Source: Candidatus Eiseniibacteriota bacterium (GTDB lineage: Bacteria; Eisenbacteria; RBG-16-71-46; CAZAMP01). Taken from it: a DNA stretch of 64,000 bases. Below are positions 1 through 64,000 of this stretch, one piece after another. Location of the stretch: positions 1,280,001 through 1,344,000 of the forward strand of contig OZ245046.1 of NCBI GenBank assembly GCA_965224245.1, in the 5' to 3' direction. Numbering within the stretch: position 1 is the stretch's first letter; each line of letters starts with the position of its first letter. A program made the position numbers and the translations under genes. The notes beneath the pieces are model-generated. The model saw nothing but the letters and a program-made list of their open reading frames with translations. It did not search any database and was not told the DNA's origin.

Positions 1-659
1 CGGTCTCGGGAATCCTGTTCGATCTCGGCTTCTCGTCGATCCAGCTCGACGATGCCGAGCGCGGGTTCTCCTTCGATGCCGACGGACCGCTCGACATGCG
101 TTACTCCACCGCCGCGCGCTCGGCCGAGGCGCTCGTCGCCACCGCGTCCGCACACGAGCTGACGACGCTCTTCAAACGATATGGCGACCTACGGGGGGCG
201 GGCAAGCTGGCCGCGGCGATCGTGTCCGCCCGGAACGGCGCACCGCTTCGAACGACCGGCGAGCTCTGCAAGCTGGTCGACGTGACGTTGCGCCCGCCCT
301 TCGTACGTCGCCGAAAGGTGCTCTCGCAGGTCTTCCAGGCCATCCGTGTCGCGGTCAACGACGAGGTGGAGTCGTTCCGCGACGCGCTCTCTTCCTGCCA
401 CGCGAGCCTCGCCCGGGGCGGTGTGCTCTGTGTGCTCGCCTACGAGTCCGTCACCGATCGCATCGCGAAGCTCGCGTTTCGCGAGGACGGTGACAAGGAC
501 GTCTACGGCAACCCGATCGAGCCCCTCCGGTGGGAGCGTCTGACCCGGGGCGCGCTACGTCCCAGCGAGCGCGAGGTCGCCGCGAACCCGCGTGCCCGCA
601 GCGCGCGCCTGCGCGCGGCGCGCAAGCGGCCCACCGCCGGGGAGGAGCGGCGCACATGA
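1..659 (+). CDS. rsmH: 16S rRNA m4C1402 methyltransferase RsmH (5'-truncated by window edge)
   Basis: GILFDLGFSSIQLD..RGFSF..DGPLDMR, FQAIRVAVNDE and NPRARSARLR motifs; first position of dcw cluster. Confidence 0.95.
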   Translation, partial: VSGILFDLGFSSIQLDDAERGFSFDADGPLDMRYSTAARSAEALVATASAHELTTLFKRYGDLRGAGKLAAAIVSARNGAPLRTTGELCKLVDVTLRPPFVRRRKVLSQVFQAIRVAVNDEVESFRDALSSCHASLARGGVLCVLAYESVTDRIAKLAFREDGDKDVYGNPIEPLRWERLTRGALRPSEREVAANPRARSARLRAARKRPTAGEERRT

Positions 660-997
660 CACCGAATCAGTACCTCCGGCGCCCGCTTCACCGGGAGTCG
701 GCGCCGTCACGCTGGAAGCGGACGATGCTCGCGGCGGTGGTCGTGTTGCTCGTGTTCGGGATCGTGGACACGTTCGGCAGCGTGCAGGTGACCACGCTCA
801 CCCGCGACATCGCACGCAGCAAGAAGCGCCTGACCGAGTGTGAGAGCGAGCTCAGCTATTTCCTCGAGCGGCACGAGCACGAGCTCGGCCGCGAGGTCGT
901 GTTGGATCGGATGGGCCGTCGCGACGGATTCGTGACGCCCGACTCGGGGTGCGTGGTTCTGGTGTCGCTGATCTCCGATCAGGACACCTCTCGCTGA
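656..997 (+). CDS. ftsL: Cell division protein FtsL-like
   Basis: ATG656 overlaps rsmH stop; basic N-terminus, one TM, coiled coil; between rsmH and ftsI. Confidence 0.7.
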   Translation: MTPNQYLRRPLHRESAPSRWKRTMLAAVVVLLVFGIVDTFGSVQVTTLTRDIARSKKRLTECESELSYFLERHEHELGREVVLDRMGRRDGFVTPDSGCVVLVSLISDQDTSR

Positions 998-1021
998 CGG
1001 ATCAGCGTGGGGAGAGAAGCA

Positions 1022-3187
1022 ATGATCGTCTCGGGAGATCGTGCGCGTCGCTCGACGACGTCCAGGACCCCGGCGAGTCCGGCTCGCGCCACGCGGCTGG
1101 CCATCGTCGGTGCGCTGTTCATCCTCGCCCTGGGCGCGCTGGTCGCACGGCTGATGGCGGTCCAGGTCGTCGACCACGACAGGCTCGCCGGCATGGCGGC
1201 GAAGAGCCAGTACCGCCGCATCCACCTGGAGCCGCCGCGCGGCCGGGTCGTGGACCGTCACGGCACCCTGCTCGCATTCTCGACGGACAACATCTCGCTC
1301 TCGGCGCGCCGCGAGCGAGTCGCCGACCCCGACGCCGTCGCCGACTCGCTGGCCACCCTCGGCGTGTCACGCCGGGGCACCCTCCAGAAGCTCGAGCCGG
1401 ACTCGGGCTACGTCTGGCTGACGCGAACGCTCCTGCCCGAGGGGCGCGCGCGCTCGCTGGCCGCGAGCCTCGAGGGCGTCCAGGCGGAGCGCGAGCGCAA
1501 GCGCATCACGCCCCAGGGGCCGCTCGCGCGCGAGATCGTGGGCCGCTGGTCCGAGGACCCCGACCTTCTTTGCGGCATCGAGCGGCGCTTCGACGAGCGG
1601 CTGCGCGGGGAGAGCGGCTGGGAGTGGACGGTTCTGGACGCGGTGGGCAATCGCTACGTCACGACGACCCGATGCGATCCCGTGGCCGGCTGGGACGTCG
1701 TCCTGACCCTGGACGCACGCATCCAGGAGATCGCCGAGCTCGCGCTGGCCGACGCCGTGGCCGAGCACGGTGCGCGCGGGGGGGTGATCGTCGTCGTGGA
1801 TCCGCACGACGGGGACATCCTGGCCATGGCCAGCCTGGGACGGGCCGGTGAGCGGAGCTTCTCGAACCGGGCCGTCACCGAACCCATCGAGATCGGGAGC
1901 TGCGCGAAGGTCGTGACGGCGGTGGCCGCGCTCGAGTACGGCGTCGCCGACACCTCACGCGCGTTCTACTGTGGCATCCTTCCCGACGAGGAGAACCCGC
2001 CGACCGTCGAGGACGATCACGGCGAGGCCGAGTACCTGTCGTTCCGGCGGATCATCGTGGAGAGCCGGAACATCGGAACGGCGCGCATCGCACGGCTTCT
2101 CGGGGCCGAGCGTCTGCACGCGATGCTCGATGTCTACGGCTTCGGATCGCGCACGGGCATCGAGCTCCCCGGCGAGTCCGCCGGCCTGGTTCGCCGCGTC
2201 GAGGACTGGTCGGGCGTGTCGGTCGACGCGGTGTCGATCGGCTACGAGTTCTCGGCCACGCCGCTCCAGTGGAGCATGGCTTATGCCGCGGTGGCGAACG
2301 GTGGGCGGCTGCTCCGCCCGCGGATCGTGCGCGAGCTGGTGGCGCCCGATGGGTCGCGGCGCACCGAGAGCGGACCGGAGGTCGTCCGCGAGGTCATGAG
2401 CGAGGAGACCGCGAGAACGCTGCGCCACGTGTTCCGTGACGTCACGAAGGCCGGCGGAACGGGGCGATCGGCCGACGTCCCCTGGCTCGACGTGGCCGGC
2501 AAGACCGGCACCGCGCGCAAGTGGGACGCCGAGGCCGGGACGTACTCCCACCGCCGCCACATCGCCTCGTTCGTGGGTTTCGCGCCCTGGGACGAGCCCC
2601 GCTACGTCTGCGCGGTCGTGATCGACGAGCCCGCCGGGGCGCACTACTACGGCGGCGACGTGTCGGCGCCGGTCTTCCGTCGCGTCATCGAGCAGATCGC
2701 GGCCGTGTATCCCGAGACGCTCCGCGGCGACGCCGAGCATCTCCGGGTGCGCGTCGTGCCGGACGAACCGGCGATCGGTTCGAACGACGCGCTGGCGGCG
2801 CCCGGGCACGCCTCCGAGCCTCACGGGGTGCCCGATCTGCGCGGCATGGCGGTGGCGCCCGCGGAGCGTCTCGCTCGTCGCCGGGGTTACGAGGTCGAGC
2901 GGGAAGGCGCCGGGGATCGCGTTCTCGACCAGCGCCCGCTTCCCGGAGAGGATCCGGCGGCGTCGATCCTGCTCGTCACCGATACCCTCGCCGAGAGCGT
3001 GCGCGTCCCCGATCTGACGGGACTCTCGTTCCGCCGGGCGCTCGCGACGTTGAGTGCGGTCGGGCTCTCCGCCACGCGACAGGGGGTCGGCACCGTGCGC
3101 GCGCAGCGTCCCCCTGCGGGCACCGACACGGCTCGCGGCGCGGTGGTGGCGTTGACGCTCGATCCGGAGAACTGGGGACGGCGATGA
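1022..3187 (+). CDS. ftsI: Class B PBP FtsI with two C-terminal PASTA domains
   Basis: N-terminal TM, RGRVVDRHG, SxxK (GSCAK), SxN (SRN), KTG (GKTGTA), VPDL-starting PASTA repeats; alternative start GTG1007. Confidence 0.92.
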   Translation: MIVSGDRARRSTTSRTPASPARATRLAIVGALFILALGALVARLMAVQVVDHDRLAGMAAKSQYRRIHLEPPRGRVVDRHGTLLAFSTDNISLSARRERVADPDAVADSLATLGVSRRGTLQKLEPDSGYVWLTRTLLPEGRARSLAASLEGVQAERERKRITPQGPLAREIVGRWSEDPDLLCGIERRFDERLRGESGWEWTVLDAVGNRYVTTTRCDPVAGWDVVLTLDARIQEIAELALADAVAEHGARGGVIVVVDPHDGDILAMASLGRAGERSFSNRAVTEPIEIGSCAKVVTAVAALEYGVADTSRAFYCGILPDEENPPTVEDDHGEAEYLSFRRIIVESRNIGTARIARLLGAERLHAMLDVYGFGSRTGIELPGESAGLVRRVEDWSGVSVDAVSIGYEFSATPLQWSMAYAAVANGGRLLRPRIVRELVAPDGSRRTESGPEVVREVMSEETARTLRHVFRDVTKAGGTGRSADVPWLDVAGKTGTARKWDAEAGTYSHRRHIASFVGFAPWDEPRYVCAVVIDEPAGAHYYGGDVSAPVFRRVIEQIAAVYPETLRGDAEHLRVRVVPDEPAIGSNDALAAPGHASEPHGVPDLRGMAVAPAERLARRRGYEVEREGAGDRVLDQRPLPGEDPAASILLVTDTLAESVRVPDLTGLSFRRALATLSAVGLSATRQGVGTVRAQRPPAGTDTARGAVVALTLDPENWGRR

Positions 3188-4716
3188 AGACATTGTCGGC
3201 GCTGGTGCTCGGACTGTCCGAGGACCGGGCCGCCGAGGACGTGACCATCACGTCCGTCACCTGTGACTCTCGCGAGGCTCGCGGCGGCACGCTGATGGTC
3301 TGCGTCCCGGGAGCCGAGGTCGACGGCCATCGATTCGCCGAGAGCGCCGTCCGCGCCGGCGCGGCGGCGCTCGTCGTCGAGCGGCCACTGGCTGGGCTCT
3401 CCGTCCCGCAGGTCCGCGTGGCCGACGCCCGCTCCGCACTGGGGACGATCGCGGCTCGCTTCCACGATCACCCGTCCACCGAGCTCGACGTCGTCGGCGT
3501 GACCGGCACCAACGGCAAGACGACGATCGTCGCCATGGGGGCGGCCATCGGCCGGAGCGCGGGATGGAGCCCCGGAACGATCGGGACGCTCGGGATCCTC
3601 GATCCCGCCGACGGCGCCGCGCGGCGCTCCGCGCTCAACACGACCCCCGGCAGCGACGTCTTCCAGCGTGCGCTGCGCGACTTCGTCACCGAGGGCGCGA
3701 GGGCCGCGTTCGTGGAGGTCTCCTCACATGCGCTGGCGATGCATCGCGTGCGGGGGACCGACTTCCGGGTCGCCGTGTTCTCGAACCTCTCGCGCGATCA
3801 CCTCGACTTTCACGGCACGATGGACGACTACGAGGCGGCCAAGGCCCGGCTCTTCCGGACCCGGGAATGGGGGCTCGACGAGACCGGTGCGAGCGTTCGC
3901 TCCCGGGTGGCGGTGCTGCCCTCGGACGACGAGGTGGCGGATCGACTGGCGGCCTCGACGGATCTGGAGGTGCTGCGCTACGGGGAGGGACCCGGCGCCG
4001 ACGTGCGGCTGACCGACATCGAGCTGACGCCGTCGGGCTCCCGGGCGCGGCTCCGCATCGGGGTCCGCGTCGTCGACGTGATGGTCCCGATCCCCGGCCG
4101 GTTCAACCTCCGGAACGCCGCGGCGGCCGCGGCCGCGTGCCATGCCGTCGGCGCGAGTCCGAGAGAGATCGTCGATGGGCTCGCGTCCATTCCCACGGTG
4201 CCGGGGCGGCTCGAGCCGGTCGCGATGGGCCAGGGATTCGCGGTCGTGATCGACTTCGCGCACACGGCCGACGCGGTGACCGCGATGCTGTCGGCGGTCC
4301 GGGAGTGGACGCGCGGGCGGGTCCTGCTCGTGATCGGCGCCGGTGGGGACCGGGACCGGGGCAAGCGGCCGGAGATGGGTCGCGCGGCGGTGGCCGGGGC
4401 CGATCTCGTGGTGTTCACGTCCGACAATCCCCGTACCGAGGACCCCGAGGCGATCCTCGATCAGGTCGTCTCGGGAGCCGGTGCCTCCGGCGGCTCGCAC
4501 GGGACCGGGACCTGGACGCGTGTGACCGAACGCGCGGAGGCCGTCCGCGTGGCGATCACGGAAGCGGCCGACGGAGACACGGTCGTGATCGCCGGCAAAG
4601 GACACGAACGGGTTCAGATCGTCGGCACCGAGGCCCATCCCTCCGACGACCGCGATCTGGCCCGGTCCGCGCTGGCCGAGCGCGGGTTCGCCGGCGAGAG
4701 CGAGAGCCGGCCATGA
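3184..4716 (+). CDS. murE: UDP-MurNAc-tripeptide synthetase MurE (meso-DAP type)
   Basis: GVTGTNGKTT, EVSSH, NLSRDHLDFHG, DFAHT, DNPR, AGKGHE; ATG3184 overlaps ftsI stop. Confidence 0.96.
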   Translation: MKTLSALVLGLSEDRAAEDVTITSVTCDSREARGGTLMVCVPGAEVDGHRFAESAVRAGAAALVVERPLAGLSVPQVRVADARSALGTIAARFHDHPSTELDVVGVTGTNGKTTIVAMGAAIGRSAGWSPGTIGTLGILDPADGAARRSALNTTPGSDVFQRALRDFVTEGARAAFVEVSSHALAMHRVRGTDFRVAVFSNLSRDHLDFHGTMDDYEAAKARLFRTREWGLDETGASVRSRVAVLPSDDEVADRLAASTDLEVLRYGEGPGADVRLTDIELTPSGSRARLRIGVRVVDVMVPIPGRFNLRNAAAAAAACHAVGASPREIVDGLASIPTVPGRLEPVAMGQGFAVVIDFAHTADAVTAMLSAVREWTRGRVLLVIGAGGDRDRGKRPEMGRAAVAGADLVVFTSDNPRTEDPEAILDQVVSGAGASGGSHGTGTWTRVTERAEAVRVAITEAADGDTVVIAGKGHERVQIVGTEAHPSDDRDLARSALAERGFAGESESRP

Positions 4717-6095
4717 TGTGGACGGCCAGCCAGATCGCGCGCGTGACCGGTGGGCGATTGACCGATCCCGACCGGGCCGCGGCCAGCGTCCGCGGTGTGA
4801 GCATCGACACGCGCACGCTCGTGCCGGGCGAGGCCTATCTGGCGATCCGCGGTGAGCGACTGGACGGTCACGCGTTCGTGCCGGCCGCCTTCGAGCGGGG
4901 CGCGAGTCTGGCCGTCGTGGCCGCCGGAGACGATCCCGATGCGGCGCTGCCCGGCCCGGGCGTTCGCGTCGACGACACGCTCGAGGCACTCCACGCCCTC
5001 GCCGCAGCCGCTCGGGCCCGCACGGACGCCCACGTGGTGGCGGTGACCGGCTCGAACGGGAAGACCACGACGCGCGAGATGATCGCGCTCGGCCTCGGGG
5101 ACCCGCCACGCGTCCTTCAGCCCAGTGGGAACCGCAACAACCACATCGGGCTGCCGCTGACGCTGTGCAGCGCGACCGGCGCCCATCGGTTCGCGGTGCT
5201 GGAGATGGGCATGAGCCACCTGGGTGAGATCCACGTGCTCAGCCGGCTCGCGCGACCATCGCTCGCGGTCATCACGAACGTCGGCCGGGCCCACGTGGGA
5301 CCGGTGGGAGGGCTCGACCGGGTTCGCGAGGCGAAGCTCGAGATCGTCGACGGGCTCGACACCGATGCCCCGCTCCTCGTCGCTTCGGACGACGCGGAGC
5401 TCGTGGCGGCTGCGAGGGCGCGCTGGGCGCGTGTCGAGGTCGTCGGCCGGCGCGGTGAGCACCGGGTCACTCGCTTCGAACGGCGGACGGCCGGGGGTCA
5501 CGAGGTCGCGCTCGACGGCGGACCGGTGCTGGTCGTGCGTGCGCCCGGACGAGGCGCCGCGGCGGCGGCGGTGACGGCGATGGCCGTGGCGCGGGTCCTG
5601 GGGCTGGACCTCGAGGAGGTGGCCCGGCGGCTGTCACGATGGCGTCCGGTACCGGGAAGGCTCGCACTTCGGGACGGAAACGGGTATAGGGTGCTGGATG
5701 ACAGCTACAACGCGAATCCCGAGTCGATGGCGATGGCGCTGGAGACGCTCGCCGAGCTTCCGTGTGACGGACGGCGGATCGCCGTCCTCGGAGACATGCG
5801 TGAGCTGGGCGACTCGAGCGCCGACGCGCACCGCGAGCTCGGCGAGCGCGTGGGAGACGTCGACGCGGTCTATCTCGTCGGGGAGGCCGTGGCCGAGACC
5901 GCCCGGGTGGCCGGTGACCGGTTTCCGGAGATGCCCGTTTTCTACACTGGAGACGTGGACGTGTTGATCGATCGCGTGCGTCGGGACATCACCCCGGGTG
6001 ACCTCGTGCTCGTGAAGGCGTCCCGAAGCTCACGGCTCGAGCGCGTCGTCGACGCGCTCGTGATGGGGGCGCCGGACGGAGGAACCGCGGACTGA
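4713..6095 (+). CDS. murF: UDP-MurNAc-pentapeptide synthetase MurF
   Basis: SIDTR, VTGSNGKTTTREM, NNHIGLPLT, EMGMSH, DDSYNANPESM, LGDMRELG, VKASR. Confidence 0.96.
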   Translation: MMWTASQIARVTGGRLTDPDRAAASVRGVSIDTRTLVPGEAYLAIRGERLDGHAFVPAAFERGASLAVVAAGDDPDAALPGPGVRVDDTLEALHALAAAARARTDAHVVAVTGSNGKTTTREMIALGLGDPPRVLQPSGNRNNHIGLPLTLCSATGAHRFAVLEMGMSHLGEIHVLSRLARPSLAVITNVGRAHVGPVGGLDRVREAKLEIVDGLDTDAPLLVASDDAELVAAARARWARVEVVGRRGEHRVTRFERRTAGGHEVALDGGPVLVVRAPGRGAAAAAVTAMAVARVLGLDLEEVARRLSRWRPVPGRLALRDGNGYRVLDDSYNANPESMAMALETLAELPCDGRRIAVLGDMRELGDSSADAHRELGERVGDVDAVYLVGEAVAETARVAGDRFPEMPVFYTGDVDVLIDRVRRDITPGDLVLVKASRSSRLERVVDALVMGAPDGGTAD

Positions 6096-7180
6096 TGCTG
6101 TACGAACTCCTGGTTCCCCTCGCCGACACCTTCTCGCCGTTCAACGTCTTTCGATACATCACGTTTCGGGCCGCCTGGGCCACCATCACGTCGTTGATGA
6201 TGGCCTTTCTGCTCGGGCCGTGGGTCATCCGCCGGCTGCGAGCGTTGCGCGTCGGCCAGCGCATTCGCGCCGAGGGTCCCGAGTCGCACCAGGCCAAGGA
6301 GGGCACCCCGACGATGGGCGGCGTGCTGATCGTCGGCGCCACGATTCTTCCGACGCTCCTGTGGGCGGATCTCAGGAACCCTTACGTGCAGCTCGCCGTG
6401 GTCTCGTGCATGACCCTCGGACTCCTGGGTTTTCTGGACGACTATCTCCTCGTGGTGAAGCGCTCGCGCCACGGCCTCCTGGGGCGATACAAGCTGGTCG
6501 TGCAGTTCGCGCTGGGCGCCGCCATCGGGCTCTCGATGGTGCTGGCCGCGCCTCAGGGCGAGATGACGCTGCGCACGACGGTGCCGTTCCTGAAGAACGT
6601 CCAGCCCACGCTCGGGCTGTGGATCATTCCGCTCGCGATGCTCGTGATCACCGCGACCTCCAACGCCGTGAATCTCGCAGATGGCCTCGACGGGCTCGCC
6701 GCCGGCATGGCGGCGCCACCGGCGCTCGTGTTCGCGGGCGTGGCCTATCTGTCGGGTCACGTGACGTTCTCGGACTACCTGAACATCCCGTACTTCTCGG
6801 GCGTCGGGGAGCTCAGCATCTTCTGCATGTCGATGGTCGGGGCGTGCCTGGGGTTCCTGTGGTTCAACGCGCACCCCGCCGAGGTGTTCATGGGCGACAC
6901 CGGCGCGCTCGCGCTCGGCGGCTCGCTGGGCACGGTGGCGGTGCTCCTGAAGCGCGAGCTCCTGCTGGTCATCGTGGGCGCACTCTTCGTCATGGAGGCG
7001 CTCTCGGTGATCATCCAGGTCATCGGCTATCGCACGACGGGGCGACGGGTGTTTCTGATGGCGCCGATCCACCATCACTTCGAGAAGCGCGGCTGGGCGG
7101 AGTCGCGCGTCGTGGTGCGGTTCTGGATCGTGGCCGCGCTCCTGGCGTTGTTCAGCCTCAGCACGCTGAAGCTGCAGTGA
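6095..7180 (+). CDS. mraY: Phospho-MurNAc-pentapeptide translocase MraY
   Basis: KEGTPTMGG, NAVNLADGLDGL, VFMGDTG, MAPIHHHFE; polytopic membrane protein. Confidence 0.97.
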   Translation: MLYELLVPLADTFSPFNVFRYITFRAAWATITSLMMAFLLGPWVIRRLRALRVGQRIRAEGPESHQAKEGTPTMGGVLIVGATILPTLLWADLRNPYVQLAVVSCMTLGLLGFLDDYLLVVKRSRHGLLGRYKLVVQFALGAAIGLSMVLAAPQGEMTLRTTVPFLKNVQPTLGLWIIPLAMLVITATSNAVNLADGLDGLAAGMAAPPALVFAGVAYLSGHVTFSDYLNIPYFSGVGELSIFCMSMVGACLGFLWFNAHPAEVFMGDTGALALGGSLGTVAVLLKRELLLVIVGALFVMEALSVIIQVIGYRTTGRRVFLMAPIHHHFEKRGWAESRVVVRFWIVAALLALFSLSTLKLQ

Positions 7181-8598
7181 TGGAGACGACCTTGCGCACG
7201 ACAGGCTGGCGAGAGCGACTCGACCGAGGCGGGGACGCCCTCATCGTGGGCTTCGGACGAAGCGGACGAGCGGCCGCGGAGCGGCTCGCCGAGCGGGGCT
7301 GGCGCCTGCGCGTGGCCGACGCGACGGACGTCCCCGCGGGGCCCGACGCGTCTCCGGGGCACCTCCCCGGAGCGGCCGGCATCGTTTCGGCGCGTTTTTG
7401 CGACGACGACCCGACCTCGCTCGACGGCGTCGCTCTCGTGGTCAAGAGTCCCGGAGTCTCCCGCGCGCATCCCCTGATCCAGGCGGCCCTCTCGCGATCG
7501 ATCCCGATCATCGCCGAGCTCGAGCTGGGCTGGGCGCTGGGCGCCGGCCGCTTCATCTCGGTGACGGGCTCCAACGGCAAGAGCACGACGACCGCGCTCA
7601 TCGCACACGTGCTCGCCACCGCGGGACTGGATGCGCACGCGTCGGGCAACATCGGGGAGCCGCTCTCCCACGCGACGTCGAAGGCGAGCGACCGGAGCGT
7701 CTTCGTGGTCGAGATCTCGAGCTTTCAGATCGAGGACCTCGTCGACTACGAGACCGACGTCGCGGTCCTTCTGAACGTGACGCCGGATCACCTGGATCGG
7801 CACGGTACGTTCGACGCGTACCGCGAGATCAAGGGCGCGCTTCTGGGGCGCGTGCGTGCGGGCGGGGTGCGCGTGATCAACGTGGACGATCCCGCGTCGC
7901 GGGGGTTCGTGGAGGCGTGGACGGAACGCGACCCCGCGGGCACGACGCTGATCTCGACGCGCGGTCCGGTTCCGCGAGGCGCCTATCTCGACGGCGACGA
8001 TCTCGTGCTGGCGCTCGGCGACCCCACGGCCGTGATCTCGCGCCGCGCGCTCTCGATCGCGGGACCGCACAACGTACAGAACGCACTGGCCGCGATGCTG
8101 GCCGCGGCGCTGCTCGGCGTGCCTGCGGTGACGCTGTCCGAGGCGCTGGCCACGTTCGAGCCGCTGCCGCATCGCCTGGAGCCCGTCGGTGCGCTGGGGG
8201 CGGTGCGGTTCGTGAACGACTCGAAGGCGACCAACCTCGACTCCCTGCGCGTGGCGCTGGCGTCGTTTCCAGACCCGGTGGTGCTGATCGCCGGCGGGCG
8301 CGACAAGGGCAGCCCGTTCGAGGACGTCCTGTCCGACGTGCGCGCCCGAACCACGCACGTCGTGCTGATCGGAGAGGCTCAGGATCGGATCGCCTCCGCG
8401 TGGGCGGGGGTGTCCCTGTCGCGGGCGGCGAGCCTGGACGCGGCGGTGCGCGAGGCCTATGCGCGCGCGCGACCGGCAGGGGTGGTTCTCCTGGCGCCGG
8501 GCTGCACGTCGTTCGACATGTTCACGAGCTTCGCCCACCGGGGCGACGCGTTTCGAGAGGTCGTCGCACGCCTGATCGAGGACGAGCGTCATGGATAG
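7180..8598 (+). CDS. murD: UDP-MurNAc-L-Ala:D-Glu ligase MurD
   Basis: GFGRSG, KSPG, VTGSNGKSTTT, EISSFQ, NVTPDHLDRH, NDSKATN, LAPGCTSFDMF. Confidence 0.96.
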   Translation: METTLRTTGWRERLDRGGDALIVGFGRSGRAAAERLAERGWRLRVADATDVPAGPDASPGHLPGAAGIVSARFCDDDPTSLDGVALVVKSPGVSRAHPLIQAALSRSIPIIAELELGWALGAGRFISVTGSNGKSTTTALIAHVLATAGLDAHASGNIGEPLSHATSKASDRSVFVVEISSFQIEDLVDYETDVAVLLNVTPDHLDRHGTFDAYREIKGALLGRVRAGGVRVINVDDPASRGFVEAWTERDPAGTTLISTRGPVPRGAYLDGDDLVLALGDPTAVISRRALSIAGPHNVQNALAAMLAAALLGVPAVTLSEALATFEPLPHRLEPVGALGAVRFVNDSKATNLDSLRVALASFPDPVVLIAGGRDKGSPFEDVLSDVRARTTHVVLIGEAQDRIASAWAGVSLSRAASLDAAVREAYARARPAGVVLLAPGCTSFDMFTSFAHRGDAFREVVARLIEDERHG

Positions 8599-9745
8599 GC
8601 GAGGGCAGGCCGATCGCTGGCTCCTGGGCGCGGTCGGACTTCTGGTGGGGCTCGGGCTGGTGTTCCTGTACTCCTCCAGCGCCTGGGTCTCCGAGCGCGC
8701 GACGGACTCGGCGCACCGCATGCTGCTGAACCAGGCGGTGAAGGCCGTCGTCGGCATCGCGTTGCTCGTCGGCCTCGGACAGCTCGACTATCGGCGTCTC
8801 GCCGGCCGCTGGGCCTGGGTCGCCTGGGGCGGAACCACACTGCTCCTCCTGTATCTGGCGCTCCCGCACCCCTGGAAGGAGAGCATCCGGCACACCGATC
8901 GCTGGATCCGCGTGGGACCGATGAGTGTCCAGCCCTCCGAGTTCGCGCGCGTGGCGATGATCGTGTCGATGTCGGCGCTGATCGCGAACCGGGTGCACTG
9001 GCCGCGTGGGACCGAGCGCAAGGAGTGGGCGATCGTCGCGGCGTTGGCCGTGGTGCCGATCGGACTCGTGCTCTCTCAACCGAACTTCGGCACCGCGATG
9101 GCGATGGGCGCCAGCGCTCTCGCGTTGCTCGTGCTGGCCGGCATCCCCTGGCGGGTGCTCGCGCCGTCCGGAGCGAGTCTGGTGGGCGTCGCGGCACTGC
9201 TGACGCTGCGATTCTCGTATCCACTCGAGCGGATACGAAGCTGGTGGGCGGGGGTTCAGGACTTCGACGCCCTGCAGTTCCAGATCAAGCAAGGCGTCAT
9301 CGCTCTGGGATCGGGTGGGCTCACCGGCGTGGGGCTGGGCCGTTCCCTTCAGAAGCGCCAGTTCGTGCCCGACCCGCACACCGATCTGATCCTCGCGATC
9401 ATCGGCGAGGAGGTCGGCTTCATCGGAGTGCTCGTGCTCCTCGCGCTGTTCGCCATCGTCTTGTGGCGGGGCCTCCGGATCGCAGCGCGGGCGCCGGACA
9501 CGTTCGGCTACCTGCTCGCGGCCGGGCTCACGGTGCAGATCGGTCTGTACTTCGTCCTCAACGCCGCCGTCGTGACCGGCCTGATGCCGGTCACGGGCCT
9601 GCCGCTGCCGTTCGTGAGTTACGGGGGATCGGCGCTGATTGCGAACCTGGCGGCCGTCGGCGTGCTCCTGAGCGTCTCTCGAGCCGCGTCGTGGAGCCGG
9701 CGTCCGGTGACGCAGCGTGTCGTGCACGTGGGGGTGCGTCCATGA
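8591..9745 (+). CDS. ftsW: SEDS peptidoglycan polymerase FtsW
   Basis: RWI..QPSEF, QPNFGT, PDPHTD, PVTGLPLPFVSYGGS. Confidence 0.95.
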   Translation: MDRRGQADRWLLGAVGLLVGLGLVFLYSSSAWVSERATDSAHRMLLNQAVKAVVGIALLVGLGQLDYRRLAGRWAWVAWGGTTLLLLYLALPHPWKESIRHTDRWIRVGPMSVQPSEFARVAMIVSMSALIANRVHWPRGTERKEWAIVAALAVVPIGLVLSQPNFGTAMAMGASALALLVLAGIPWRVLAPSGASLVGVAALLTLRFSYPLERIRSWWAGVQDFDALQFQIKQGVIALGSGGLTGVGLGRSLQKRQFVPDPHTDLILAIIGEEVGFIGVLVLLALFAIVLWRGLRIAARAPDTFGYLLAAGLTVQIGLYFVLNAAVVTGLMPVTGLPLPFVSYGGSALIANLAAVGVLLSVSRAASWSRRPVTQRVVHVGVRP

Positions 9746-11181
9746 GCCGGCCCAAGCGCGTGATGATCGCCGGCGGTGGAACCGGGGGACACGTGTTCCC
9801 CGGGCTCGCGGTCGCCGAGGCCCTCAAGCGCGTTCGTCGCGACTGCGAGATCCGCTTCGTGGGGACCGACCGGGGCCTCGAGAACAAGGTGATCCCCGGC
9901 GCCGGGTTCGATCTGTGGACGCTGCCGGTGCGGGGGATGCCGCGCCGGCCGGGGCTCGCCCAGCTGAACGCGGCCGTCCAGTTCGTCCGCAGCCTCGTGA
10001 TCACGTTCGCGTGGTTCACGAAGTGGCGTCCCGACGTGATTCTCGGAACCGGGGGCTACGTCAGCGCGCCCCCGATCGTGGTGGGTCGACTGTTCCGGAT
10101 ACCGATCCTGCTCCAGGAGCAGAACGCGGTGCCGGGAGCGGTCAACCGGCTCCTGTCGCGGCTGGCGACCGAGGTGCACGTGAACTTCGCGGGCGCGCGG
10201 CGCTTTTTCCGCCGGCGCGACCATCTTCGCCTGAGCGGCAATCCGCTCCGCCCCGGGCTCCTGGCCGGCAGCCGGAATCGCGCATACGAGCGCTTCGGTC
10301 TGTCTCCCAAGCGCCAGACCGTGGTGGTCCTGGGCGGAAGCGCCGGTGCGAGCTCGATCAACCGCGCGATCGCGGATGCCGCGTCCAAGATCGAGACGCG
10401 CGAGCCGCTGCAGTTCCTCGTCCAGTCCGGGGAGTCGGATCTGGCCTGGATGCGCGAGCGGCTCGAGACCTGTCCGTTCCCGGCCAAGGTGCTCGCGTTC
10501 GTGAACCAGATCGACGATGCCTACACGGTCGCCGACGTGATCGTCTGTCGCGCCGGCGCGATGACGGTGTCGGAGGTCGCGGCCACCGGCGTACCGGCCA
10601 TCTTCGTGCCGTACCCGTACGCGACCGACAACCACCAGCGCCTGAACGCCGAGGAGATGGTCGATCGCGGTGCGGCGCTGATGATCCTCGACGCCGAACT
10701 CGACGGAGATCGGCTGGCCGCCGAGCTACAGACGCTCATCCGCGATCCGATACGCCGTCGGCGGATGGCCTCCAGCGCGCGGGGAAGCGCGCGGTTCGAT
10801 GCAGCGGACGTGATCGCCAGCGCCCTTCTGGCCCGGATCCCCGAGCCGCGGGCGGACGAGGCCGCCGCCGGCGACGAGGACCGGGCGGCCCGTGGCGCGT
10901 CGGACAACGGCAAGCACCGGGGACGCGGTGACGGTCGCGGCCGTGATCGACGTCAGAGGGGATCGCGCGCGTCTCCCAGCCGGGGAGGAAGCGGCGACGC
11001 CAGAAGCCGCTCGAGTCGCGCGCGAAGCAAACCCAAGGCCGACGAGGCGCGGACCGCCGATCGGGCCCCGAACGCGGAATCCACGAAGGACGCTGCTGGC
11101 CGAGACACCGCCGGCGGTCAGCGCGGGCCCCGTCGTCGCCGACGGGGACGACGCCGGTCCAAGCCAGCGGAGCGAGACTAG
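9742..11181 (+). CDS. murG: Lipid II GlcNAc transferase MurG with long Arg-rich C-terminal tail
   Basis: GGGTGGHVFP, GTGGYVS, EQNAVPG, GGSAGA, RAGAMT, HQRLNA; about 110 extra low-complexity residues. Confidence 0.95.
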   Translation: MSRPKRVMIAGGGTGGHVFPGLAVAEALKRVRRDCEIRFVGTDRGLENKVIPGAGFDLWTLPVRGMPRRPGLAQLNAAVQFVRSLVITFAWFTKWRPDVILGTGGYVSAPPIVVGRLFRIPILLQEQNAVPGAVNRLLSRLATEVHVNFAGARRFFRRRDHLRLSGNPLRPGLLAGSRNRAYERFGLSPKRQTVVVLGGSAGASSINRAIADAASKIETREPLQFLVQSGESDLAWMRERLETCPFPAKVLAFVNQIDDAYTVADVIVCRAGAMTVSEVAATGVPAIFVPYPYATDNHQRLNAEEMVDRGAALMILDAELDGDRLAAELQTLIRDPIRRRRMASSARGSARFDAADVIASALLARIPEPRADEAAAGDEDRAARGASDNGKHRGRGDGRGRDRRQRGSRASPSRGGSGDARSRSSRARSKPKADEARTADRAPNAESTKDAAGRDTAGGQRGPRRRRRGRRRSKPAERD

Positions 11182-11182
11182 G

Positions 11183-12561
<1,379 letters not shown>

Positions 12562-12565
<4 letters not shown>

Positions 12566-13428
12566 TCCGTGTCGTCTCGAAGCGCCGCCGCCGGCGCGAG
12601 CGCGCCCATCGGGTGACCCGAGCCGCGCGCGTGCTCCTCGTGCGCGTGGCACCGGCTGCGCTGCTGCTGGCGCTCGCGGTCGAGCTGTGGCCGACGGCGA
12701 TGGGTGCGCTGACGAACGCCCCGCTCCTGGCGATCGACGACGTCCGCGTGCGCGGCCACCGGTTCGTGACGCCGCGGGAGGTGGCCGAGATCGCCGGCAT
12801 CTACCCCGGCGCGTCGCTCGTGGGCGTCGACTCGCGGGCGGCGGCCAGCCGGCTGCTCCTGCACCCCCGCATCGCCAGGGCGGACATCGACTACGTGTTT
12901 CCCCGGAGCGTCCGGATCTCGCTGGAGGAGCGCCTTCCGGCCGCGCTCGTGGAGTGCGACTCGCTGATGCCGATCTCGCGCGAGGGCATCGTGCTGACCC
13001 GTGTGCCCGGGCGGCCGCTGGAAGATCTGCCGGTGATCCTGCCGCCACCGGGGTGGGTGGTGGAGGTCTCGCGCCTGAAGGGCGCCGGTGTCGACGACGC
13101 GCTGGCGTTCATCGAGACGATCGAGCACGTCTCCCCGGGGCTGGCGTCGTCGATCTCGCTGGTGGATCTGAGACGACGCGAGATCGCCGAGGTGTTCGTG
13201 GACTCGCTCGGCCTATCGCTGATCTACGAGCCGGATGGTGACTGGAGCACCCAGGTTCGCATGCTGCCGGGCGTGGTGGCGCATCTGAACGAGACCGGCG
13301 TGGGGGGGGTGACGCTCGATCTCCGGTTCCGAGACCAGATCGTCCAGCGGGGCGATGGACGGCCGCTCGCGATGAACGATTCGCGGACGCGACCCCGAAC
13401 GCGGCGCGCGATTCGCGCGCTCCGGTGA
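12562..13428 (+). CDS. ftsQ: Cell division protein FtsQ/DivIB
   Basis: Basic N-terminus, TM, POTRA-like segment (FPRSVRISLEERLP), DLRFRDQIV. Confidence 0.85.
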
Positions 13429-13527
13429 AATCCGTTCTTGACACTGCGCGTGAAACGCGCGAAGAACCGACAAAACGCCTGTGACGCGCACCGCCCGGTG
13501 CGCCCGGCTCGTGAGGGAGGCAATCGA

Positions 13528-14769
13528 ATGGATTCGATGCAGATTGAAATGGTATCCGATCCGCCGAAGGGGCAGGCCGAGCTCACCGTCGTCGGACTCG
13601 GCGGCGCCGGGGGTAACGCCGTCCGGCGGATGATCGAGTCGTCCCTCACGGGTGTCACCTACGTCGTCGGGAACACCGATGCCCAGGCGCTCCGCGATTC
13701 GCCCGCCGACGTGAAGCTGCAGATGGGCGAGAGCCTGACCGGCGGGCTCGGCTCCGGCGGCAACCCCGAGACCGGGCGTCTGGCCGCCGAGGAGAGCCGA
13801 GAGGACCTCGAGGCCGCCATCACCAACGCCGACATGGTCTTCATCGCCGCCGGCATGGGCGGGGGGACCGGGACGGGCTCGTCGCCGATCGTGGCCGAGC
13901 TGGCGAAGGCCGCGGGTGCGCTGACGGTGGCCGTGGTCACGCGCCCGTTCATCTTCGAGGGACGTCCCCGGATCAAGGCGGCGGAGACCGGCCTGAAGGA
14001 GCTCCGCAAGCACGTCGACACGCTGATCGAGATCCCGAACCAGCGCCTCCTGTCGATCGCATCGCCCGACACCACGTATCCCGACGCGATGAAGCTGGCC
14101 GACGAGGTGCTCGTGAACGCCACGCGCGGCATCACGGACATCATCCTCCGCTCGGGCGACATCAACGTCGACTTCGCCGACGTGCGCGCGGTCATGCAGG
14201 ATCGCGGAAACGCGCTCATGGGATGCGGTCGTGCGTCCGGGGCCGATCGCGCGGTCAAGGCCGCGCAGATGGCGATCCAGAGCCCCCTGCTGAACGACGT
14301 GAACATCGACGGTGCGCAGGCGCTCCTGGTGAACATCACCGGCGGCCCCAACATGACGCTCCACGAGGTCGCCGACGCGACGTCGGTCATCGTGAACGCC
14401 GCCGGTGATCAGGCCGAGGTCATCTTCGGAACGGTCGTGGATCCGGACATGGACGAGGAGCTCTCGATCACGCTCATCGCGACCGGCTTCGACACGCCCG
14501 CGAAGCGCGTGCTGCCGATCGCCGACAACGGCCGCGAGACGCGGTCGACGCCCCACGAGCCGAACGCTCACGAGGCCGACGCGCCCGAGAGCTCGGTCAG
14601 CGAACGACTCGTCGCGGAGGCCGGGGGCGACGGCGTCGTCGCCGACGACGCCGATGAGCGCGACGCGACGGCGAGCCCGGATCGTGAGGCCGCCGCCGAG
14701 GCGCCGCGACGGCGAGACTGGATCGTCGGACGAGATCGCCCCATGTTCATGAAGCGCCGGGTCGAGTGA
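13528..14769 (+). CDS. ftsZ: Cell division GTPase FtsZ
   Basis: GLGGAGGNAV, NTDAQAL, GMGGGTGTG, NVDFADV; GGAGG SD before ATG13528. Confidence 0.97.
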   Translation: MDSMQIEMVSDPPKGQAELTVVGLGGAGGNAVRRMIESSLTGVTYVVGNTDAQALRDSPADVKLQMGESLTGGLGSGGNPETGRLAAEESREDLEAAITNADMVFIAAGMGGGTGTGSSPIVAELAKAAGALTVAVVTRPFIFEGRPRIKAAETGLKELRKHVDTLIEIPNQRLLSIASPDTTYPDAMKLADEVLVNATRGITDIILRSGDINVDFADVRAVMQDRGNALMGCGRASGADRAVKAAQMAIQSPLLNDVNIDGAQALLVNITGGPNMTLHEVADATSVIVNAAGDQAEVIFGTVVDPDMDEELSITLIATGFDTPAKRVLPIADNGRETRSTPHEPNAHEADAPESSVSERLVAEAGGDGVVADDADERDATASPDREAAAEAPRRRDWIVGRDRPMFMKRRVE

Positions 14770-14889
14770 GGGACGGCGCGGTCCCTCGGGGCGGTGGCCG
14801 ACCGGCTCGAAACCGCCGTTCCTCTGCCGCGCGAGGTCGGCCGTTTTCGGATGCCCTGCGCCGTGGACGTCATGGCGACGCGAGCGCGT

Positions 14890-14923
14890 GACGAAGTAGT
14901 AAGGCGGACGAAGTAGTAGGGCG
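14890..14923. repeat. Tandem 17-bp direct repeat GACGAAGTAGTA(A/G)GGCG x2
   Basis: 14890-14906 and 14907-14923 are 16/17 identical; intergenic. Confidence 0.8.
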
Positions 14924-14971
14924 TCCGTGCGTCCACGTCACCGTCGCGTACCCACAGCCCAGGCATCCCAC

Positions 14972-16618
14972 GTGAACATCTTCCGGCGCTTCTTCTCCCG
15001 TCACGCACATCGGGCCTACGCCCGCGGCATGGACGCCTACAATCGCGGCGATCATGCCGGGGCGGCCGATGCCTTCCACGAGGTGCTTCGGGAGGCCGGA
15101 GAGAAGAGCCCCGTCTACGTCCTGAGCGAGTTCTTCGTGACGCAGAGCCTGGTCCACCTGGGCCGTGCGCAGCTCGAGGCGGGCGATCTGGACGCGTCCG
15201 AGCGCACCCTGACCGAGGTGGCCGAGAAGCACCCCGAGTTCCCGGACGTTCAGCTGATGATCGGACGCATCGCCCGTGCTCGCGGACACATCGAGGATGC
15301 GGCGGCTGCGTGGCGTCGCGCGCTCGCGACCAACCCGCGGTACGCCGAGGCACGGTTCGCGCTCGGACGCCTGGAGCGCTCGCGGGGCGATCTGGCCGCG
15401 GCTGCGGAGCACTTCCGCGCGCTCGCCGACGCGCGCCCGTCGGGGGCCGACGGCGACACCCCGCTCGAGCTGCCACCCGCGTGGCTCGACGGTCGCCCGT
15501 GGCCCGCGGACGCCCCCGAGAGCGAGGAGGCCGCGGCCAACCGGATCGAGCGGGCGCTCGGGAGCCCCAGGGCCAGCACGGCGCACGTCGCCGAGGGCGT
15601 CCGTGCCTACCACGAGGGGGACCTGACCGGTGCGCTGGCCGCGTTCGATCGGGCCGTCACGTCCGCACCGGGACACCCGGACGTCCGATGTCGCCGGGCG
15701 ACCGTGCTCGCCGAGCTGGGGCGGATCGCGGATGCCCGCCGGGATCTCGACGAGGCCCTCCAGAAGAACCCGGCGTTTGCCGAGGCGCGGATCAAGCGAG
15801 GCGTGCTGCGCTTCGACGCGGCGGACTACGCCGGTGCGGAGCGGGACTTCCGCGCGCTCGCGGACGTCGACCCGGACAACGCCGAGCTGCGCCTCCTGCT
15901 CGGCCTGAGCCTTCTCCGGGGCGGTCGGATCGAGTCGGCTCGCGACGAGCTGTCGGTCGCCCACGACGATCCCACGATCCGGGCGCGCGCCGTGGTGCCG
16001 CTGGCCGAGGCGCTGTGCGCGCTGGACGAGCCGTGGACGGCCCGCGAACACCTGGACGCGCACGAGTCGATGGAGGCGCGCTGCCTTCTGGGGCGCGTCC
16101 ATCTCCACCTCGGCGAGCCGCATCGCGCGATCGCGGTGCTGGAGCCGCTTCTGTACGAGCCGGGTGCGCCCCCGGAGGCCGCGCTCGCGCTCGCGCGCGC
16201 GCATCAGCGTGTGGGGGACAAGGGCGACGCTCACGCCGCGGCCGAGGTCGCGCTCGGTCACGCGTCCACGCACGACGAGGCGCGTCTCCTGACCGCGGAG
16301 CTCGCGCTGGACTCGGGCAACCACGAGGATGCGCTCTCGTGGCTCCGCGGCACGTCGCCCGAGCGGCGGCACCAGTACGATGCCGCCGTGCTGGAGGGAC
16401 GCGCGCTGACCCGTGCGGGACGGCGGGACGAGGCGCGCGTCGTGCTCGAGCGCGCGCTGGAGATCGGCCCCTCGCCGATCGACGCGATGCGTGCCCTGGC
16501 GGCGCTGAATGCCGACGGCGAGCCTCGCGGAAACGCGATGCCCGGCGCGGGCGATGCGTTCGCCCCCAGCGCGCCGTCGCCGCTGTGGCCCCGCGGCCAC
16601 TCCCCACGCGCGGCCTGA
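14972..16618 (+). CDS. Tetratricopeptide-repeat protein
   Basis: Multiple TPR units (NPRYAEARFALG, NPAFAEARIKRG, DPDNAELRLLLG); start GTG14972 inferred. Confidence 0.85.
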   Translation: MNIFRRFFSRHAHRAYARGMDAYNRGDHAGAADAFHEVLREAGEKSPVYVLSEFFVTQSLVHLGRAQLEAGDLDASERTLTEVAEKHPEFPDVQLMIGRIARARGHIEDAAAAWRRALATNPRYAEARFALGRLERSRGDLAAAAEHFRALADARPSGADGDTPLELPPAWLDGRPWPADAPESEEAAANRIERALGSPRASTAHVAEGVRAYHEGDLTGALAAFDRAVTSAPGHPDVRCRRATVLAELGRIADARRDLDEALQKNPAFAEARIKRGVLRFDAADYAGAERDFRALADVDPDNAELRLLLGLSLLRGGRIESARDELSVAHDDPTIRARAVVPLAEALCALDEPWTAREHLDAHESMEARCLLGRVHLHLGEPHRAIAVLEPLLYEPGAPPEAALALARAHQRVGDKGDAHAAAEVALGHASTHDEARLLTAELALDSGNHEDALSWLRGTSPERRHQYDAAVLEGRALTRAGRRDEARVVLERALEIGPSPIDAMRALAALNADGEPRGNAMPGAGDAFAPSAPSPLWPRGHSPRAA

Positions 16619-16653
16619 GCACGCGGTGGGCTTCGCTCGTCTCCACAATTCGC

Positions 16654-16682
16654 TTGCCAACTTGCACTTGACGCCATAGCAT
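16654..16682 (+). promoter_or_regulatory. Sigma70-type promoter for four-gene membrane operon
   Basis: TTGCCA-N17-TAGCAT. Confidence 0.55.
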
Positions 16683-16733
16683 GCGCCGCGTTCCGCGAGT
16701 TCCGTCTCGTCCGGCCTCCCTCCGAGGAGTTGC

Positions 16734-17600
16734 ATGCGTCGCCTGCTTCCCGGCTCCATCGCGGGTCTCGTCACCGCTCTGTCGGCCGGGCCGGTCTGGG
16801 CCCAGGCGGCGGACGAGGTCGGATGGGGCATCAAGGACCATCGCGTCTCGACGCTCCTCATCTTCATCGTCTTCTCGGGCTTCATCATCGCCTTCATCCA
16901 GGCCGCGCGCGGCCGATCGCTGAGCATTCGCCGGATCGCGGGACTGAACGCCATCGACGAGGCGATCGGCCGGTCCACCGAGATGGGCAAGAAGGTTCTC
17001 TTCGTCCCCGGGATCATGTCGATCGACGAGATCCAGACCATCGCATCCCTGGCGATTCTCAAGCACGTCGCGCTCGAGACGGCTCGCTACAACACGCCGC
17101 TCGAGGTCCCGAACCGTGACCCCCTCACGTACGCGTCGGCGGTCGAGACCGTGAAGGAGGCCTACATCGAGGCCGGGCGGCCCGATCTCTTCCACGCCGA
17201 CGAGATGGTCAACTACGTCACATACGATCAGTTCGCCTACACCGCGTCGGTGTCCGGGAAGATGGTCCGCGAGAAGCCCGCGGTGAACTTCCTGGTGGGC
17301 GGCTTCTTCGCCGAGAGCCTTCTGTTGGCCGAGGCCGGGCAATCCACGGGGGCCATCCAGATCTCCGGCACCGCCGAGGTCGCCCAGCTGCCCTTCTTCG
17401 TCTGCGCCACCGACTACACGCTCATCGGCGAGGAGCTGTACGCGGCCAGCGCGTATCTCTCGCGCGAGCCCGTGATGCTGGGGAGCATCAAGGGCCAGGA
17501 CTTCTTCAAGATGCTCCTGATCCTGTTCATCCTGGCCGGGATCGTGATCGCGTCCACGTCGGGCTCGGTCGCGCTTCAGTCCTTCTTCCGGGCCGGGTGA
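16734..17600 (+). CDS. Uncharacterised membrane-anchored protein (DUF6754-like from memory, unverified)
   Basis: GAGGAG SD; signal-like N-terminus, TM, alpha/beta domain (RRIAGLNAIDEAIGRSTEMG, DYTLIGEELYAASAYLS), C-terminal TM. Confidence 0.8.
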   Translation: MRRLLPGSIAGLVTALSAGPVWAQAADEVGWGIKDHRVSTLLIFIVFSGFIIAFIQAARGRSLSIRRIAGLNAIDEAIGRSTEMGKKVLFVPGIMSIDEIQTIASLAILKHVALETARYNTPLEVPNRDPLTYASAVETVKEAYIEAGRPDLFHADEMVNYVTYDQFAYTASVSGKMVREKPAVNFLVGGFFAESLLLAEAGQSTGAIQISGTAEVAQLPFFVCATDYTLIGEELYAASAYLSREPVMLGSIKGQDFFKMLLILFILAGIVIASTSGSVALQSFFRAG

Positions 17601-17603
17601 GCG

Positions 17604-18302
17604 ATGAAGCAGCAGATCCCGATCTTCGTGGCCACGATCGCCGGTCTGGTGCCGATCGTGTCCAGCATCGTCTCCACGCCGGGCAACCGTCTCCAGGCAG
17701 GGAACGACTGGTTCGAGCAGTCGCTGATCATCATCTTCGCGTTCGCACTGCTGCTCGGCGTGGTCAACGTGTTCCAGACCAATCTCCGCAAGATCTACGA
17801 GCGGCGAAAGGGATGGCCGTACGCCGTCGTGCTGCTCGGATGCCTCGTCGGCACGGCGATTCCGGGGATCCATCAAGCGTTCGCCGGCATCGACGGCACG
17901 TGGCAGGTCGGAGACGACACCGCTTTCGAGTGGATCCAGAACGCAGTGTTCAAGCCGCTTCAGGGCACGATGTTCTCCCTCCTGGCGTTCTACATCGCCT
18001 CGGCCGCGTTTCGCGCGTTCCGGGTGCGCAACGTGGAGGCGACGATCCTCTTGTCGGCGGCGATGGTGGTCATGCTCGGGGTGAACCCGTACGGCATCAA
18101 GCTCTTCGCCTGGATGCCGTCGATCGGGGCCATCCCCGGCGGCGAGGAGTTCCTGCCCGCGGTCACGAACTGGGTTATGAACGTGCCCAACTCGGCCGCG
18201 CAGCGGGGCATCATCATCGGAGCCGCACTGGGCGCGGCGGCGATGTCGCTACGCGTGCTCCTGGGGATCGAGCGCTCGTACCTGGGAGTGGGACGTGACT
18301 AG
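17604..18302 (+). CDS. Uncharacterised polytopic membrane protein
   Basis: About 6 hydrophobic segments; TMFSLLAFYIASAAFRAFR, LRVLLGIER; 3 bp after previous gene. Confidence 0.8.
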   Translation: MKQQIPIFVATIAGLVPIVSSIVSTPGNRLQAGNDWFEQSLIIIFAFALLLGVVNVFQTNLRKIYERRKGWPYAVVLLGCLVGTAIPGIHQAFAGIDGTWQVGDDTAFEWIQNAVFKPLQGTMFSLLAFYIASAAFRAFRVRNVEATILLSAAMVVMLGVNPYGIKLFAWMPSIGAIPGGEEFLPAVTNWVMNVPNSAAQRGIIIGAALGAAAMSLRVLLGIERSYLGVGRD

Positions 18303-18335
18303 CGCGGAGCGCCGAGCCGACGCGGGGAGCTTCCG

Positions 18336-19229
18336 ATGAGTCGACTGCTCGCCCTCGACCGGCGATGGATCTATCTCCTCGTGTTCCTCGTCTGTCTGAT
18401 CCCGTTCTTCCGCCCGCTGGGGCTCCCCATCGGGGGTGCCCCCAGCGTGACGGCGCTCTACGATCGCGTCGAGTCGCTGTCGCCGGGGTCGGTGGTCATG
18501 ATCTCGTTCGACTACGGGCCGTCCACCGGACCCGAGAACGACCCGATGGCGGTTGCGCTGATCCGGCACTGCCTGGCAGCCGACCTCCGGGTGATCACGA
18601 TCGCGCTCTATCCGCTCGGCGGCGTGACCGAGTGCCACGAGGAGTTCGTCCGCGCCACCGGGGGGTTCGACCCCGAGACGCGAGAGCTCCGGGGGTGGCC
18701 GGGCAAGTTCTACGGTGTCGACGCGATCAATCTCGGATACAAGGACGGCGCGGCCCCGGCGCTGCGTCAGATGAGCACCGAGCTTCACGCCGTGTTCCCG
18801 CAGGACTACGAGCTCCGGCTCCCGCTCTCGGACTTCGAGATGACCCGGAACGTGCAGGGCTACGGGGACATGGCCTTCGCGGCGTCGATCGCCACCGGGA
18901 CCATCGGCGAGTGGTGGGTCAACATCGTCAACGCGCAGTACGGGCTGCCGGTCGTCGTCGGGTGTACCGCGGTGAGCGGCCCCCGGTTCTTCCCGTTCCT
19001 GCGCGCCGAGCAGATGTTCGCGCTCTTGGCGGGACTGAAGGGGGCGGTGGAGTACGAGAAGCTCGTCACCGAAGCCTACCCGGAGGTCAAGAGCATGACC
19101 GAGCGCCAGGCGTACTACGCCGCCAAGGGGTGGGACGTGCAGTCGCTCGTGTACACCGTGATCATCGTGTTCATCGTCCTGGGCAACGTGGCCTACTTCA
19201 CCGCGCGACGGCGCGGGGAGGCGGTCTGA
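18336..19229 (+). CDS. Uncharacterised membrane-anchored protein
   Basis: DRRWIY N-terminal TM, soluble domain (FDYGPSTGPE, LAGLKGAVEYE), C-terminal TM. Confidence 0.8.
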   Translation: MSRLLALDRRWIYLLVFLVCLIPFFRPLGLPIGGAPSVTALYDRVESLSPGSVVMISFDYGPSTGPENDPMAVALIRHCLAADLRVITIALYPLGGVTECHEEFVRATGGFDPETRELRGWPGKFYGVDAINLGYKDGAAPALRQMSTELHAVFPQDYELRLPLSDFEMTRNVQGYGDMAFAASIATGTIGEWWVNIVNAQYGLPVVVGCTAVSGPRFFPFLRAEQMFALLAGLKGAVEYEKLVTEAYPEVKSMTERQAYYAAKGWDVQSLVYTVIIVFIVLGNVAYFTARRRGEAV

Positions 19230-19240
19230 GTGAGGGGCTC

Positions 19241-19891
19241 GTGAGTCTGTCACCCGAGGTCGGAGTCTGGGTCGCGGCGCTCCTGACGCTGTGCATCCTG
19301 AGCTTCCTCTATCGCGACAACCCGTTCTTCCGGTTCGCCGAGAGCGCGTTCGCGGGCGTGAGCCTCGGCTACTACATCGGCAACACGTTCGACCAGACGC
19401 TGAAGCCCAACCTGATCGATCCGCTGTTCCTGGGGGCGGGCGACGTATCGACGCTGGAGCGGTTCGGGCTCCTGTTCCCGATGATCATCGGGCTCCTGCT
19501 CTACGCGCGGTACGTCAAGAACGTGGCCTGGCTGGCGCGCTACTCGCTGGCCATCTACGTCGGATACTCGATGGGCCTGCAGATGATGCAGAAGCTCCAG
19601 GGCGAGGTGCAGCCCCAGACCGCCGACACGATGATCTCGCTCGCCAACGGGATCGGCTCCACCGGTGAGTTCGTGTCCAACCTGATCATGGTGGTGGGTG
19701 TCCTGTCGGTGCTCGTGTACTTCTTCTTCTCGGCCGAGCACAAGGGCGCGCTGGGCGGGGTCTCGCGGGTCGGGATCTGGTTCCTGATGATCTCGTTCGG
19801 CGCCGCGTTCGGCTACACGATCATGGGTCGTGTCTCGATCCTGATCGGCCGCATGAACTTCCTGATCACCGAGTGGCTGGGAATCGGGTAG
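19241..19891 (+). CDS. Uncharacterised polytopic membrane protein
   Basis: GTG19241 with GAGGGG SD; SFLYRDNPFFRFAE, FLMISFGAAFGYTIMGR; about 6 TMs. Confidence 0.8.
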   Translation: MSLSPEVGVWVAALLTLCILSFLYRDNPFFRFAESAFAGVSLGYYIGNTFDQTLKPNLIDPLFLGAGDVSTLERFGLLFPMIIGLLLYARYVKNVAWLARYSLAIYVGYSMGLQMMQKLQGEVQPQTADTMISLANGIGSTGEFVSNLIMVVGVLSVLVYFFFSAEHKGALGGVSRVGIWFLMISFGAAFGYTIMGRVSILIGRMNFLITEWLGIG

Positions 19892-20327
19892 CCGGATCCG
19901 GGTCGGCCATCGGAATCCGCTTGCCAGAGCGACTGTCCACGAGCACGCCCGGCTCGGCACGGTCGTCGATCCAGTAGAGCTTGTAGACGAGGTGCGTCTC
20001 GTCCACGTCGATCCGAGCCAGGAGACCCCCCGCAAAGCCGAGACCCTTCTTCGCGAAGTGCCGTGTGGTCCGCACCGCGACCGGCGCCGCGATCGGCGCG
20101 AGGAGGCGGTGTTCGGCGGGAACGGCTTGCTCGGTCGTCTCGGGCCGCCCGCGAATGGGCAGCGGGATGCCGCGCATGCCGTCCACCGAGAACCACAGCG
20201 TCCGGGGCTCGGCGCGCGGGTGCGCGCGGATGCGGAGCCTGAGGGCGTACATCGGATACAGGAGGCCCCGGGCCTCGGCGAACGGCTGGTGCGTCGGGTC
20301 GGCGGGGATGAGATCGACGTCCGGCAT
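19866..20327 (-). CDS. Hypothetical protein
   Basis: GGGAGG SD, GC3-biased codons; convergent 26-bp overlap with previous gene. Confidence 0.6.
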   Translation of the reverse strand: MPDVDLIPADPTHQPFAEARGLLYPMYALRLRIRAHPRAEPRTLWFSVDGMRGIPLPIRGRPETTEQAVPAEHRLLAPIAAPVAVRTTRHFAKKGLGFAGGLLARIDVDETHLVYKLYWIDDRAEPGVLVDSRSGKRIPMADPDPATRFPATR

Positions 20328-20475
20328 CGGAGCCTCCCGGCTGGGGTTCGGACTCGAACACTAGCACGTGCGGCGATCACATCGCCGGGAGTTGCATTCG
20401 GACCGCCCGCGCCATACGTTCTGCCCAACGTCGGCCCGGGCCGACGGCGGCGTCCGGAGAACCGCGGAGGTGAGA

Positions 20476-21039
20476 ATGGTCTCGATCGTGTCGCTCTGGC
20501 TCCCGATCGTACTGAGCGCGGTGCTCGTCTTCGTCGCCAGCTCCCTCATCCACATGCTCCTGTCGTATCACCGATCGGACTTTGCGAAGCTCCCGGACGA
20601 GGATGGGGTGATGTCGGCCCTGCGCGCGCACGACGTCCCGCCCGGCAACTACGTCATGCCATGCGCGGCCTCGTCGGCCGAGATGCGCTCCGACGCGTTC
20701 CTGGAGAAGGCGAACGCGGGCCCCGTGGCGTTCATGACCGTGCTCCCGTCGGGGCCCCCGGCCATCGGGGCGAGCCTCGTTCAGTGGTTCGTGTACTGTC
20801 TGGTGATCGGGGTGTTCACCGCGTACGTGACCTCGCGCGCGCTCGGCCCGGGAGCCGAGTACCTCTCGGTGTTCCGCATGTCGGGGACGGTGGCGTTCAT
20901 CGGCTACGCGATGTCGTTGCCGCAGGACTCGATCTGGTACAAGAAGTCCTGGACCACGACACTGAAGTCGATCTTCGACGGGGTGGTGTACGGGCTCCTG
21001 ACGGCGGGCGCGTTCGGATGGCTCTGGCCCTCGGCGTAG
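20476..21039 (+). CDS. Hypothetical membrane protein
   Basis: GGAGGTG SD; 4 hydrophobic segments; TTGCAT-N17-TACGTT at 20392-20420. Confidence 0.8.
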   Translation: MVSIVSLWLPIVLSAVLVFVASSLIHMLLSYHRSDFAKLPDEDGVMSALRAHDVPPGNYVMPCAASSAEMRSDAFLEKANAGPVAFMTVLPSGPPAIGASLVQWFVYCLVIGVFTAYVTSRALGPGAEYLSVFRMSGTVAFIGYAMSLPQDSIWYKKSWTTTLKSIFDGVVYGLLTAGAFGWLWPSA

Positions 21040-21108
21040 CGGGTCTGCCCCGGTGCGCATTCGCTCGATCCGATGCCACGAACACGGTCGGTGCCGTATG
21101 ATCCCGGC

Positions 21109-23199
21109 ATGTCCGTCCTCGATCAGCCCATCCAGTTCCTGAAAGGCGCGGGGCCGCGCCGTGCCGAGCAGCTGGGCCGGCTCGGGATCGCCACGCTCGG
21201 GGACCTGCTCGCGCACTACCCGCGTGACTACGTCGACCGCACGCAGCTCACGAAGCTGGCCGACGTCCGGGCCGGGCAGCACGTCAATGCCATCGTGGAG
21301 GTCGTTGCCGTGGGCGTCCGGCCGACCCGGCGGCGCCTGACGAACTTCCACGCCGTCCTCCAGGACGACACCGGTCGCATCGAGGCCGTCTGGTTCAACC
21401 AGCCGTATCTCAAGAACTACGTGAAGGTCGGCGCCACGCTGATGGTCTCCGGCGAGGTCACTCGCTTCGGGTCTCTCCAGCTGAAGAGCCCCGACTACGA
21501 GCTCGTGACCGCGGAGGATCAGGGTCTCTATCGCACGGGCCGCATCGTGCCGACCTATCCGCTCACCGCCGGGCTCAATCAGCGCATGGTGCGACAGCTC
21601 GTGCGCACCGCACTGAAGCTGCTCGACGAATCGGGTGAGTCCGCCGACGCCGCCGTCGATCTGATCCCCGAGGCGGTCCGCGTCACCCGTGACCTGATGC
21701 CCGCCCGGGAGGCCCAGCGCGAGGTGCACTTTCCGAGCTCTCGCGAGAGCCTGCGCCGTGCGCGGCGGCGAATAACGTTCGAGGAGCTGTTCGTGTACCA
21801 GCTCCTGATCGCGCGGCGCCGACACCTGGCGGCCGAGATCCCGGGGATCGCCTACGAGGCCCGCGGCACGCTCTCGCGCGAGGTGGCGCGCTCGCTGCCG
21901 TTCGAGCTCACGAACGCGCAGAAGAAGGCGCTGATCGAGATCCGCGACGACATGCGACGTGCGCGGCCCATGAACCGTCTCCTGATGGGCGAGGTCGGAT
22001 CGGGCAAGACCCTGGTCGCGCTGCTCACGGCCTGCCTGGCCCTCGAGGAGGACTTCCAGGTGGCGTTCCTCGCGCCCACCGAGATCCTGGCCGAGCAGCA
22101 CCTGCGTTCGCTGCGCGCGTTCATCGGGGATCGGGACGTGACGGTCCACGTGCTCACCGGGAAGTCCAGGGCGGCGGCCCGCCGCACGGTGGCCTACGCC
22201 GCGAAGGCCGGGGATCCGGCCATCTTCGTGGGCACCCACGCACTCCTGGAGGAGGCGGTGGAGTTCTCGAACCTGGGGCTCGTGGTCGTGGACGAGCAGC
22301 ATCGATTCGGGGTGAAGCAGCGGGCGCAACTCAAAGCAAAGGGGGGATATCCGGACGTCCTCGTGATGACGGCGACTCCGATCCCGCGGACCCTGGCGAT
22401 GACGCTCTACGGGGACCTGGACATCTCGGTCCTGGACGAGCTTCCCCGGGGGCGAGGGGAGACCGTCACCCGCGTGACCCGGGACGCGAACCGGGAGAAG
22501 GTCTACGACCTGATCCGCCGCGAGGTCGCGGCCGGGCACCGGGCGTACGTGGTCTATCCGCTGGTGGAGGAGTCCGAGGCGTCGGATCTGCGTGCGGCCA
22601 CCGAGATGGCCGACCAGCTGGATCTCCATCCCGCACTCCAGGGCTGTACCGTGGGGCTCCTGCACGGCAAGATGAAGGCGGAAAAGAAAGCCGACGTGAT
22701 GCTTGCGTTCAGGGAGGGACGTTGTCATGTTCTCGTGACAACGACCGTGGTCGAGGTCGGCGTCGACGTCCCCGAGGCGACCGTGATGGTGGTCGAACAC
22801 CCCGATCGGTATGGGCTGAGCCAGCTCCACCAGCTCCGCGGGCGCATCGGGCGCGGTGCCGCGAGGTCCTACTTCATCCTGCTCGCGCCGCGAGATCTGT
22901 CTCGCGAGGCATTGCGCCGGCTCCGGGTGCTGGAGTCGACGAAGAGCGGCTTCCGGGTCGCCGAGGCCGACCTGAAGCTCCGCGGGCCGGGGGACTTCAT
23001 GGGCACGCGCCAGCACGGTCTGCCGGATCTCGAGCTCGCGGACTTCGAGGCCGACCGGGATCTTCTGGTGGCGGCCCGCGACGACGCCCATGCGCTCGTC
23101 CGGGAGGATCCCGATCTGAGGGCACCGGAGCTTCAGTTTCTCCGACGGCAACTGATTGCCAAATACGGGGATCGAGCGACCTTCTATCATGTCGCATGA
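21109..23199 (+). CDS. recG: ATP-dependent DNA helicase RecG
   Basis: LKGAGPRRA, WFNQPY, MNRLLMGEVGSGKT, DEQHRFG, MTATPIPRTL, QLHQLRGRIGRG, DLKLRGPG. Confidence 0.97.
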   Translation: MSVLDQPIQFLKGAGPRRAEQLGRLGIATLGDLLAHYPRDYVDRTQLTKLADVRAGQHVNAIVEVVAVGVRPTRRRLTNFHAVLQDDTGRIEAVWFNQPYLKNYVKVGATLMVSGEVTRFGSLQLKSPDYELVTAEDQGLYRTGRIVPTYPLTAGLNQRMVRQLVRTALKLLDESGESADAAVDLIPEAVRVTRDLMPAREAQREVHFPSSRESLRRARRRITFEELFVYQLLIARRRHLAAEIPGIAYEARGTLSREVARSLPFELTNAQKKALIEIRDDMRRARPMNRLLMGEVGSGKTLVALLTACLALEEDFQVAFLAPTEILAEQHLRSLRAFIGDRDVTVHVLTGKSRAAARRTVAYAAKAGDPAIFVGTHALLEEAVEFSNLGLVVVDEQHRFGVKQRAQLKAKGGYPDVLVMTATPIPRTLAMTLYGDLDISVLDELPRGRGETVTRVTRDANREKVYDLIRREVAAGHRAYVVYPLVEESEASDLRAATEMADQLDLHPALQGCTVGLLHGKMKAEKKADVMLAFREGRCHVLVTTTVVEVGVDVPEATVMVVEHPDRYGLSQLHQLRGRIGRGAARSYFILLAPRDLSREALRRLRVLESTKSGFRVAEADLKLRGPGDFMGTRQHGLPDLELADFEADRDLLVAARDDAHALVREDPDLRAPELQFLRRQLIAKYGDRATFYHVA

Positions 23200-23785
23200 G
23201 GTGATCGTCATCCGTTGCGAACACTGCGGGCACGAGCACGGGGTGCCCGAGGATCACATCCCGGTCTTCGGCGCGCGCATCCGATGTGCCGGCTGCGGGC
23301 AGCTCGTGGACCTGCCGCCCCGCCACGAGGCGGCGGCGCACCATGCGGAGCCCGATCGCGTCTCCGGGGCGCGCGGTCCCACGGTCGAGCTTGCAGGCGA
23401 CACGGCCGGCAACCCCGGTGATGCTCGTGCCGGGGAGCCCACTCTCGATCCGGCGGGGGATGCCGCGCGTGCGATGGGACCGAGCCCGCACGCCAACGGG
23501 GCCCGGCCGGCCGGGGTCTCGCGAGAGGACGTGACGCAGATCGCCGAAGCCCTGATCCGGGACATCGCGTTCGCCGACGACGCCCGGCTCCGCCGCGCCC
23601 GGGCCGCCAGGCGTGTCCTGGCCGAGTACGCCGGCGAGATCGCCGACGCATTCGACCGGTTCCGTGAGCGCGTCGGCAATGGAGACGCGTCCGCGTTCCG
23701 GACGGCCGTTCGGCACATCCTGGCCGGAGAGCCGGCCGAGGGGCAGGCCGACGAGCGTTCGGTGCCGCCGCAACCCCACCACTGA
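23189..23785 (+). CDS. Zinc-ribbon (MJ0042-type) domain protein with helical C-terminal domain
   Basis: CEHC...RIRCAGC at N-terminus, low-complexity linker, helical C-terminus; start ATG23189 or GTG23201. Confidence 0.75.
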   Translation: MSHEVIVIRCEHCGHEHGVPEDHIPVFGARIRCAGCGQLVDLPPRHEAAAHHAEPDRVSGARGPTVELAGDTAGNPGDARAGEPTLDPAGDAARAMGPSPHANGARPAGVSREDVTQIAEALIRDIAFADDARLRRARAARRVLAEYAGEIADAFDRFRERVGNGDASAFRTAVRHILAGEPAEGQADERSVPPQPHH

Positions 23786-24070
23786 TCGCGCGTTTCCTGC
23801 TCAACACCCGGTCCGCTTCACCCGATGAGTACAGGAGCGCCGTTCGCCGCTCTCTCGGAGACGGCCGGCTGGAGTCGACCGGCAGGATCGAGGCTCAAGC
23901 CAATGCCGACTTCGGCGGAAGAATCCCTCGAGACCGTGCGTGACACCGCTCGTCGTCGCGGAGGCACCGACGTCGTCGAGCCGCGACCGGTCCCGGGGCG
24001 TGAGCCTCGACTGCACATCGATCCGCGGCGGCCGGTGCCGGCCACGCGGCAGAGATGAGGGAAGCGATCC

Positions 24071-25489
24071 ATGGTTCTGGTCAACTACTCCGGGAAGGAA
24101 ATCAACGCCAAGGTCGTCTACTACGGACCCGGGCTGTGCGGAAAGACCACGAACCTCGAGTTCATCTACGGTCGGGTCCCTCAGACGAACAGAGGCAAGA
24201 TGGTGTCGATGAAGACCCGCACCGAGCGGACGCTCTTCTTCGACTTCCTTCCGCTGAACCTGGGGGAGCTCGCGGGCTTTCAGACCCGTTTCCTCCTCTA
24301 CACCGTTCCGGGACAGATCTATTACAACGCGACCCGAAAGCTCGTCCTGAAGGGCGTCGACGCGCTCGTGTTCGTGGCCGACTCCGCCAGGGACAAGATG
24401 GAGGAGAACCTCGAGAGCTTCGACAACCTGAAGGACAACTTGAAGGAGCACGGGCTCAGCCTCGACGACATTCCGCTGGTGCTTCAGTACAACAAGCGCG
24501 ACCTACCGGACGTGTACACGGTGGAGGAGATGCAGCAGGCGCTCAATCCCCGTGGGGAGTACGAGTTCTTCGAGGCCGTCGCGACCACCGGGCAAGGGGT
24601 ATTCGAAACGTTCAAGGGGGTCGCTAGATTGCTTCTGGCACATCTCTCGAAGAAGATGGGCGTGCGCCAAAGGACGACCGAAGCGCGCGAGGCGTCCGGC
24701 GTCGAGTCCCAGCCGGCGACATCGCACGCCGCTCAGGCTCCGACGCCCGTCCAGGGATCGACGCCTGCGCCGGTGAGCGGACGCGAGTCGTCCCCCCGCG
24801 ACGCGTCGTCTCACGACGCTCCCGCGTGGGCACCAGAGGCATCGCCCGCGTACGCGTCGACCGACGCCGATGACGAGAACGTCGTCGAGCACGCGGCCGC
24901 GCCGACCCCACGGCCCGCGTCATCGACGTCTCCGGAGCAGCCCCCGATGCCGAAGTGGTCTCAACCGACCGGCGCTCCGGGCCAGATCGAGATGACGGCA
25001 GCCCCGGCCGGTCAGGCGCCCGTGCGTTCGGAGCGGTCCGAGCTCCAGGTCGGGGCGTCCGCGTTCCCCAGCGGGTCGTCCAAGCCGTCGGGCGGCTCCG
25101 ACTCGCGGCAGGGCTCCACGCCGGCGCCGCCGAGTGGCTCGCACGGCCGGTCGAACACGCCGCCCCCGCAGACGTCCTCGCTCCAGCGGGGCGCCCCTCA
25201 GCGGATGCTCCGGCCCACGCAACCGGGCGAGGCAGGATCTCGACCCCAGCCGACCCCGAGCGCTGCGCCCCCGGAGTCGCCCGCGCCGATGGATGCGGCG
25301 CACGCGACCGAGACGAGCACGCCCGCACCGCACGTGGTGCCGGTGACGCCCGCGGCGAGCGGGCGCGCGGAGCCGCGTGTGATCCAGCTGCCCATTCAGC
25401 TGGAGCCGCAGGATCTCGTGTCCGGGGTCGTGCTCGAGCTTCACGTCGTCGTACGCTCACAGGAGGGACTCCTGCGTCGCGCGAGCTGA
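24071..25489 (+). CDS. mglA: MglA-family small GTPase with long Pro/Ser/Ala-rich C-terminal extension
   Basis: NYSGKEINAKVVYYGPGLCGKTTN, ERTLFFDFLPL, YTVPGQ, FVADS, NKRD. Confidence 0.9.
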   Translation: MVLVNYSGKEINAKVVYYGPGLCGKTTNLEFIYGRVPQTNRGKMVSMKTRTERTLFFDFLPLNLGELAGFQTRFLLYTVPGQIYYNATRKLVLKGVDALVFVADSARDKMEENLESFDNLKDNLKEHGLSLDDIPLVLQYNKRDLPDVYTVEEMQQALNPRGEYEFFEAVATTGQGVFETFKGVARLLLAHLSKKMGVRQRTTEAREASGVESQPATSHAAQAPTPVQGSTPAPVSGRESSPRDASSHDAPAWAPEASPAYASTDADDENVVEHAAAPTPRPASSTSPEQPPMPKWSQPTGAPGQIEMTAAPAGQAPVRSERSELQVGASAFPSGSSKPSGGSDSRQGSTPAPPSGSHGRSNTPPPQTSSLQRGAPQRMLRPTQPGEAGSRPQPTPSAAPPESPAPMDAAHATETSTPAPHVVPVTPAASGRAEPRVIQLPIQLEPQDLVSGVVLELHVVVRSQEGLLRRAS

Positions 25490-25507
25490 TCGATACGACG
25501 ACGTCCG

Positions 25508-25540
25508 ACGCGCGCGCCGTACGGTGCGCGCGTTTTTGTT
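25508..25540 (+). terminator. Rho-independent terminator after mglA
   Basis: ACGCGCGCGCCG/CGGTGCGCGCGT hairpin followed by TTTTGTT. Confidence 0.7.
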
Positions 25541-25551
25541 GTGCGCCAATC

Positions 25552-25580
25552 TTGACCCGTCGATGTGTCTCGCTTAGGTT
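25552..25580 (+). promoter_or_regulatory. Sigma70-type promoter for TPR-trpA-uppP
   Basis: TTGACC-N17-TAGGTT. Confidence 0.5.
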
Positions 25581-25631
25581 GCCGACGAGCACGGTACCGC
25601 GTGGCGGTCTGGCAAACCTGGACGAGAGAGC

Positions 25632-26732
25632 ATGCCGGTAACGATCCTGCGACGCGACATCGAACGTCTGGAGCAGCGTCGCCGCAACGACCCCACCGAC
25701 CGTGACGCCGTCTGGCAGCTCGCTCGTGCGTACGCCGCGTCGGCCGAGCCCCTGAAGGGCGCCGATCTCGTCCGCCCGCTGCTCGACGACACCTCGGAGC
25801 CCGCCGACTTCCTGGGATGCGCCGAGTTCTACCGTCAGGGCGGCCGGGAGGACGCCGCCGTCGACGTGCTCACGTTCGCGGCGGACGCGCGGCCGGAAGA
25901 CGTCCTCGTCTGGTGTGCGCTGTCCCGCTCGCTGTTGAAGCTGGGACGCGTGGACGAGGCGCTGGCGGCGCTCCACGAAGGCGCGCGCCGCGAGCCCGGC
26001 CATCCCGAGATGCTCTTCCGCATGGGCCTCACGCTGGCCGAGGCCGGTCGACTCGACGAGGCCATCGCCGCCTACGAGCGCGCCATCGAGCACAGTCCCG
26101 GGGATGCACGCCTCCACACCAATCTCGGGATGCTCTACGATCAGGTCGGGCGTCAGGCGGACAGCCTGTCGCTCTTCCGGCGTGCGGCGTCGCTCGAGCC
26201 CTCGTCGGTCGAGGCACACCTGAATCTCGGCGCCGCATTTGCCGAGAGCGGGGCCCGCGACGAGGCCATCGTCGAGTTCCGCACCGCGATCGATCTGGAC
26301 CCCGAGTCGTTCGAGGCACACTACAATCTCGGAATGGCACTCATCTCGGCCGGTCGGTTCGGGGATGCGTTCCACGCCCTCCGCCGCTCGCGCGAGCTGA
26401 ACCCCGAGGAGCCGCGCCTCATCTACCACCTGGGCGTCGCCTGTCTCCAGCGCGGTCGCTACGAGCAGGCTCAGCGCTACCTGGAGGAGGCCGAGCGCGC
26501 GCTGCCCGACGATCCGCTGGTGCTGTTCCAGCTCGGCATCACCCACAACCGGCAAGATCACGTCCAGGCGGCGGTTTCGGCGTTCGAGCGTGCGGTGGCC
26601 GCCGATCCGTACATGGGCGACGCCTTCTACTACCTCGGCGTCGCGTACGACAAGAGCGGAGAGTACGAGAAGGCGACCGACGCCTACCGCGCCGCGGAAC
26701 GTCTCGGCCGCGCCGAGACGCACCGTCCTTGA
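25632..26732 (+). CDS. Tetratricopeptide-repeat protein
   Basis: Many TPR units (PGDARLHTNLG, AHLNLG, AHYNLG, AFYYLG). Confidence 0.9.
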   Translation: MPVTILRRDIERLEQRRRNDPTDRDAVWQLARAYAASAEPLKGADLVRPLLDDTSEPADFLGCAEFYRQGGREDAAVDVLTFAADARPEDVLVWCALSRSLLKLGRVDEALAALHEGARREPGHPEMLFRMGLTLAEAGRLDEAIAAYERAIEHSPGDARLHTNLGMLYDQVGRQADSLSLFRRAASLEPSSVEAHLNLGAAFAESGARDEAIVEFRTAIDLDPESFEAHYNLGMALISAGRFGDAFHALRRSRELNPEEPRLIYHLGVACLQRGRYEQAQRYLEEAERALPDDPLVLFQLGITHNRQDHVQAAVSAFERAVAADPYMGDAFYYLGVAYDKSGEYEKATDAYRAAERLGRAETHRP

Positions 26733-27553
26733 CCCCGACCCCCGGCGACGCGCTGTCCCGATCGCTCGACGCGGCGGCCCGGACCGATCGGCTCGCCCTG
26801 GTGCCGTTCGTGACGGGCGGCTTCCCGACGCCCTCGCACTCGCTGGCGCTCATGGAGGCGCTCGCCGACGCCGGGGCCGATGCCCTCGAGGTGGGGATCC
26901 CGTTCTCCGATCCGCTGGCCGACGGGCCCACGATCCAGCGCTCGAGCCAGGCCGCGCTCGACGCCGGCGTGGATGCCGCGGCCGTGCTGGAGCTCATCGC
27001 ACGATTCAGGCGCTCGCACGCCACCCCGATCGTCGTCATGACCTACGCGAACCCGATCCTGGCCATGGGCGCCGATCGCTTCACGGCCGAGGCGTGCCGG
27101 GTCGGCGTCAACGGACTGCTCGTGACGGATCTGCCGCCCGAGGAGCTCCCGGAGCTGTGGTCGGCATTCCGGGACTCGGGGCTGGCCACGATCCAGCTGG
27201 TCGCGCCCACGACGGCCGAGACGCGCGTGCCGAGCCTGACGTCGGCGGCGTCCGGCTTCGTGTACTGCGTCTCGCGCACCGGCGTGACCGGCAAGGGCCA
27301 CACGTTTGCGCAGAACCTGGCCGACCAGATCGGGCGGATCCGGCGGAGCACCGAGCTGCCCGTGCTCGTCGGCTTCGGCGTGCGCGAGCCAGAGGACGTG
27401 GCCGCGGTGGCCCCGATGGCCGACGGCGTCGTCGTGGGAGCGGCTGTGCTGGAGGCGTTCATGAACGAGCCGGACGCGGCCACCGGAATCGCCGGAGCCA
27501 CGGCGCTGATGGCACGACTCCGCCCCGCGCTCCGAAAGCCGGCCCCAGCATGA
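26729..27553 (+). CDS. trpA: Tryptophan synthase alpha chain
   Basis: LEVGIPFSDPLADGPTIQ, MTYANP, DLPPEE, GFVYCVSRTGVTG, VGFG, ADGVVVG; TTG start overlapping TPR stop. Confidence 0.93.
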   Translation: MTPTPGDALSRSLDAAARTDRLALVPFVTGGFPTPSHSLALMEALADAGADALEVGIPFSDPLADGPTIQRSSQAALDAGVDAAAVLELIARFRRSHATPIVVMTYANPILAMGADRFTAEACRVGVNGLLVTDLPPEELPELWSAFRDSGLATIQLVAPTTAETRVPSLTSAASGFVYCVSRTGVTGKGHTFAQNLADQIGRIRRSTELPVLVGFGVREPEDVAAVAPMADGVVVGAAVLEAFMNEPDAATGIAGATALMARLRPALRKPAPA

Positions 27554-27581
27554 GCGTGCCGCACGAGGAGCGGGAGGGCCC

Positions 27582-28367
27582 GTGGTCTGGCTGAAGGCGT
27601 TCGTGCTCGGGATCGTTCAGGGGGTCACGGAGTTCCTGCCGGTGTCCTCGTCGGGACACCTCGTCCTCGCACGGCACGTCTTCGGGCTCGAAGAGGCCGG
27701 CGCCGCCTTCGACATCCTCCTCCACGTCGCGACGATGATCGCGATCGTGATCGTCTACCAGAGGGACCTCGTCGGGCTCATCCGGACGGCGGTCGACGTG
27801 CTTCGCCGGCAAGCGCGCCCCGAGGATCGAGACCTCCTCGTGGGGCTGATCATCGGCATCGTGCCGGTATCCGTGGTGGGCGTGCTGTTCGCCGACCGGC
27901 TGGAGACCGCGTTCGCCGATCCGCGGCGCGCGGCGGCGATGCTGCTGGTGACGGCCGCGCTGCTGTTCGCGAGCCACGCGTTTCGCCATCGAGCGGGGCG
28001 CGTCACGCCGGGGCGGGCGCTGGTCGTCGGCCTGTTCCAGGTGCTGGCCATCCTGCCCGGGATCAGTCGCTCCGGCACCACGATCTCGGCGGGCATGTTC
28101 GCCGGCATGTCGCCGGATCGGGCCGCCCGGTTCAGCTTCCTGATGGCGGTTCCGCTCTTCGCGGGCGCCGCGGTCGTGAAGCTGCCGGACCTTGCCGAGA
28201 GCCGGTCGCTGATCCCGCCGGGCGCGATGGCGATCGGCTTCCTGGCCAGCCTGGTGTCCGGCTACCTGTCGATTCGCTGGCTTCTCCGCGTGATCGCCAG
28301 GGGGAAGTTCGTGTACTTCGGCGTGTACTGCGCGATCGTGGGACTGCTCGGGATCGTGCTCTCGTGA
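27582..28367 (+). CDS. uppP: Undecaprenyl-diphosphatase UppP/BacA
   Basis: GIVQGVTEFLPVSSSGHL, LPGISRSGTTI, AARFSFL. Confidence 0.95.
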   Translation: MVWLKAFVLGIVQGVTEFLPVSSSGHLVLARHVFGLEEAGAAFDILLHVATMIAIVIVYQRDLVGLIRTAVDVLRRQARPEDRDLLVGLIIGIVPVSVVGVLFADRLETAFADPRRAAAMLLVTAALLFASHAFRHRAGRVTPGRALVVGLFQVLAILPGISRSGTTISAGMFAGMSPDRAARFSFLMAVPLFAGAAVVKLPDLAESRSLIPPGAMAIGFLASLVSGYLSIRWLLRVIARGKFVYFGVYCAIVGLLGIVLS

Positions 28368-28376
28368 CGTCCGGCG

Positions 28377-31214
28377 TCAGTTCGCGACCACGTTCAGGAG
28401 CTTGCCCGGCACGTAGATGACCTTGCGGATCGTCTTGCCGGCGATGTGCCGCTCGATGGACTCCTCGGCCCGGGCGGCGGCCAGGATCGCGTCCTGGTCG
28501 GCGTCGGCAGGCACGTTGACTACCCCGCGCTTTCGTCCCAGCACCTGCACCACGACGTCGATGCTGTCCGAACGCAGCTGGGCCTCGTCGTAGCTCGGCC
28601 AGGCGACGCGCGAGATCGAGTCCTCGTGGCCGAGCCGCTCCCAGAGCTCCTCGGTGATGTGCGGCGCCAGGGGCGCGGTCAGCGTCACGAGCGTCTCCGC
28701 GACCCACCGCGGCAGTTGCTCGAGCGGCACCAGCGCGTTGTTCAGCTCGATGAGCTTGGCGATCGCCGAGTTGAACCGGAGGTCCGAGAGGTTCTCGGTC
28801 ACCGCGTGGATTGTCTGGTGCACCAGCCGGGTGGTCTTCGCGTCGGGGGAGGCGGAGTCGTCCACCCGGAGCTCGCCGGTCTCCTCGTCGATCAGGTTTC
28901 GCCACAGGCGGTGCAGGAAGCGGTGTACGCCGACGATGGCGCGCGTGCTCCACGGCTTGGACTGCTCCAGCGGCCCCATGTACATCTCGTAGAGGCGCAG
29001 CGTGTCCGAGCCGTACTGGTGAATGACGTCCTCGGGCGTCAGGGCGTTCTTGAGGCTCTTGCCCATCTTGCCCAGCGTGCGCGTGACCGGCCGGCCCTCG
29101 TACGTGAACGAGTCGCCGGGCCCTTCGGTGACGGCGTCGGCGTTCACGTACGTGCCGCGCTCGTCCTGGTATGCGTGGGCCAGGATGTAGCCCTGGTTCA
29201 TCAGGCGCCCGAAGGGCTCGGGCGTCGACACGTGGCCGAGATCGTGGAGCACCTTGTGCCAGAAGCGGGCGTACAGGAGGTGCAGCACCGCGTGCTCGAC
29301 TCCGCCCACGTACAGGTCGACGCCGTTCGGCGTCATCCAGTACCGCTCGGCCGCGGCATCGGTCACCACGCGATCGTTCGTGGGATCCAGGAACCGGAGG
29401 TAGTACCAGCACGAGCCGGCCCACTGCGGCATCGTGTTCAGCTCACGCTCCAGGCGGACGCCGTCTCGCTCCACGATGCGCCAGCCGTCTGGCGCGCGCC
29501 CGAGGGCCGGTCGCGGGGGCGCGTCGGGGTCCTGGTCGGCCTCGGGCCGGAAGTCGTCGAGATCGGGCAGCGTGACCGGGAGATCGGTCTCGTCCACGGC
29601 CACCAGCACGCCGTCGGGATCGTGCAGGATCGGGATCGGCTCGCCCCAGTAGCGTTGTCGGCTGAAGAGCCAGTCCCGGAGCCGGTACTGCACCTCGCCC
29701 TCGCCGGCGCCGCTGCGCGTCAGCCAGTCGATCATGGCGGCGATGGCCTCGTCGGTCGGAAGACCGTTCAGCGACACGCCGGCGTTCTCGGACTGGATGC
29801 CGGCGCCGGCGCCGGTGAACGCCTCGGCCCACGCGCCGGGATCCCGCCGGTATGCCTCGCGGCGTGCGGCGGCGTCGGCCGGCGCGTCGGCGGGGGCATG
29901 CGCGGCCAGCCACGCGTCGTCGGGATCGACCACCGCGCGAATCTCGAGGTCGAACGTCCCGGCGAACGCGAAGTCCCGCTCGTCGTGACCCGGCACCGCC
30001 ATGATCGCGCCCGTCCCGTAGCCCATCAGCACGTAGTCGGCGATCCAGATCGGGATCGATCCCCCGGTGGCGGGGTTCGTGGCGGTCGCGCCGGTGAACA
30101 CGCCGGTCTTCACCCTCGCGTCGGCCTGACGATCCACGTCGCTGCGCGTGGCGGTCTCGCTCTGGTACCGCGTGACGGCATCGCGATGCGCGTCGTCGGT
30201 CACGCGGTCCACGAGCGGATGCTCGGGGGCGAGCACCATGTACGTCGCGCCGAACAGGGTGTCGGGCCGGGTCGTGAACACGTCGATCGTGGCGTCGTGG
30301 CCGTCGACCGGGAACCGCACCCGCGCCCCGTGGCTCTTGCCGATCCAGTTGCGCTGCATCAGCCGGACCGGCTCGGGCCAGTCCACGAGCTCGAGATCGT
30401 CGATCAGTCGATCGGCGTACGCCGTGATGCGGAGCATCCACTGGGAGAGGGGACGCTTGAACACCGGATGGTTGCCGCGCTCGGAGCGGCCGTCGGCGGT
30501 GACCTCCTCGTTGGCGAGCACGGTCCCCAGCGCGGGGCACCAGTTCACCGGCACCTCGTCCACGTAGGCCAGGCGCAGCTTGCGAAGACGCGCGTCGCGC
30601 TCGGCCGGCGTGAGCGCCCCCCACGGCTGCTCGTCGCCGAACGCGCCGTCTCCGGGCGCGAGCCGGCTCCCGTCGGGTCGGATCCGGACCTCGTCCCGCT
30701 CGGCTCTGTCGGTCAGCTCGGCGATCGGACGGGCCGCGCCGGCGTCGGGGTCGAACCACGACCCGAAGAGCTGGAGGAAGATCCACTGCGTCCAGCGGTA
30801 GTAGCCGGGGTCGGTGGTCCGGACCTCGCGCTCCCAGTCGAAGCTGAGCCCCAGCCGCTTCATCTGGTCGCGGAACGTGATGACGTTCTCGTCGGTGAAG
30901 GGTCCGGGGTGATTGCCGGTGTCCACCGCGTACTGCTCGGCGGGGAGCCCGAAGGCATCGAATCCCATCGGATGCAGAACGTTGTGGCCGCTCATGCGCT
31001 TGAACCGCGAGTAGATGTCGGTGGCGAAGTAGCCCAGCGGGTGGCCCAGATGCAGCCCCGCGCCCGAGGGATAGGGGAACATGTCGAGCACGTAGGCCTT
31101 CGGCTTCGACGGATCGAAGCCGGGATCGCCGGGTCCGGACACGCGAAACGTCCGGTTGGCCTCCCAGTGGGCCTGCCACTTCCGCTCGATCGCGGTAAAG
31201 TCGTACGGTGTCAT
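28377..31214 (-). CDS. leuS: Leucyl-tRNA synthetase
   Basis: LDMFPYPSGAGLHLGH (HIGH), NWCP, FTTRPDT, DWLFSRQRYWG, KMGKS; start ATG31214. Confidence 0.97.
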   Translation of the reverse strand: MTPYDFTAIERKWQAHWEANRTFRVSGPGDPGFDPSKPKAYVLDMFPYPSGAGLHLGHPLGYFATDIYSRFKRMSGHNVLHPMGFDAFGLPAEQYAVDTGNHPGPFTDENVITFRDQMKRLGLSFDWEREVRTTDPGYYRWTQWIFLQLFGSWFDPDAGAARPIAELTDRAERDEVRIRPDGSRLAPGDGAFGDEQPWGALTPAERDARLRKLRLAYVDEVPVNWCPALGTVLANEEVTADGRSERGNHPVFKRPLSQWMLRITAYADRLIDDLELVDWPEPVRLMQRNWIGKSHGARVRFPVDGHDATIDVFTTRPDTLFGATYMVLAPEHPLVDRVTDDAHRDAVTRYQSETATRSDVDRQADARVKTGVFTGATATNPATGGSIPIWIADYVLMGYGTGAIMAVPGHDERDFAFAGTFDLEIRAVVDPDDAWLAAHAPADAPADAAARREAYRRDPGAWAEAFTGAGAGIQSENAGVSLNGLPTDEAIAAMIDWLTRSGAGEGEVQYRLRDWLFSRQRYWGEPIPILHDPDGVLVAVDETDLPVTLPDLDDFRPEADQDPDAPPRPALGRAPDGWRIVERDGVRLERELNTMPQWAGSCWYYLRFLDPTNDRVVTDAAAERYWMTPNGVDLYVGGVEHAVLHLLYARFWHKVLHDLGHVSTPEPFGRLMNQGYILAHAYQDERGTYVNADAVTEGPGDSFTYEGRPVTRTLGKMGKSLKNALTPEDVIHQYGSDTLRLYEMYMGPLEQSKPWSTRAIVGVHRFLHRLWRNLIDEETGELRVDDSASPDAKTTRLVHQTIHAVTENLSDLRFNSAIAKLIELNNALVPLEQLPRWVAETLVTLTAPLAPHITEELWERLGHEDSISRVAWPSYDEAQLRSDSIDVVVQVLGRKRGVVNVPADADQDAILAAARAEESIERHIAGKTIRKVIYVPGKLLNVVAN

Positions 31215-31282
31215 GGCGCGGGAGTATAGCCGCAGCGCCGAGGGCGTGCCAGGCGCGATGCGGGCGAACCGATGGAGCACCG

Positions 31283-33103
31283 ATGACGACGATGGAGAGG
31301 GGGTCGCGAGGCCTCGACGTGATGCGGCGCGTGGGGGCCGTGCTCTGGGTGTCGATCGCGCTGGCCGCGGCGAGGCTCTTCGTCGCCGGGGATCACCTGC
31401 GCGGCAGTCCGGTCCTGGCGCTCGCGGTGCTCGCGCTCGTGCTGGCCGGCCCGCTCCTCCTCGTGGGGACGATCGTCCGCGCGGTGCTGGCCGCGATCGC
31501 ACCGGCCCTGGCATCGGATCGGGCGGCGCTCGCGCTGAGCGCGGCGGCGTTCGGGACGCTGAGCGCGATCGGGATGTGGCCGCGGCTCGCGCTGGGACTC
31601 GTGTGCGGGCTCGTGGCGGTCGCGACGTCCGGATCCCCCGCCTCGAGCTCCCGCGGGACAGGATCATCGGATGACGCCGGGTCGCGACGGGGCCCGGCGT
31701 GGCCCCCCGGGAGATGGGGTGTGGTCACGGCGGTCGGGCTGGTCGTGCTACTGGGGCTTCCCCGGTGGATCGTGCGCGGAACCGAGAACCGCCACGCGAT
31801 CGATCTCCGACCGCTCGTGGCCACCCGCGAGAGTTCACCCAGCGTGCTCGTGCTGGGGCTCGACGGGGCCGACGGTGCCGTGCTGGACGAGCTGATCGCC
31901 CGGGGCGAGCTGCCGGCGCTGGCGCGCTTCATCGCCGAGGGCACGCGCCGGCCGATGCGCACGCTCGTCCCGACGTCGTCCCCGTTCATCTGGAATGCCC
32001 TGTACTCCGGCTTCAGCCCCGCCGCCCACCGGCTCCGGCCGGTCGCGTTCGCGCCGACCGCGGACGTCCTCGTGAGAGCACGGCCGCGCCGCACCCTGCC
32101 CGACGTCCCATCGGAGCTGCTGCGCCTCCACGGCACGCGCCAGGTCCGACACCCGTTCGCGTTCTGGGATCTCCTGGCCGCCGCCGGCTACGACGTCGGC
32201 GTGATCGGCGCCTGGGAGGACGAGCCGGTGCCCGCTGGGGCGCGCGTGTTCTCGAGCGTGAGCCATCACGTCGTCGCCACGAGCCCGCCCACGCGGGTAC
32301 TGGATCTCGCGCCGAGCCGTCACCTGTCGATCGATCCGGCGCTGGCCGAGCGGGCCGGGAACGCCGGGGTGGCCGCCGCGGTGACCGACATACCGCACGA
32401 GGAGTGGATGTCGCTGCTGGCCGACGACGGTGCCGCCGATGCCGTCGTCGACGCCCCCTACGCCGATGGCGCGACGCCGACCGACCAGCGGCTGGCCCGG
32501 CTCCGCGCGGTGTACGCGTCCGATCGGCTGCGCGTGGGGCTCCTGAAGGAGACGCTGCCGGTGATGACCGAGCCGTACTGTGTGTTCGCGTACATCCGCG
32601 GCATCGACGTCGCGCAGCACTGCTTCCTGCATCAGCGTCTGGGGGAGATCGATCCGCGCGAGCGGGCGTTCGGGGATGTGATCGCGAGCTACTACCGCCG
32701 CGTCGACGCGTGGCTGGGGGAGATCCTGTCCGAGGTGGGGGACGACACGCTGGTGCTGATCGTATCCGATCACGGAATCGATCCGACCGAGCGCCGCGCG
32801 CACCCGTACAAGACCGGCTTTCACGACTTCGCGCCGAACGGCGTCTTCGTCGCGAACGTCCCGTCGCCCGGGGACGCGGTGGACGAGCCGGTGCACGTGC
32901 TCGACGTTGCCCCCACGATCCTGAGTCGCGTGGGGCTGCCGGTCCACGCGGGCATGGAGGGTCGCGTGATTCCGTTCGTCACCGAGCGCACGTACGCGGT
33001 GGACGACTGGTGGTCATTGATGCCGACCGAGTACGAGCGCGGCAATCCGGAGCTGAGCACGCCCGAGATGGAGCGCTTCCTCAAGTCGATCGGCTATCTG
33101 TAG
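31283..33103 (+). CDS. Membrane-anchored alkaline-phosphatase-superfamily (nucleotide pyrophosphatase/phosphodiesterase-like) protein
   Basis: N-terminal TMs, VLVLGLDGAD, PTSSPFIW, DVAQH, IVSDHG, DVAPTIL, C-terminal LKSIGYL. Confidence 0.8.
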   Translation: MTTMERGSRGLDVMRRVGAVLWVSIALAAARLFVAGDHLRGSPVLALAVLALVLAGPLLLVGTIVRAVLAAIAPALASDRAALALSAAAFGTLSAIGMWPRLALGLVCGLVAVATSGSPASSSRGTGSSDDAGSRRGPAWPPGRWGVVTAVGLVVLLGLPRWIVRGTENRHAIDLRPLVATRESSPSVLVLGLDGADGAVLDELIARGELPALARFIAEGTRRPMRTLVPTSSPFIWNALYSGFSPAAHRLRPVAFAPTADVLVRARPRRTLPDVPSELLRLHGTRQVRHPFAFWDLLAAAGYDVGVIGAWEDEPVPAGARVFSSVSHHVVATSPPTRVLDLAPSRHLSIDPALAERAGNAGVAAAVTDIPHEEWMSLLADDGAADAVVDAPYADGATPTDQRLARLRAVYASDRLRVGLLKETLPVMTEPYCVFAYIRGIDVAQHCFLHQRLGEIDPRERAFGDVIASYYRRVDAWLGEILSEVGDDTLVLIVSDHGIDPTERRAHPYKTGFHDFAPNGVFVANVPSPGDAVDEPVHVLDVAPTILSRVGLPVHAGMEGRVIPFVTERTYAVDDWWSLMPTEYERGNPELSTPEMERFLKSIGYL

Positions 33104-33144
33104 GGGGGACGGGCCGGGGCCCGCGCGGGTGACGCGACCCGGCG

Positions 33145-33192
33145 TCAGCCCTCGAAGTCGGCGAGCCTGCGTGGCGAGCTCAGACGGTACAT
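33145..33192 (-). CDS. Possible 15-aa peptide MYRLSSPRRLADFEG
   Basis: GAGGAG SD (33199-33204) 6 nt before ATG; lies downstream of the 28-aa ORF on the same strand. Confidence 0.25.
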   Translation of the reverse strand: MYRLSSPRRLADFEG

Positions 33193-33259
33193 TCCGCTCT
33201 CCTCGATCGCGGCCCGAGCGCACGCGGTGCGGTCGCACGCGGTGCGTTCACACCGGCGG

Positions 33260-33346
33260 TCAGCGACGCAGCCACCACAAGAGGTCGATCGACATCGCCA
33301 GGATGACCACGAGCGCCAGAGCGGGGACAGACGCGAAGACAAACAT
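33260..33346 (-). CDS. Small membrane peptide, 28 aa, MFVFASVPALALVVILAMSIDLLWWLRR
   Basis: AGGAGG SD at 33351-33356; single TM ending WWLRR; preceded by sigma28 and sigma54 promoter matches. Confidence 0.6.
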   Translation of the reverse strand: MFVFASVPALALVVILAMSIDLLWWLRR

Positions 33347-33436
33347 GTTCCCTCCTACGGCAAGGCCCAGAGGTCGCGTCACATCCACCCTCACCCCTCC
33401 TCACTTCGAGACGCGCGAGCGCGCCTCTACGTCCGT

Positions 33437-33465
33437 AAATCGGCTCGATCTCGCGAGTGCTTTAG
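33437..33465 (-). promoter_or_regulatory. Sigma28 (FliA/SigD-type) promoter
   Basis: Minus strand cTAAA-N16-GCCGATTT versus consensus TAAA-N15/16-GCCGATAA/AT. Confidence 0.75.
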
Positions 33466-33485
33466 GACGTGTCGACGGTGTGCAA

Positions 33486-33501
33486 TGCAAGGCACGGGCC
33501 A
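33486..33501 (-). promoter_or_regulatory. Sigma54 -24/-12 promoter
   Basis: Minus strand TGGCCCGTGCCTTGCA (GG-N10-GC). Confidence 0.65.
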
Positions 33502-33538
33502 GCGCCTGCTCGGGCCATTCGCATCCGCCGGCGTTCCA

Positions 33539-33805
33539 AAGGATTACGGTGTGACGAGAAGGACGGTGGGGTCGCGAGCGGCCGCTCGCTCCGGTCGGGA
33601 ACCGTCCATCGCGCCGGTTCATCCCGACCAGGAATGAGCCAGCGACGGGAATCGAACGTGTACCCGGGTACACGTTCGCCCATGAAGACCTCCACGTCCA
33701 CGCTTCCGGTTGAGCCCTGCGCACGGAGTGCGCGGCAAGCGCGATCGAGAAAACGGACCGGGAAGATGGAATGGACGTCCTCGGAAGGACCGTGTCGCGA
33801 CACAT
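33539..33805 (+). ncRNA. Candidate CsrA-sequestering (CsrB/RsmZ-like) structured RNA
   Basis: 12 GGA and 7 ANGGA in about 250 nt, several in hairpin loops; multiple perfect stems; no promoter or terminator identified. Confidence 0.4.
33653..33678. repeat. Perfect 26-bp palindrome CGAACGTGTACCCGGGTACACGTTCG
   Basis: Self reverse-complementary, read directly. Confidence 0.9.
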
Positions 33806-34189
33806 GAGCGCCGCAGTCGTCACCTTACCGTGGCGGATCGTTGCTCATCAGCACCGCTCCGATGAGATCCCCGTCGTCGTCGTGGACCTCTCGGCGCAGG
33901 AGACGCAGCACGTCCGGAAGCTCCTGGCCATCCACCGGCACGTCGCGGGCGGCGCTGCTGGTCCCGGCGTGCAGGCGCGCCGTGCACGAGCAAGTCGATG
34001 ACGTGACCTCGGTCGCAGACGGAGATCGAGCGATTCGCCAGTCGACCGACCGGATGGGTTCCCGTCTATCGTGGTGGTGATCTCGCCGAGCGTCCCCGGC
34101 GCCGTCCGTTGCCGCACGGCCCGCGAGTGGTACGTCGACGGCACGTGCCTCGATCGAGTGAGCGAGTCCGGTGCCGGGACGAGACGCCC

Positions 34190-36679
34190 TCAGGAGAGCT
34201 TGGCCACGATCAGCGTGACGTCGTCCTCGGCGTCCCCGTCGGCGAAGTCGGCCGCGGCGTCGACGATCAGCGTTCGGAGCTCGGACGCCGACCGATCTCG
34301 ATGGGCCTGCACGAGCGCCACCACCCGGTCCTCGCCGAACTCGAGATCGCCGTGGTGCGTCTCGATGAGCCCGTCGGTGTAGAACACGATGACCGTGCCC
34401 GGCTCGGGCTGGAGCGTCTCGTGACGATACGACGCGGCCCGGTCGATTCCGAGGAGCAGCCCGCCGGTGCTCATCTCCAGCACCTCGCCCTCGGGCGGCA
34501 CGACCAGCGGCGGGGGATGCCCCGCGTTCGCGAAGGTGGTGGCCAGCGTGTCGGGATCGATCGTGGCGCAGAAGAGCGAGACGAACTGACCGGGCTCGAT
34601 GCTCTCGCAGAGCCGATCGTTCACGCACGCCAGGAGCTCGCCCGGCGTATCGTGTCGATCGGACTCCGCGCGAAGCGTCGCATCCACCGACGCCATGATC
34701 AGCGCGGCGGGCACGCCGTGCCCGGACACGTCTCCCACCGCGATGCCGAGGCGCCCCCCGGGCAGCTCGGTGTAACGGTAGAAGTCGCCGCCGACCTCGG
34801 TGCACGTCCGCGTTCCGCCGGCGATCTCGATCCGATCCAGCCGGGGATCCCGGTCGGGGAGGAGCTTCTGCTGGATGTCGCGCGCGACCGCGAGCTCCCT
34901 CGCGATGCGCTCCTCGTCCACGCGGCGCGCGTGGGAGATCGCGTTGCGCATGCCGACCTCGGCCTGGCCGGCGATCGACTGCAACAGCTCGAGGTCCTCC
35001 AGTCCGTACGACTCGCCGCCACGCCGGCGTCCGAGCGCCAGGACCGCCAGCATCTCGCGACGTCGACCCAGGGGGACGAGCACGCCGCCGTGGAACACGT
35101 TGAGGATGCGCTCCTCGGCGTCGCCGAGCTCGCCGAAGGGGAGGCTCTCCTCGATGTCGGTGGAACGGAGCGGTCGCGACGCGGTCGTGACGGTGTCGAG
35201 AAGCCGGGCCGGAAGCGGCGGGAGATCCAGATCCTCCAGCGGAAGCCCCGAGGCGTATGCCATCCGGAACTCGCCGCCACGCTGGCTCGCGTCGTCGGGC
35301 CGGAGGAAGATCGCGGCCTCGCGAACGCGGAGCGTGCGCGAGAGCTTGTCCACGACCGAGGACAGGAGCCCCCCGAGGTCGAGGATGCTCGGCAGCTCCC
35401 GGCCGAGCTCGCGCAGCATGCGCCGCTCGTCGTAGCGATCCCGGAACAGCGTCCGGTCGACGAGCCGTTCGATCCGGTGGCGAAGCGGCGTGAACACGGC
35501 GGCCACCGTCACCAGCGACAGGACCATGATCCAGCGGTTGCGCTCGCCGGTGGCGTTCTCGAGCACCCGCCCGAACACGATGTACACCCCCGACGTGATC
35601 AGGAAGAGACACGCGGTCAGGAGCGAGAAGGCCGCGCTCCGCTTCACCACGATCTCGATGTCGAGCACGCGATGGCGCACGATCGCGTACGCGAAGCTCG
35701 CGGGCATCACCAGAAGTCCGACCACGGCGACGTTCACGTACGTCGACCAGGAGTTCGGCCACACCAGGTGCACCGCGGTGCCGAGGAGGAGCGGCGCGAC
35801 GCCGACGAGCGTCCCCACCAGGACCACCGTGTAGCGCCGCCGTTCGGCTCGCGAGCGCACGCCCACGTAGCCGACCACGAAGCTCACGAGTGCCAGCGCG
35901 GCATACACCACCAGCGACAGCCCCGCGAGCACGTTGACCGCCATCGTCGCCAGCACGACGCCGGGCGGATGCCAGAGCCGCGCCGTGAACACGTACGCCA
36001 CCACCGGCAGCGCGATCAGCGCCGGAACGTAGAGCCACCGGAGCACCGGGGGATGCGCGCGCACGACGCCCGAGAGTCGCGGGAACAGCAGGAAGAAGTG
36101 CAGGATCACCGGCGCCAGGAGGAGCGCACCCAGCGACCGGCACAGCGCGAAGACCAGCGGCGCCACCGGTGGCGACTCGGGTGCGATCGGCAGCAGGACG
36201 AGCGAGAACGCGCTGCAGAACGCGAAGAACAGCAGCGTCAGGCGCCCCTCGATGTGGAGCGCCGCGTAGAGTCCGATCAGCAGGAACCCGATGCCGGTCA
36301 CGAGGCGCGCCAGGCGGGAGAGCCGCTCGTGGGCGTGAATCGCGGTGGCGTCCACCGAGATCGGCAGCGGGCCGTCCGGCGTGATCAGATCGAGCCGCGG
36401 CGTGCGCCCGAGAGCGCCGGAGTAGAAGTAGTCGTTCAGGAACGGGACGAGCGCATCGATCGGCTGATCGTTCACCCCGACGATGCGCGCGCCGACCGGG
36501 ATCCCGGCCCGCTCGCCCGGGCCGTCCGCGTCCAGCGAGACGATCCGATCGCCCTGGAGCGTCACCCCGAAGTACGGCTGATCGAAGAGAGCCTCGCCGC
36601 TCGCCGCGTAGAGCACGATGAGGAAGAGCCCCCAGGCGATGGCCAGGCGTTTTCTCCGACCGGCGTGGCGCGCTCTCAT
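34190..36679 (-). CDS. Membrane PP2C/SpoIIE (RsbU-like) phosphatase with PDZ and GAF domains
   Basis: PDZ (DGPGERAGIPVGARIVGVND), multi-TM region, GAF, ARDIQQKLLP, EVGGDFY, GDVSGHG, NAGHPPP, YTDGL, DDVTL; start ATG36679 (ATG36733 possible). Confidence 0.9.
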   Translation of the reverse strand: MRARHAGRRKRLAIAWGLFLIVLYAASGEALFDQPYFGVTLQGDRIVSLDADGPGERAGIPVGARIVGVNDQPIDALVPFLNDYFYSGALGRTPRLDLITPDGPLPISVDATAIHAHERLSRLARLVTGIGFLLIGLYAALHIEGRLTLLFFAFCSAFSLVLLPIAPESPPVAPLVFALCRSLGALLLAPVILHFFLLFPRLSGVVRAHPPVLRWLYVPALIALPVVAYVFTARLWHPPGVVLATMAVNVLAGLSLVVYAALALVSFVVGYVGVRSRAERRRYTVVLVGTLVGVAPLLLGTAVHLVWPNSWSTYVNVAVVGLLVMPASFAYAIVRHRVLDIEIVVKRSAAFSLLTACLFLITSGVYIVFGRVLENATGERNRWIMVLSLVTVAAVFTPLRHRIERLVDRTLFRDRYDERRMLRELGRELPSILDLGGLLSSVVDKLSRTLRVREAAIFLRPDDASQRGGEFRMAYASGLPLEDLDLPPLPARLLDTVTTASRPLRSTDIEESLPFGELGDAEERILNVFHGGVLVPLGRRREMLAVLALGRRRGGESYGLEDLELLQSIAGQAEVGMRNAISHARRVDEERIARELAVARDIQQKLLPDRDPRLDRIEIAGGTRTCTEVGGDFYRYTELPGGRLGIAVGDVSGHGVPAALIMASVDATLRAESDRHDTPGELLACVNDRLCESIEPGQFVSLFCATIDPDTLATTFANAGHPPPLVVPPEGEVLEMSTGGLLLGIDRAASYRHETLQPEPGTVIVFYTDGLIETHHGDLEFGEDRVVALVQAHRDRSASELRTLIVDAAADFADGDAEDDVTLIVAKLS

Positions 36680-36920
36680 GGGTGCGGAGAGTCTCCCGTC
36701 TGGGAAGCGTGTCGCGGTCTCAGGCTCGCGCATCGTACCACGAGCAGCCGTGGGCCCCGGCGGTGGACAGGATCTGGCCACACCGGTCGACAACTGACCT
36801 CCGCGTGGCGATCGGGGCGTGGGCGCGAGCGGCGCCCCAGCACGCTGCGCAGATCGGTCGCCGTTGCCAGGTGCCGGCGGAGCGCCAGGCCGGCGATCCG
36901 GTCACCGGCTGGCGAACGAC

Positions 36921-36936
36921 TGGCACATCGATTGCA
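36921..36936 (+). promoter_or_regulatory. Sigma54 -24/-12 promoter upstream of flgN
   Basis: TGGCACATCGATTGCA, near-perfect consensus, 40 bp before ATG36977. Confidence 0.8.
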
Positions 36937-36976
36937 ATGTGCCGGGAGCTCCGAGACTCCGTCGTGAGGAGGCCGA

Positions 36977-37504
36977 ATGAAGTCGACGTTCCCGAGCATC
37001 GCGAGCGGGACGCGCGGACTCGCCGATCCGATCGGAATGCCCGACGGGCGAGACGCGACACCCCCGCCATCCGAGACGCTGGCCCGGCTGGAGGACCTCC
37101 TGTGGCGGGAGCTGGATCACTATCGCGAGCTCTGCGACGTGCTGGCGCACGAGACCGGGATGCTCGAGGCCGATCGGCCCGAGGCGCTCCCGCCCCTGTT
37201 CGAGGAAGAGACCCGGATTCTCGAGGATGCACGCGATCTTGCGCCCCAGCGGACGCAGGCGCTCACGGAGGTGTCGGCGGCGCTCGGTGCGGCGCGAGCC
37301 CTGACGCTCGTGGAGGTGGCCGAGCGTCTCGAGGGTGACGAGCGGGTTCGACTGGAGAAGCTGCGTACCGCCCTCGCCCACATCGTGGCGAGAGTCGATC
37401 GGATCAACCGGACCAACCTGCTGCTGATCCGCAACCGCATGAGCCTGGTCCCGGCGTCCATGCACGCGATCCTCGAGGAGGCACCGTCTCGAACGGTCGT
37501 GTGA
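36977..37504 (+). CDS. flgN: FlgN-family export chaperone-like protein
   Basis: GAGGAGG SD; helical pattern LEDLL..ELDHYRELCDVL..E, R......N..N..LI typical of FlgN; context. Confidence 0.7.
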   Translation: MKSTFPSIASGTRGLADPIGMPDGRDATPPPSETLARLEDLLWRELDHYRELCDVLAHETGMLEADRPEALPPLFEEETRILEDARDLAPQRTQALTEVSAALGAARALTLVEVAERLEGDERVRLEKLRTALAHIVARVDRINRTNLLLIRNRMSLVPASMHAILEEAPSRTVV

Positions 37505-37640
37505 GCCGGGGATCCGCCGTGAGCCGGGATGGCCGGATGCCGGTGCGCCCGCGTCGCCAGCCGCACCGACGCAGGGAGTGCTCCAGATGTCGGCCCGGAT
37601 GTCCGAGCTGTATCACAGGGCGGTGCCGATAGTCCGTCGC

Positions 37641-37657
37641 TCGGCCAGGATGGCCGA
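37641..37657 (+). promoter_or_regulatory. CsrA-type binding hairpin in fliW leader
   Basis: TCGGCCA-GGA-TGGCCGA, presenting CAGGATG at the apex, 22 nt before ATG. Confidence 0.6.
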
Positions 37658-37679
37658 TTGGTCCGGGAGGCCAAGGGAC

Positions 37680-38126
37680 ATGGAGATCCAGACGCGGTTG
37701 TTCGGAACGATCGAGGTCGGGAACGAACGCCTCATCACGTTTCCAGGAGGCCTCGTCGGCTTCGAGGCGTGCACGCGCTTCGTGCTCGTCGAGTCCGAGG
37801 AGCTCGAGCCCCTCAGATGGCTGCAGTCGGTGGACGTGCCTCACCTGGCGTTTCCGATGGCCGACCCCGGCTACTTCATCGACGACTACGAGGTGCGGAT
37901 CACCGGCGACGACGAGGACATCCTCGACGTCGACGAGGAGTGCGACGAGATCGTGACGCTGGTGATCGTGACCCTGCCCGACCGGACGCACCCGGTCCGC
38001 GGCAACCTTCGTGCACCGATCGTGATCAATCTGAGCAATCGCATCGGTCGGCAGGTCGTGCTCAGCGACGAGACCTACGGCTACTGCCAGTCGAGCCTGG
38101 CGGAAGCGGCGCGCGTCGAGAAGTAG
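37680..38126 (+). CDS. fliW: Flagellar assembly factor / CsrA antagonist FliW
   Basis: MEIQTRLFGTIEV..ITFPGGLVGFE, WLQS, LAF..DP, NLRAPIVIN, GRQVVL. Confidence 0.93.
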   Translation: MEIQTRLFGTIEVGNERLITFPGGLVGFEACTRFVLVESEELEPLRWLQSVDVPHLAFPMADPGYFIDDYEVRITGDDEDILDVDEECDEIVTLVIVTLPDRTHPVRGNLRAPIVINLSNRIGRQVVLSDETYGYCQSSLAEAARVEK

Positions 38127-38135
38127 GGGGAGAGC

Positions 38136-38387
38136 GTGCTGGTTCTGACGAGAAAGCCCGGCGAGAACATCCGGATCGGGTCCGACGTCGTGATCACCGT
38201 GCTCGGAGTGCGGTCCGGTCACGTGAAGATCGGGATACAGGCGCCTCGCGGCATCCCGGTTCATCGGGAAGAGGTATACGAGAAGATCGCCGAGACCAAT
38301 CGCGATGCGACGCGCCAGACGACCGACGATGCCGGAGAGGCCGCCCGGCGCGTTCGCTCGAAGCTGGAGCTCCCGCCCGAGGACTAG
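38136..38387 (+). CDS. csrA: Carbon storage regulator CsrA (FliW-binding type with C-terminal extension)
   Basis: MLVLTRKPGE.I.IG, VKIGIQAP, VHREEVY; R44 and N55 present. Confidence 0.97.
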   Translation: MLVLTRKPGENIRIGSDVVITVLGVRSGHVKIGIQAPRGIPVHREEVYEKIAETNRDATRQTTDDAGEAARRVRSKLELPPED

Positions 38388-38464
38388 ACCGTGTGCGACC
38401 CGTCGGCGCTCCCGATTCGACGGGGTGAGCTCGAACGGTCCACCGCCTTCTGGCAGAGATGGGG

Positions 38465-38493
38465 CTAAAGACCGGGCCACGTGCTGACGAAGA
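38465..38493 (+). promoter_or_regulatory. Putative sigma28 promoter of flagellin-like gene
   Basis: cTAAA-N16-GACGAAGA; same CTAAAG -35 and spacing as the 33437-33465 promoter; -10 is 5/8. Confidence 0.55.
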
Positions 38494-38554
38494 GTGCGGT
38501 GTGGCCCGACCGGTGGCCGCTTTGAACCACCACCCTCGGCACGGAGGAGCGCAC

Positions 38555-39310
38555 ATGACGTGGGCGGCATCCCGGATCCGACCGGACGACGGCCGGCGGC
38601 CGTCGCCCGACCTCGATGGCGACGTCGTCCTGCGCCAGCTCCGACTCGCCGAGTGCCGCCGACGCAACGGCCCCGTGGAGGACGTCGCCCGGAGATCCAT
38701 CGCGCCGGAGGCGAAACCGGTGGCGATCTCCGACGTCCCGCGGCGTCCGGGGCATTCCGTGAACACGCGACACGTGTGCGACGGCCTCGACGAGGCCAGA
38801 GACCTAATGGCGGTCGGGGAAGCCGCGCTCCGTCGGATCGACGACATCCTGACCGAGATCAGCGTGAAGATCACACGCACGGCATCTGGCGTGACCGAGG
38901 TCGGCGAACGCGAGGCCGCCTCTGCGCAGCTGACCGCGATGGTCGCCGAGATCGACGCGATCTCCGCCGAGACGAGATTCGACGGGGTCGAGCTGTTGAC
39001 CGGTGGTACGGTGCTGGTGTTCGCGGTGCGAGGACGGACGATCGTCACGTATGCGACGAACGCGTTCGACGCGGCGAGCCTCGGCATCCGGATCGGGTCG
39101 CGCACGAACCGCGATGCGATCGATCCGGCCAGCGACCCGACGTGTCTGAACGAGGTCGAGACGGCCCGCGTGCGCGTTCACGAGGCCATGGCCTCGCTCC
39201 GCTCCGTGATCGATCGCATCGCCATCGAGGAGCGTCTGATCCCGACGACCGACGACGAGTCCCGGGTTGCGTTCAGCCGCGGTGAGGATGCGGCCCCGCT
39301 CGCGGGGTAG
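38555..39310 (+). CDS. Degenerate flagellin-like protein retaining D1 helices but lacking recognisable D0 ends
   Basis: MAVGEAALRRIDDIL..ASG....EREA....L..MVAEIDAISAETRFDGVELLTG aligns by eye to flagellin ND1; ASLRSVIDRI matches LGAVQNRL; ACGGAGG SD; follows fliW-csrA. Confidence 0.8.
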   Translation: MTWAASRIRPDDGRRPSPDLDGDVVLRQLRLAECRRRNGPVEDVARRSIAPEAKPVAISDVPRRPGHSVNTRHVCDGLDEARDLMAVGEAALRRIDDILTEISVKITRTASGVTEVGEREAASAQLTAMVAEIDAISAETRFDGVELLTGGTVLVFAVRGRTIVTYATNAFDAASLGIRIGSRTNRDAIDPASDPTCLNEVETARVRVHEAMASLRSVIDRIAIEERLIPTTDDESRVAFSRGEDAAPLAG

Positions 39311-39611
39311 AGCGAATCCGGCAGGCGCCGGGACCCGGACGGCTGGATCGCCGCGGTGCTGGCCCATGCCGGCCCGCTCGTGCGCGATACGTCGAAGCGG
39401 CGTGGTGGATGGCGAAGAGATCGGTCCGACCGGCCGAGAACGAGTGTGAGCCGGCGCGCGACCCGTCGACCCGAGTCGACGTCGCGAGGCCGCCGCTCTT
39501 CACAGGGTCGGCCATCCCCGATGACGCGGGGATCGCCGGAGGACGGATGGGTCCCGCACCCGCGATGCCAGCGGTGGTGCGGTCGTGAGTCGATGAGGGT
39601 GGAGGTGCATC

Positions 39612-39827
39612 GTGAGCACCGAGCACGACACGGCGTCCGGCGACGAGCTTCGGGTGGTGCCCGGCGGCGCGCCGCTCCCGGAGTCCGAGGAGAACCGATC
39701 GGACGAGGATGGTGTCCGGGCGCGCAAGGTCGCCGAGGCGCGGCTGAAGATCATGAACGCGTACTATTTGCGCGAGGACGTTCGACGAGAGCTCGCCGAG
39801 CGGCTGATCCTGGCGCTGGGCAGCTAG
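39612..39827 (+). CDS. flgM: FlgM-like anti-sigma28 factor
   Basis: GGAGG SD; disordered N-terminus plus VRARKVAEARLKIMNAYY...ELAERLI matching the FlgM C-terminal pattern. Confidence 0.65.
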   Translation: MSTEHDTASGDELRVVPGGAPLPESEENRSDEDGVRARKVAEARLKIMNAYYLREDVRRELAERLILALGS

Positions 39828-39888
39828 CCCCGGTCGGCCGGACGCCGACACGCATCCCTGGCCGCGCAACGGCTTGGGCCAGGCCCGG

Positions 39889-39917
39889 TTGAACCGATCC
39901 GGCTCGACTGGTAGGAT
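39889..39917 (+). promoter_or_regulatory. Sigma70 promoter (extended -10) of kinase/activator operon
   Basis: TTGAAC-N17-TAGGAT with TG at the extended -10 position. Confidence 0.6.
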
Positions 39918-39985
39918 GCCCGCCGCTTCGGGTTTGCGCAGCTCGCGAAACCCCCTCGCATCGTCCCCGAGCCGAGGAGAGTGGC

Positions 39986-41608
39986 GTGACGGGCTCGGTG
40001 AGCACGTCCGAGAGTGGTCCGTCGTTCCGGGACCGTCGCTCCCCATCCGCAGCCCCGCGCCGCGAGCCGCCGTCGCGGCTGGCGCTGTGCCGCGAGCTTC
40101 TCGTCGGCCTCCACGGTGCGAGCGGCTTCGTCCTCCTCACGTCCCGCGACACCCGCCGCCATCGGGTGTTCGATCACCTCGGCGTCACCCCCTCGGACGC
40201 CGACCGCATCGCGCGAGCGCTCGACGGCTCGGACGTCGTGGCACGCTGGCACCGCGATCGCTGGCCCGAGCCCGACGTCCTCGACGCGGGCGACGTGCTG
40301 ATGACCGACCCGGAGTCGCTCGTGTCACCGGGGAGCGTCGTGCCCCGCCTCGCGCTGCCGCTGGTCGCGGACGGCGAGGGCGTCGGCGTGCTCGTGTGGG
40401 AGTCGGACGTGCCCCCGATCGGATCGCCGGCGCGCCTGTCGGCGCTCCTCGCGGGGGCCGTCGTGGATGCGCGGCACGCCGCCGCCCTCCACACCGACAA
40501 CGAGCTCGCCCGCTCGCTCTTGCGCGAGGTGTCGGTGGGTCTGATCGCGATCGATCCCGTGGGACGCGTGACGTATCTGAACGCGGCCGGCGAGCGCATT
40601 CTGGGCGTGGCCGCGGGAGAGGCCGTCGGGGCCGATTCGCTGCGCGTGTTCCGCACGCTCGTCGACGGTGAGAACGTCCTGTTGGACGGTCTCGAGGCGG
40701 ACCTCCCGGGGATGGAGGTCTGGCTCCGGCGGGGCGACGGTCGCGAGATGCCGGTGAACCTCGAGATCTCCCCGATCCGCGACAGTAGCGGGGAGACGCT
40801 CGGCGCGGTGGGCACGTTCCAGGACTTCTCCGAGATGCGGAGCATGCAGGAGCGCCTCCGGCACCGCGATCGCCTGGCCACGATCGGGGAGCTCGCCGCC
40901 GGCATCGCGCACGAGATCGGAAACCCGCTGACCGGCATCCGGGGCTGCGCGCAGGTGCTGGGTCGGCGATTACCCGAGGGCGACGGGTCGCACGACCTCA
41001 TCTCGGCCATCCTGGAGGAGGTCGACCGCCTCGGTCGACTCTCCAAGCAGATCCGGCACTACGTGCGGCCGCGTCCTCCGGAGATGGCGCGCGGAGACGT
41101 GAGCACCGCCGTCGAGCGCGTGCTGACGATCGTCGAGCCGCGCCTGGACGAGCTGGGGATCTCGGTGCACTGGTCCCGACCCACGCTGCCCGAGATCTAC
41201 TTCGACCCGGACCAGATGCAGCAGGTGATCCACAATCTCGTCCAGAACGCGGTGGACGCGATGGCGGACGGGGGCGGACGGCTGGAGATCGGCGCGAAGC
41301 TCGTCACCCGCTCGGTGTCGGCCCCCCGCCGGGGGCGGCGGGCCACCGATCGCACGGCCGACGCCCCGCGACAGGCCGAGCGGGAGTACGTGCGGATCAC
41401 GGTATCCGACACGGGGCAGGGCATTCCGGCCGACGTCGTTGAGCGCGTCTTCAATCCGTTCTTCACCACGAAGTCCACCGGGCTGGGCCTGGGCCTCAGC
41501 ATCAGCCAGACCGTGGTGACCGAGCACGCCGGGTTCCTGTCGGTCGTGAGTCAGGCCGCGAAAGGGACGACGTTCACGCTGGATCTTCCGGTCGATAGGA
41601 GAGCGTAG
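39986..41608 (+). CDS. Cytoplasmic GAF-like/PAS sensor histidine kinase (NtrB/AtoS-like)
   Basis: PAS (GLIAIDPVGRVTYLNAAG), H-box AHEIGNPL, N-box NLVQNA, DTGQGI, FNPFFTTK, GLGLGL; no TM. Confidence 0.92.
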   Translation: MTGSVSTSESGPSFRDRRSPSAAPRREPPSRLALCRELLVGLHGASGFVLLTSRDTRRHRVFDHLGVTPSDADRIARALDGSDVVARWHRDRWPEPDVLDAGDVLMTDPESLVSPGSVVPRLALPLVADGEGVGVLVWESDVPPIGSPARLSALLAGAVVDARHAAALHTDNELARSLLREVSVGLIAIDPVGRVTYLNAAGERILGVAAGEAVGADSLRVFRTLVDGENVLLDGLEADLPGMEVWLRRGDGREMPVNLEISPIRDSSGETLGAVGTFQDFSEMRSMQERLRHRDRLATIGELAAGIAHEIGNPLTGIRGCAQVLGRRLPEGDGSHDLISAILEEVDRLGRLSKQIRHYVRPRPPEMARGDVSTAVERVLTIVEPRLDELGISVHWSRPTLPEIYFDPDQMQQVIHNLVQNAVDAMADGGGRLEIGAKLVTRSVSAPRRGRRATDRTADAPRQAEREYVRITVSDTGQGIPADVVERVFNPFFTTKSTGLGLGLSISQTVVTEHAGFLSVVSQAAKGTTFTLDLPVDRRA

Positions 41609-43074
41609 TGACACCCTCGTTCGATCCGTCTCGCTTCTCGATTCTCATCGTCGACGACGAGAAGAACATCCGCTTCTCGCTGACCGAGCGGTTCAAGGAC
41701 GAGTATGCCGCCGTGTACGCCGTCGCCAGCGGACACGAGGCGCTCGCGCTCCTGGAGAACGAGCCGATCGACGTGGTGCTCCTGGATCAGAAGCTCAAGG
41801 AGTCCGGTGAGCACGGGCTCGACGTGCTGGCGGAGATCAAGGCGCGTCACGAGCACGTGGTCGTCATCATCCTGACCGCGTTCGGGGAGTTCGGGCAGGC
41901 CATGCAGGCGGCCCGTCTCGGTTGCTACGAGTACCTCGCGAAGCCCCCCGACTTCGATCACCTGGGTCTGATCATGCGAAACGGGCTCGTCGCGGCCGAG
42001 CTCCAGCGGGAGGTCGCGCGGCTTCGTCAGTCCCAGCGCCGCCAGTACAAGGTCGAGCTGATTCAGGGCGCGGACTCCCCCATGAAGGACGTGCTCACGC
42101 TGACGCAGCGCGTGGCCCGCAGCTCGTCGATCGTGCTGATCCTCGGCGAGACCGGGGTGGGCAAGGAGCTGATCGCCCGGACCGTGCACTACCACAGCCC
42201 CCGATCTCACGGCCCCTTCGTCGAGGTGAACTGCAGCTCGATCCCCGAGACGCTGATCGAGTCGGAGCTGTTCGGTCACGAGAAGGGGGCGTTCACCGAT
42301 GCACGGCGCTCCAAGCCGGGTCTCTTCGAGGTGGCCGCCGGGGGCACGCTCTTCCTGGACGAGATCGGCGAGCTGCGTCTTCCGGTCCAGGCCAAGCTCC
42401 TCAGGGTCCTGGAGAACAAGACGTTCCGCCGGGTCGGCGGAACCGAGGACCGGACCGCCGACGTGCGGGTGGTCTGCGCGACGCATCGGAATCTGCGCGA
42501 GATGGTCGATGCCGAGGAGTTCCGCGAGGACCTGTTCTACCGGCTGTCCGCGATCGACATCCCGGTGCCGCCGCTGCGCGAGCGGGTGTCCGACATCCCG
42601 AACCTGGTCAAGCACTTCACCGATCTGTTCAACTCCGAGTTTCACCTGCGCGTGTCCGAGATCGCGCCGGACGCGATGGAGTGTCTGACGCGACACGCGT
42701 GGCCCGGAAACGTGCGCGAGCTCCGCAACGTGATCGAGCGCGTGATGCTGACCCTCGACGGGGACGTGATCACGCGAGACGATCTGCCCGACGCCGTGCG
42801 CGGCGCCGCACGGCACGAGCCTCCCGGACTCGCCGACCCGCTGGAGGGCGGCGGGCGCGACGCTCTCGCGACCTCGGACGGTGTCCCGACCCTCGCTCAG
42901 CTCGAGCGCTGGGGCATCGAGCGCGCGATGCGGGCGACCGGCGACAACAAGACGCGGGCGGCGGAGCTGCTGGGGATCTCCCGTCAGACCCTCCGGATGA
43001 AGCTCCGCGACTTCGACCGCGACGACGCAAAGGAGCGCGGCGCCGACGTCGGCGCCGACGCGCCGACGGCCTGA
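41608..43074 (+). CDS. Sigma54-dependent response regulator (REC-AAA+-Fis HTH)
   Basis: IVDDE, LLDQ, KP; GETGVGKE, ESELFGHEKGAFTDA, FLDEIG, FREDLFYRL, WPGNVREL, NKTRAAELLGISR. Confidence 0.95.
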   Translation: MTPSFDPSRFSILIVDDEKNIRFSLTERFKDEYAAVYAVASGHEALALLENEPIDVVLLDQKLKESGEHGLDVLAEIKARHEHVVVIILTAFGEFGQAMQAARLGCYEYLAKPPDFDHLGLIMRNGLVAAELQREVARLRQSQRRQYKVELIQGADSPMKDVLTLTQRVARSSSIVLILGETGVGKELIARTVHYHSPRSHGPFVEVNCSSIPETLIESELFGHEKGAFTDARRSKPGLFEVAAGGTLFLDEIGELRLPVQAKLLRVLENKTFRRVGGTEDRTADVRVVCATHRNLREMVDAEEFREDLFYRLSAIDIPVPPLRERVSDIPNLVKHFTDLFNSEFHLRVSEIAPDAMECLTRHAWPGNVRELRNVIERVMLTLDGDVITRDDLPDAVRGAARHEPPGLADPLEGGGRDALATSDGVPTLAQLERWGIERAMRATGDNKTRAAELLGISRQTLRMKLRDFDRDDAKERGADVGADAPTA

Positions 43075-43110
43075 GAGCCGCCCGACCCGACTCGTGATGT
43101 CCGACATGCC

Positions 43111-43126
43111 TGGCATACCGCTTGCT
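43111..43126 (+). promoter_or_regulatory. Sigma54 -24/-12 promoter upstream of pseudo-cheB/AMIN operon
   Basis: TGGCATACCGCTTGCT (GG-N10-GC). Confidence 0.7.
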
Positions 43127-43172
43127 CTCTCCATGTTGATGCGCCACCGAACGGAGGCGCTGATTGTCGACC

Positions 43173-43185
43173 TAAGGAATTGATT
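43173..43185 (-). promoter_or_regulatory. IHF-type binding site
   Basis: Minus strand AATCAATTCCTTA matches WATCAANNNNTTR in an AT-rich patch. Confidence 0.5.
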
Positions 43186-43296
43186 GTAAATAGGTTAGGT
43201 AGGGAAGGGCCGCCGGTGCCGCGGGTGTGACGCTCGTGGTGGCGGCTAGTTCCGGTGCGCTGGTGCGGCGGGCCGGACGGAGACGTGGGTGTGTTC

Positions 43297-44061
43297 ATGC
43301 CGGTGAACGACCTCGATACCCTGATCGTGGACGCGGACGACGAGCGAGCGGCCCGCCTCGTGGCGGCCCTCGGAGGGCGCGAGGGCGCGCCGGTGGTCGG
43401 TCAGGCGCGCGACGGGGGGACCGCGCTGCGGATGCTCGATCAGATCCGGGTCGGGGTCGTTCTGCTGGCGACGCGACTTCCCGAGCTCGACGGCCTCACC
43501 ACGCTTCGCCTTCTTCGACGGCGGAGCGGCGTTCCGGTGGTGGTGCTCGCGGATCCGGGCGACGTCGAGGCGGTGCTGGATGCGCTGGCCATGGGCGCGA
43601 ACGGCTACGTCGTCGCCTGCGATCTCGTCGAGGCGTCGTCGCCGGCCGGCGTGCTCCGCGCGATCGTGGAGCCGGCCGAGCCCTCGATCGCGGAGCGGGA
43701 CGAAATCGTGATCGTCAGCGTGAATCGGGGCGGATCCCCGCTGATTGCCGAGACGCTGTGCGGGCTCTCCGGTTCCCGCGACAAGGCGCTGTACCTGCTC
43801 GTCGACGGTCCGGAGTGGATCGTCGAGCCACTGGCCCGGCGTCTGCATCGGAGCACGCCGTGGCGATGCCTTCCCGCCGTCGATGGGGATCACCTCGTGC
43901 CGGGCCACGCGCTGGTCGCGAGCACGGCGCAGGGGCTTCGCGCGGCACCACGCGGGCGCCGGCTCAGGCTGTCCGCGGGCGTCGGCTGGTCGTGTCTCGG
44001 AGACGCGCTGGCGGAGCTGACCCACCCGATGACTCCCAAACCCATGCGAGGTGCAGCGTGA
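43297..44061 (+). CDS. CheB-like pseudo-receiver/pseudo-methylesterase
   Basis: REC fold (VVGQARDG, LPELDG) with phospho-Asp replaced by Ala; CheB-like C-terminus NRGG, VDGP, LARRL, DGDHLVPGHALVA; start uncertain (43285-43297). Confidence 0.65.
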   Translation: MPVNDLDTLIVDADDERAARLVAALGGREGAPVVGQARDGGTALRMLDQIRVGVVLLATRLPELDGLTTLRLLRRRSGVPVVVLADPGDVEAVLDALAMGANGYVVACDLVEASSPAGVLRAIVEPAEPSIAERDEIVIVSVNRGGSPLIAETLCGLSGSRDKALYLLVDGPEWIVEPLARRLHRSTPWRCLPAVDGDHLVPGHALVASTAQGLRAAPRGRRLRLSAGVGWSCLGDALAELTHPMTPKPMRGAA

Positions 44062-45683
44062 ACCCCAGGTCGCACGCGGAGCGCGCCCGGACGATCGGTG
44101 CGGCGTGCACGGTGGTCGCGGTCGCGATACTGGCGACGGCGCTCTCGCTCCCTTCCACCCAGGCGTCGGGCGGCGACGGGCGTCCGGGCGAGCGTCTCAC
44201 CGGCGTGCGCGTGGTCGAGCGGGCCACCAGCATCGCGGTCGAGCTGCCGATCACGTCGCTTCCGCGCATGATGGTGCTGGCCCGTCCCCATCGTCTGGTC
44301 ATCGACGTTCCGGTGGCATCGGGGTTGCCGGGTGCGCCCGAGCTGACGCGCTGGCGCGTGGACCGGTGGGGGGTGCGCGAGATCCGGACGAGTCAGTTCT
44401 CCCGGAATGCGGACGAGACGATCACGCGTCTCGTCCTCGAGATGGATCACCGCCCGAGGTGGGAGCTCGAGGGCGGGCCGCTCGGCTACGCCGTGCTCGT
44501 GGCCGCCGAGCCGGACGGCGAAGGTCCCCTCGTGTTCGGGGTCCTGCCGGCATTGCCGGAGTTCGCCGCGCCCGGGCCGCCCGACGAGCTGCCCGGAGAC
44601 GCCGCCTCGGAGGCCGCGGCCGGCGTCGGACGAACCGCCGGCGGCGAACGGTCAGACACCGCCGACGGGATCGACGCCACGGACGCAACCGATACCACCG
44701 GAGAACACACCGTCGACGCGGCGCCGGAGTCGGCCTTCCAGCACCGGCCCCTCTCGGACCGGCGCGCCGCCGAGCTGATCGCCGACGCGGAGGTGAAGCT
44801 GGCCGCGGCGAGCTATCGGGAGGGCCTCGAGAGCCTGGCTCGCGTGTTCACGAGCCATCCGAGCAGCCGCCATGTCGTTCGCGCGCGCACACTGGCGGCC
44901 GAGTTCGCCTGCGCGCTCCACTTCGGCGACGAGGCGGTGTCGCATCTCCTCGCTGCGTTCGCCGACACGACCGGGGCGGTCAGGTCGGCGCACGGGGCCG
45001 TCGTCGCCGCCGCGCAGGCGACGGGAGTCGTGGAGCCGATCGACTCGGTCCTGGCGCGCGGGGCGCGCCTGCTCGCGACGTGCCCGCTTCGCCCGGAGTC
45101 CTGGCACGCGCTGTCCGAGCTGCACACGATGGCCTCGCGGCGGCTCGGCCCGTCGCATCCGGCGGTCACCGACGTCGCATCGACTCTCGGGATCGCGCTC
45201 GCCGAGGCGGGGCAGTCGCTGGACCGGGCGCGCGAGCTCCTGATCCGGGGACTCGAGCGGACCTCCGATCCGGCACGGACGGCCGAGCTCCATCGCGGTC
45301 TCGGGCTCTGTCACGAGCATGCCGACGATCGACTGGCGGCGGCGGCGGAGCTCCTGATCGCCGCCCGGCTCACGGTGGCAAACGATCGGGACGCATCGCT
45401 GGCGCTACGGCTTCGTGCCGCGGACAACTACTACCGCGCCGACGCGCTCGAGCCCGCTACCGAGCAGTACCGGCTCGTGTCCGACCTCGAGGAGGTGGCC
45501 GACGAGCTGCGCTGCTGGGCGTTGTTTCAGCTGGGCAACTGCTACTACCGCGCCCGGCGGTTCGACCTCGCGGCCGAGACGTTCACCGCGGTCGAGGGTG
45601 CGTTTCCGAGCTCGTTCTGGGCCGACCAGGCCCGAACGCGACTCGCCGCCATCCGACGGACCGGCGTGACCATCGGGTCGTAG
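44058..45683 (+). CDS. Exported AMIN-domain and TPR protein
   Basis: Signal peptide, PHRLVIDVP, VREIRTSQFS, TRLVLEM, C-terminal TPR (ALFQLGNCYY..FPSSFWADQAR). Confidence 0.75.
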   Translation: MNPRSHAERARTIGAACTVVAVAILATALSLPSTQASGGDGRPGERLTGVRVVERATSIAVELPITSLPRMMVLARPHRLVIDVPVASGLPGAPELTRWRVDRWGVREIRTSQFSRNADETITRLVLEMDHRPRWELEGGPLGYAVLVAAEPDGEGPLVFGVLPALPEFAAPGPPDELPGDAASEAAAGVGRTAGGERSDTADGIDATDATDTTGEHTVDAAPESAFQHRPLSDRRAAELIADAEVKLAAASYREGLESLARVFTSHPSSRHVVRARTLAAEFACALHFGDEAVSHLLAAFADTTGAVRSAHGAVVAAAQATGVVEPIDSVLARGARLLATCPLRPESWHALSELHTMASRRLGPSHPAVTDVASTLGIALAEAGQSLDRARELLIRGLERTSDPARTAELHRGLGLCHEHADDRLAAAAELLIAARLTVANDRDASLALRLRAADNYYRADALEPATEQYRLVSDLEEVADELRCWALFQLGNCYYRARRFDLAAETFTAVEGAFPSSFWADQARTRLAAIRRTGVTIGS

Positions 45684-45979
45684 TCCGTCCGCGACCGCGC
45701 CGGGAGTTCCGGCTCTCGCCTCGTTGATCACCAGATTCTCCGTTTCGGGTGGGGTGCGGCCCCACGGCCCGCCGCCGATGGTGTGTCGGCCGACCGGTGG
45801 TCACGTCTTCGCCGGCGCGGCCGCACCGTCCGCACGAGACGGTTAGGAACTTGCCGCCACCTGCCGAGGAGGCCGCCGGCGATGCGACGGCCCGCCGGCG
45901 CCCCGGCCCACCGATCCCACGCCGTGACCCGGGGGGCGGCTGCCCGGCGAGTCAGCATGTGAAGCGACAACCTGCATCA

Positions 45980-45992
45980 CATCAATGAATTA
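45980..45992 (+). promoter_or_regulatory. IHF-type binding site upstream of fliA-operon sigma54 promoter
   Basis: cATCAATGAATTA; flank resembles the reverse complement of the 43173-43197 site. Confidence 0.4.
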
Positions 45993-46086
45993 CATGGAAC
46001 GTCGCGAAACTGCTCGAATGGGATGCGGCGTCGATGGGAGGCCGGGGAACTCGGTCGAGAGCGGTCAGCCCGGCAGACGCAGGCCG

Positions 46087-46102
46087 TGGCCCGCAAGTTG
46101 CT
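46087..46102 (+). promoter_or_regulatory. Sigma54 -24/-12 promoter upstream of small membrane gene and fliA
   Basis: TGGCCCGCAAGTTGCT (GG-N10-GC). Confidence 0.7.
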
Positions 46103-46161
46103 CTTTACGCGGGTCCCCGTCGAGGGGTGCTCCCGATCCCGATCCGAAGGAGACGACGCAC

Positions 46162-46446
46162 GTGAACACGACCAACGCCGCCGGCTCGAAGCTCACCGGC
46201 CCTCTCGTCGCACTCGTCGTCACATCGGTCGGTCACTCCAACGGTATCGGCACGCTGGCCTCGATCTTTCGTGCCGTCGCCACTGGCGTGATCGCGGCGG
46301 TTCTGGTGCACCTCGGGGGATTGGCCGTCGTCGCGACACGGCGCTCGCCGCGTGGCCTCGACGGCACGCGTGCGCGTGGCACACGGACGAACGGCACGCG
46401 CGGGCACGACGACGGCGCGCGCGAAGCGGTCGGCAGGGCAGCCTGA
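46162..46446 (+). CDS. Small membrane protein, 94 aa
   Basis: AAGGAG SD before GTG46162; two hydrophobic segments and basic tail; 19 bp before fliA. Confidence 0.55.
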   Translation: MNTTNAAGSKLTGPLVALVVTSVGHSNGIGTLASIFRAVATGVIAAVLVHLGGLAVVATRRSPRGLDGTRARGTRTNGTRGHDDGAREAVGRAA

Positions 46447-46465
46447 GGAACGGGGGAGAGCGTTC

Positions 46466-47245
46466 ATGACAGCGCGGAAAGTGGCAAACGCACAGGTCGA
46501 GGAAGCACCGGCGAGGCCGGTTCGTGAGATGTCGAAGGAAGAAGCCCTCAAGAAGTACGCGCCCCTGGTCAAGTACGTCGTGGATCGGATCGCGACCGGG
46601 CTGCCCAAGACGATCGAGCGAGACGACCTGGTCAACACCGCGGTAATCGGGCTGTTCGATGCGATGGAGAAGTTCGACGAGGGGCGCGGCACCAAGTTCG
46701 AGACGTACGCGGTCTGGCGCATTCGCGGCGCGGTGCTCGACGAGCTCCGGTCGCTCGACTGGGTCTCGCGCAGCGTGCGCAAGAAGGCAAAGGAGGTCGA
46801 GCAGGCGGCCCGCCGCCTGGACCAGCGCCTGGGCCGCGCGGCCAGTGACCACGAGGTGGCCGACGAGCTGAACCTGTCGGCGGGCGACTTCAACCGGCTG
46901 CTGGAGGAGGTGCGAGGCTCGATGCTGCTCTCGCTCGACCAGTCCTTCAGCGTGGACGACGACCACGACGTGTCCGGTCTCGCCGACATGATCGAGGACG
47001 ACAAGGCAGCCGACGTCCTCGGCGACATCGAGCTGGAGCAGGCCCGCGACATCCTCCTCGACGCGATCAACAAGACGAGCGACCAGGAGAAGCTCGTGAT
47101 CGCCCTCTACTACTACGAGGAGATGACGCTCAAGGAGATCGGCGAGGCACTTCAGATCTCCGAGTCGCGGGTATCGCAGATCCACACCAAGGCCATCGTC
47201 CGACTGAAGAACCGGATGCGACGGGTCATGAAGGAGCAGGCGTAG
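46466..47245 (+). CDS. fliA: RNA polymerase sigma28 factor FliA/WhiG/SigD
   Basis: YAPLVKYV, KFETYAVWRIRGAVLDELRSLDWVSRSVR, LYYYEEMTLKEIG, SESRVSQIH. Confidence 0.96.
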   Translation: MTARKVANAQVEEAPARPVREMSKEEALKKYAPLVKYVVDRIATGLPKTIERDDLVNTAVIGLFDAMEKFDEGRGTKFETYAVWRIRGAVLDELRSLDWVSRSVRKKAKEVEQAARRLDQRLGRAASDHEVADELNLSAGDFNRLLEEVRGSMLLSLDQSFSVDDDHDVSGLADMIEDDKAADVLGDIELEQARDILLDAINKTSDQEKLVIALYYYEEMTLKEIGEALQISESRVSQIHTKAIVRLKNRMRRVMKEQA

Positions 47246-47280
47246 CTCCGGCGTTCCGAGCCGGCAGCCCCGCGAGAGGA

Positions 47281-48249
47281 GTGAGCATGAGCGGCCTTTC
47301 CAGCGTCCGGACCGAGTCGACGTCGAGGACGGGGATGCGGACGAGAGACACCGACTCGACGTCGTGGCGACGCCGCAGGGCGCGGATCGCGCTCGTGCCG
47401 GGCGTGCGGGCGACACTGGCGACCGCGTTCGCGGTGCTCTCCACGATCGGGGCTCCGAAGGCCGCATCCGAGACCGTGCCGGCCGGTGTTTCGAGCGTCG
47501 ACGCCGATGCCCCGCTGGCCACCATTCTCGATGGACGTCTGGCCGCCGGTCGCGAGCGCGCGGTGGCGGCCCAGGAGACACGGTTGGAGGTGTATGCCGA
47601 GGACCTGGCCCGGCGTGCCGCGTCTGACGGGTACATGCAGCCCGTCGGTCGGATCGTCACGCCGAGCGAGATCGGAGGCGGGATCCTCGTGGGGTCGGCC
47701 GTCACGGTGCTCCTTCTGCTGGTCGCGCTCCGCGCCCTCGCGGGGCGCGGGTGGGGGACGAGCATGCCGCGTCGTGAGCGCGACGAGATGATCGCGCTGG
47801 AGGAGCGTGTCCTGGCGGGCCTTCGCGAAATCGAGACTCGGCTGGACCGACTCGTCGAGCGCATGGCCGAGGCGCGCCCGAGCGCGGCTCAGAGCTCACC
47901 GCGCGACGGGATCGTCGCGGACGACGACGGGGACGAGCCGGTACCCGAGGCGGCGCCGGCCGGGTCGCCGAGCGACGGCGGCTATTCCGACCGACTCGGC
48001 ATGCTGACTCTCGACGCGCGCCGCGCCCGGAGGGCGCACGTGATCGAGAACGCACCGGCGGGGCACGGGTCTCCTGGGGACGGCCCCACACCGGGATCGC
48101 GTCGTCGCGGTGGCTCCGAGAGCGACCGCCGCCGGGTGGTGATGTCGATGCTGGAACGTGGCGTGTCGCCGGAGGAGATCGGTCGGCGAACGAGCCTCGG
48201 CCCGGCCGAGGTCCGGTTCATCATGAAGCTGGCCGGCTCGCGCGGATGA
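47281..48249 (+). CDS. Membrane-anchored protein with C-terminal HTH-like motif (SwrB/DUF2802-like)
   Basis: TM (GSAVTVLLLLVAL), coiled coil, disordered linker, MLERGVSPEEIGRRTSLGPAEVRFIMKL; directly after fliA; start uncertain. Confidence 0.6.
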   Translation: MSMSGLSSVRTESTSRTGMRTRDTDSTSWRRRRARIALVPGVRATLATAFAVLSTIGAPKAASETVPAGVSSVDADAPLATILDGRLAAGRERAVAAQETRLEVYAEDLARRAASDGYMQPVGRIVTPSEIGGGILVGSAVTVLLLLVALRALAGRGWGTSMPRRERDEMIALEERVLAGLREIETRLDRLVERMAEARPSAAQSSPRDGIVADDDGDEPVPEAAPAGSPSDGGYSDRLGMLTLDARRARRAHVIENAPAGHGSPGDGPTPGSRRRGGSESDRRRVVMSMLERGVSPEEIGRRTSLGPAEVRFIMKLAGSRG

Positions 48250-48432
48250 CCGCCGACCGGAGCGGGATCCGCGGCCTGCTCCGTCTCCGGCGGGGGCGGC
48301 GGGGCCGCGACAGCGGGTCGGAGTGAACGAGCTCTCGATGGGTGAGTGTGAACGGATACGCGCCTCGGCGCGGTGGTCGCGCGCGAAGGCGCGCGCAGTC
48401 CCACGCGGTCCCCGAGCCGCGAGGAGGGGTTC

Positions 48433-49677
48433 ATGAAGAAGCGGAACGGAAGCGGATCGCGGCGGCTCGTGGAGATGACGGCCAAGTTCCAGGATTCCCA
48501 GCATCAGCTCATCGACACGTTGAGCAAGAAGGGCATGATCGCGGCGACCGAGCTGAAGCGACTCTCCAGCGCGGTCGATCGGGCGGTGTCCCAGAAGCGA
48601 TCGTCGGACGTTCTGGACACGGCGACGTTGCTCCACGAGCGTGTCGTCCAGGCGCTCGACACGTCGATCGACGACGTGCCCGAACAGCGCGAGGCGCGCG
48701 AGATCGAGGTCCTGGGAGCCCTCGTGGCGCTCGTCCAGTCGACCGGTGATCACCGCACGATCTTCGACCGCTCGCTGACGCTGCTCCAGGGCGCCATTCC
48801 GTTCCAGAACGGCACCCTCTTCCTGTACGACCGGACCGAGCAGGAGCTCGAGCCGGTGGCCATCGTCGGACAGCGCGTGGATCTGATCGGAGGCGTTCGC
48901 TTCGAGAAGGGCGCGGGCCTGAGCGGCTGGGTGGCCAAGAAGAAGCAGCCGATCCTGATCTCCGAGCTCGCCCGCCCGCCGCGACCGGACGAGCCCGCGA
49001 TCCGCTCGTTCCTGTCGATGCCGCTGGTGGTCCAGGGCGAGATGATCGGTGTCCTGAACCTCGGACATGCCACGCCGCGGACGTTCGACGAGGTCCATCA
49101 GCGTTTCGTGGGCCTGTTCGGCGCCATCCTCGCCGGGGTTCTCGAGCGTGCGCTGACCGAGCGCGAGCTGCGCCGGCAGACCGTCTGCGACCGGCTCACC
49201 GGGGTCTACGGCCGCCGCCACTTCCAGGAGCGACTCGACGCCGAGATCGAGCGCGCGCGGCGCCACTACCAGCACTTCTCGCTACTGTTCCTGGACGTCG
49301 ACGACCTCGATTCGTTCAACACGCGCTACGGACACCAAGCCGGCGACCGGGTGTTGATCGAGGTCAGCAAGGTGCTCCAGCGCTGGTGCCGGGCGTCGGA
49401 CATCGTGGCCCGGTACGGGGGCGAGGAGTTCGTCGTACTGATGCCACAGACGGACCCCGACGAGGCGGGCATCGCCGCCGAGCGCCTGCGCCGGGCGATC
49501 GAGACACACACGTTCCCGCAGAAGCGCCGCGTGACGGTCTCGGTGGGCGCGGCGGCGTTCCCGGGCGACGCCGACACCGACCTCGATCTCCTCGCCAAGG
49601 CCGAGCAGGCGCTGTTCATGGCCAAGAAGGACGGTCGCAACCGGGCCCTGGCGTTCAGCGCGCTGGCGATGCACTAG
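48433..49677 (+). CDS. GAF-GGDEF diguanylate cyclase
   Basis: GAF (GLSGWVA, SFLSMPL), DRLTG, RASD I-site, RYGGEEF, VTVSVG, AKKDGRNR. Confidence 0.9.
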   Translation: MKKRNGSGSRRLVEMTAKFQDSQHQLIDTLSKKGMIAATELKRLSSAVDRAVSQKRSSDVLDTATLLHERVVQALDTSIDDVPEQREAREIEVLGALVALVQSTGDHRTIFDRSLTLLQGAIPFQNGTLFLYDRTEQELEPVAIVGQRVDLIGGVRFEKGAGLSGWVAKKKQPILISELARPPRPDEPAIRSFLSMPLVVQGEMIGVLNLGHATPRTFDEVHQRFVGLFGAILAGVLERALTERELRRQTVCDRLTGVYGRRHFQERLDAEIERARRHYQHFSLLFLDVDDLDSFNTRYGHQAGDRVLIEVSKVLQRWCRASDIVARYGGEEFVVLMPQTDPDEAGIAAERLRRAIETHTFPQKRRVTVSVGAAAFPGDADTDLDLLAKAEQALFMAKKDGRNRALAFSALAMH

Positions 49678-49701
49678 CGGTACGCCGCTTCGGATACACC
49701 G

Positions 49702-49731
49702 GGCCGGCGCCCGTTCGGGCGGGCGCCGGCC
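49702..49731. repeat. 12-bp-stem inverted repeat between DGC and hybrid kinase
   Basis: GGCCGGCGCCCG-N6-CGGGCGCCGGCC; no U tract. Confidence 0.6.
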
Positions 49732-49815
49732 GACGCGGCCCGTTCATGCGAGGGGTTTCTGGTACTGTCACCCCGAGCGCGATCGAGTGGGCCGGATCGC
49801 ACACGAGGACGGAGC

Positions 49816-51597
49816 GTGGGCCAGATCGACGATACACGATCCCGAGACGACGGACGCCGACCGGACGGGGGCGGCGGCGACCCGAACGATCCCGCGCGCC
49901 GCCTCCTGGTCGTCGACGACGATCCCCACGTGCTGGAGGTCGTCTCCGAGCTCTTTGCCTCCCACGGCTACTCCATCGCCGAGGCCACGAACGCGCGCGA
50001 CGCGATCGCGCTCCTGGACGCCGAGGAGTTCGACGGCGTCGTCACCGACCTCAGCCTCCGTGGCGACAGTGGCCTCGACGTGCTCCGGGCCGCGCGGCGT
50101 CGAGACCCGGACGCGGTCGTCGTGCTCGTGACCGGCTTCGCGTCGGTCAGCACGGCGATCGGCGCGCTCCGGGAAGGCGTGTACGACTACCTCACCAAGC
50201 CGTTCGATCTCTACCAGCTCAGCCAGGTCGTCGAGCGCGGGATCGCCGCGCGCGAGCTGGCGCGCGAGAATCGCCGTCTCGTGTCCGACCTCCGGGCCGC
50301 GAACGCGCGGCTGCGCTCGCAGGAGGAGGTCCTCGAGGCCAAGGTCCGCGAGGCGACCGCGCGCCTCCGCACGCTGTATGCGGTGGCCCGGGATGCAACC
50401 GGCGAGCTGGACCTGACCGGCGCGCTGGAGCTGATCGTGACCAACGCGGTGCGGCTCGTGCACGCGCAGGTCGGTCTCGTGTTCGTCCCCGACGAGGACT
50501 CCGGCGGCCTGCGCTGTGCGATGGCTCACGGTCTCGGCGGGGAGGCGCACGCGGTCACGGCGGCACCGGTGACCGGTGGTCCGCTGTACGTGGCGCTCCA
50601 GGAGCGACGGGCGTTCCACTGGCGACCGGCCGGCGGCGATGGCGTGAGTCCCCACGAGCGGATGCTGTCGCAGGCGCTCGATCGGGACGCGCTCGTGGCC
50701 CCGCTGGAGTTCAAGGGAGAGGTCGTGGGGCTCCTGGTCATCGGCGACCCGTTCGACGATCGGTTCGACGACGATGCGATGGAGCTCCTGACGCTGTTCG
50801 CGCTGCAGGCGGCGAACGCGCTGGGCAACGCGCGCCAGCACGAGGCGCTCAAGGACGTCGAGCAGCTGAAGTCGGACTTCGTGGCGATGGTCTCGCACGA
50901 GCTCCGGACGCCGCTGACGGCGGTCAAGGGGAGCCTGGATCTCCTCGACGCCGAGCTTCACGATCGTGTCGACGACGGGCAGCGCGACCTCCTGCGCATC
51001 TGTGACGCGAACTGCAAGCGTCTCCTGTCGATCGTGAACGACGTCCTCGACTTCAGTCGACTGGAGGCCTCCCGGCTTCCCCTGCAGCTGGCGCCGGTCG
51101 ACGCCTGGCCGCTCATCCATGCCGCGGCCAAGGACATGGAGGCACTGGCGGCGGAGTCCGAGGTGCACATCCGCTGCGACGTGGGCGAGAACCTCCCGCA
51201 GGTCGTGGCGGACGAGATGCGAATCTCGCAGGTGCTCATGAACCTGCTCTCGAACGCGATCAAGTTCTCGCCGGACGGTGGGGAGGTCGTTCTCCGCGCA
51301 CGAGCCGCTCACCCCGACGGGCTCGAGTTCACGGTCGTGGATCACGGGTGTGGGATTCGCGCGGCGGACATCCCGAATCTCTTCCAGCGCTTTCGCCAGC
51401 TCGACGGCGGCGCCGCCCGGCCCGTCGGCGGCACCGGGCTCGGGCTGGTGATCTCGAAGTCGATCGTCGAGGCTCACGGTGGCCGGATCTGGGTGGAGAG
51501 CGAGGAGGGGGTGGGCAGCACCTTCGGCTTCATCTTGCCCGCCGATCCGCTCGACGCGACCGAGACCGACACGCCGCGGCTGGCCAGCCTCTCCTGA
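49816..51597 (+). CDS. Hybrid REC-GAF histidine kinase
   Basis: VVDDD, VTD, YLTKPF; SHELRTPL, NLLSNAIKF, DHGCGI, GGTGLGL. Confidence 0.92.
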   Translation: MGQIDDTRSRDDGRRPDGGGGDPNDPARRLLVVDDDPHVLEVVSELFASHGYSIAEATNARDAIALLDAEEFDGVVTDLSLRGDSGLDVLRAARRRDPDAVVVLVTGFASVSTAIGALREGVYDYLTKPFDLYQLSQVVERGIAARELARENRRLVSDLRAANARLRSQEEVLEAKVREATARLRTLYAVARDATGELDLTGALELIVTNAVRLVHAQVGLVFVPDEDSGGLRCAMAHGLGGEAHAVTAAPVTGGPLYVALQERRAFHWRPAGGDGVSPHERMLSQALDRDALVAPLEFKGEVVGLLVIGDPFDDRFDDDAMELLTLFALQAANALGNARQHEALKDVEQLKSDFVAMVSHELRTPLTAVKGSLDLLDAELHDRVDDGQRDLLRICDANCKRLLSIVNDVLDFSRLEASRLPLQLAPVDAWPLIHAAAKDMEALAAESEVHIRCDVGENLPQVVADEMRISQVLMNLLSNAIKFSPDGGEVVLRARAAHPDGLEFTVVDHGCGIRAADIPNLFQRFRQLDGGAARPVGGTGLGLVISKSIVEAHGGRIWVESEEGVGSTFGFILPADPLDATETDTPRLASLS

Positions 51598-51774
51598 TCC
51601 CGCCGCCGTTCGCCCCCCGTCGCGTCCCCTGCCGGGAGCCGTTTTGACATAAAGATAGGGCTCCGGCGATCGATCCATAGAAAGACGTCGCTCGCGAACG
51701 GAGGTCCCCGTCGGGGCCGTTCGCCGGCGATCCGCGATCGATCGCGGCTCTCGCGAATGCAGGAGGAGTGCCCC

Positions 51775-52920
51775 ATGCAGGTCCCGCTGATCGACGTGTC
51801 GCGCCAGCACCACGTCGTGTCCGACGAGCTGCAGGCTCGTTGGCGTCAGATTCTGTCGTCCGGAGCCTTCGTCGGCGGGCCGTTCGTCAGCGAGTTCGAG
51901 ACCGCGTTCGCGGAGTATCTCGGCCTGGATCACGTCGTCGCCGTGTCGTCGGGAACCACCGCGCTGCACCTCGCGCTCCGCGCCCTGGCGCTGGAGCCGG
52001 ACGACGAGGTGATCCTGCCCACGAACTCGTTCGTGGCCACCGCCGAGGCGGTCGTGCTCGCCGGCGCGACTCCCGTGTTCTGCGACGTGGATCCGGACAC
52101 CGCGCTGATGACGCTCGACACGGTGCGCCCGCACGTCACCGACCGGACGCGCGTGATCGTTCCCGTCCATCTCTTCGGCAACGTCGTGGACATGGACCCG
52201 CTCGTCGCGTTTGCCGCGGCGCGGGGTCTCACGATCATCGAGGACGCCGCCCAGGCTCACGGGGCGGTCTACGAGTCGGCCGGTCGCGAGGGCCGTGCCG
52301 GGACGCTCGGGCACATGGCGTGCTTCAGCTTCTACCCGACGAAGAACCTGGGCACGGTGGGCGAGGGTGGCGCGGTCTCCACCGGAGACCCCCGGCTCGC
52401 CGAGCGCGTGCGGGCGCTTCGCGACCACGGCCAGTTCGAGAAGCACGTCCACCTGTGGGTGGGCGACAACGGGCGGATGCCGGCGCTGCAGGGCGCCGCT
52501 CTGGGCCTGAAGCTGCCGAGTCTGGATCGCGGAAACGCACGGCGGCGCGAGATCGCGACGATCTACCGGGCCGCGCTCTACGATTCGCCGTTCGTCCCGA
52601 TCGCTCAGCCCGCGTGGAGCGAATCGGTCTATCACCTGTTCGTGGTCCGCGTCGCGAAACGGTCGAGGTGTCGCGAGATGTTGACCGAGAACGGTGTGGC
52701 GACGGCCGTGCACTACCCGACACCGATTCATCTTCAGCCGGCATTCGCCCGCTGGAGCGCGGGCGCCAGATCGCTTCCGGCGGCCGAGGCGCTCTCGGCG
52801 GAGATCGTCTCGCTGCCGATGTTTCCCGAGCTGAGCGACGTGGAGCTCGAGCACGTCCTGAGGACGCTGCGCGTGGTCGGTGAGCGCGTAGCGCGGGACG
52901 CGATCTCCGCCGCCGCCTAG
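51775..52920 (+). CDS. DegT/DnrJ/EryC1/StrS PLP-dependent sugar aminotransferase
   Basis: SSGTTAL, PVHLFG, IEDAAQAHG, FSFYPTKNLG, VYHLFV, VHYPTP, SLPMFP. Confidence 0.93.
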   Translation: MQVPLIDVSRQHHVVSDELQARWRQILSSGAFVGGPFVSEFETAFAEYLGLDHVVAVSSGTTALHLALRALALEPDDEVILPTNSFVATAEAVVLAGATPVFCDVDPDTALMTLDTVRPHVTDRTRVIVPVHLFGNVVDMDPLVAFAAARGLTIIEDAAQAHGAVYESAGREGRAGTLGHMACFSFYPTKNLGTVGEGGAVSTGDPRLAERVRALRDHGQFEKHVHLWVGDNGRMPALQGAALGLKLPSLDRGNARRREIATIYRAALYDSPFVPIAQPAWSESVYHLFVVRVAKRSRCREMLTENGVATAVHYPTPIHLQPAFARWSAGARSLPAAEALSAEIVSLPMFPELSDVELEHVLRTLRVVGERVARDAISAAA

Positions 52921-52946
52921 CGTCGCGTTTTCGCGGCGAGGACCTC

Positions 52947-54515
52947 ATGCACGCGCTGCCCTGGATCGACCCGGAGCCCGACTCTCCGTCCCTCGCGCTG
53001 GCACCGTGTCCGGGTGTGCGCGAGCGCGTCTCCGCCCGGCGGCGGCTGTCTCGCGCCGCACTGATCGCCGACGCGGCCGCGATGACCGCGGTGACGGCCG
53101 TAGCCGCGCTGGTCGCGTTGCTGTGGCCGTCGCTTCCGCGCGCGGGTGCGGTCCCGGCCGCTCTCGTCGTCGCGACCGTGTTCGCGGTCAACGCGATCTC
53201 GGATCGATACCGCTGGGTCACGCTCACCGATGCGTCGGATCGGCTCCGGGCGCGTCGCACCGCGGCCGTCGGCATCGGGATCTCGGCACCCCTGGTCGGG
53301 GGCGTTGCGGCCGGGCTGGCGACGCTCGGCGGGCAGGCGCTCGACGCGCTGGTCTGGACCGAGGCGCTTCTCCTGGGTGCGATCCCGGCAGTCGAGTCCG
53401 CGCGAGCGGTGATCGCACGCGTCGTGCTGCCCCCGCTCCGAGACGCGGTCCGCCGCCGCACGTTGCTGGTGTCGGACGCGGTCGGGCCCACGGACGCGGA
53501 CGTTCCCGATCTGATCTGGAACCGTCCCGGAGGCGCCGGATACCCCGCCGATCCCTGGTACGAGGACGTGCTGATCCCGTGCGAGCTCTCGCTCGCGGGG
53601 GCGGCGCGGGTCTCCGGAGCCGGCGCCCTCGCGCTTGCGCCCGAGCACGACGTCGTCACGCACGTCGTGCACGAGGTCGTGCGATCAGGCGCCGATCGCG
53701 TCGTCATCGACGGGCTCGGGGACGCCTCGCGCGAGCTCATGGATCTCGCGGTCGGCGTGGCGGCTCGCGGGATCGACGTCTGGGTGGCGTCGACTCTCTG
53801 CGACGCCCTCCGCGGTCGCGTGACGGGACCCGGTCGCGACGGCGTCCCGCTCCTCCGCGTCCCCGGCGCCGCCGCTCGCGCGCGAGGGGCGCGACTCCGA
53901 CGTCTGCGAGACGTCGTGGGAGCCGCGATGGGTCTCGCGCTGGCCAGTCCCCTCCTGATCGGGCTGAGCGTGCTGATCGGAGTGACCAGCCGGGGGCCGA
54001 TCCTGTTCCGTCAGACCCGGATCGGCCGGGACGGGCGGCCGTTCACGTTCTTCAAGTTCCGCACGATGGTGCACGGCACGCCGCCGGACCGGCACCGTGC
54101 GTACGTCACGGATCTGATGCAGTCCGGCCGTCCCGCCGGCGCCGACCCGAACGGGACGGCCGTGTTCAAGCTGGTCGACGACCCCCGCGTCACCCGCGTC
54201 GGCCGCTTCCTGCGCCGGACCAGCCTCGACGAGCTCCCGCAGCTGCTCAACGTGTTGCGCGGCGACATGAGCCTCGTCGGACCGCGCCCCTGTCTTCCGT
54301 ACGAATGGGAGCTCTACGACCCGTGGCAGCGGGTCCGTCTCCGGGTCACGCCCGGATGTACCGGTCTGTGGCAGGTGACCGGTCGGAGCCGCGTGAGCGT
54401 GGACGGCATGATCGTCCTGGATCTTCACTACATCGCCACCCGCACGTTCTGGCGAGACGCGTCGCTCATCCTGCGAACGGTTCCGGTGATGGTGTGTGGG
54501 CGGGGAGGGCACTAG
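52947..54515 (+). CDS. Polyprenyl glycosylphosphotransferase (priming sugar transferase)
   Basis: N-terminal TMs, [58 protein letters not shown]. Confidence 0.92.
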
Positions 54516-54517
54516 GC

Positions 54518-55570
54518 ATGACACGAGCGAACATGAAGGTGGGCGTCGTCGGTTGCGGCTACTGGGGACCGAACCTCGTCCGGAACCTGGTCGCGCACGA
54601 GCGGTGCGACGACGTCGTGTGCTGCGACACGGACGTCTCGCGGCTGAAGCTGGTGAAGAGGCGCTATCCGTCGGTGTCGGTCCTGACCGATGCCGACGCG
54701 ATGCTGGCCGACGAGACCGTGGATGCAGTCATGGTCGCCACGCCGCTCACTCAGCACTACCCGCTGGCCAGGGCGGCGCTGAACGCCGGCAAGCACGTGT
54801 TCGTGGAGAAGCCGTTCACGGGCTCGTCGGTCGACGCGCGGGAGCTCATCGGACTGGCGCGGGCGAGAGGCCGGACGTTGATGGTCGGGCACACGTTCCT
54901 GTACAGCGCGCCGGTGCGCAAGATCAAGGAGCTGATCTCGCGAGGCGAGCTGGGAGACATCCACTACATCGCCATGAGCCGCGTGAACCTGGGACTCCAT
55001 CAGACGGACATAAGCGTGGTCTGGGATCTGGCGCCGCACGACTTCTCCATGCTCCTCTACTGGCTCGACGAGCTGCCGATCGAGGTGACGGCCATGGGAC
55101 AGGCCTACGTCCAGTCCGGCATTCCCGACGTGGCGTTCATCAATCTCCGATACCCGTCGGGCACCATCTGCAACGTGAACGTCTCGTGGCTGAGCCCCTC
55201 GAAGATCCGGCAGACCACGATCGTGGGGTCGCGCAAGATGCTGATCTACGACGACACGAGCACCAGTGAGCGGGTGAAGATCTTCGACAAGGGCGTCGAC
55301 TATCGCGACCCGGCGACTTTCGGCGAGTTCCAGCTCTCCTATCGCACCGGCGACGTCGTCTCACCCCGGCTCGAGACCGCCGAGCCCCTCTCGGTGGAGA
55401 TCGGCGAGTTTCTCAGGGCGATCGAGACCGGCCGGCCGCCGCTCACCGACGGGGCGAACGGGCTGGCGGTGGTGGAGATGCTGGAGAGCGCCGAGCGCTC
55501 GCTCGTCGAGGCGAGCCGCGGCCGAACCGCCCGGATTCCGGACCGGGAGCTGGCGCCGTCGCTCGAGTGA
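54518..55570 (+). CDS. Gfo/Idh/MocA NAD-dependent oxidoreductase (nucleotide-sugar dehydrogenase-like)
   Basis: GVVGCGYWGPN, HVFVEKP, MVGHTF, WDLAPHD, SWLSPSK. Confidence 0.9.
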   Translation: MTRANMKVGVVGCGYWGPNLVRNLVAHERCDDVVCCDTDVSRLKLVKRRYPSVSVLTDADAMLADETVDAVMVATPLTQHYPLARAALNAGKHVFVEKPFTGSSVDARELIGLARARGRTLMVGHTFLYSAPVRKIKELISRGELGDIHYIAMSRVNLGLHQTDISVVWDLAPHDFSMLLYWLDELPIEVTAMGQAYVQSGIPDVAFINLRYPSGTICNVNVSWLSPSKIRQTTIVGSRKMLIYDDTSTSERVKIFDKGVDYRDPATFGEFQLSYRTGDVVSPRLETAEPLSVEIGEFLRAIETGRPPLTDGANGLAVVEMLESAERSLVEASRGRTARIPDRELAPSLE

Positions 55571-55638
55571 CGCTGGAGCGTCGTGTGAGGGAGCACGGCG
55601 GGCCCGAGCCGGGCCACGGCTTCCCGTCGGATCGGCGC

Positions 55639-55668
55639 TTGACCCTCAAATCGACGCGCTGCTAGCCT
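55639..55668 (+). promoter_or_regulatory. Sigma70-type promoter upstream of valS
   Basis: TTGACC-N18-TAGCCT with TG extension. Confidence 0.45.
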
Positions 55669-55732
55669 CGTTGCCCTGAGAACGGCTCGCAGCCGGAGCG
55701 GCGCCCGAGCGCCCTTCGACGATCGAGTGTCG

Positions 55733-55758
55733 ACCCGCCGGACTCCGGCGGGTTTTTT
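55733..55758 (+). terminator. Rho-independent terminator 41 bp upstream of valS start
   Basis: ACCCGCCGG-ACT-CCGGCGGGT followed by T run. Confidence 0.8.
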
Positions 55759-55799
55759 CGAATGGGCGCGCGAGACGACGGCTCGCCCGGGGAGGCGCC

Positions 55800-58448
55800 G
55801 TGGGGCAGCTGCCGAAGACGTACGATCCGTCACAGATCGAGGCACGCTGGTACGAGGCGTGGGACCGCGAGGGTGCCTTCGCGCCCGACGCCGACACGGC
55901 GAAGCCGACGTACGTCATCATGATCCCCCCGCCGAACATCACCGGCATCCTTCACATGGGCCACGTCCTCAACAACACGCTCCAGGACATCCTGGTCCGC
56001 TGGCGGCGCCTGTCCGGCGACGCCGTGCTGTGGCTGCCGGGCACCGACCACGCCGGCATCGCGACCCAGAACCGCGTCAAGGAGAGCCTCCAGGAGGAGG
56101 GCATCGACATGCGCGATCTGGGCCGCGAGGCGTTCGTGGAGCGGTGCTGGGCCTGGCGCGAGCAGTACGGGGGCGCGATCATCCGGCAGCTCCGCCGCCT
56201 CGGCTGCTCGCTGGACTGGTCGCGCGAGCGCTTCACGATGGACGAGGGCCTCTCGCACGCGGTGCGCGTGGTGTTCGAGACGCTGTACGAGAAGGGGCTC
56301 ATCTACCAGGGAGACTACATGACCAACTGGTGCCCGACGTGCCAGTCCGCGCTGTCGGACGAGGAGGTCGAGCACCAGGAGGTGAAGGGACGGCTCTGGC
56401 ATCTCCGCTACCCGCTCTCCGACGGATCGGGCCACATGGTCGTGGCCACCACGCGACCCGAAACGATGGTCGGCGATCAGGCGGTCGCCGTGCATCCGGA
56501 GGACGAGCGCTATGCGCACGTGATCGGCAAGACCGTTCGACTTCCGATCGTCGAGCGCGAGGTGCCGATCATCGCCGACGAGTACGTGGATCGCGAGTTC
56601 GGGTCCGGAGCGGTGAAGATCACGCCGGGCCACGACCCGAACGACTTCGAGCTCGGACGGCGACACAACCTGACGGTGCTCACGGTCATGGACGCGGCCG
56701 GACGGATGACGTCGGCCGCGGGACCGCTGGCCGGAATGTCCCGCGAGGACGCGCGCGACGAGGTGGTCCGCCGGTTCGAGGAGGTCGACCTCCTCGAGGG
56801 CACGAAGTCCCACGTACACAACGTCGGGCATTGCTACCGGGACGGCGCCGTCATCGAGCCGATCGTCAGCCGGCAGTGGTTCGTCAAGATGGCGCCCCTG
56901 GCTGCGCCGGCCATCGAGGCCGTGCGGGACGGCCGGATCACGTTCACCCCCGAGCGCTGGGCGAAGACGTACTTCCACTGGATGGAGAACATCCGCGACT
57001 GGTGCATCAGCCGCCAGCTCTGGTGGGGGCACCGGATCCCGGTCTGGTACTGCGAGGCGTGCGGTGAGGCGCATCTCGAGAAGGAGCTCGAGAAGTGCAA
57101 GTCGTGCGGCGCCAACGCGTTTCAGCAGGACCCCGACGTCCTCGACACCTGGTTCTCGTCGTGGCTCTGGCCGTTCTCCACGCTCGGCTGGCCCGAGGAG
57201 ACGCCCGATCTCGCCCGGTTCTACCCGGGGAACACGCTCGTCACCGGCCCGGACATCATCTTCTTCTGGGTGGCCCGCATGATCATGGCGGGGATGGAGT
57301 TCCGGGGCGAGATCCCGTTCCACGACGTCGTGTTCAACGGCATCGTCCGCGACGACATCGGTCGCAAGATGTCCAAGAGCCTCGGGAACTCGCCCGACCC
57401 GATCGACATCATCGACGCGAACGGAGCGGATGCGCTGCGGTTCACGATGGTCTACCTGATGCCCAAGGACGGAGACGTCAACTTCGCCGAGAAGAAGGTC
57501 GAGACCGGTAGCTTCTTCGCGAACAAGCTCTGGCAGGTCTCCCGCTTCGTTCTGATGAAGCTCGGAGACGAGTCCATAACCGACGCGCCGGCGGCCCGTT
57601 CGCTCGCCGACCGCTGGATCCGATCCCGGTTCGACGCCGTGGCCGCCGACACGACGCGATGCCTGGAGCGGTTCGAGTTCTCCGACGCGGCGCACCTGCT
57701 GTACGACTTTCTGTGGCACGAGTTCTGTGACTGGTACGTCGAGATGGTCAAGGTGCCGCTGGATCCCAGGCGGGACGTGCCGGCACCGGCCCGGGCCGCC
57801 GCCCGCGCCACGCTGGTGGACGTGCTCGCGGGAACGCTCGCGCTCCTGCATCCGTTCATGCCGTTCATCACCGAGGAGATCCACGCCCAGCTTCCGGGCG
57901 AGCGGGGTCATCTGGCGGTGGGGCGGTGGCCCCGCTCGGGGGGGACGCGTGACGTGGAGCTCGAGGCCCGGATGAAGGTCCTGATGGGGGTCGTGACCAC
58001 GATCCGGAACCTCCGGAGCGAGATGAACGTCCCACCGGCGAAGACGGCGGACGTGACGCTCCGGACGCCCGCCGGCGTGGCCGAGTGGCTCGCCGACGAG
58101 GTGGATCTGATCGCGGCGCTGACGCGCGCGGGGTCGATCGCCGTCGGCCCGGACGTGGAGCCCCAGATGCCCGCGTCGTCGGGGGTCCAGCACGACGTGG
58201 AGGTCTTCGTTCACTTGCAAGGTCTGGTCGACGTCGACGCCGAGATGGATCGACTCCGGCGGGAGCTCGACAAGGCGTCGGCACACTACCAGTCGACGTT
58301 CAAGAAGCTCAGCAACAAGGACTTCCTCGACCGGGCGCCCGAAGACGTCATTGCCCGGGAACGCGAGCGACTGGTGCGGCTGGAATCGGACCGGGAGAAG
58401 CTGAGCCGCTCGCTGGCCGTCCTGAGCGGCGAGCCGGACGCGTCGTAG
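55800..58448 (+). CDS. valS: Valyl-tRNA synthetase
   Basis: PPPNITGILHMGH, PGTDHAGIATQ, ATTRPET, DWCISRQLWWGH, DVLDTWFSS, KMSKS, C-terminal coiled coil. Confidence 0.98.
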   Translation: MGQLPKTYDPSQIEARWYEAWDREGAFAPDADTAKPTYVIMIPPPNITGILHMGHVLNNTLQDILVRWRRLSGDAVLWLPGTDHAGIATQNRVKESLQEEGIDMRDLGREAFVERCWAWREQYGGAIIRQLRRLGCSLDWSRERFTMDEGLSHAVRVVFETLYEKGLIYQGDYMTNWCPTCQSALSDEEVEHQEVKGRLWHLRYPLSDGSGHMVVATTRPETMVGDQAVAVHPEDERYAHVIGKTVRLPIVEREVPIIADEYVDREFGSGAVKITPGHDPNDFELGRRHNLTVLTVMDAAGRMTSAAGPLAGMSREDARDEVVRRFEEVDLLEGTKSHVHNVGHCYRDGAVIEPIVSRQWFVKMAPLAAPAIEAVRDGRITFTPERWAKTYFHWMENIRDWCISRQLWWGHRIPVWYCEACGEAHLEKELEKCKSCGANAFQQDPDVLDTWFSSWLWPFSTLGWPEETPDLARFYPGNTLVTGPDIIFFWVARMIMAGMEFRGEIPFHDVVFNGIVRDDIGRKMSKSLGNSPDPIDIIDANGADALRFTMVYLMPKDGDVNFAEKKVETGSFFANKLWQVSRFVLMKLGDESITDAPAARSLADRWIRSRFDAVAADTTRCLERFEFSDAAHLLYDFLWHEFCDWYVEMVKVPLDPRRDVPAPARAAARATLVDVLAGTLALLHPFMPFITEEIHAQLPGERGHLAVGRWPRSGGTRDVELEARMKVLMGVVTTIRNLRSEMNVPPAKTADVTLRTPAGVAEWLADEVDLIAALTRAGSIAVGPDVEPQMPASSGVQHDVEVFVHLQGLVDVDAEMDRLRRELDKASAHYQSTFKKLSNKDFLDRAPEDVIARERERLVRLESDREKLSRSLAVLSGEPDAS

Positions 58449-58553
58449 CCCGCGACGTTCCCGGCTGGACGCCCGTCGCAGCCGACTCCCGAGGACCGTT
58501 GCGTCCGCGACGGCCCGATCGACGACACGCGCCCGAGCGGAAGGAACCGACGC

Positions 58554-59903
58554 ATGAACCTCTCATCCTGTTTCTCCACGCGGCGACTGGCCACCAGCGC
58601 GGCGCTCTGCCTCGTCACGGCCATCGGCACGGAGGCTGACATGATCAGCATCACCGCTTACAACGACAACCTGGCGCTGGTGAGGGACACCCGTCACCTC
58701 TCGCTGGAGAAGGGCGCCAACGACGTGCGCCTCGCCGACGTCGCGGCCCTCATCGATCCCACGTCGGTGTTGCTGTCCGGGGACGGCGTGGGCGTCGTCG
58801 AGCAGAACTTCGAGTTCGACCTGGCCGATGGGGAGCGCATCCTCCAGAAGTACCTGGATCGCGAGCTGACGGTGGTCCTGGAGTCGGGCGACGTGCACAC
58901 GGGGCGTCTGGTCAGCCACTCGTCGGGATCGCTGGTCCTGGTCCAGGGCGACCGCACGATGGCGCTGAACCGCGAGCGCGTCGATCGGATCGACTACCCC
59001 GAGCTCCCCGGTGGGCTCACCACCAAGCCCACGCTCGTGTGGACGCTGAACGCCGACCGCGCGGGAGACCACGACGTCACCCTGTCGTATCTGACGAGGG
59101 GTGTGTCGTGGCACGCGGAGTACGTGGCGCTGGTGAACGAGGACGACACCGCGCTGGAGCTGAACGCATGGGTGTCGCTGGAGAACACCAGCGGCGCGAC
59201 GTACGACGGGGCGCGGCTCCAGCTGGTGGCGGGGACCATCAACCGCGCCCAGCCCGAGCGCAAGGGGCGCAGGTTGGACTTCGCAATGGGCGCCGACGCT
59301 CGTGCGCCGGAGTTCGAGGAGGAGTCGTTCTTCGAGTATCACCTGTACACCCTCGACACTCCGGTCACGGTGAAGGACCGGCAGACCAAGCAGGTGGCGC
59401 TCTTCCCGGCGGCGTCGGTGGGCGAGGTGGAGAAGCGCTACGTCTATCGGGGTGGCAGAGCGGTCCAGGTTCGCCTGGAGTTCGAGAACGCCGCGGCGAA
59501 CGGTCTCGGGCTCGCGTTGCCCAAGGGCGTGGTCCGGGTCTACAAGGCCGACAGCCGCGGAGGCGCCCAGCTCGTGGGCGAGGACCGCATCGCGCACACG
59601 CCGCGCGACGAACGCGTGGAGCTCGTGCTCGGCAATGCGTTCGACATCACCGGCGAGCGCACGGTCAAGGACGTCCGCCAGATCGGACAGCGGGTCCAGG
59701 ATCAGACGGTCGAGATCGTGCTCCGCAACCACAAGGACACCGACGTCACCGTGAAGGTCGAGGAGCAGGCGTGGGGCGACTGGAGCGTCACCGAGTCGAC
59801 CCATCCGTACGAGAAGGAGTCGGCCACGTTGCTGTCGTTCGAGATCCCGGTGGAGTCCGACGGCGAGACCACGCTCACGTTCACGCTTCGCACCCAGCGC
59901 TGA
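58554..59903 (+). CDS. Exported DUF4139-like protein
   Basis: Signal-like N-terminus, TAYNDNLALVRDTR, EQNFEFDL, LTTKPTL, YLTRGVSWHAEY, EYHLY, LPKGVVRVY. Confidence 0.75.
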   Translation: MNLSSCFSTRRLATSAALCLVTAIGTEADMISITAYNDNLALVRDTRHLSLEKGANDVRLADVAALIDPTSVLLSGDGVGVVEQNFEFDLADGERILQKYLDRELTVVLESGDVHTGRLVSHSSGSLVLVQGDRTMALNRERVDRIDYPELPGGLTTKPTLVWTLNADRAGDHDVTLSYLTRGVSWHAEYVALVNEDDTALELNAWVSLENTSGATYDGARLQLVAGTINRAQPERKGRRLDFAMGADARAPEFEEESFFEYHLYTLDTPVTVKDRQTKQVALFPAASVGEVEKRYVYRGGRAVQVRLEFENAAANGLGLALPKGVVRVYKADSRGGAQLVGEDRIAHTPRDERVELVLGNAFDITGERTVKDVRQIGQRVQDQTVEIVLRNHKDTDVTVKVEEQAWGDWSVTESTHPYEKESATLLSFEIPVESDGETTLTFTLRTQR

Positions 59904-59906
59904 GCA

Positions 59907-61904
59907 ATGCCGGCGTTCGATCTCGTCTCGAAGTACTCGCCGACCGGCGATCAGCCGGGCGCGATCCGGGAGCTCGCCGAGGGGCTCCGGGCCGGGGAGC
60001 GTGACCAGACGCTCCTCGGCGTCACCGGATCGGGGAAGACGTTCACGATCGCGAACGTGATCGCCCAGATCGGCAAGCCCACGCTGGTCATCAGCCACAA
60101 CAAGACGCTGGCGGCTCAGCTCTACGGCGAGTTCCGGAGCTTCTTCCCGAGCAACGCGGTCGGGTACTTCGTCTCGTACTACGACTACTACCAGCCCGAA
60201 GCCTACATGCCGCGGACCGACACCTACATCGAGAAGGACGCGACGATCAACGAGGACATCGATCGGCTGCGTCTGAAGGCCACGGCCGATCTCCTCAGCC
60301 GTGACGACGTCGTGATCATCGCCAGCGTCTCGTGCATCTACGGTCTGGGGGATCCGAGCAACTTCCGCGGACTGATGCTCTCGGTGGAGACCGGGGGTGA
60401 GATCGCGCGCGAGGACATCCTCCACGCGCTCGTGGGGATCCAGTACTCGCGGAACGACATCGAGCTCCGGCGGGGCACGTTCCGCGTGCGCGGCGACGTG
60501 ATCGAGGTCTTTCCCGCGTACGAGGAGGCCGCCGTCCGGATCGAGATGTTCGGGGACGAGATCGAGGGTATCCGGGACATCGACCCCCTGACCGGCAAGA
60601 CGCTCGGGCAACGCGACCGGATCGCGATCTATCCGGCCAAGCACTTCGTGACGAGCCGCGATCGGCTCGACGACGCGATCACCCGGATCCGCGCCGAGCT
60701 GGATGAGCGCCACACGGCGCTGATGCGGGAGAACAAGCTCCTGGAGGCCGAGCGCCTGTGGAACCGGACTCGGTTCGATCTCGAGATGATGCGTGAGGTG
60801 GGCTACTGCCCCGGCATCGAGAACTACTCGCGTCACATGGACGGCCGGGAGGCGGGCACGCCTCCGAACACGCTCATGGAGTACTTCCCGGACGACTTTC
60901 TGCTGATCATCGACGAGAGCCACGTCACGCTGCCCCAGATCCGGGCGATGTTCGTCGGAGATCACAATCGCAAGTCCACGCTCGTGGACTACGGGTTCCG
61001 GCTCCCGTCGGCAAAGGACAACCGCCCGCTGCGGTTCGAGGAGTTCGAGGAGCGGATCTCGCAGGTGATCTACGTCTCGGCGACGCCCGGCGATTACGAG
61101 CTGGAGCGAACCGAGGGAGTGTTCGTGGAGCAGGTGATCCGCCCCACCGGCCTGATGGACCCCGAGATCGAGGTCCGTCCGGTGGCGGGCCAGATGGACG
61201 ACCTCCTCGACGAGGTCAGGACGCGCGCCGAGCGCAAGGAGCGCGTGCTCGTCACCACGCTGACCAAGCGAATGGCCGAGGACCTGACCGACTACTTCGC
61301 GGAGATGGGTGTCCGCGTGCGCTACATCCACGCCGACGTGGACGCGATCGAGCGCGTGAAGCTCCTCCGCGGGCTCCGGCTGGCCGAGTTCGACGTGCTG
61401 GTGGGGATCAACCTCCTCCGCGAGGGGCTGGATCTGCCCGAGGTGAGCCTGGTGGCCATCCTGGACGCCGACAAGGAAGGCTACCTGCGCTCGGAGCGTT
61501 CCCTGATACAGACGGCCGGACGCGCCGCCCGCAACGCCGACGGCCGCGTGATCTTCTACGCCGACAAGGTGACGCGCTCGATGCGGGCCGCCATCGAGGA
61601 GACCGCGCGCCGGCGTCGCAAGCAAGAGGCCTACAACGAGGAGCACGGCATCACCCCCACGACCGTCACCAAGGCGGTGGCCGACATCATGGCCAGCACG
61701 AAGGTCGCCGACGCGTCGGTCAAGGAGGAGACGCCGTCCCGCACCGAGCGTCTGGCGGCCCAGCTGGCCGAGGAGGGCGACATGGACGCCCTGATCGAGA
61801 AGCTGACCGACGACATGCTCGCGGCCGCCGAGCGACTGGAGTTCGAGACCGCGGCATCGCTGCGAGATCAGATCGACGATCTCGTTCAGCGGAGGCCCAC
61901 GTGA
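59907..61904 (+). CDS. uvrB: Excinuclease ABC subunit B
   Basis: [59 protein letters not shown] domain. Confidence 0.98.
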
Positions 61905-62848
61905 TCCCCGAGCCCGCGCATCCTCAGGCCCGGTGGCCCGGCGGAGACGAGCTCGACGCGCTGATCGCACGGTCGCTGGACGAGGACGTCGGACCGGGTG
62001 ATCTCACGACGACCGCCACGGTGCCCCGAGACGCCAGAGGGTCGGCCGTGATCGTGGCCAAGGCCGCCGGGCGACTGGCCGGCCTCCCGTCGCTGGCGTC
62101 GGTGTTCACGGCCGTCGCGCGCCGGGGTGCCGGGGGCCAGGTCGACGTCCGGTGCGAGCGCCGCGATGGGGATCGGGTCGAGGCCGGCACGCGGGTCGCG
62201 GCGCTGACGGGCTCGCTCCGGACGCTCCTGGTGGGCGAGCGAGTTGCCTTGAATCTGCTCGGGCATCTGTCCGGCATCGCGACGCTGACCGACCGGCTCG
62301 TGGCCGACGTCTCGGGTACCGGCGCCCGGATCGTCGACACGCGAAAGACGATCCCCGGTCTTCGCGAGCTGGCCAAGTACGCGGTGCGCTGCGGCGGAGG
62401 CGTGAACCACCGGCACGGCCTGTACGACGCGGTTCTGATCAAGGAGAACCACGTCGCGGCCGCGGGAGGCGTTCCCGAAGCCGTGCGCCGCGCGCTGGAC
62501 GCGATCGCGGCGCGAGGAGCGCCGGCGCCGGGAGACGCACCGATCCCCGTGCAGGTGGAGGTCACGACGCTCGGCGAGGCGAGGGAAGCCGTGGGGGCCG
62601 GCGCCCGGATGCTCCTTCTCGACAACATGTCGCCCGCCGACGTCCGGGACGCGGTGGCCGGGCTGTCCCGGTCCCACCCCGAGGTCACGATCGAGGTCTC
62701 CGGTGGGCTCACGCGAGCGAACGTCCGCGCGTACGCGGAGGCGGGTGCGCACCGGCTCTCGATCGGAGCGCTGACCCACTCCGCGCCCGTGCTCGACCTC
62801 TCGATGCGGGTCGACCGGACCACGGCCGGGTCGGGCGAGGCGGGATGA
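61901..62848 (+). CDS. nadC: Quinolinate phosphoribosyltransferase
   Basis: [61 protein letters not shown]. Confidence 0.95.
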
Positions 62849-63672
62849 CGCCCGACCGCGCCGGCTACGACGTGACCCGGCTCCACGCGTTGTTCGAGTC
62901 GTCGCCGCTGGGAGGGGAGCTGGACGTTCGAGGCGCGGTCGACTCGACGAACTCCATCGCGCGCGAGCACGCCGAGCGGGGCGCCGGTCACGGAACGCTC
63001 GTGATCGCCGACGAGCAGCGCCGGGGACGCGGGCGGCTCGAGCGTGGATGGTACTCGCCCCCCGGAGTCGGCCTCTGGATGACGATCGTGACGCGGCCCG
63101 AGCTGGGACCTCTCGCCGGGGCGCTCGTGCCGCTGGCGGCCGGCGTCGGCGCGGCGGAGGGCCTCGAGCGGCTCCATACGGTCAGGATCGCGCTGAAATG
63201 GCCGAACGATGTCATGATGGACGGCCGTAAGCTCGGTGGGATCCTGGTCGAGTCCGCGACGCGGGGGGACCGGCTCCACTGGGCGCTGGTCGGCATCGGG
63301 ATCAATCTGACCACGCCGCCGGAGGCGTTTCCGGCGGACGTCGGGCCTCACGCGACGTCGCTCCGGCAGGCGGGCATCGAGCGCGTCGATCGCGAGGCGA
63401 CGGCGATCGCGGTGGCGGTCGGCGTGGTCTCGGCCGTCGAGCGTCTCGAGTCGGACGCGAGCGGGCTTCTGGAGGCTTTCGAGACCCGGGACGCGCTCCG
63501 GGGACGCCGGGTGCGCGTGCACGGCGCGCGCCTGCACGACCGCGACCCGACCGTCGAGGCGAGCTTCGAGGGAACGGCATCCGGGATCGACCCGACCGGA
63601 GCGCTCCGCGTCGACGTGGACGGCGAGCGTCACGTGGTGCGCATGGGCTCGATCCGGGTGATTGACCCTTGA
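62845..63672 (+). CDS. birA: Biotin-protein ligase (no N-terminal HTH)
   Basis: DSTN, ADEQRRGRGRLERGWYSP, LKWPND, KLGGILVE, GIGIN. Confidence 0.92.
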   Translation: MTPDRAGYDVTRLHALFESSPLGGELDVRGAVDSTNSIAREHAERGAGHGTLVIADEQRRGRGRLERGWYSPPGVGLWMTIVTRPELGPLAGALVPLAAGVGAAEGLERLHTVRIALKWPNDVMMDGRKLGGILVESATRGDRLHWALVGIGINLTTPPEAFPADVGPHATSLRQAGIERVDREATAIAVAVGVVSAVERLESDASGLLEAFETRDALRGRRVRVHGARLHDRDPTVEASFEGTASGIDPTGALRVDVDGERHVVRMGSIRVIDP

Positions 63673-63750
63673 GGCCGGTCGGCAGGGACGGCTACACTGG
63701 CAAGCCTGTATATTTACGCCGCTTAGCCGTGCACCGAGGCCATTTCTCAC

Positions 63751-64000
63751 ATGGATCAGCCTGACAACGCAAAATCGGGTCCGCGCATCGTCGAGCGGCA
63801 AGCGCACACGATCTCGCGCCGCGACATCGATCCCGACGCGCTGAAGGTCCTGTACCGCCTGGCGCGCAACCGCCTCACGGGATACCTCGTCGGGGGCGGC
63901 GTGCGGGATCTGCTGCTGGGACGAGAGCCCAAGGACTTCGACATCGGGACGCATGCGACGCCACCGGAGCTGCGACGCCTGTTCAAGAACAGCCGTACCA
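63751..64000 (+). CDS. pcnB: Poly(A) polymerase PcnB-like nucleotidyltransferase (3'-truncated by window edge)
   Basis: HTISRRDIDPDALKVLYRL, YLVGGGVRDLLLGREPKDFDI, ATP..LRRLFKNSR. Confidence 0.85.
   Translation, partial: MDQPDNAKSGPRIVERQAHTISRRDIDPDALKVLYRLARNRLTGYLVGGGVRDLLLGREPKDFDIGTHATPPELRRLFKNSRT

Follow-up and report, generated by a model that had tools for sequence, protein, structure and literature searches.

The Eisenbacteria genome G000 probably descends from a flagellated ancestor whose structural gene blocks were deleted, leaving a regulatory backbone under selection together with leftovers of recent loss. The island concerned occupies 36.9 to 48.3 kb of the window (the whole 64-kb stretch of DNA that was analyzed), and its genes, from flgN to the DUF6115-like gene, are all on the + strand. 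They are listed here with their promoters and flanking genes.

34190..36793, −, PDZ-GAF-SpoIIE (PP2C) phosphatase (Pfam SpoIIE, 170 bits, plus GAF)
36921..36936, +, σ54-type promoter TGGCAC-N5-TTGCA (pattern scan), 41 nt upstream of flgN
36977..37504, +, flgN (PF05130, 61 bits, 2e-16; 45% identical to G001 FlgN)
37625..37632, +, candidate σ28-type −10 element GCCGATAG, 48 nt upstream of fliW, with no good −35 (read from the sequence)
37680..38126, +, fliW (PF02623, 114.7 bits)
38136..38387, +, csrA (PF02599, 87.7 bits; NCBIfam NF002469, 83.9 bits against a cut-off of 73)
38465..38493, +, σ28-like promoter CTAAAGAC...GACGAAGA of the flagellin remnant (read from the sequence)
38555..39310, +, D0-less flagellin remnant, 251 aa (Flagellin_N profile positions 67-136 only, 31 bits)
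39612..39827, +, flgM-like ORF, 71 aa (synteny with a G001 ORF)
39986..41608, +, PAS histidine kinase (HK), start uncertain (Pfam PAS, HisKA, HATPase_c)
41608..43074, +, NtrC-type σ54-dependent response regulator (RR) (Response_reg; Sigma54_activat, 231 bits; HTH_8)
43111..43126, +, σ54-type promoter TGGCAT-N5-TTGCT, upstream of the REC gene
43255..44061, +, REC plus partial CheB-methylesterase-like domain (Response_reg, 54 bits; CheB_methylest, 18.9 against a cut-off of 24, sub-threshold)
44058..45683, +, AMIN-TPR protein, signal/TM-anchored (AMIN, 20.7 bits against a cut-off of 20.5, plus TPR; reading frame set by GC frame plot)
46087..46102, +, σ54-type promoter TGGCCC-N5-TTGCT, upstream of the small ORF and fliA
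46162..46446, +, 94-aa membrane protein (tblastn, 35% identity, E 7e-9, to the small G001 ORF between flhF and fliA)
46466..47245, +, fliA (σ28, FliA/WhiG family; TIGR02479, 259 bits against a cut-off of 189.6)
47287..48249, +, membrane protein whose C-terminal segment resembles DUF6115/DUF2802 (sub-threshold: DUF2802, 17 bits; DUF6115, 13 bits)
48373..49677, +, GAF-GGDEF cyclase (Pfam), right flank of the backbone
49816..51597, +, REC-GAF hybrid kinase (Pfam), right flank of the backbone

Gene content of the island

The preliminary description let the island begin at 33145, but 33145-36900 contains no flagellar gene, only the SpoIIE phosphatase on the − strand and ~1.1 kb without a clear gene. 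FliW keeps 10/10 columns that are invariant in a class alignment of 15 sequences. FliA is ~81% identical to its G001 counterpart (80.8-81.6%), and among NCBIfam rows the WhiG equivalog scores best for it, with 273.6 bits, short of the cut-off of 343. The flgM-like ORF has no Pfam family match of its own; it shares 49% identity with the syntenic G001 ORF in a local tblastn match (42% when aligned in full), 5/8 syntenic orthologs match PF04316 (best, 6e-7), and the top PDB match of the flgM-like profile is the FlgM chain 9wsf_B (E 0.018). CheB_methylest scores of the REC-gene orthologs are above the cut-off in G001 (24.7 bits), G013 (35.3 bits), and G051 (38.0 bits) and below it in G067 (20.0 bits). 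The AMIN-TPR protein is 33% identical to its G001 ortholog and the DUF6115-like protein 27% identical to its own, which matches DUF6115 with 29.4 bits (cut-off, 27).

The REC/CheB-like, AMIN-TPR, and DUF6115-like genes are thus also found in flagellated G001 and are not derivatives created by loss. The claim that the island holds only regulators, chaperones, or degenerate derivatives stands insofar as no structural gene is present; its reading of pseudoCheB, AMIN/TPR, and swrB-like as degenerate loss products was rejected, these being ancestral members of the cluster of flagellated relatives. The 94-aa membrane ORF just upstream of fliA, which has no family match, is an addition to the genes originally listed.

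Absence of structural genes and synteny with the sister genome

The 6.94-Mb genome yielded no gene for rod, hook, ring, export, switch, or stator components and no intact flagellin gene. Whole-genome searches for FHIPEP, Flg_bb_rod, FliP, YscJ_FliF, Flagellin_C, FliG_C, and MotB_plug each returned 0 matches, whereas the positive controls were matched every time in 4 of the 14 named genomes, and the sole Flagellin_N match was the island's own gene. When 47 proteins of the G001 cluster were searched against the genome by tblastn, 29 had no match, 13 matched the island only, and for 5 the sole matches were to generic domains elsewhere (SRP GTPase, Ig-like, ATP synthase, GT2/TPR, and SLT). Family searches and tblastn together confirm the proposed loss of flgK/flgL and of structural genes in general, and the profile searches uncovered no full structural set with a normal flagellin elsewhere, the finding that had been named as decisive against the preliminary description. 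flgN is the chaperone gene for FlgK and FlgL, both of which are missing; the gap from flgN to fliW is 175 bp, as had been estimated.

In the synteny comparison called for in that description, G001, the only same-family relative, was seen to carry the island genes, with their order unchanged, within a complete flagellar supercluster (60 kb), whose gene order is conserved in G020, G058, and G084. Because G001 has structural genes between the same regulators, G000 lost its blocks by at least five separate deletions. The ancestor would have been flagellated, with one supercluster in which regulators were interleaved among structural operons, an arrangement that survives in G001 and in families f15, f16, and f18. 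The deletions would have removed flgF-J, flgK-L, a glycosyltransferase gene, fliS-fliD-flaG, and a block of ~20 kb from flgB to flhF. Stator genes, which lie outside the cluster in G001, are missing from G000 too. Since even flagellated members of f13 have a compact locus, in-situ excision is shown only for G000 and G067.

Promoters

The σ54 promoters had been described as intact, and this is borne out by their conservation: the G000 sites at 36921, 43111, and 46087 lie at positions homologous to those in G001. The first corresponds to the site before flgF in G001, GACTGGCACACCCGTTGCT; the second has an equivalent at the same position in G001, G013, G051, G053, and G067; and the G001 counterpart of the third is TGGCGC-N5-TTGCA. 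Genome-wide, the σ54 pattern scan gave 120 matches in G000, with ~1.1 expected per 64 kb. A σ54 site is also found ~100 bp upstream of fliW in 4/4 f17 loci, and T[CT]AAG-N14/15-GCCGAT[AC] was read by eye upstream of csrA in 5/5 backbone loci. The σ28-like promoter of the flagellin remnant has a counterpart at fla2 of G001, CTAAAGAC...GTCGATGA. The preliminary description held that the system had been rewired to a non-flagellar program and proposed a genome-wide scan for TAAA-N16-GCCGAT; in G000, patterns of this type and the clade-specific σ28 motif both occurred at chance level, and no regulon was definable.

The backbone across the class

Among 206 Eisenbacteria genomes, FliA was detected over its cut-off in 191, CsrA in 179, FlhA in 67, and FliW in 47. 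FliW occurred without FlhA in 15 of its 47 genomes, 10 of the 15 being at least 90% complete (14/46, with 9 at ≥90% completeness, if the unpublished G083 is excluded). Having FliA and CsrA without flagella is the rule in the class, so that their retention in G000 is not special, contrary to the uniqueness first supposed. The backbone, composed of csrA, flgM, the PAS kinase, the σ54 RR, REC, and fliA with flanking PP2C and GGDEF genes, was present in every family whose locus was examined, flagellated or not. It was read directly in G053 and in G013, G051, G067, G092, G009, G107, G103, G078, G050, and G052; the last ten genomes and G001 have a SpoIIE phosphatase ortholog at the same position, and this gene is the divergent left flank in all lineages examined. 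The GGDEF cyclase and hybrid kinase form the right flank in all lineages whose fetched locus extends past fliA. All compared genomes are MAGs, and absence in relatives was called from family searches and completeness estimates of 90-100%.

Rates of change and alternative explanations

Lineage-specific amino acid changes in G000 and G001 were counted in Tajima-type relative-rate tests against three outgroups; with one sister genome, such tests detect acceleration, not function. FlgN, FlgM, and the REC/CheB-like and DUF6115-like proteins, for which no outgroup match was found, were left out. The G000/G001 counts were 21/13, 15/13, and 10/11 for FliW; 5/6, 4/6, and 5/5 for CsrA; 21/17, 28/25, and 17/13 for the PAS-HK; 43/29, 47/33, and 31/45 for the σ54 RR; and 7/8, 8/11, and 7/8 for FliA. 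Every χ2 was <3.84, i.e., there was no acceleration in G000, and the same held for the flanking controls except GGDEF against G058 (24/40; χ2, 4.0), where G001 was faster. Judged from these counts, purifying selection on the backbone is apparently as strong in G000 as in flagellated G001.

These rates bear on whether a recently lost flagellum is simply taking the whole island with it, frames staying open through high GC only. The flagellin is clearly degenerating, AMIN-TPR has a mild excess of changes (58/41, χ2 2.9; 12/3 on a short alignment), and flgN, AMIN-TPR, the small ORF, and the DUF6115-like gene were not matched in those older aflagellate loci that were examined (by tblastn, plus Pfam on selected gap ORFs). 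Specifically, the stripped loci in G013, G051, G053, and G067 lack any match to flgN; AMIN-TPR is unmatched in G013, G051, and G067, where Pfam analysis of the largest ORFs between the REC gene and fliA placed a MinD/ParA ATPase in its stead. Simple decay of the whole island is nevertheless very unlikely: FliW, CsrA, HK, RR, and FliA are unaccelerated while the flagellin gained ~85 extra changes, codon-position GC signatures of the island genes are intact, and the same genes are kept in families without any flagella (f17, FlhA 0/10 and FliW 8/10), with f9 having FlhA in 26/89 and CsrA in 83/89. The view that the regulators are not mere decay products is upheld by these rates and by persistence in aflagellate Eisenbacteria. 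That flagellar genes were missed in assembly or binning, or that the junctions are chimeric, is barely credible. G000 is indeed a MAG in 27 contigs with an estimated completeness of 97.4%, but the window lies on a 6.45-Mb contig, the other 26 contigs (~0.49 Mb in total) gave no matches, and all deletion junctions are bridged, with 0 differences, by independent short-read contigs of the runs X1 (33000-42172 and ~42705-49000 of the window) and X2 (33000-42294 and ~42705-49000), albeit from one sample, possibly the source sample of G000. Moreover, a real loss predicts a degenerate flagellin and orphan chaperones, as seen.

The full model of the preliminary description went further: the D0-less flagellin would be a dedicated cytoplasmic FliW ligand, with a switch that cycles without export, e.g., by regulated turnover, and that drives a new program together with FlgM/FliA. 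In the remnant, the original start codon, SD, and σ28-like promoter are retained, GGA motifs overlap the SD (read from the sequence), the 251-codon frame is open with 3/3 indels relative to functional flagellins in frame, and decay is uneven, with 15/20 invariant residues kept in ND1b; AF2 predicts an ordered D1 core (~76-230; pLDDT, 60.8). However, the remnant shows 80-87 lineage-specific changes against 6-17 in the G001 flagellins (χ2, 41-66), a 5- to 10-fold faster rate of evolution. It shares 36-39% identity with the flagellins of its own family, which are 55-64% identical across families. The C-terminal D0 (~38 aa) is lost, with no Flagellin_C match, and ND0/ND1a is degenerate around a D1 core that is kept. 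In B. subtilis, the account in PMC6070490 has FliW protecting flagellin residues 11-34, 50-72, and 240-260, the N-terminal 72 residues being sufficient for FliW. By sequence comparison, it is mostly here that the remnant appears to have degenerated, with 9/30 invariant residues left in ND0 and ND1a together, 6/15 left in CD1, and an 11-aa insertion. Furthermore, Flagellin_N and rod-domain matches were found in 0/5 other FliW-positive, FlhA-negative genomes examined, and no related truncated protein was found among 5.8 billion clustered proteins (E ≤ 1e-10, word-indexed search). The remnant is unlikely to be a working FliW partner, and the full model is doubtful. What survives of the claim that both switches were kept and rewired is that the flagellum is gone and the regulators are intact; the flagellin/FliW switch and the rewired regulon stay hypothetical.

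Proposed working of the island

Under the favored reading of structural loss around a selected backbone, the island probably consists of two layers, a regulatory backbone kept across the class and leftovers of recent loss, the latter comprising flgN, the D1-only flagellin, AMIN-TPR, the small membrane ORF, and the DUF6115-like gene. These leftover genes are missing from the older aflagellate lineages examined, and among them the flagellin is demonstrably degenerating. As to the direction of regulation, we infer that the kinase and regulator would activate the σ54 promoters before flgN-fliW-csrA, the REC operon, and fliA. FlgM would restrain FliA, which may drive σ28-type promoters, including one before csrA in the backbone loci examined, while CsrA would be a post-transcriptional regulator and FliW its protein antagonist. 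Lacking an export apparatus, the cell would have to free FliA from FlgM and control FliW in some export-independent way, e.g., by proteolysis or expression level. The stretch occurs in no RNA run and no σ28 regulon is definable in G000; the putative non-flagellar targets are suggested by conservation.

Comparison with known systems

Legionella longbeachae retains fleR/fleS. According to PMC5655016, non-flagellated Legionella retain mainly regulatory genes, with FliA/FlgM functional; L. oakridgensis, L. longbeachae, and related clades keep fliA and flgM, L. londiniensis also keeps fleQ/fleN, and FlgM control in L. oakridgensis takes an export-independent route. In the G000 island, regulators have truly been retained under selection, much as in these Legionella: structural genes are gone, regulators are kept, and σ28 and its anti-σ must act without export; several Eisenbacteria also keep the σ54 two-component pair and a MinD-type FleN/FlhG-like ATPase. 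The Eisenbacteria differ in belonging to another phylum, in also keeping FliW, the antagonist of CsrA, in 15 aflagellate genomes, and in gathering the regulators at a single conserved locus flanked by PP2C and GGDEF genes; a flagellin remnant and flgN are further retained in G000. The Hag-FliW-CsrA partner switch is described in Bacillus subtilis (PMC6070490; PMC6529632). G000 shares the fliW-csrA-flagellin order, clear FliW and CsrA family members, and GGA motifs at the flagellin SD; unlike B. subtilis, it has no export apparatus to remove flagellin, its flagellin lacks the C-terminal D0 and has a degenerate N-terminal FliW-binding region, and the other aflagellate Eisenbacteria examined have no flagellin.

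Outside motility, σ28 factors have been co-opted as Streptomyces WhiG and Chlamydia σ28. A FliA/WhiG-family σ is likewise kept without flagella in G000; what differs is that a sister genome directly shows the flagellar ancestry and that the anti-σ factor is FlgM-like. In Vibrio and Pseudomonas, σ54-to-σ28 flagellar hierarchies operate with FlrB/FlrC (FleS/FleR), FlhF/FlhG, and FliA. In G000, only regulators are left as visible targets, in contrast to those hierarchies; the likeness lies in the kinase and NtrC-type regulator (compared with FlrBC by type), in σ54 promoters before flagellar operons and fliA, and in a MinD-like ATPase that adjoins fliA in most lineages.

Gene content of the island

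Because ORF lists are noisy at ~70% GC, genes of the studied Eisenbacteria genome, G000 (6.94 Mb, ~70% GC, 27 contigs, completeness rating of 97.4%; contig C1, 6.45 Mb; window at C1:1280001-1344000), were called from codon-position GC and GC frame plots and then checked against Pfam and NCBIfam. Every gene from flgN to the DUF6115-like gene lies on the + strand.

Island genes in G000 (window positions)
36977-37504, +, flgN (PF05130, 61.2 bits; cut-off, 30.5)
37680-38126, +, fliW (PF02623, 114.7 bits; cut-off, 25; profile 1-117 of 122)
38136-38387, +, csrA (PF02599, 87.7 bits; NF002469, 83.9 versus 73; TIGR00202, 79.3 versus 70.1)
38555-39310, +, flagellin-like gene (Flagellin_N profile 67-136 of 139 only)
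39612-39827, +, flgM-like ORF
39986-41608, +, PAS histidine kinase
41608-43074, +, NtrC-type σ54 response regulator
43255-44061, +, REC protein with a partial CheB-like domain (PF01339, 18.9 bits; cut-off, 24; profile 3-80 of 174 only)
44058-45683, +, AMIN-TPR protein
46162-46446, +, 94-aa membrane ORF
46466-47245, +, fliA (TIGR02479, 259 bits; cut-off, 189.6; σ70 regions r2, r3, and r4 all present)
47287-48249, +, membrane protein with weak DUF6115 (13.1 bits) and DUF2802 (17.2 bits) similarity, each below cut-off

FliW of G000 retains all 10 columns that are invariant in a 15-sequence class alignment. The FlgM-like ORF itself gave no match to PF04316, which is matched by five of its eight syntenic orthologs (best E value, 6e-7); the copy in G013 scores 22.1 bits, below the cut-off of 25. 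The best PDB match of the FlgM-like profile is a FlgM chain (9wsf_B, E = 0.018). Two assignments were rejected: the score and coverage of the REC protein are too low for a CheB methylesterase, and the last gene product falls short of DUF6115 membership, while its ortholog in G001, the only same-family relative, exceeds the cut-off (29.4 versus 27 bits).

The preliminary description had placed the island start at 33145. That boundary did not hold, as 33145-36900 contains only a PDZ-GAF-SpoIIE phosphatase gene (− strand) and ~1.1 kb without a clear gene. Inside the latter, between a phosphodiesterase gene and the PP2C gene, lies an ORF for a very hydrophobic 28-aa peptide with a strong Shine-Dalgarno sequence (33260-33346, − strand), and a σ54-like site, TGGCCC-N5-TTGCA, is found ~140 nt upstream of it (33486-33501, − strand). 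An Rfam search over 31000-50000 gave no match at E ≤ 1, hence no known CsrA-sponging RNA family in that interval. Among the public runs listed for 36900-39900, none was an RNA run.

Structural flagellar genes are absent from the whole genome

Family searches of the entire G000 genome yielded no match for FlhA, the rod/hook N-terminal domain, FliP, FliF, Flagellin_C, FliG, or the MotB plug, and the sole Flagellin_N match was the island's own gene. As controls, the searches for each family were positive in 4 of 14 named genomes. We also searched all of G000 by tblastn with 47 proteins of the G001 flagellar cluster: 29 had no match, among them FlhA/B, FliPQR, FliFGMNL, FlgBCEFGHIAKL, FliDSJK, and FlaG; 13 matched the island only; and 5 matched only generic domains elsewhere. 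Both approaches thus bear out the earlier expectation that G000 has neither a structural flagellar set nor a normal flagellin elsewhere. G000 presents a regulator-only flagellar remnant of the Legionella type, in which structural genes are gone genome-wide and fliA and other regulators are intact and unaccelerated.

Short-read contigs from public sequencing runs X1 and X2 cover the island from 33000 to 42172 (X1) or 42294 (X2) and from ~42705 to 49000. Their agreement with G000, with zero differences, shows that the island junctions are not a long-read assembly artifact, although the two runs are not independent, as both derive from a single sample that may be the source sample. The short-read contigs break at 42078-42700, over the AAA+ σ54-interaction domain of the regulator, where depth of the public-run contigs rises ~10-fold, probably by cross-mapping from many paralogs and other organisms rather than through a feature of the locus. 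One low-depth contig (3.1×) of a third run, X3, has an extra C at 37547 in the flgN-fliW intergenic spacer, which could reflect either error or strain variation.

The island retains the gene order of a flagellated sister minus every structural block

G001 is flagellated (4.4 Mb, 63% GC). On one contig it carries, in order, flgF-G-A-H-I-J, flgN, flgK, flgL, fliW, csrA, a GT2-TPR glycosyltransferase gene, two flagellin genes, fliS, fliD, flaG, an ORF, the flgM-like ORF, and the genes for the kinase, regulator, REC/CheB-like protein, and AMIN-TPR protein, followed by flgB, flgC, fliF through flhA, flhF, a small ORF, fliA, another ORF, and the DUF6115 gene. The flanks are those of G000, a PP2C phosphatase gene on one side and GGDEF cyclase and hybrid kinase genes on the other. 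In the synteny comparison called for in the preliminary description, the G000 order equals that of G001 minus every structural block, so that five or more separate deletions must have taken place. In G001, a σ54 promoter stands before flgF; its counterpart in G000 now lies 41 nt upstream of flgN, and the σ54 sites ahead of the REC gene and of the pair formed by the small ORF and fliA are conserved between the two genomes.

Such an interleaved supercluster is common to flagellated members of families f15, f16, and f18. Since flagellated members of family f13 (G050 and G052) are themselves compact, G000 and G067 (the latter relative to G058) are the only genomes for which gene order shows in situ excision out of an interleaved supercluster. 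Together, G000 and G001 offer a natural comparison of the states before and after loss: G001 gives the inventory of a system of ~50 genes, and G000 marks which parts were dispensable (the structural genes and flagellin D0) and which were not.

The tested regulators are not decaying

Intact reading frames in an island stripped of structural genes could reflect decay at an early stage. As synonymous sites are presumably saturated at the 27-81% protein identity between G000 and G001, we used a relative-rate test that counts lineage-specific amino acid changes in the two genomes against three flagellated outgroups. Changes in G000/G001 did not differ significantly for FliW (21/13, 15/13, and 10/11), CsrA (5/6, 4/6, and 5/5), the kinase (21/17, 28/25, and 17/13), the regulator (43/29, 47/33, and 31/45), or FliA (7/8, 8/11, and 7/8). 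The flank controls (PP2C, GGDEF, and hybrid kinase) behaved likewise, except in one GGDEF comparison in which G001 was faster (24/40, χ2 = 4.0). Flagellin, in contrast, showed 80-87 changes in G000 versus 6-17 in G001 (χ2 = 41-66), and the AMIN-TPR protein was borderline (58/41, and 12/3 on a short alignment). The tested set comprises proteins with a tblastn outgroup match at 1e-6, which excludes FlgN, the FlgM-like ORF, and the REC/CheB-like and DUF6115-like proteins. Over the period in which flagellin gained ~85 extra changes, the regulators thus acquired no substitutions beyond the rate of the flagellated sister, and simple decay is ruled out for those tested.

The flagellin-like protein is most likely a relic

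The flagellin-like gene encodes 251 aa and keeps the ancestral start codon, the Shine-Dalgarno sequence, and a σ28-like promoter (CTAAAGAC...GACGAAGA; CTAAAGAC...GTCGATGA at fla2 of G001). The protein stops ~38 residues early, so that the C-terminal D0 helix is gone. We scored its retention of positions invariant across eight functional Eisenbacteria flagellins.

Invariant positions retained in the flagellin remnant
ND0, 5 of 16
ND1a, 4 of 14, plus an 11-aa insertion
ND1b, 15 of 20
Middle region, 4 of 9
CD1, 6 of 15
CD0, 2 of 17 (14 deleted)

The reading as a D0-less flagellin stands on these counts and on the lack of Flagellin_C in G000. A filament-forming flagellin was rejected, given the incomplete Flagellin_N domain, no PF00700 match genome-wide, and the missing C-terminal D0. 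In an AlphaFold2 model (mean pLDDT, 60.8), order is predicted for the D1 core (~76-230), and confidence is low at residues 1-22, 38-75, and 232-251.

It had been proposed that this protein serves as a cytoplasmic partner switch, that is, as a working FliW ligand. Its open frame, the uneven decay, and the fact that all three indels are in frame speak for this and hint at some residual constraint. However, in PMC6070490, FliW protects residues 11-34, 50-72, and 240-260 of Bacillus subtilis flagellin, whose N-terminal 72 residues are enough for FliW binding, and the counterparts of the protected segments are the degenerate parts of the remnant. Moreover, a word-indexed search of proteins of 138-440 aa found only the remnant itself at E ≤ 1e-10, with no second truncated relative, and Flagellin_N is absent from all five other FliW-bearing aflagellate genomes searched. 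The proposed switch thus finds no support here, and we consider a working ligand quite unlikely; by these protein comparisons, the remnant is most likely a relic.

FliW and CsrA persist in flagellum-free genomes across the class

Among 206 class genomes including G000, FlhA exceeds its cut-off in 67 and FliA/WhiG in 191, CsrA is found in 179, and FliW is found in 47; these counts caution that a fliA, csrA, fliW, or flgM annotation in a metagenome-assembled genome should not be taken as a sign of motility. Fifteen of the 47 FliW-bearing genomes lack FlhA (10 of the 15 are ≥90% complete): G000; G013, G051, and G053 of family f13; G065, G067, and G069 of f16; and 8 of 10 genomes of f17, a family in which all genomes lack FlhA. 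With the unpublished f17 genome G083 excluded, the figures become 14 of 46, 9, and 7 of 9, respectively. Neither rod nor flagellin domains were found in G013, G051, G053, G067, or G078 (0 of 5 each), nor was the MotB plug in G013, G067, or G078.

The loci of G013, G051, G053, and G067 share one layout: PP2C, fliW, csrA, (flgM, PilZ), kinase, regulator, REC/CheB-like, a FlhG/FleN-like MinD/ParA ATPase, fliA, GGDEF, and hybrid kinase. The backbone (csrA, flgM, PAS kinase, σ54 regulator, REC, and fliA) occurs without fliW in the FlhA-negative f9 genomes G092, G009, and G107, in G103 (f9), and in G078 (f17), and flagellated f13 members G050 and G052 also carry the compact backbone. In family f17, the four loci retrieved around fliW (G074, G076, G077, and G078) each hold a separate fliW-csrA pair behind a σ54 promoter; reading of the neighboring ORFs in G077 and G078 placed this pair near rpoD.

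G103 is flagellated and has FlhA plus a second FliA-type σ factor on a contig other than that of the backbone. Its two FliA/WhiG-type factors over cut-off (C70:10405-11067 and C12:74652-75326), one beside FlhA and the other in the backbone, suggest that these σ28 paralogs divided roles. In G050, a seven-contig genome, FlhA is called in two overlapping pieces (C3:883027-884992; profile 1-404 and 393-655), reflecting either a long-read frameshift error or an flhA pseudogene early in loss.

Promoters and the search for a regulon

Read by eye, T[CT]AAG-N14/15-GCCGAT[AC] stands just upstream of csrA in all five backbone loci and is a predicted σ28-type promoter whose −35 element is specific to the clade; ahead of fliW, G000 carries GCCGATAG as a −10 element. 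A genome-wide σ28 scan, proposed earlier as a way to define the regulon, revealed no target in G000: matches to TAAA-N15-17-[GC][CT]CGA[TA][AG]A and to three less strict variants numbered 4, 6, 3, and 10 versus 6-18 in local shuffles. For the clade motif derived from the five backbone loci, T[CT]AAG-N13-16-GCCGATA, there were three matches versus 1-4, which is chance level. These three sites (C1:4505313-4505338, C1:2390744-2390769, and C11:55539-55565, all − strand) are intergenic-looking and just upstream of ORFs; that on C11 precedes genes adjoining a serine recombinase.

The f17 fliW-csrA leader (locus L019, ~9870-9980; locus L026, ~1445-1552) is GGA-rich and, by eye, contains ATGGAAGGCGCCCGCCCGGTCGG, which resembles an ATGGA..GCC(C)GGTCG segment in both flagellin 5′ leaders of G001 (locus L014). 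This segment may represent a CsrA-binding element common to these leaders, which would allow CsrA autoregulation.

A flagellar regulatory locus without a flagellum

Retention of flagellar regulators after flagellum loss is documented in Legionella (PMC5655016); by genome content, Eisenbacteria present the same pattern. FliA-type matches are reported in 41% of nonmotile genomes in PMC12199754, in whose text a term search gave no occurrence of FliW or CsrA. For Eisenbacteria, PMC13443453 reports only a machine-learning prediction that few CsrAs of this group would be able to repress B. subtilis hag. In the literature, supplements aside, our searches yielded no account of aflagellate lineages that retain FliW-CsrA, of the present Eisenbacteria locus, or of flagellar regulation in Eisenbacteria. 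Judged from gene content and rates, FliW-CsrA in aflagellate lineages appears to be a new, well-supported addition to the regulator retention seen in Legionella.

We envisage that the kinase and regulator would act via σ54 on flgN-fliW-csrA, the REC operon, and fliA. FliA, checked by FlgM, would drive csrA (and flgM), giving feedback; CsrA would control translation of its targets, with FliW setting the level of free CsrA. Lacking an export gate, FlgM and FliW would need other inputs. For FlgM, L. oakridgensis offers a precedent, as its FlgM is functional and apparently degraded rather than exported (PMC5655016).

Taken jointly, the loci admit a tentative, rather doubtful reading: a locus of flagellar ancestry (csrA, flgM, the σ54 two-component system, REC, FlhG, and fliA, with PP2C and c-di-GMP enzymes) would form a class-wide, flagellum-independent lifestyle switch, in which FliW has acquired a nonflagellin input in FliW-bearing families and the FliW/CsrA and FlgM/σ28 switches are secretion free. 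G000 would be a transition state whose D1-only flagellin may still feed in.

To our knowledge, the only role described for FliW is to couple CsrA to the export of flagellin. The presence of FliW beside csrA, unaccelerated, in 15 flagellum-free genomes implies that it has a second input or role, and the pattern implies export-independent FlgM/FliA control as well; both are open questions in flagellar gene regulation. As the phylum is uncultivated, tests would be heterologous or metatranscriptomic, which slows follow-up.

The constant PP2C, GGDEF, and hybrid kinase neighbors and, in f13, PilZ suggest that the output of the locus is tied to c-di-GMP-type lifestyle control. The f13 PilZ protein (PF07238; 39 bits in the G051 copy) is encoded between flgM and the kinase gene in flagellated and aflagellate members alike.

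PilZ genes at f13 loci (positions within fetched loci)
L023, 8447-9226, −
L022, 3678-4448, −
L123, 11839-12612, −
L124, 9967-10674, +
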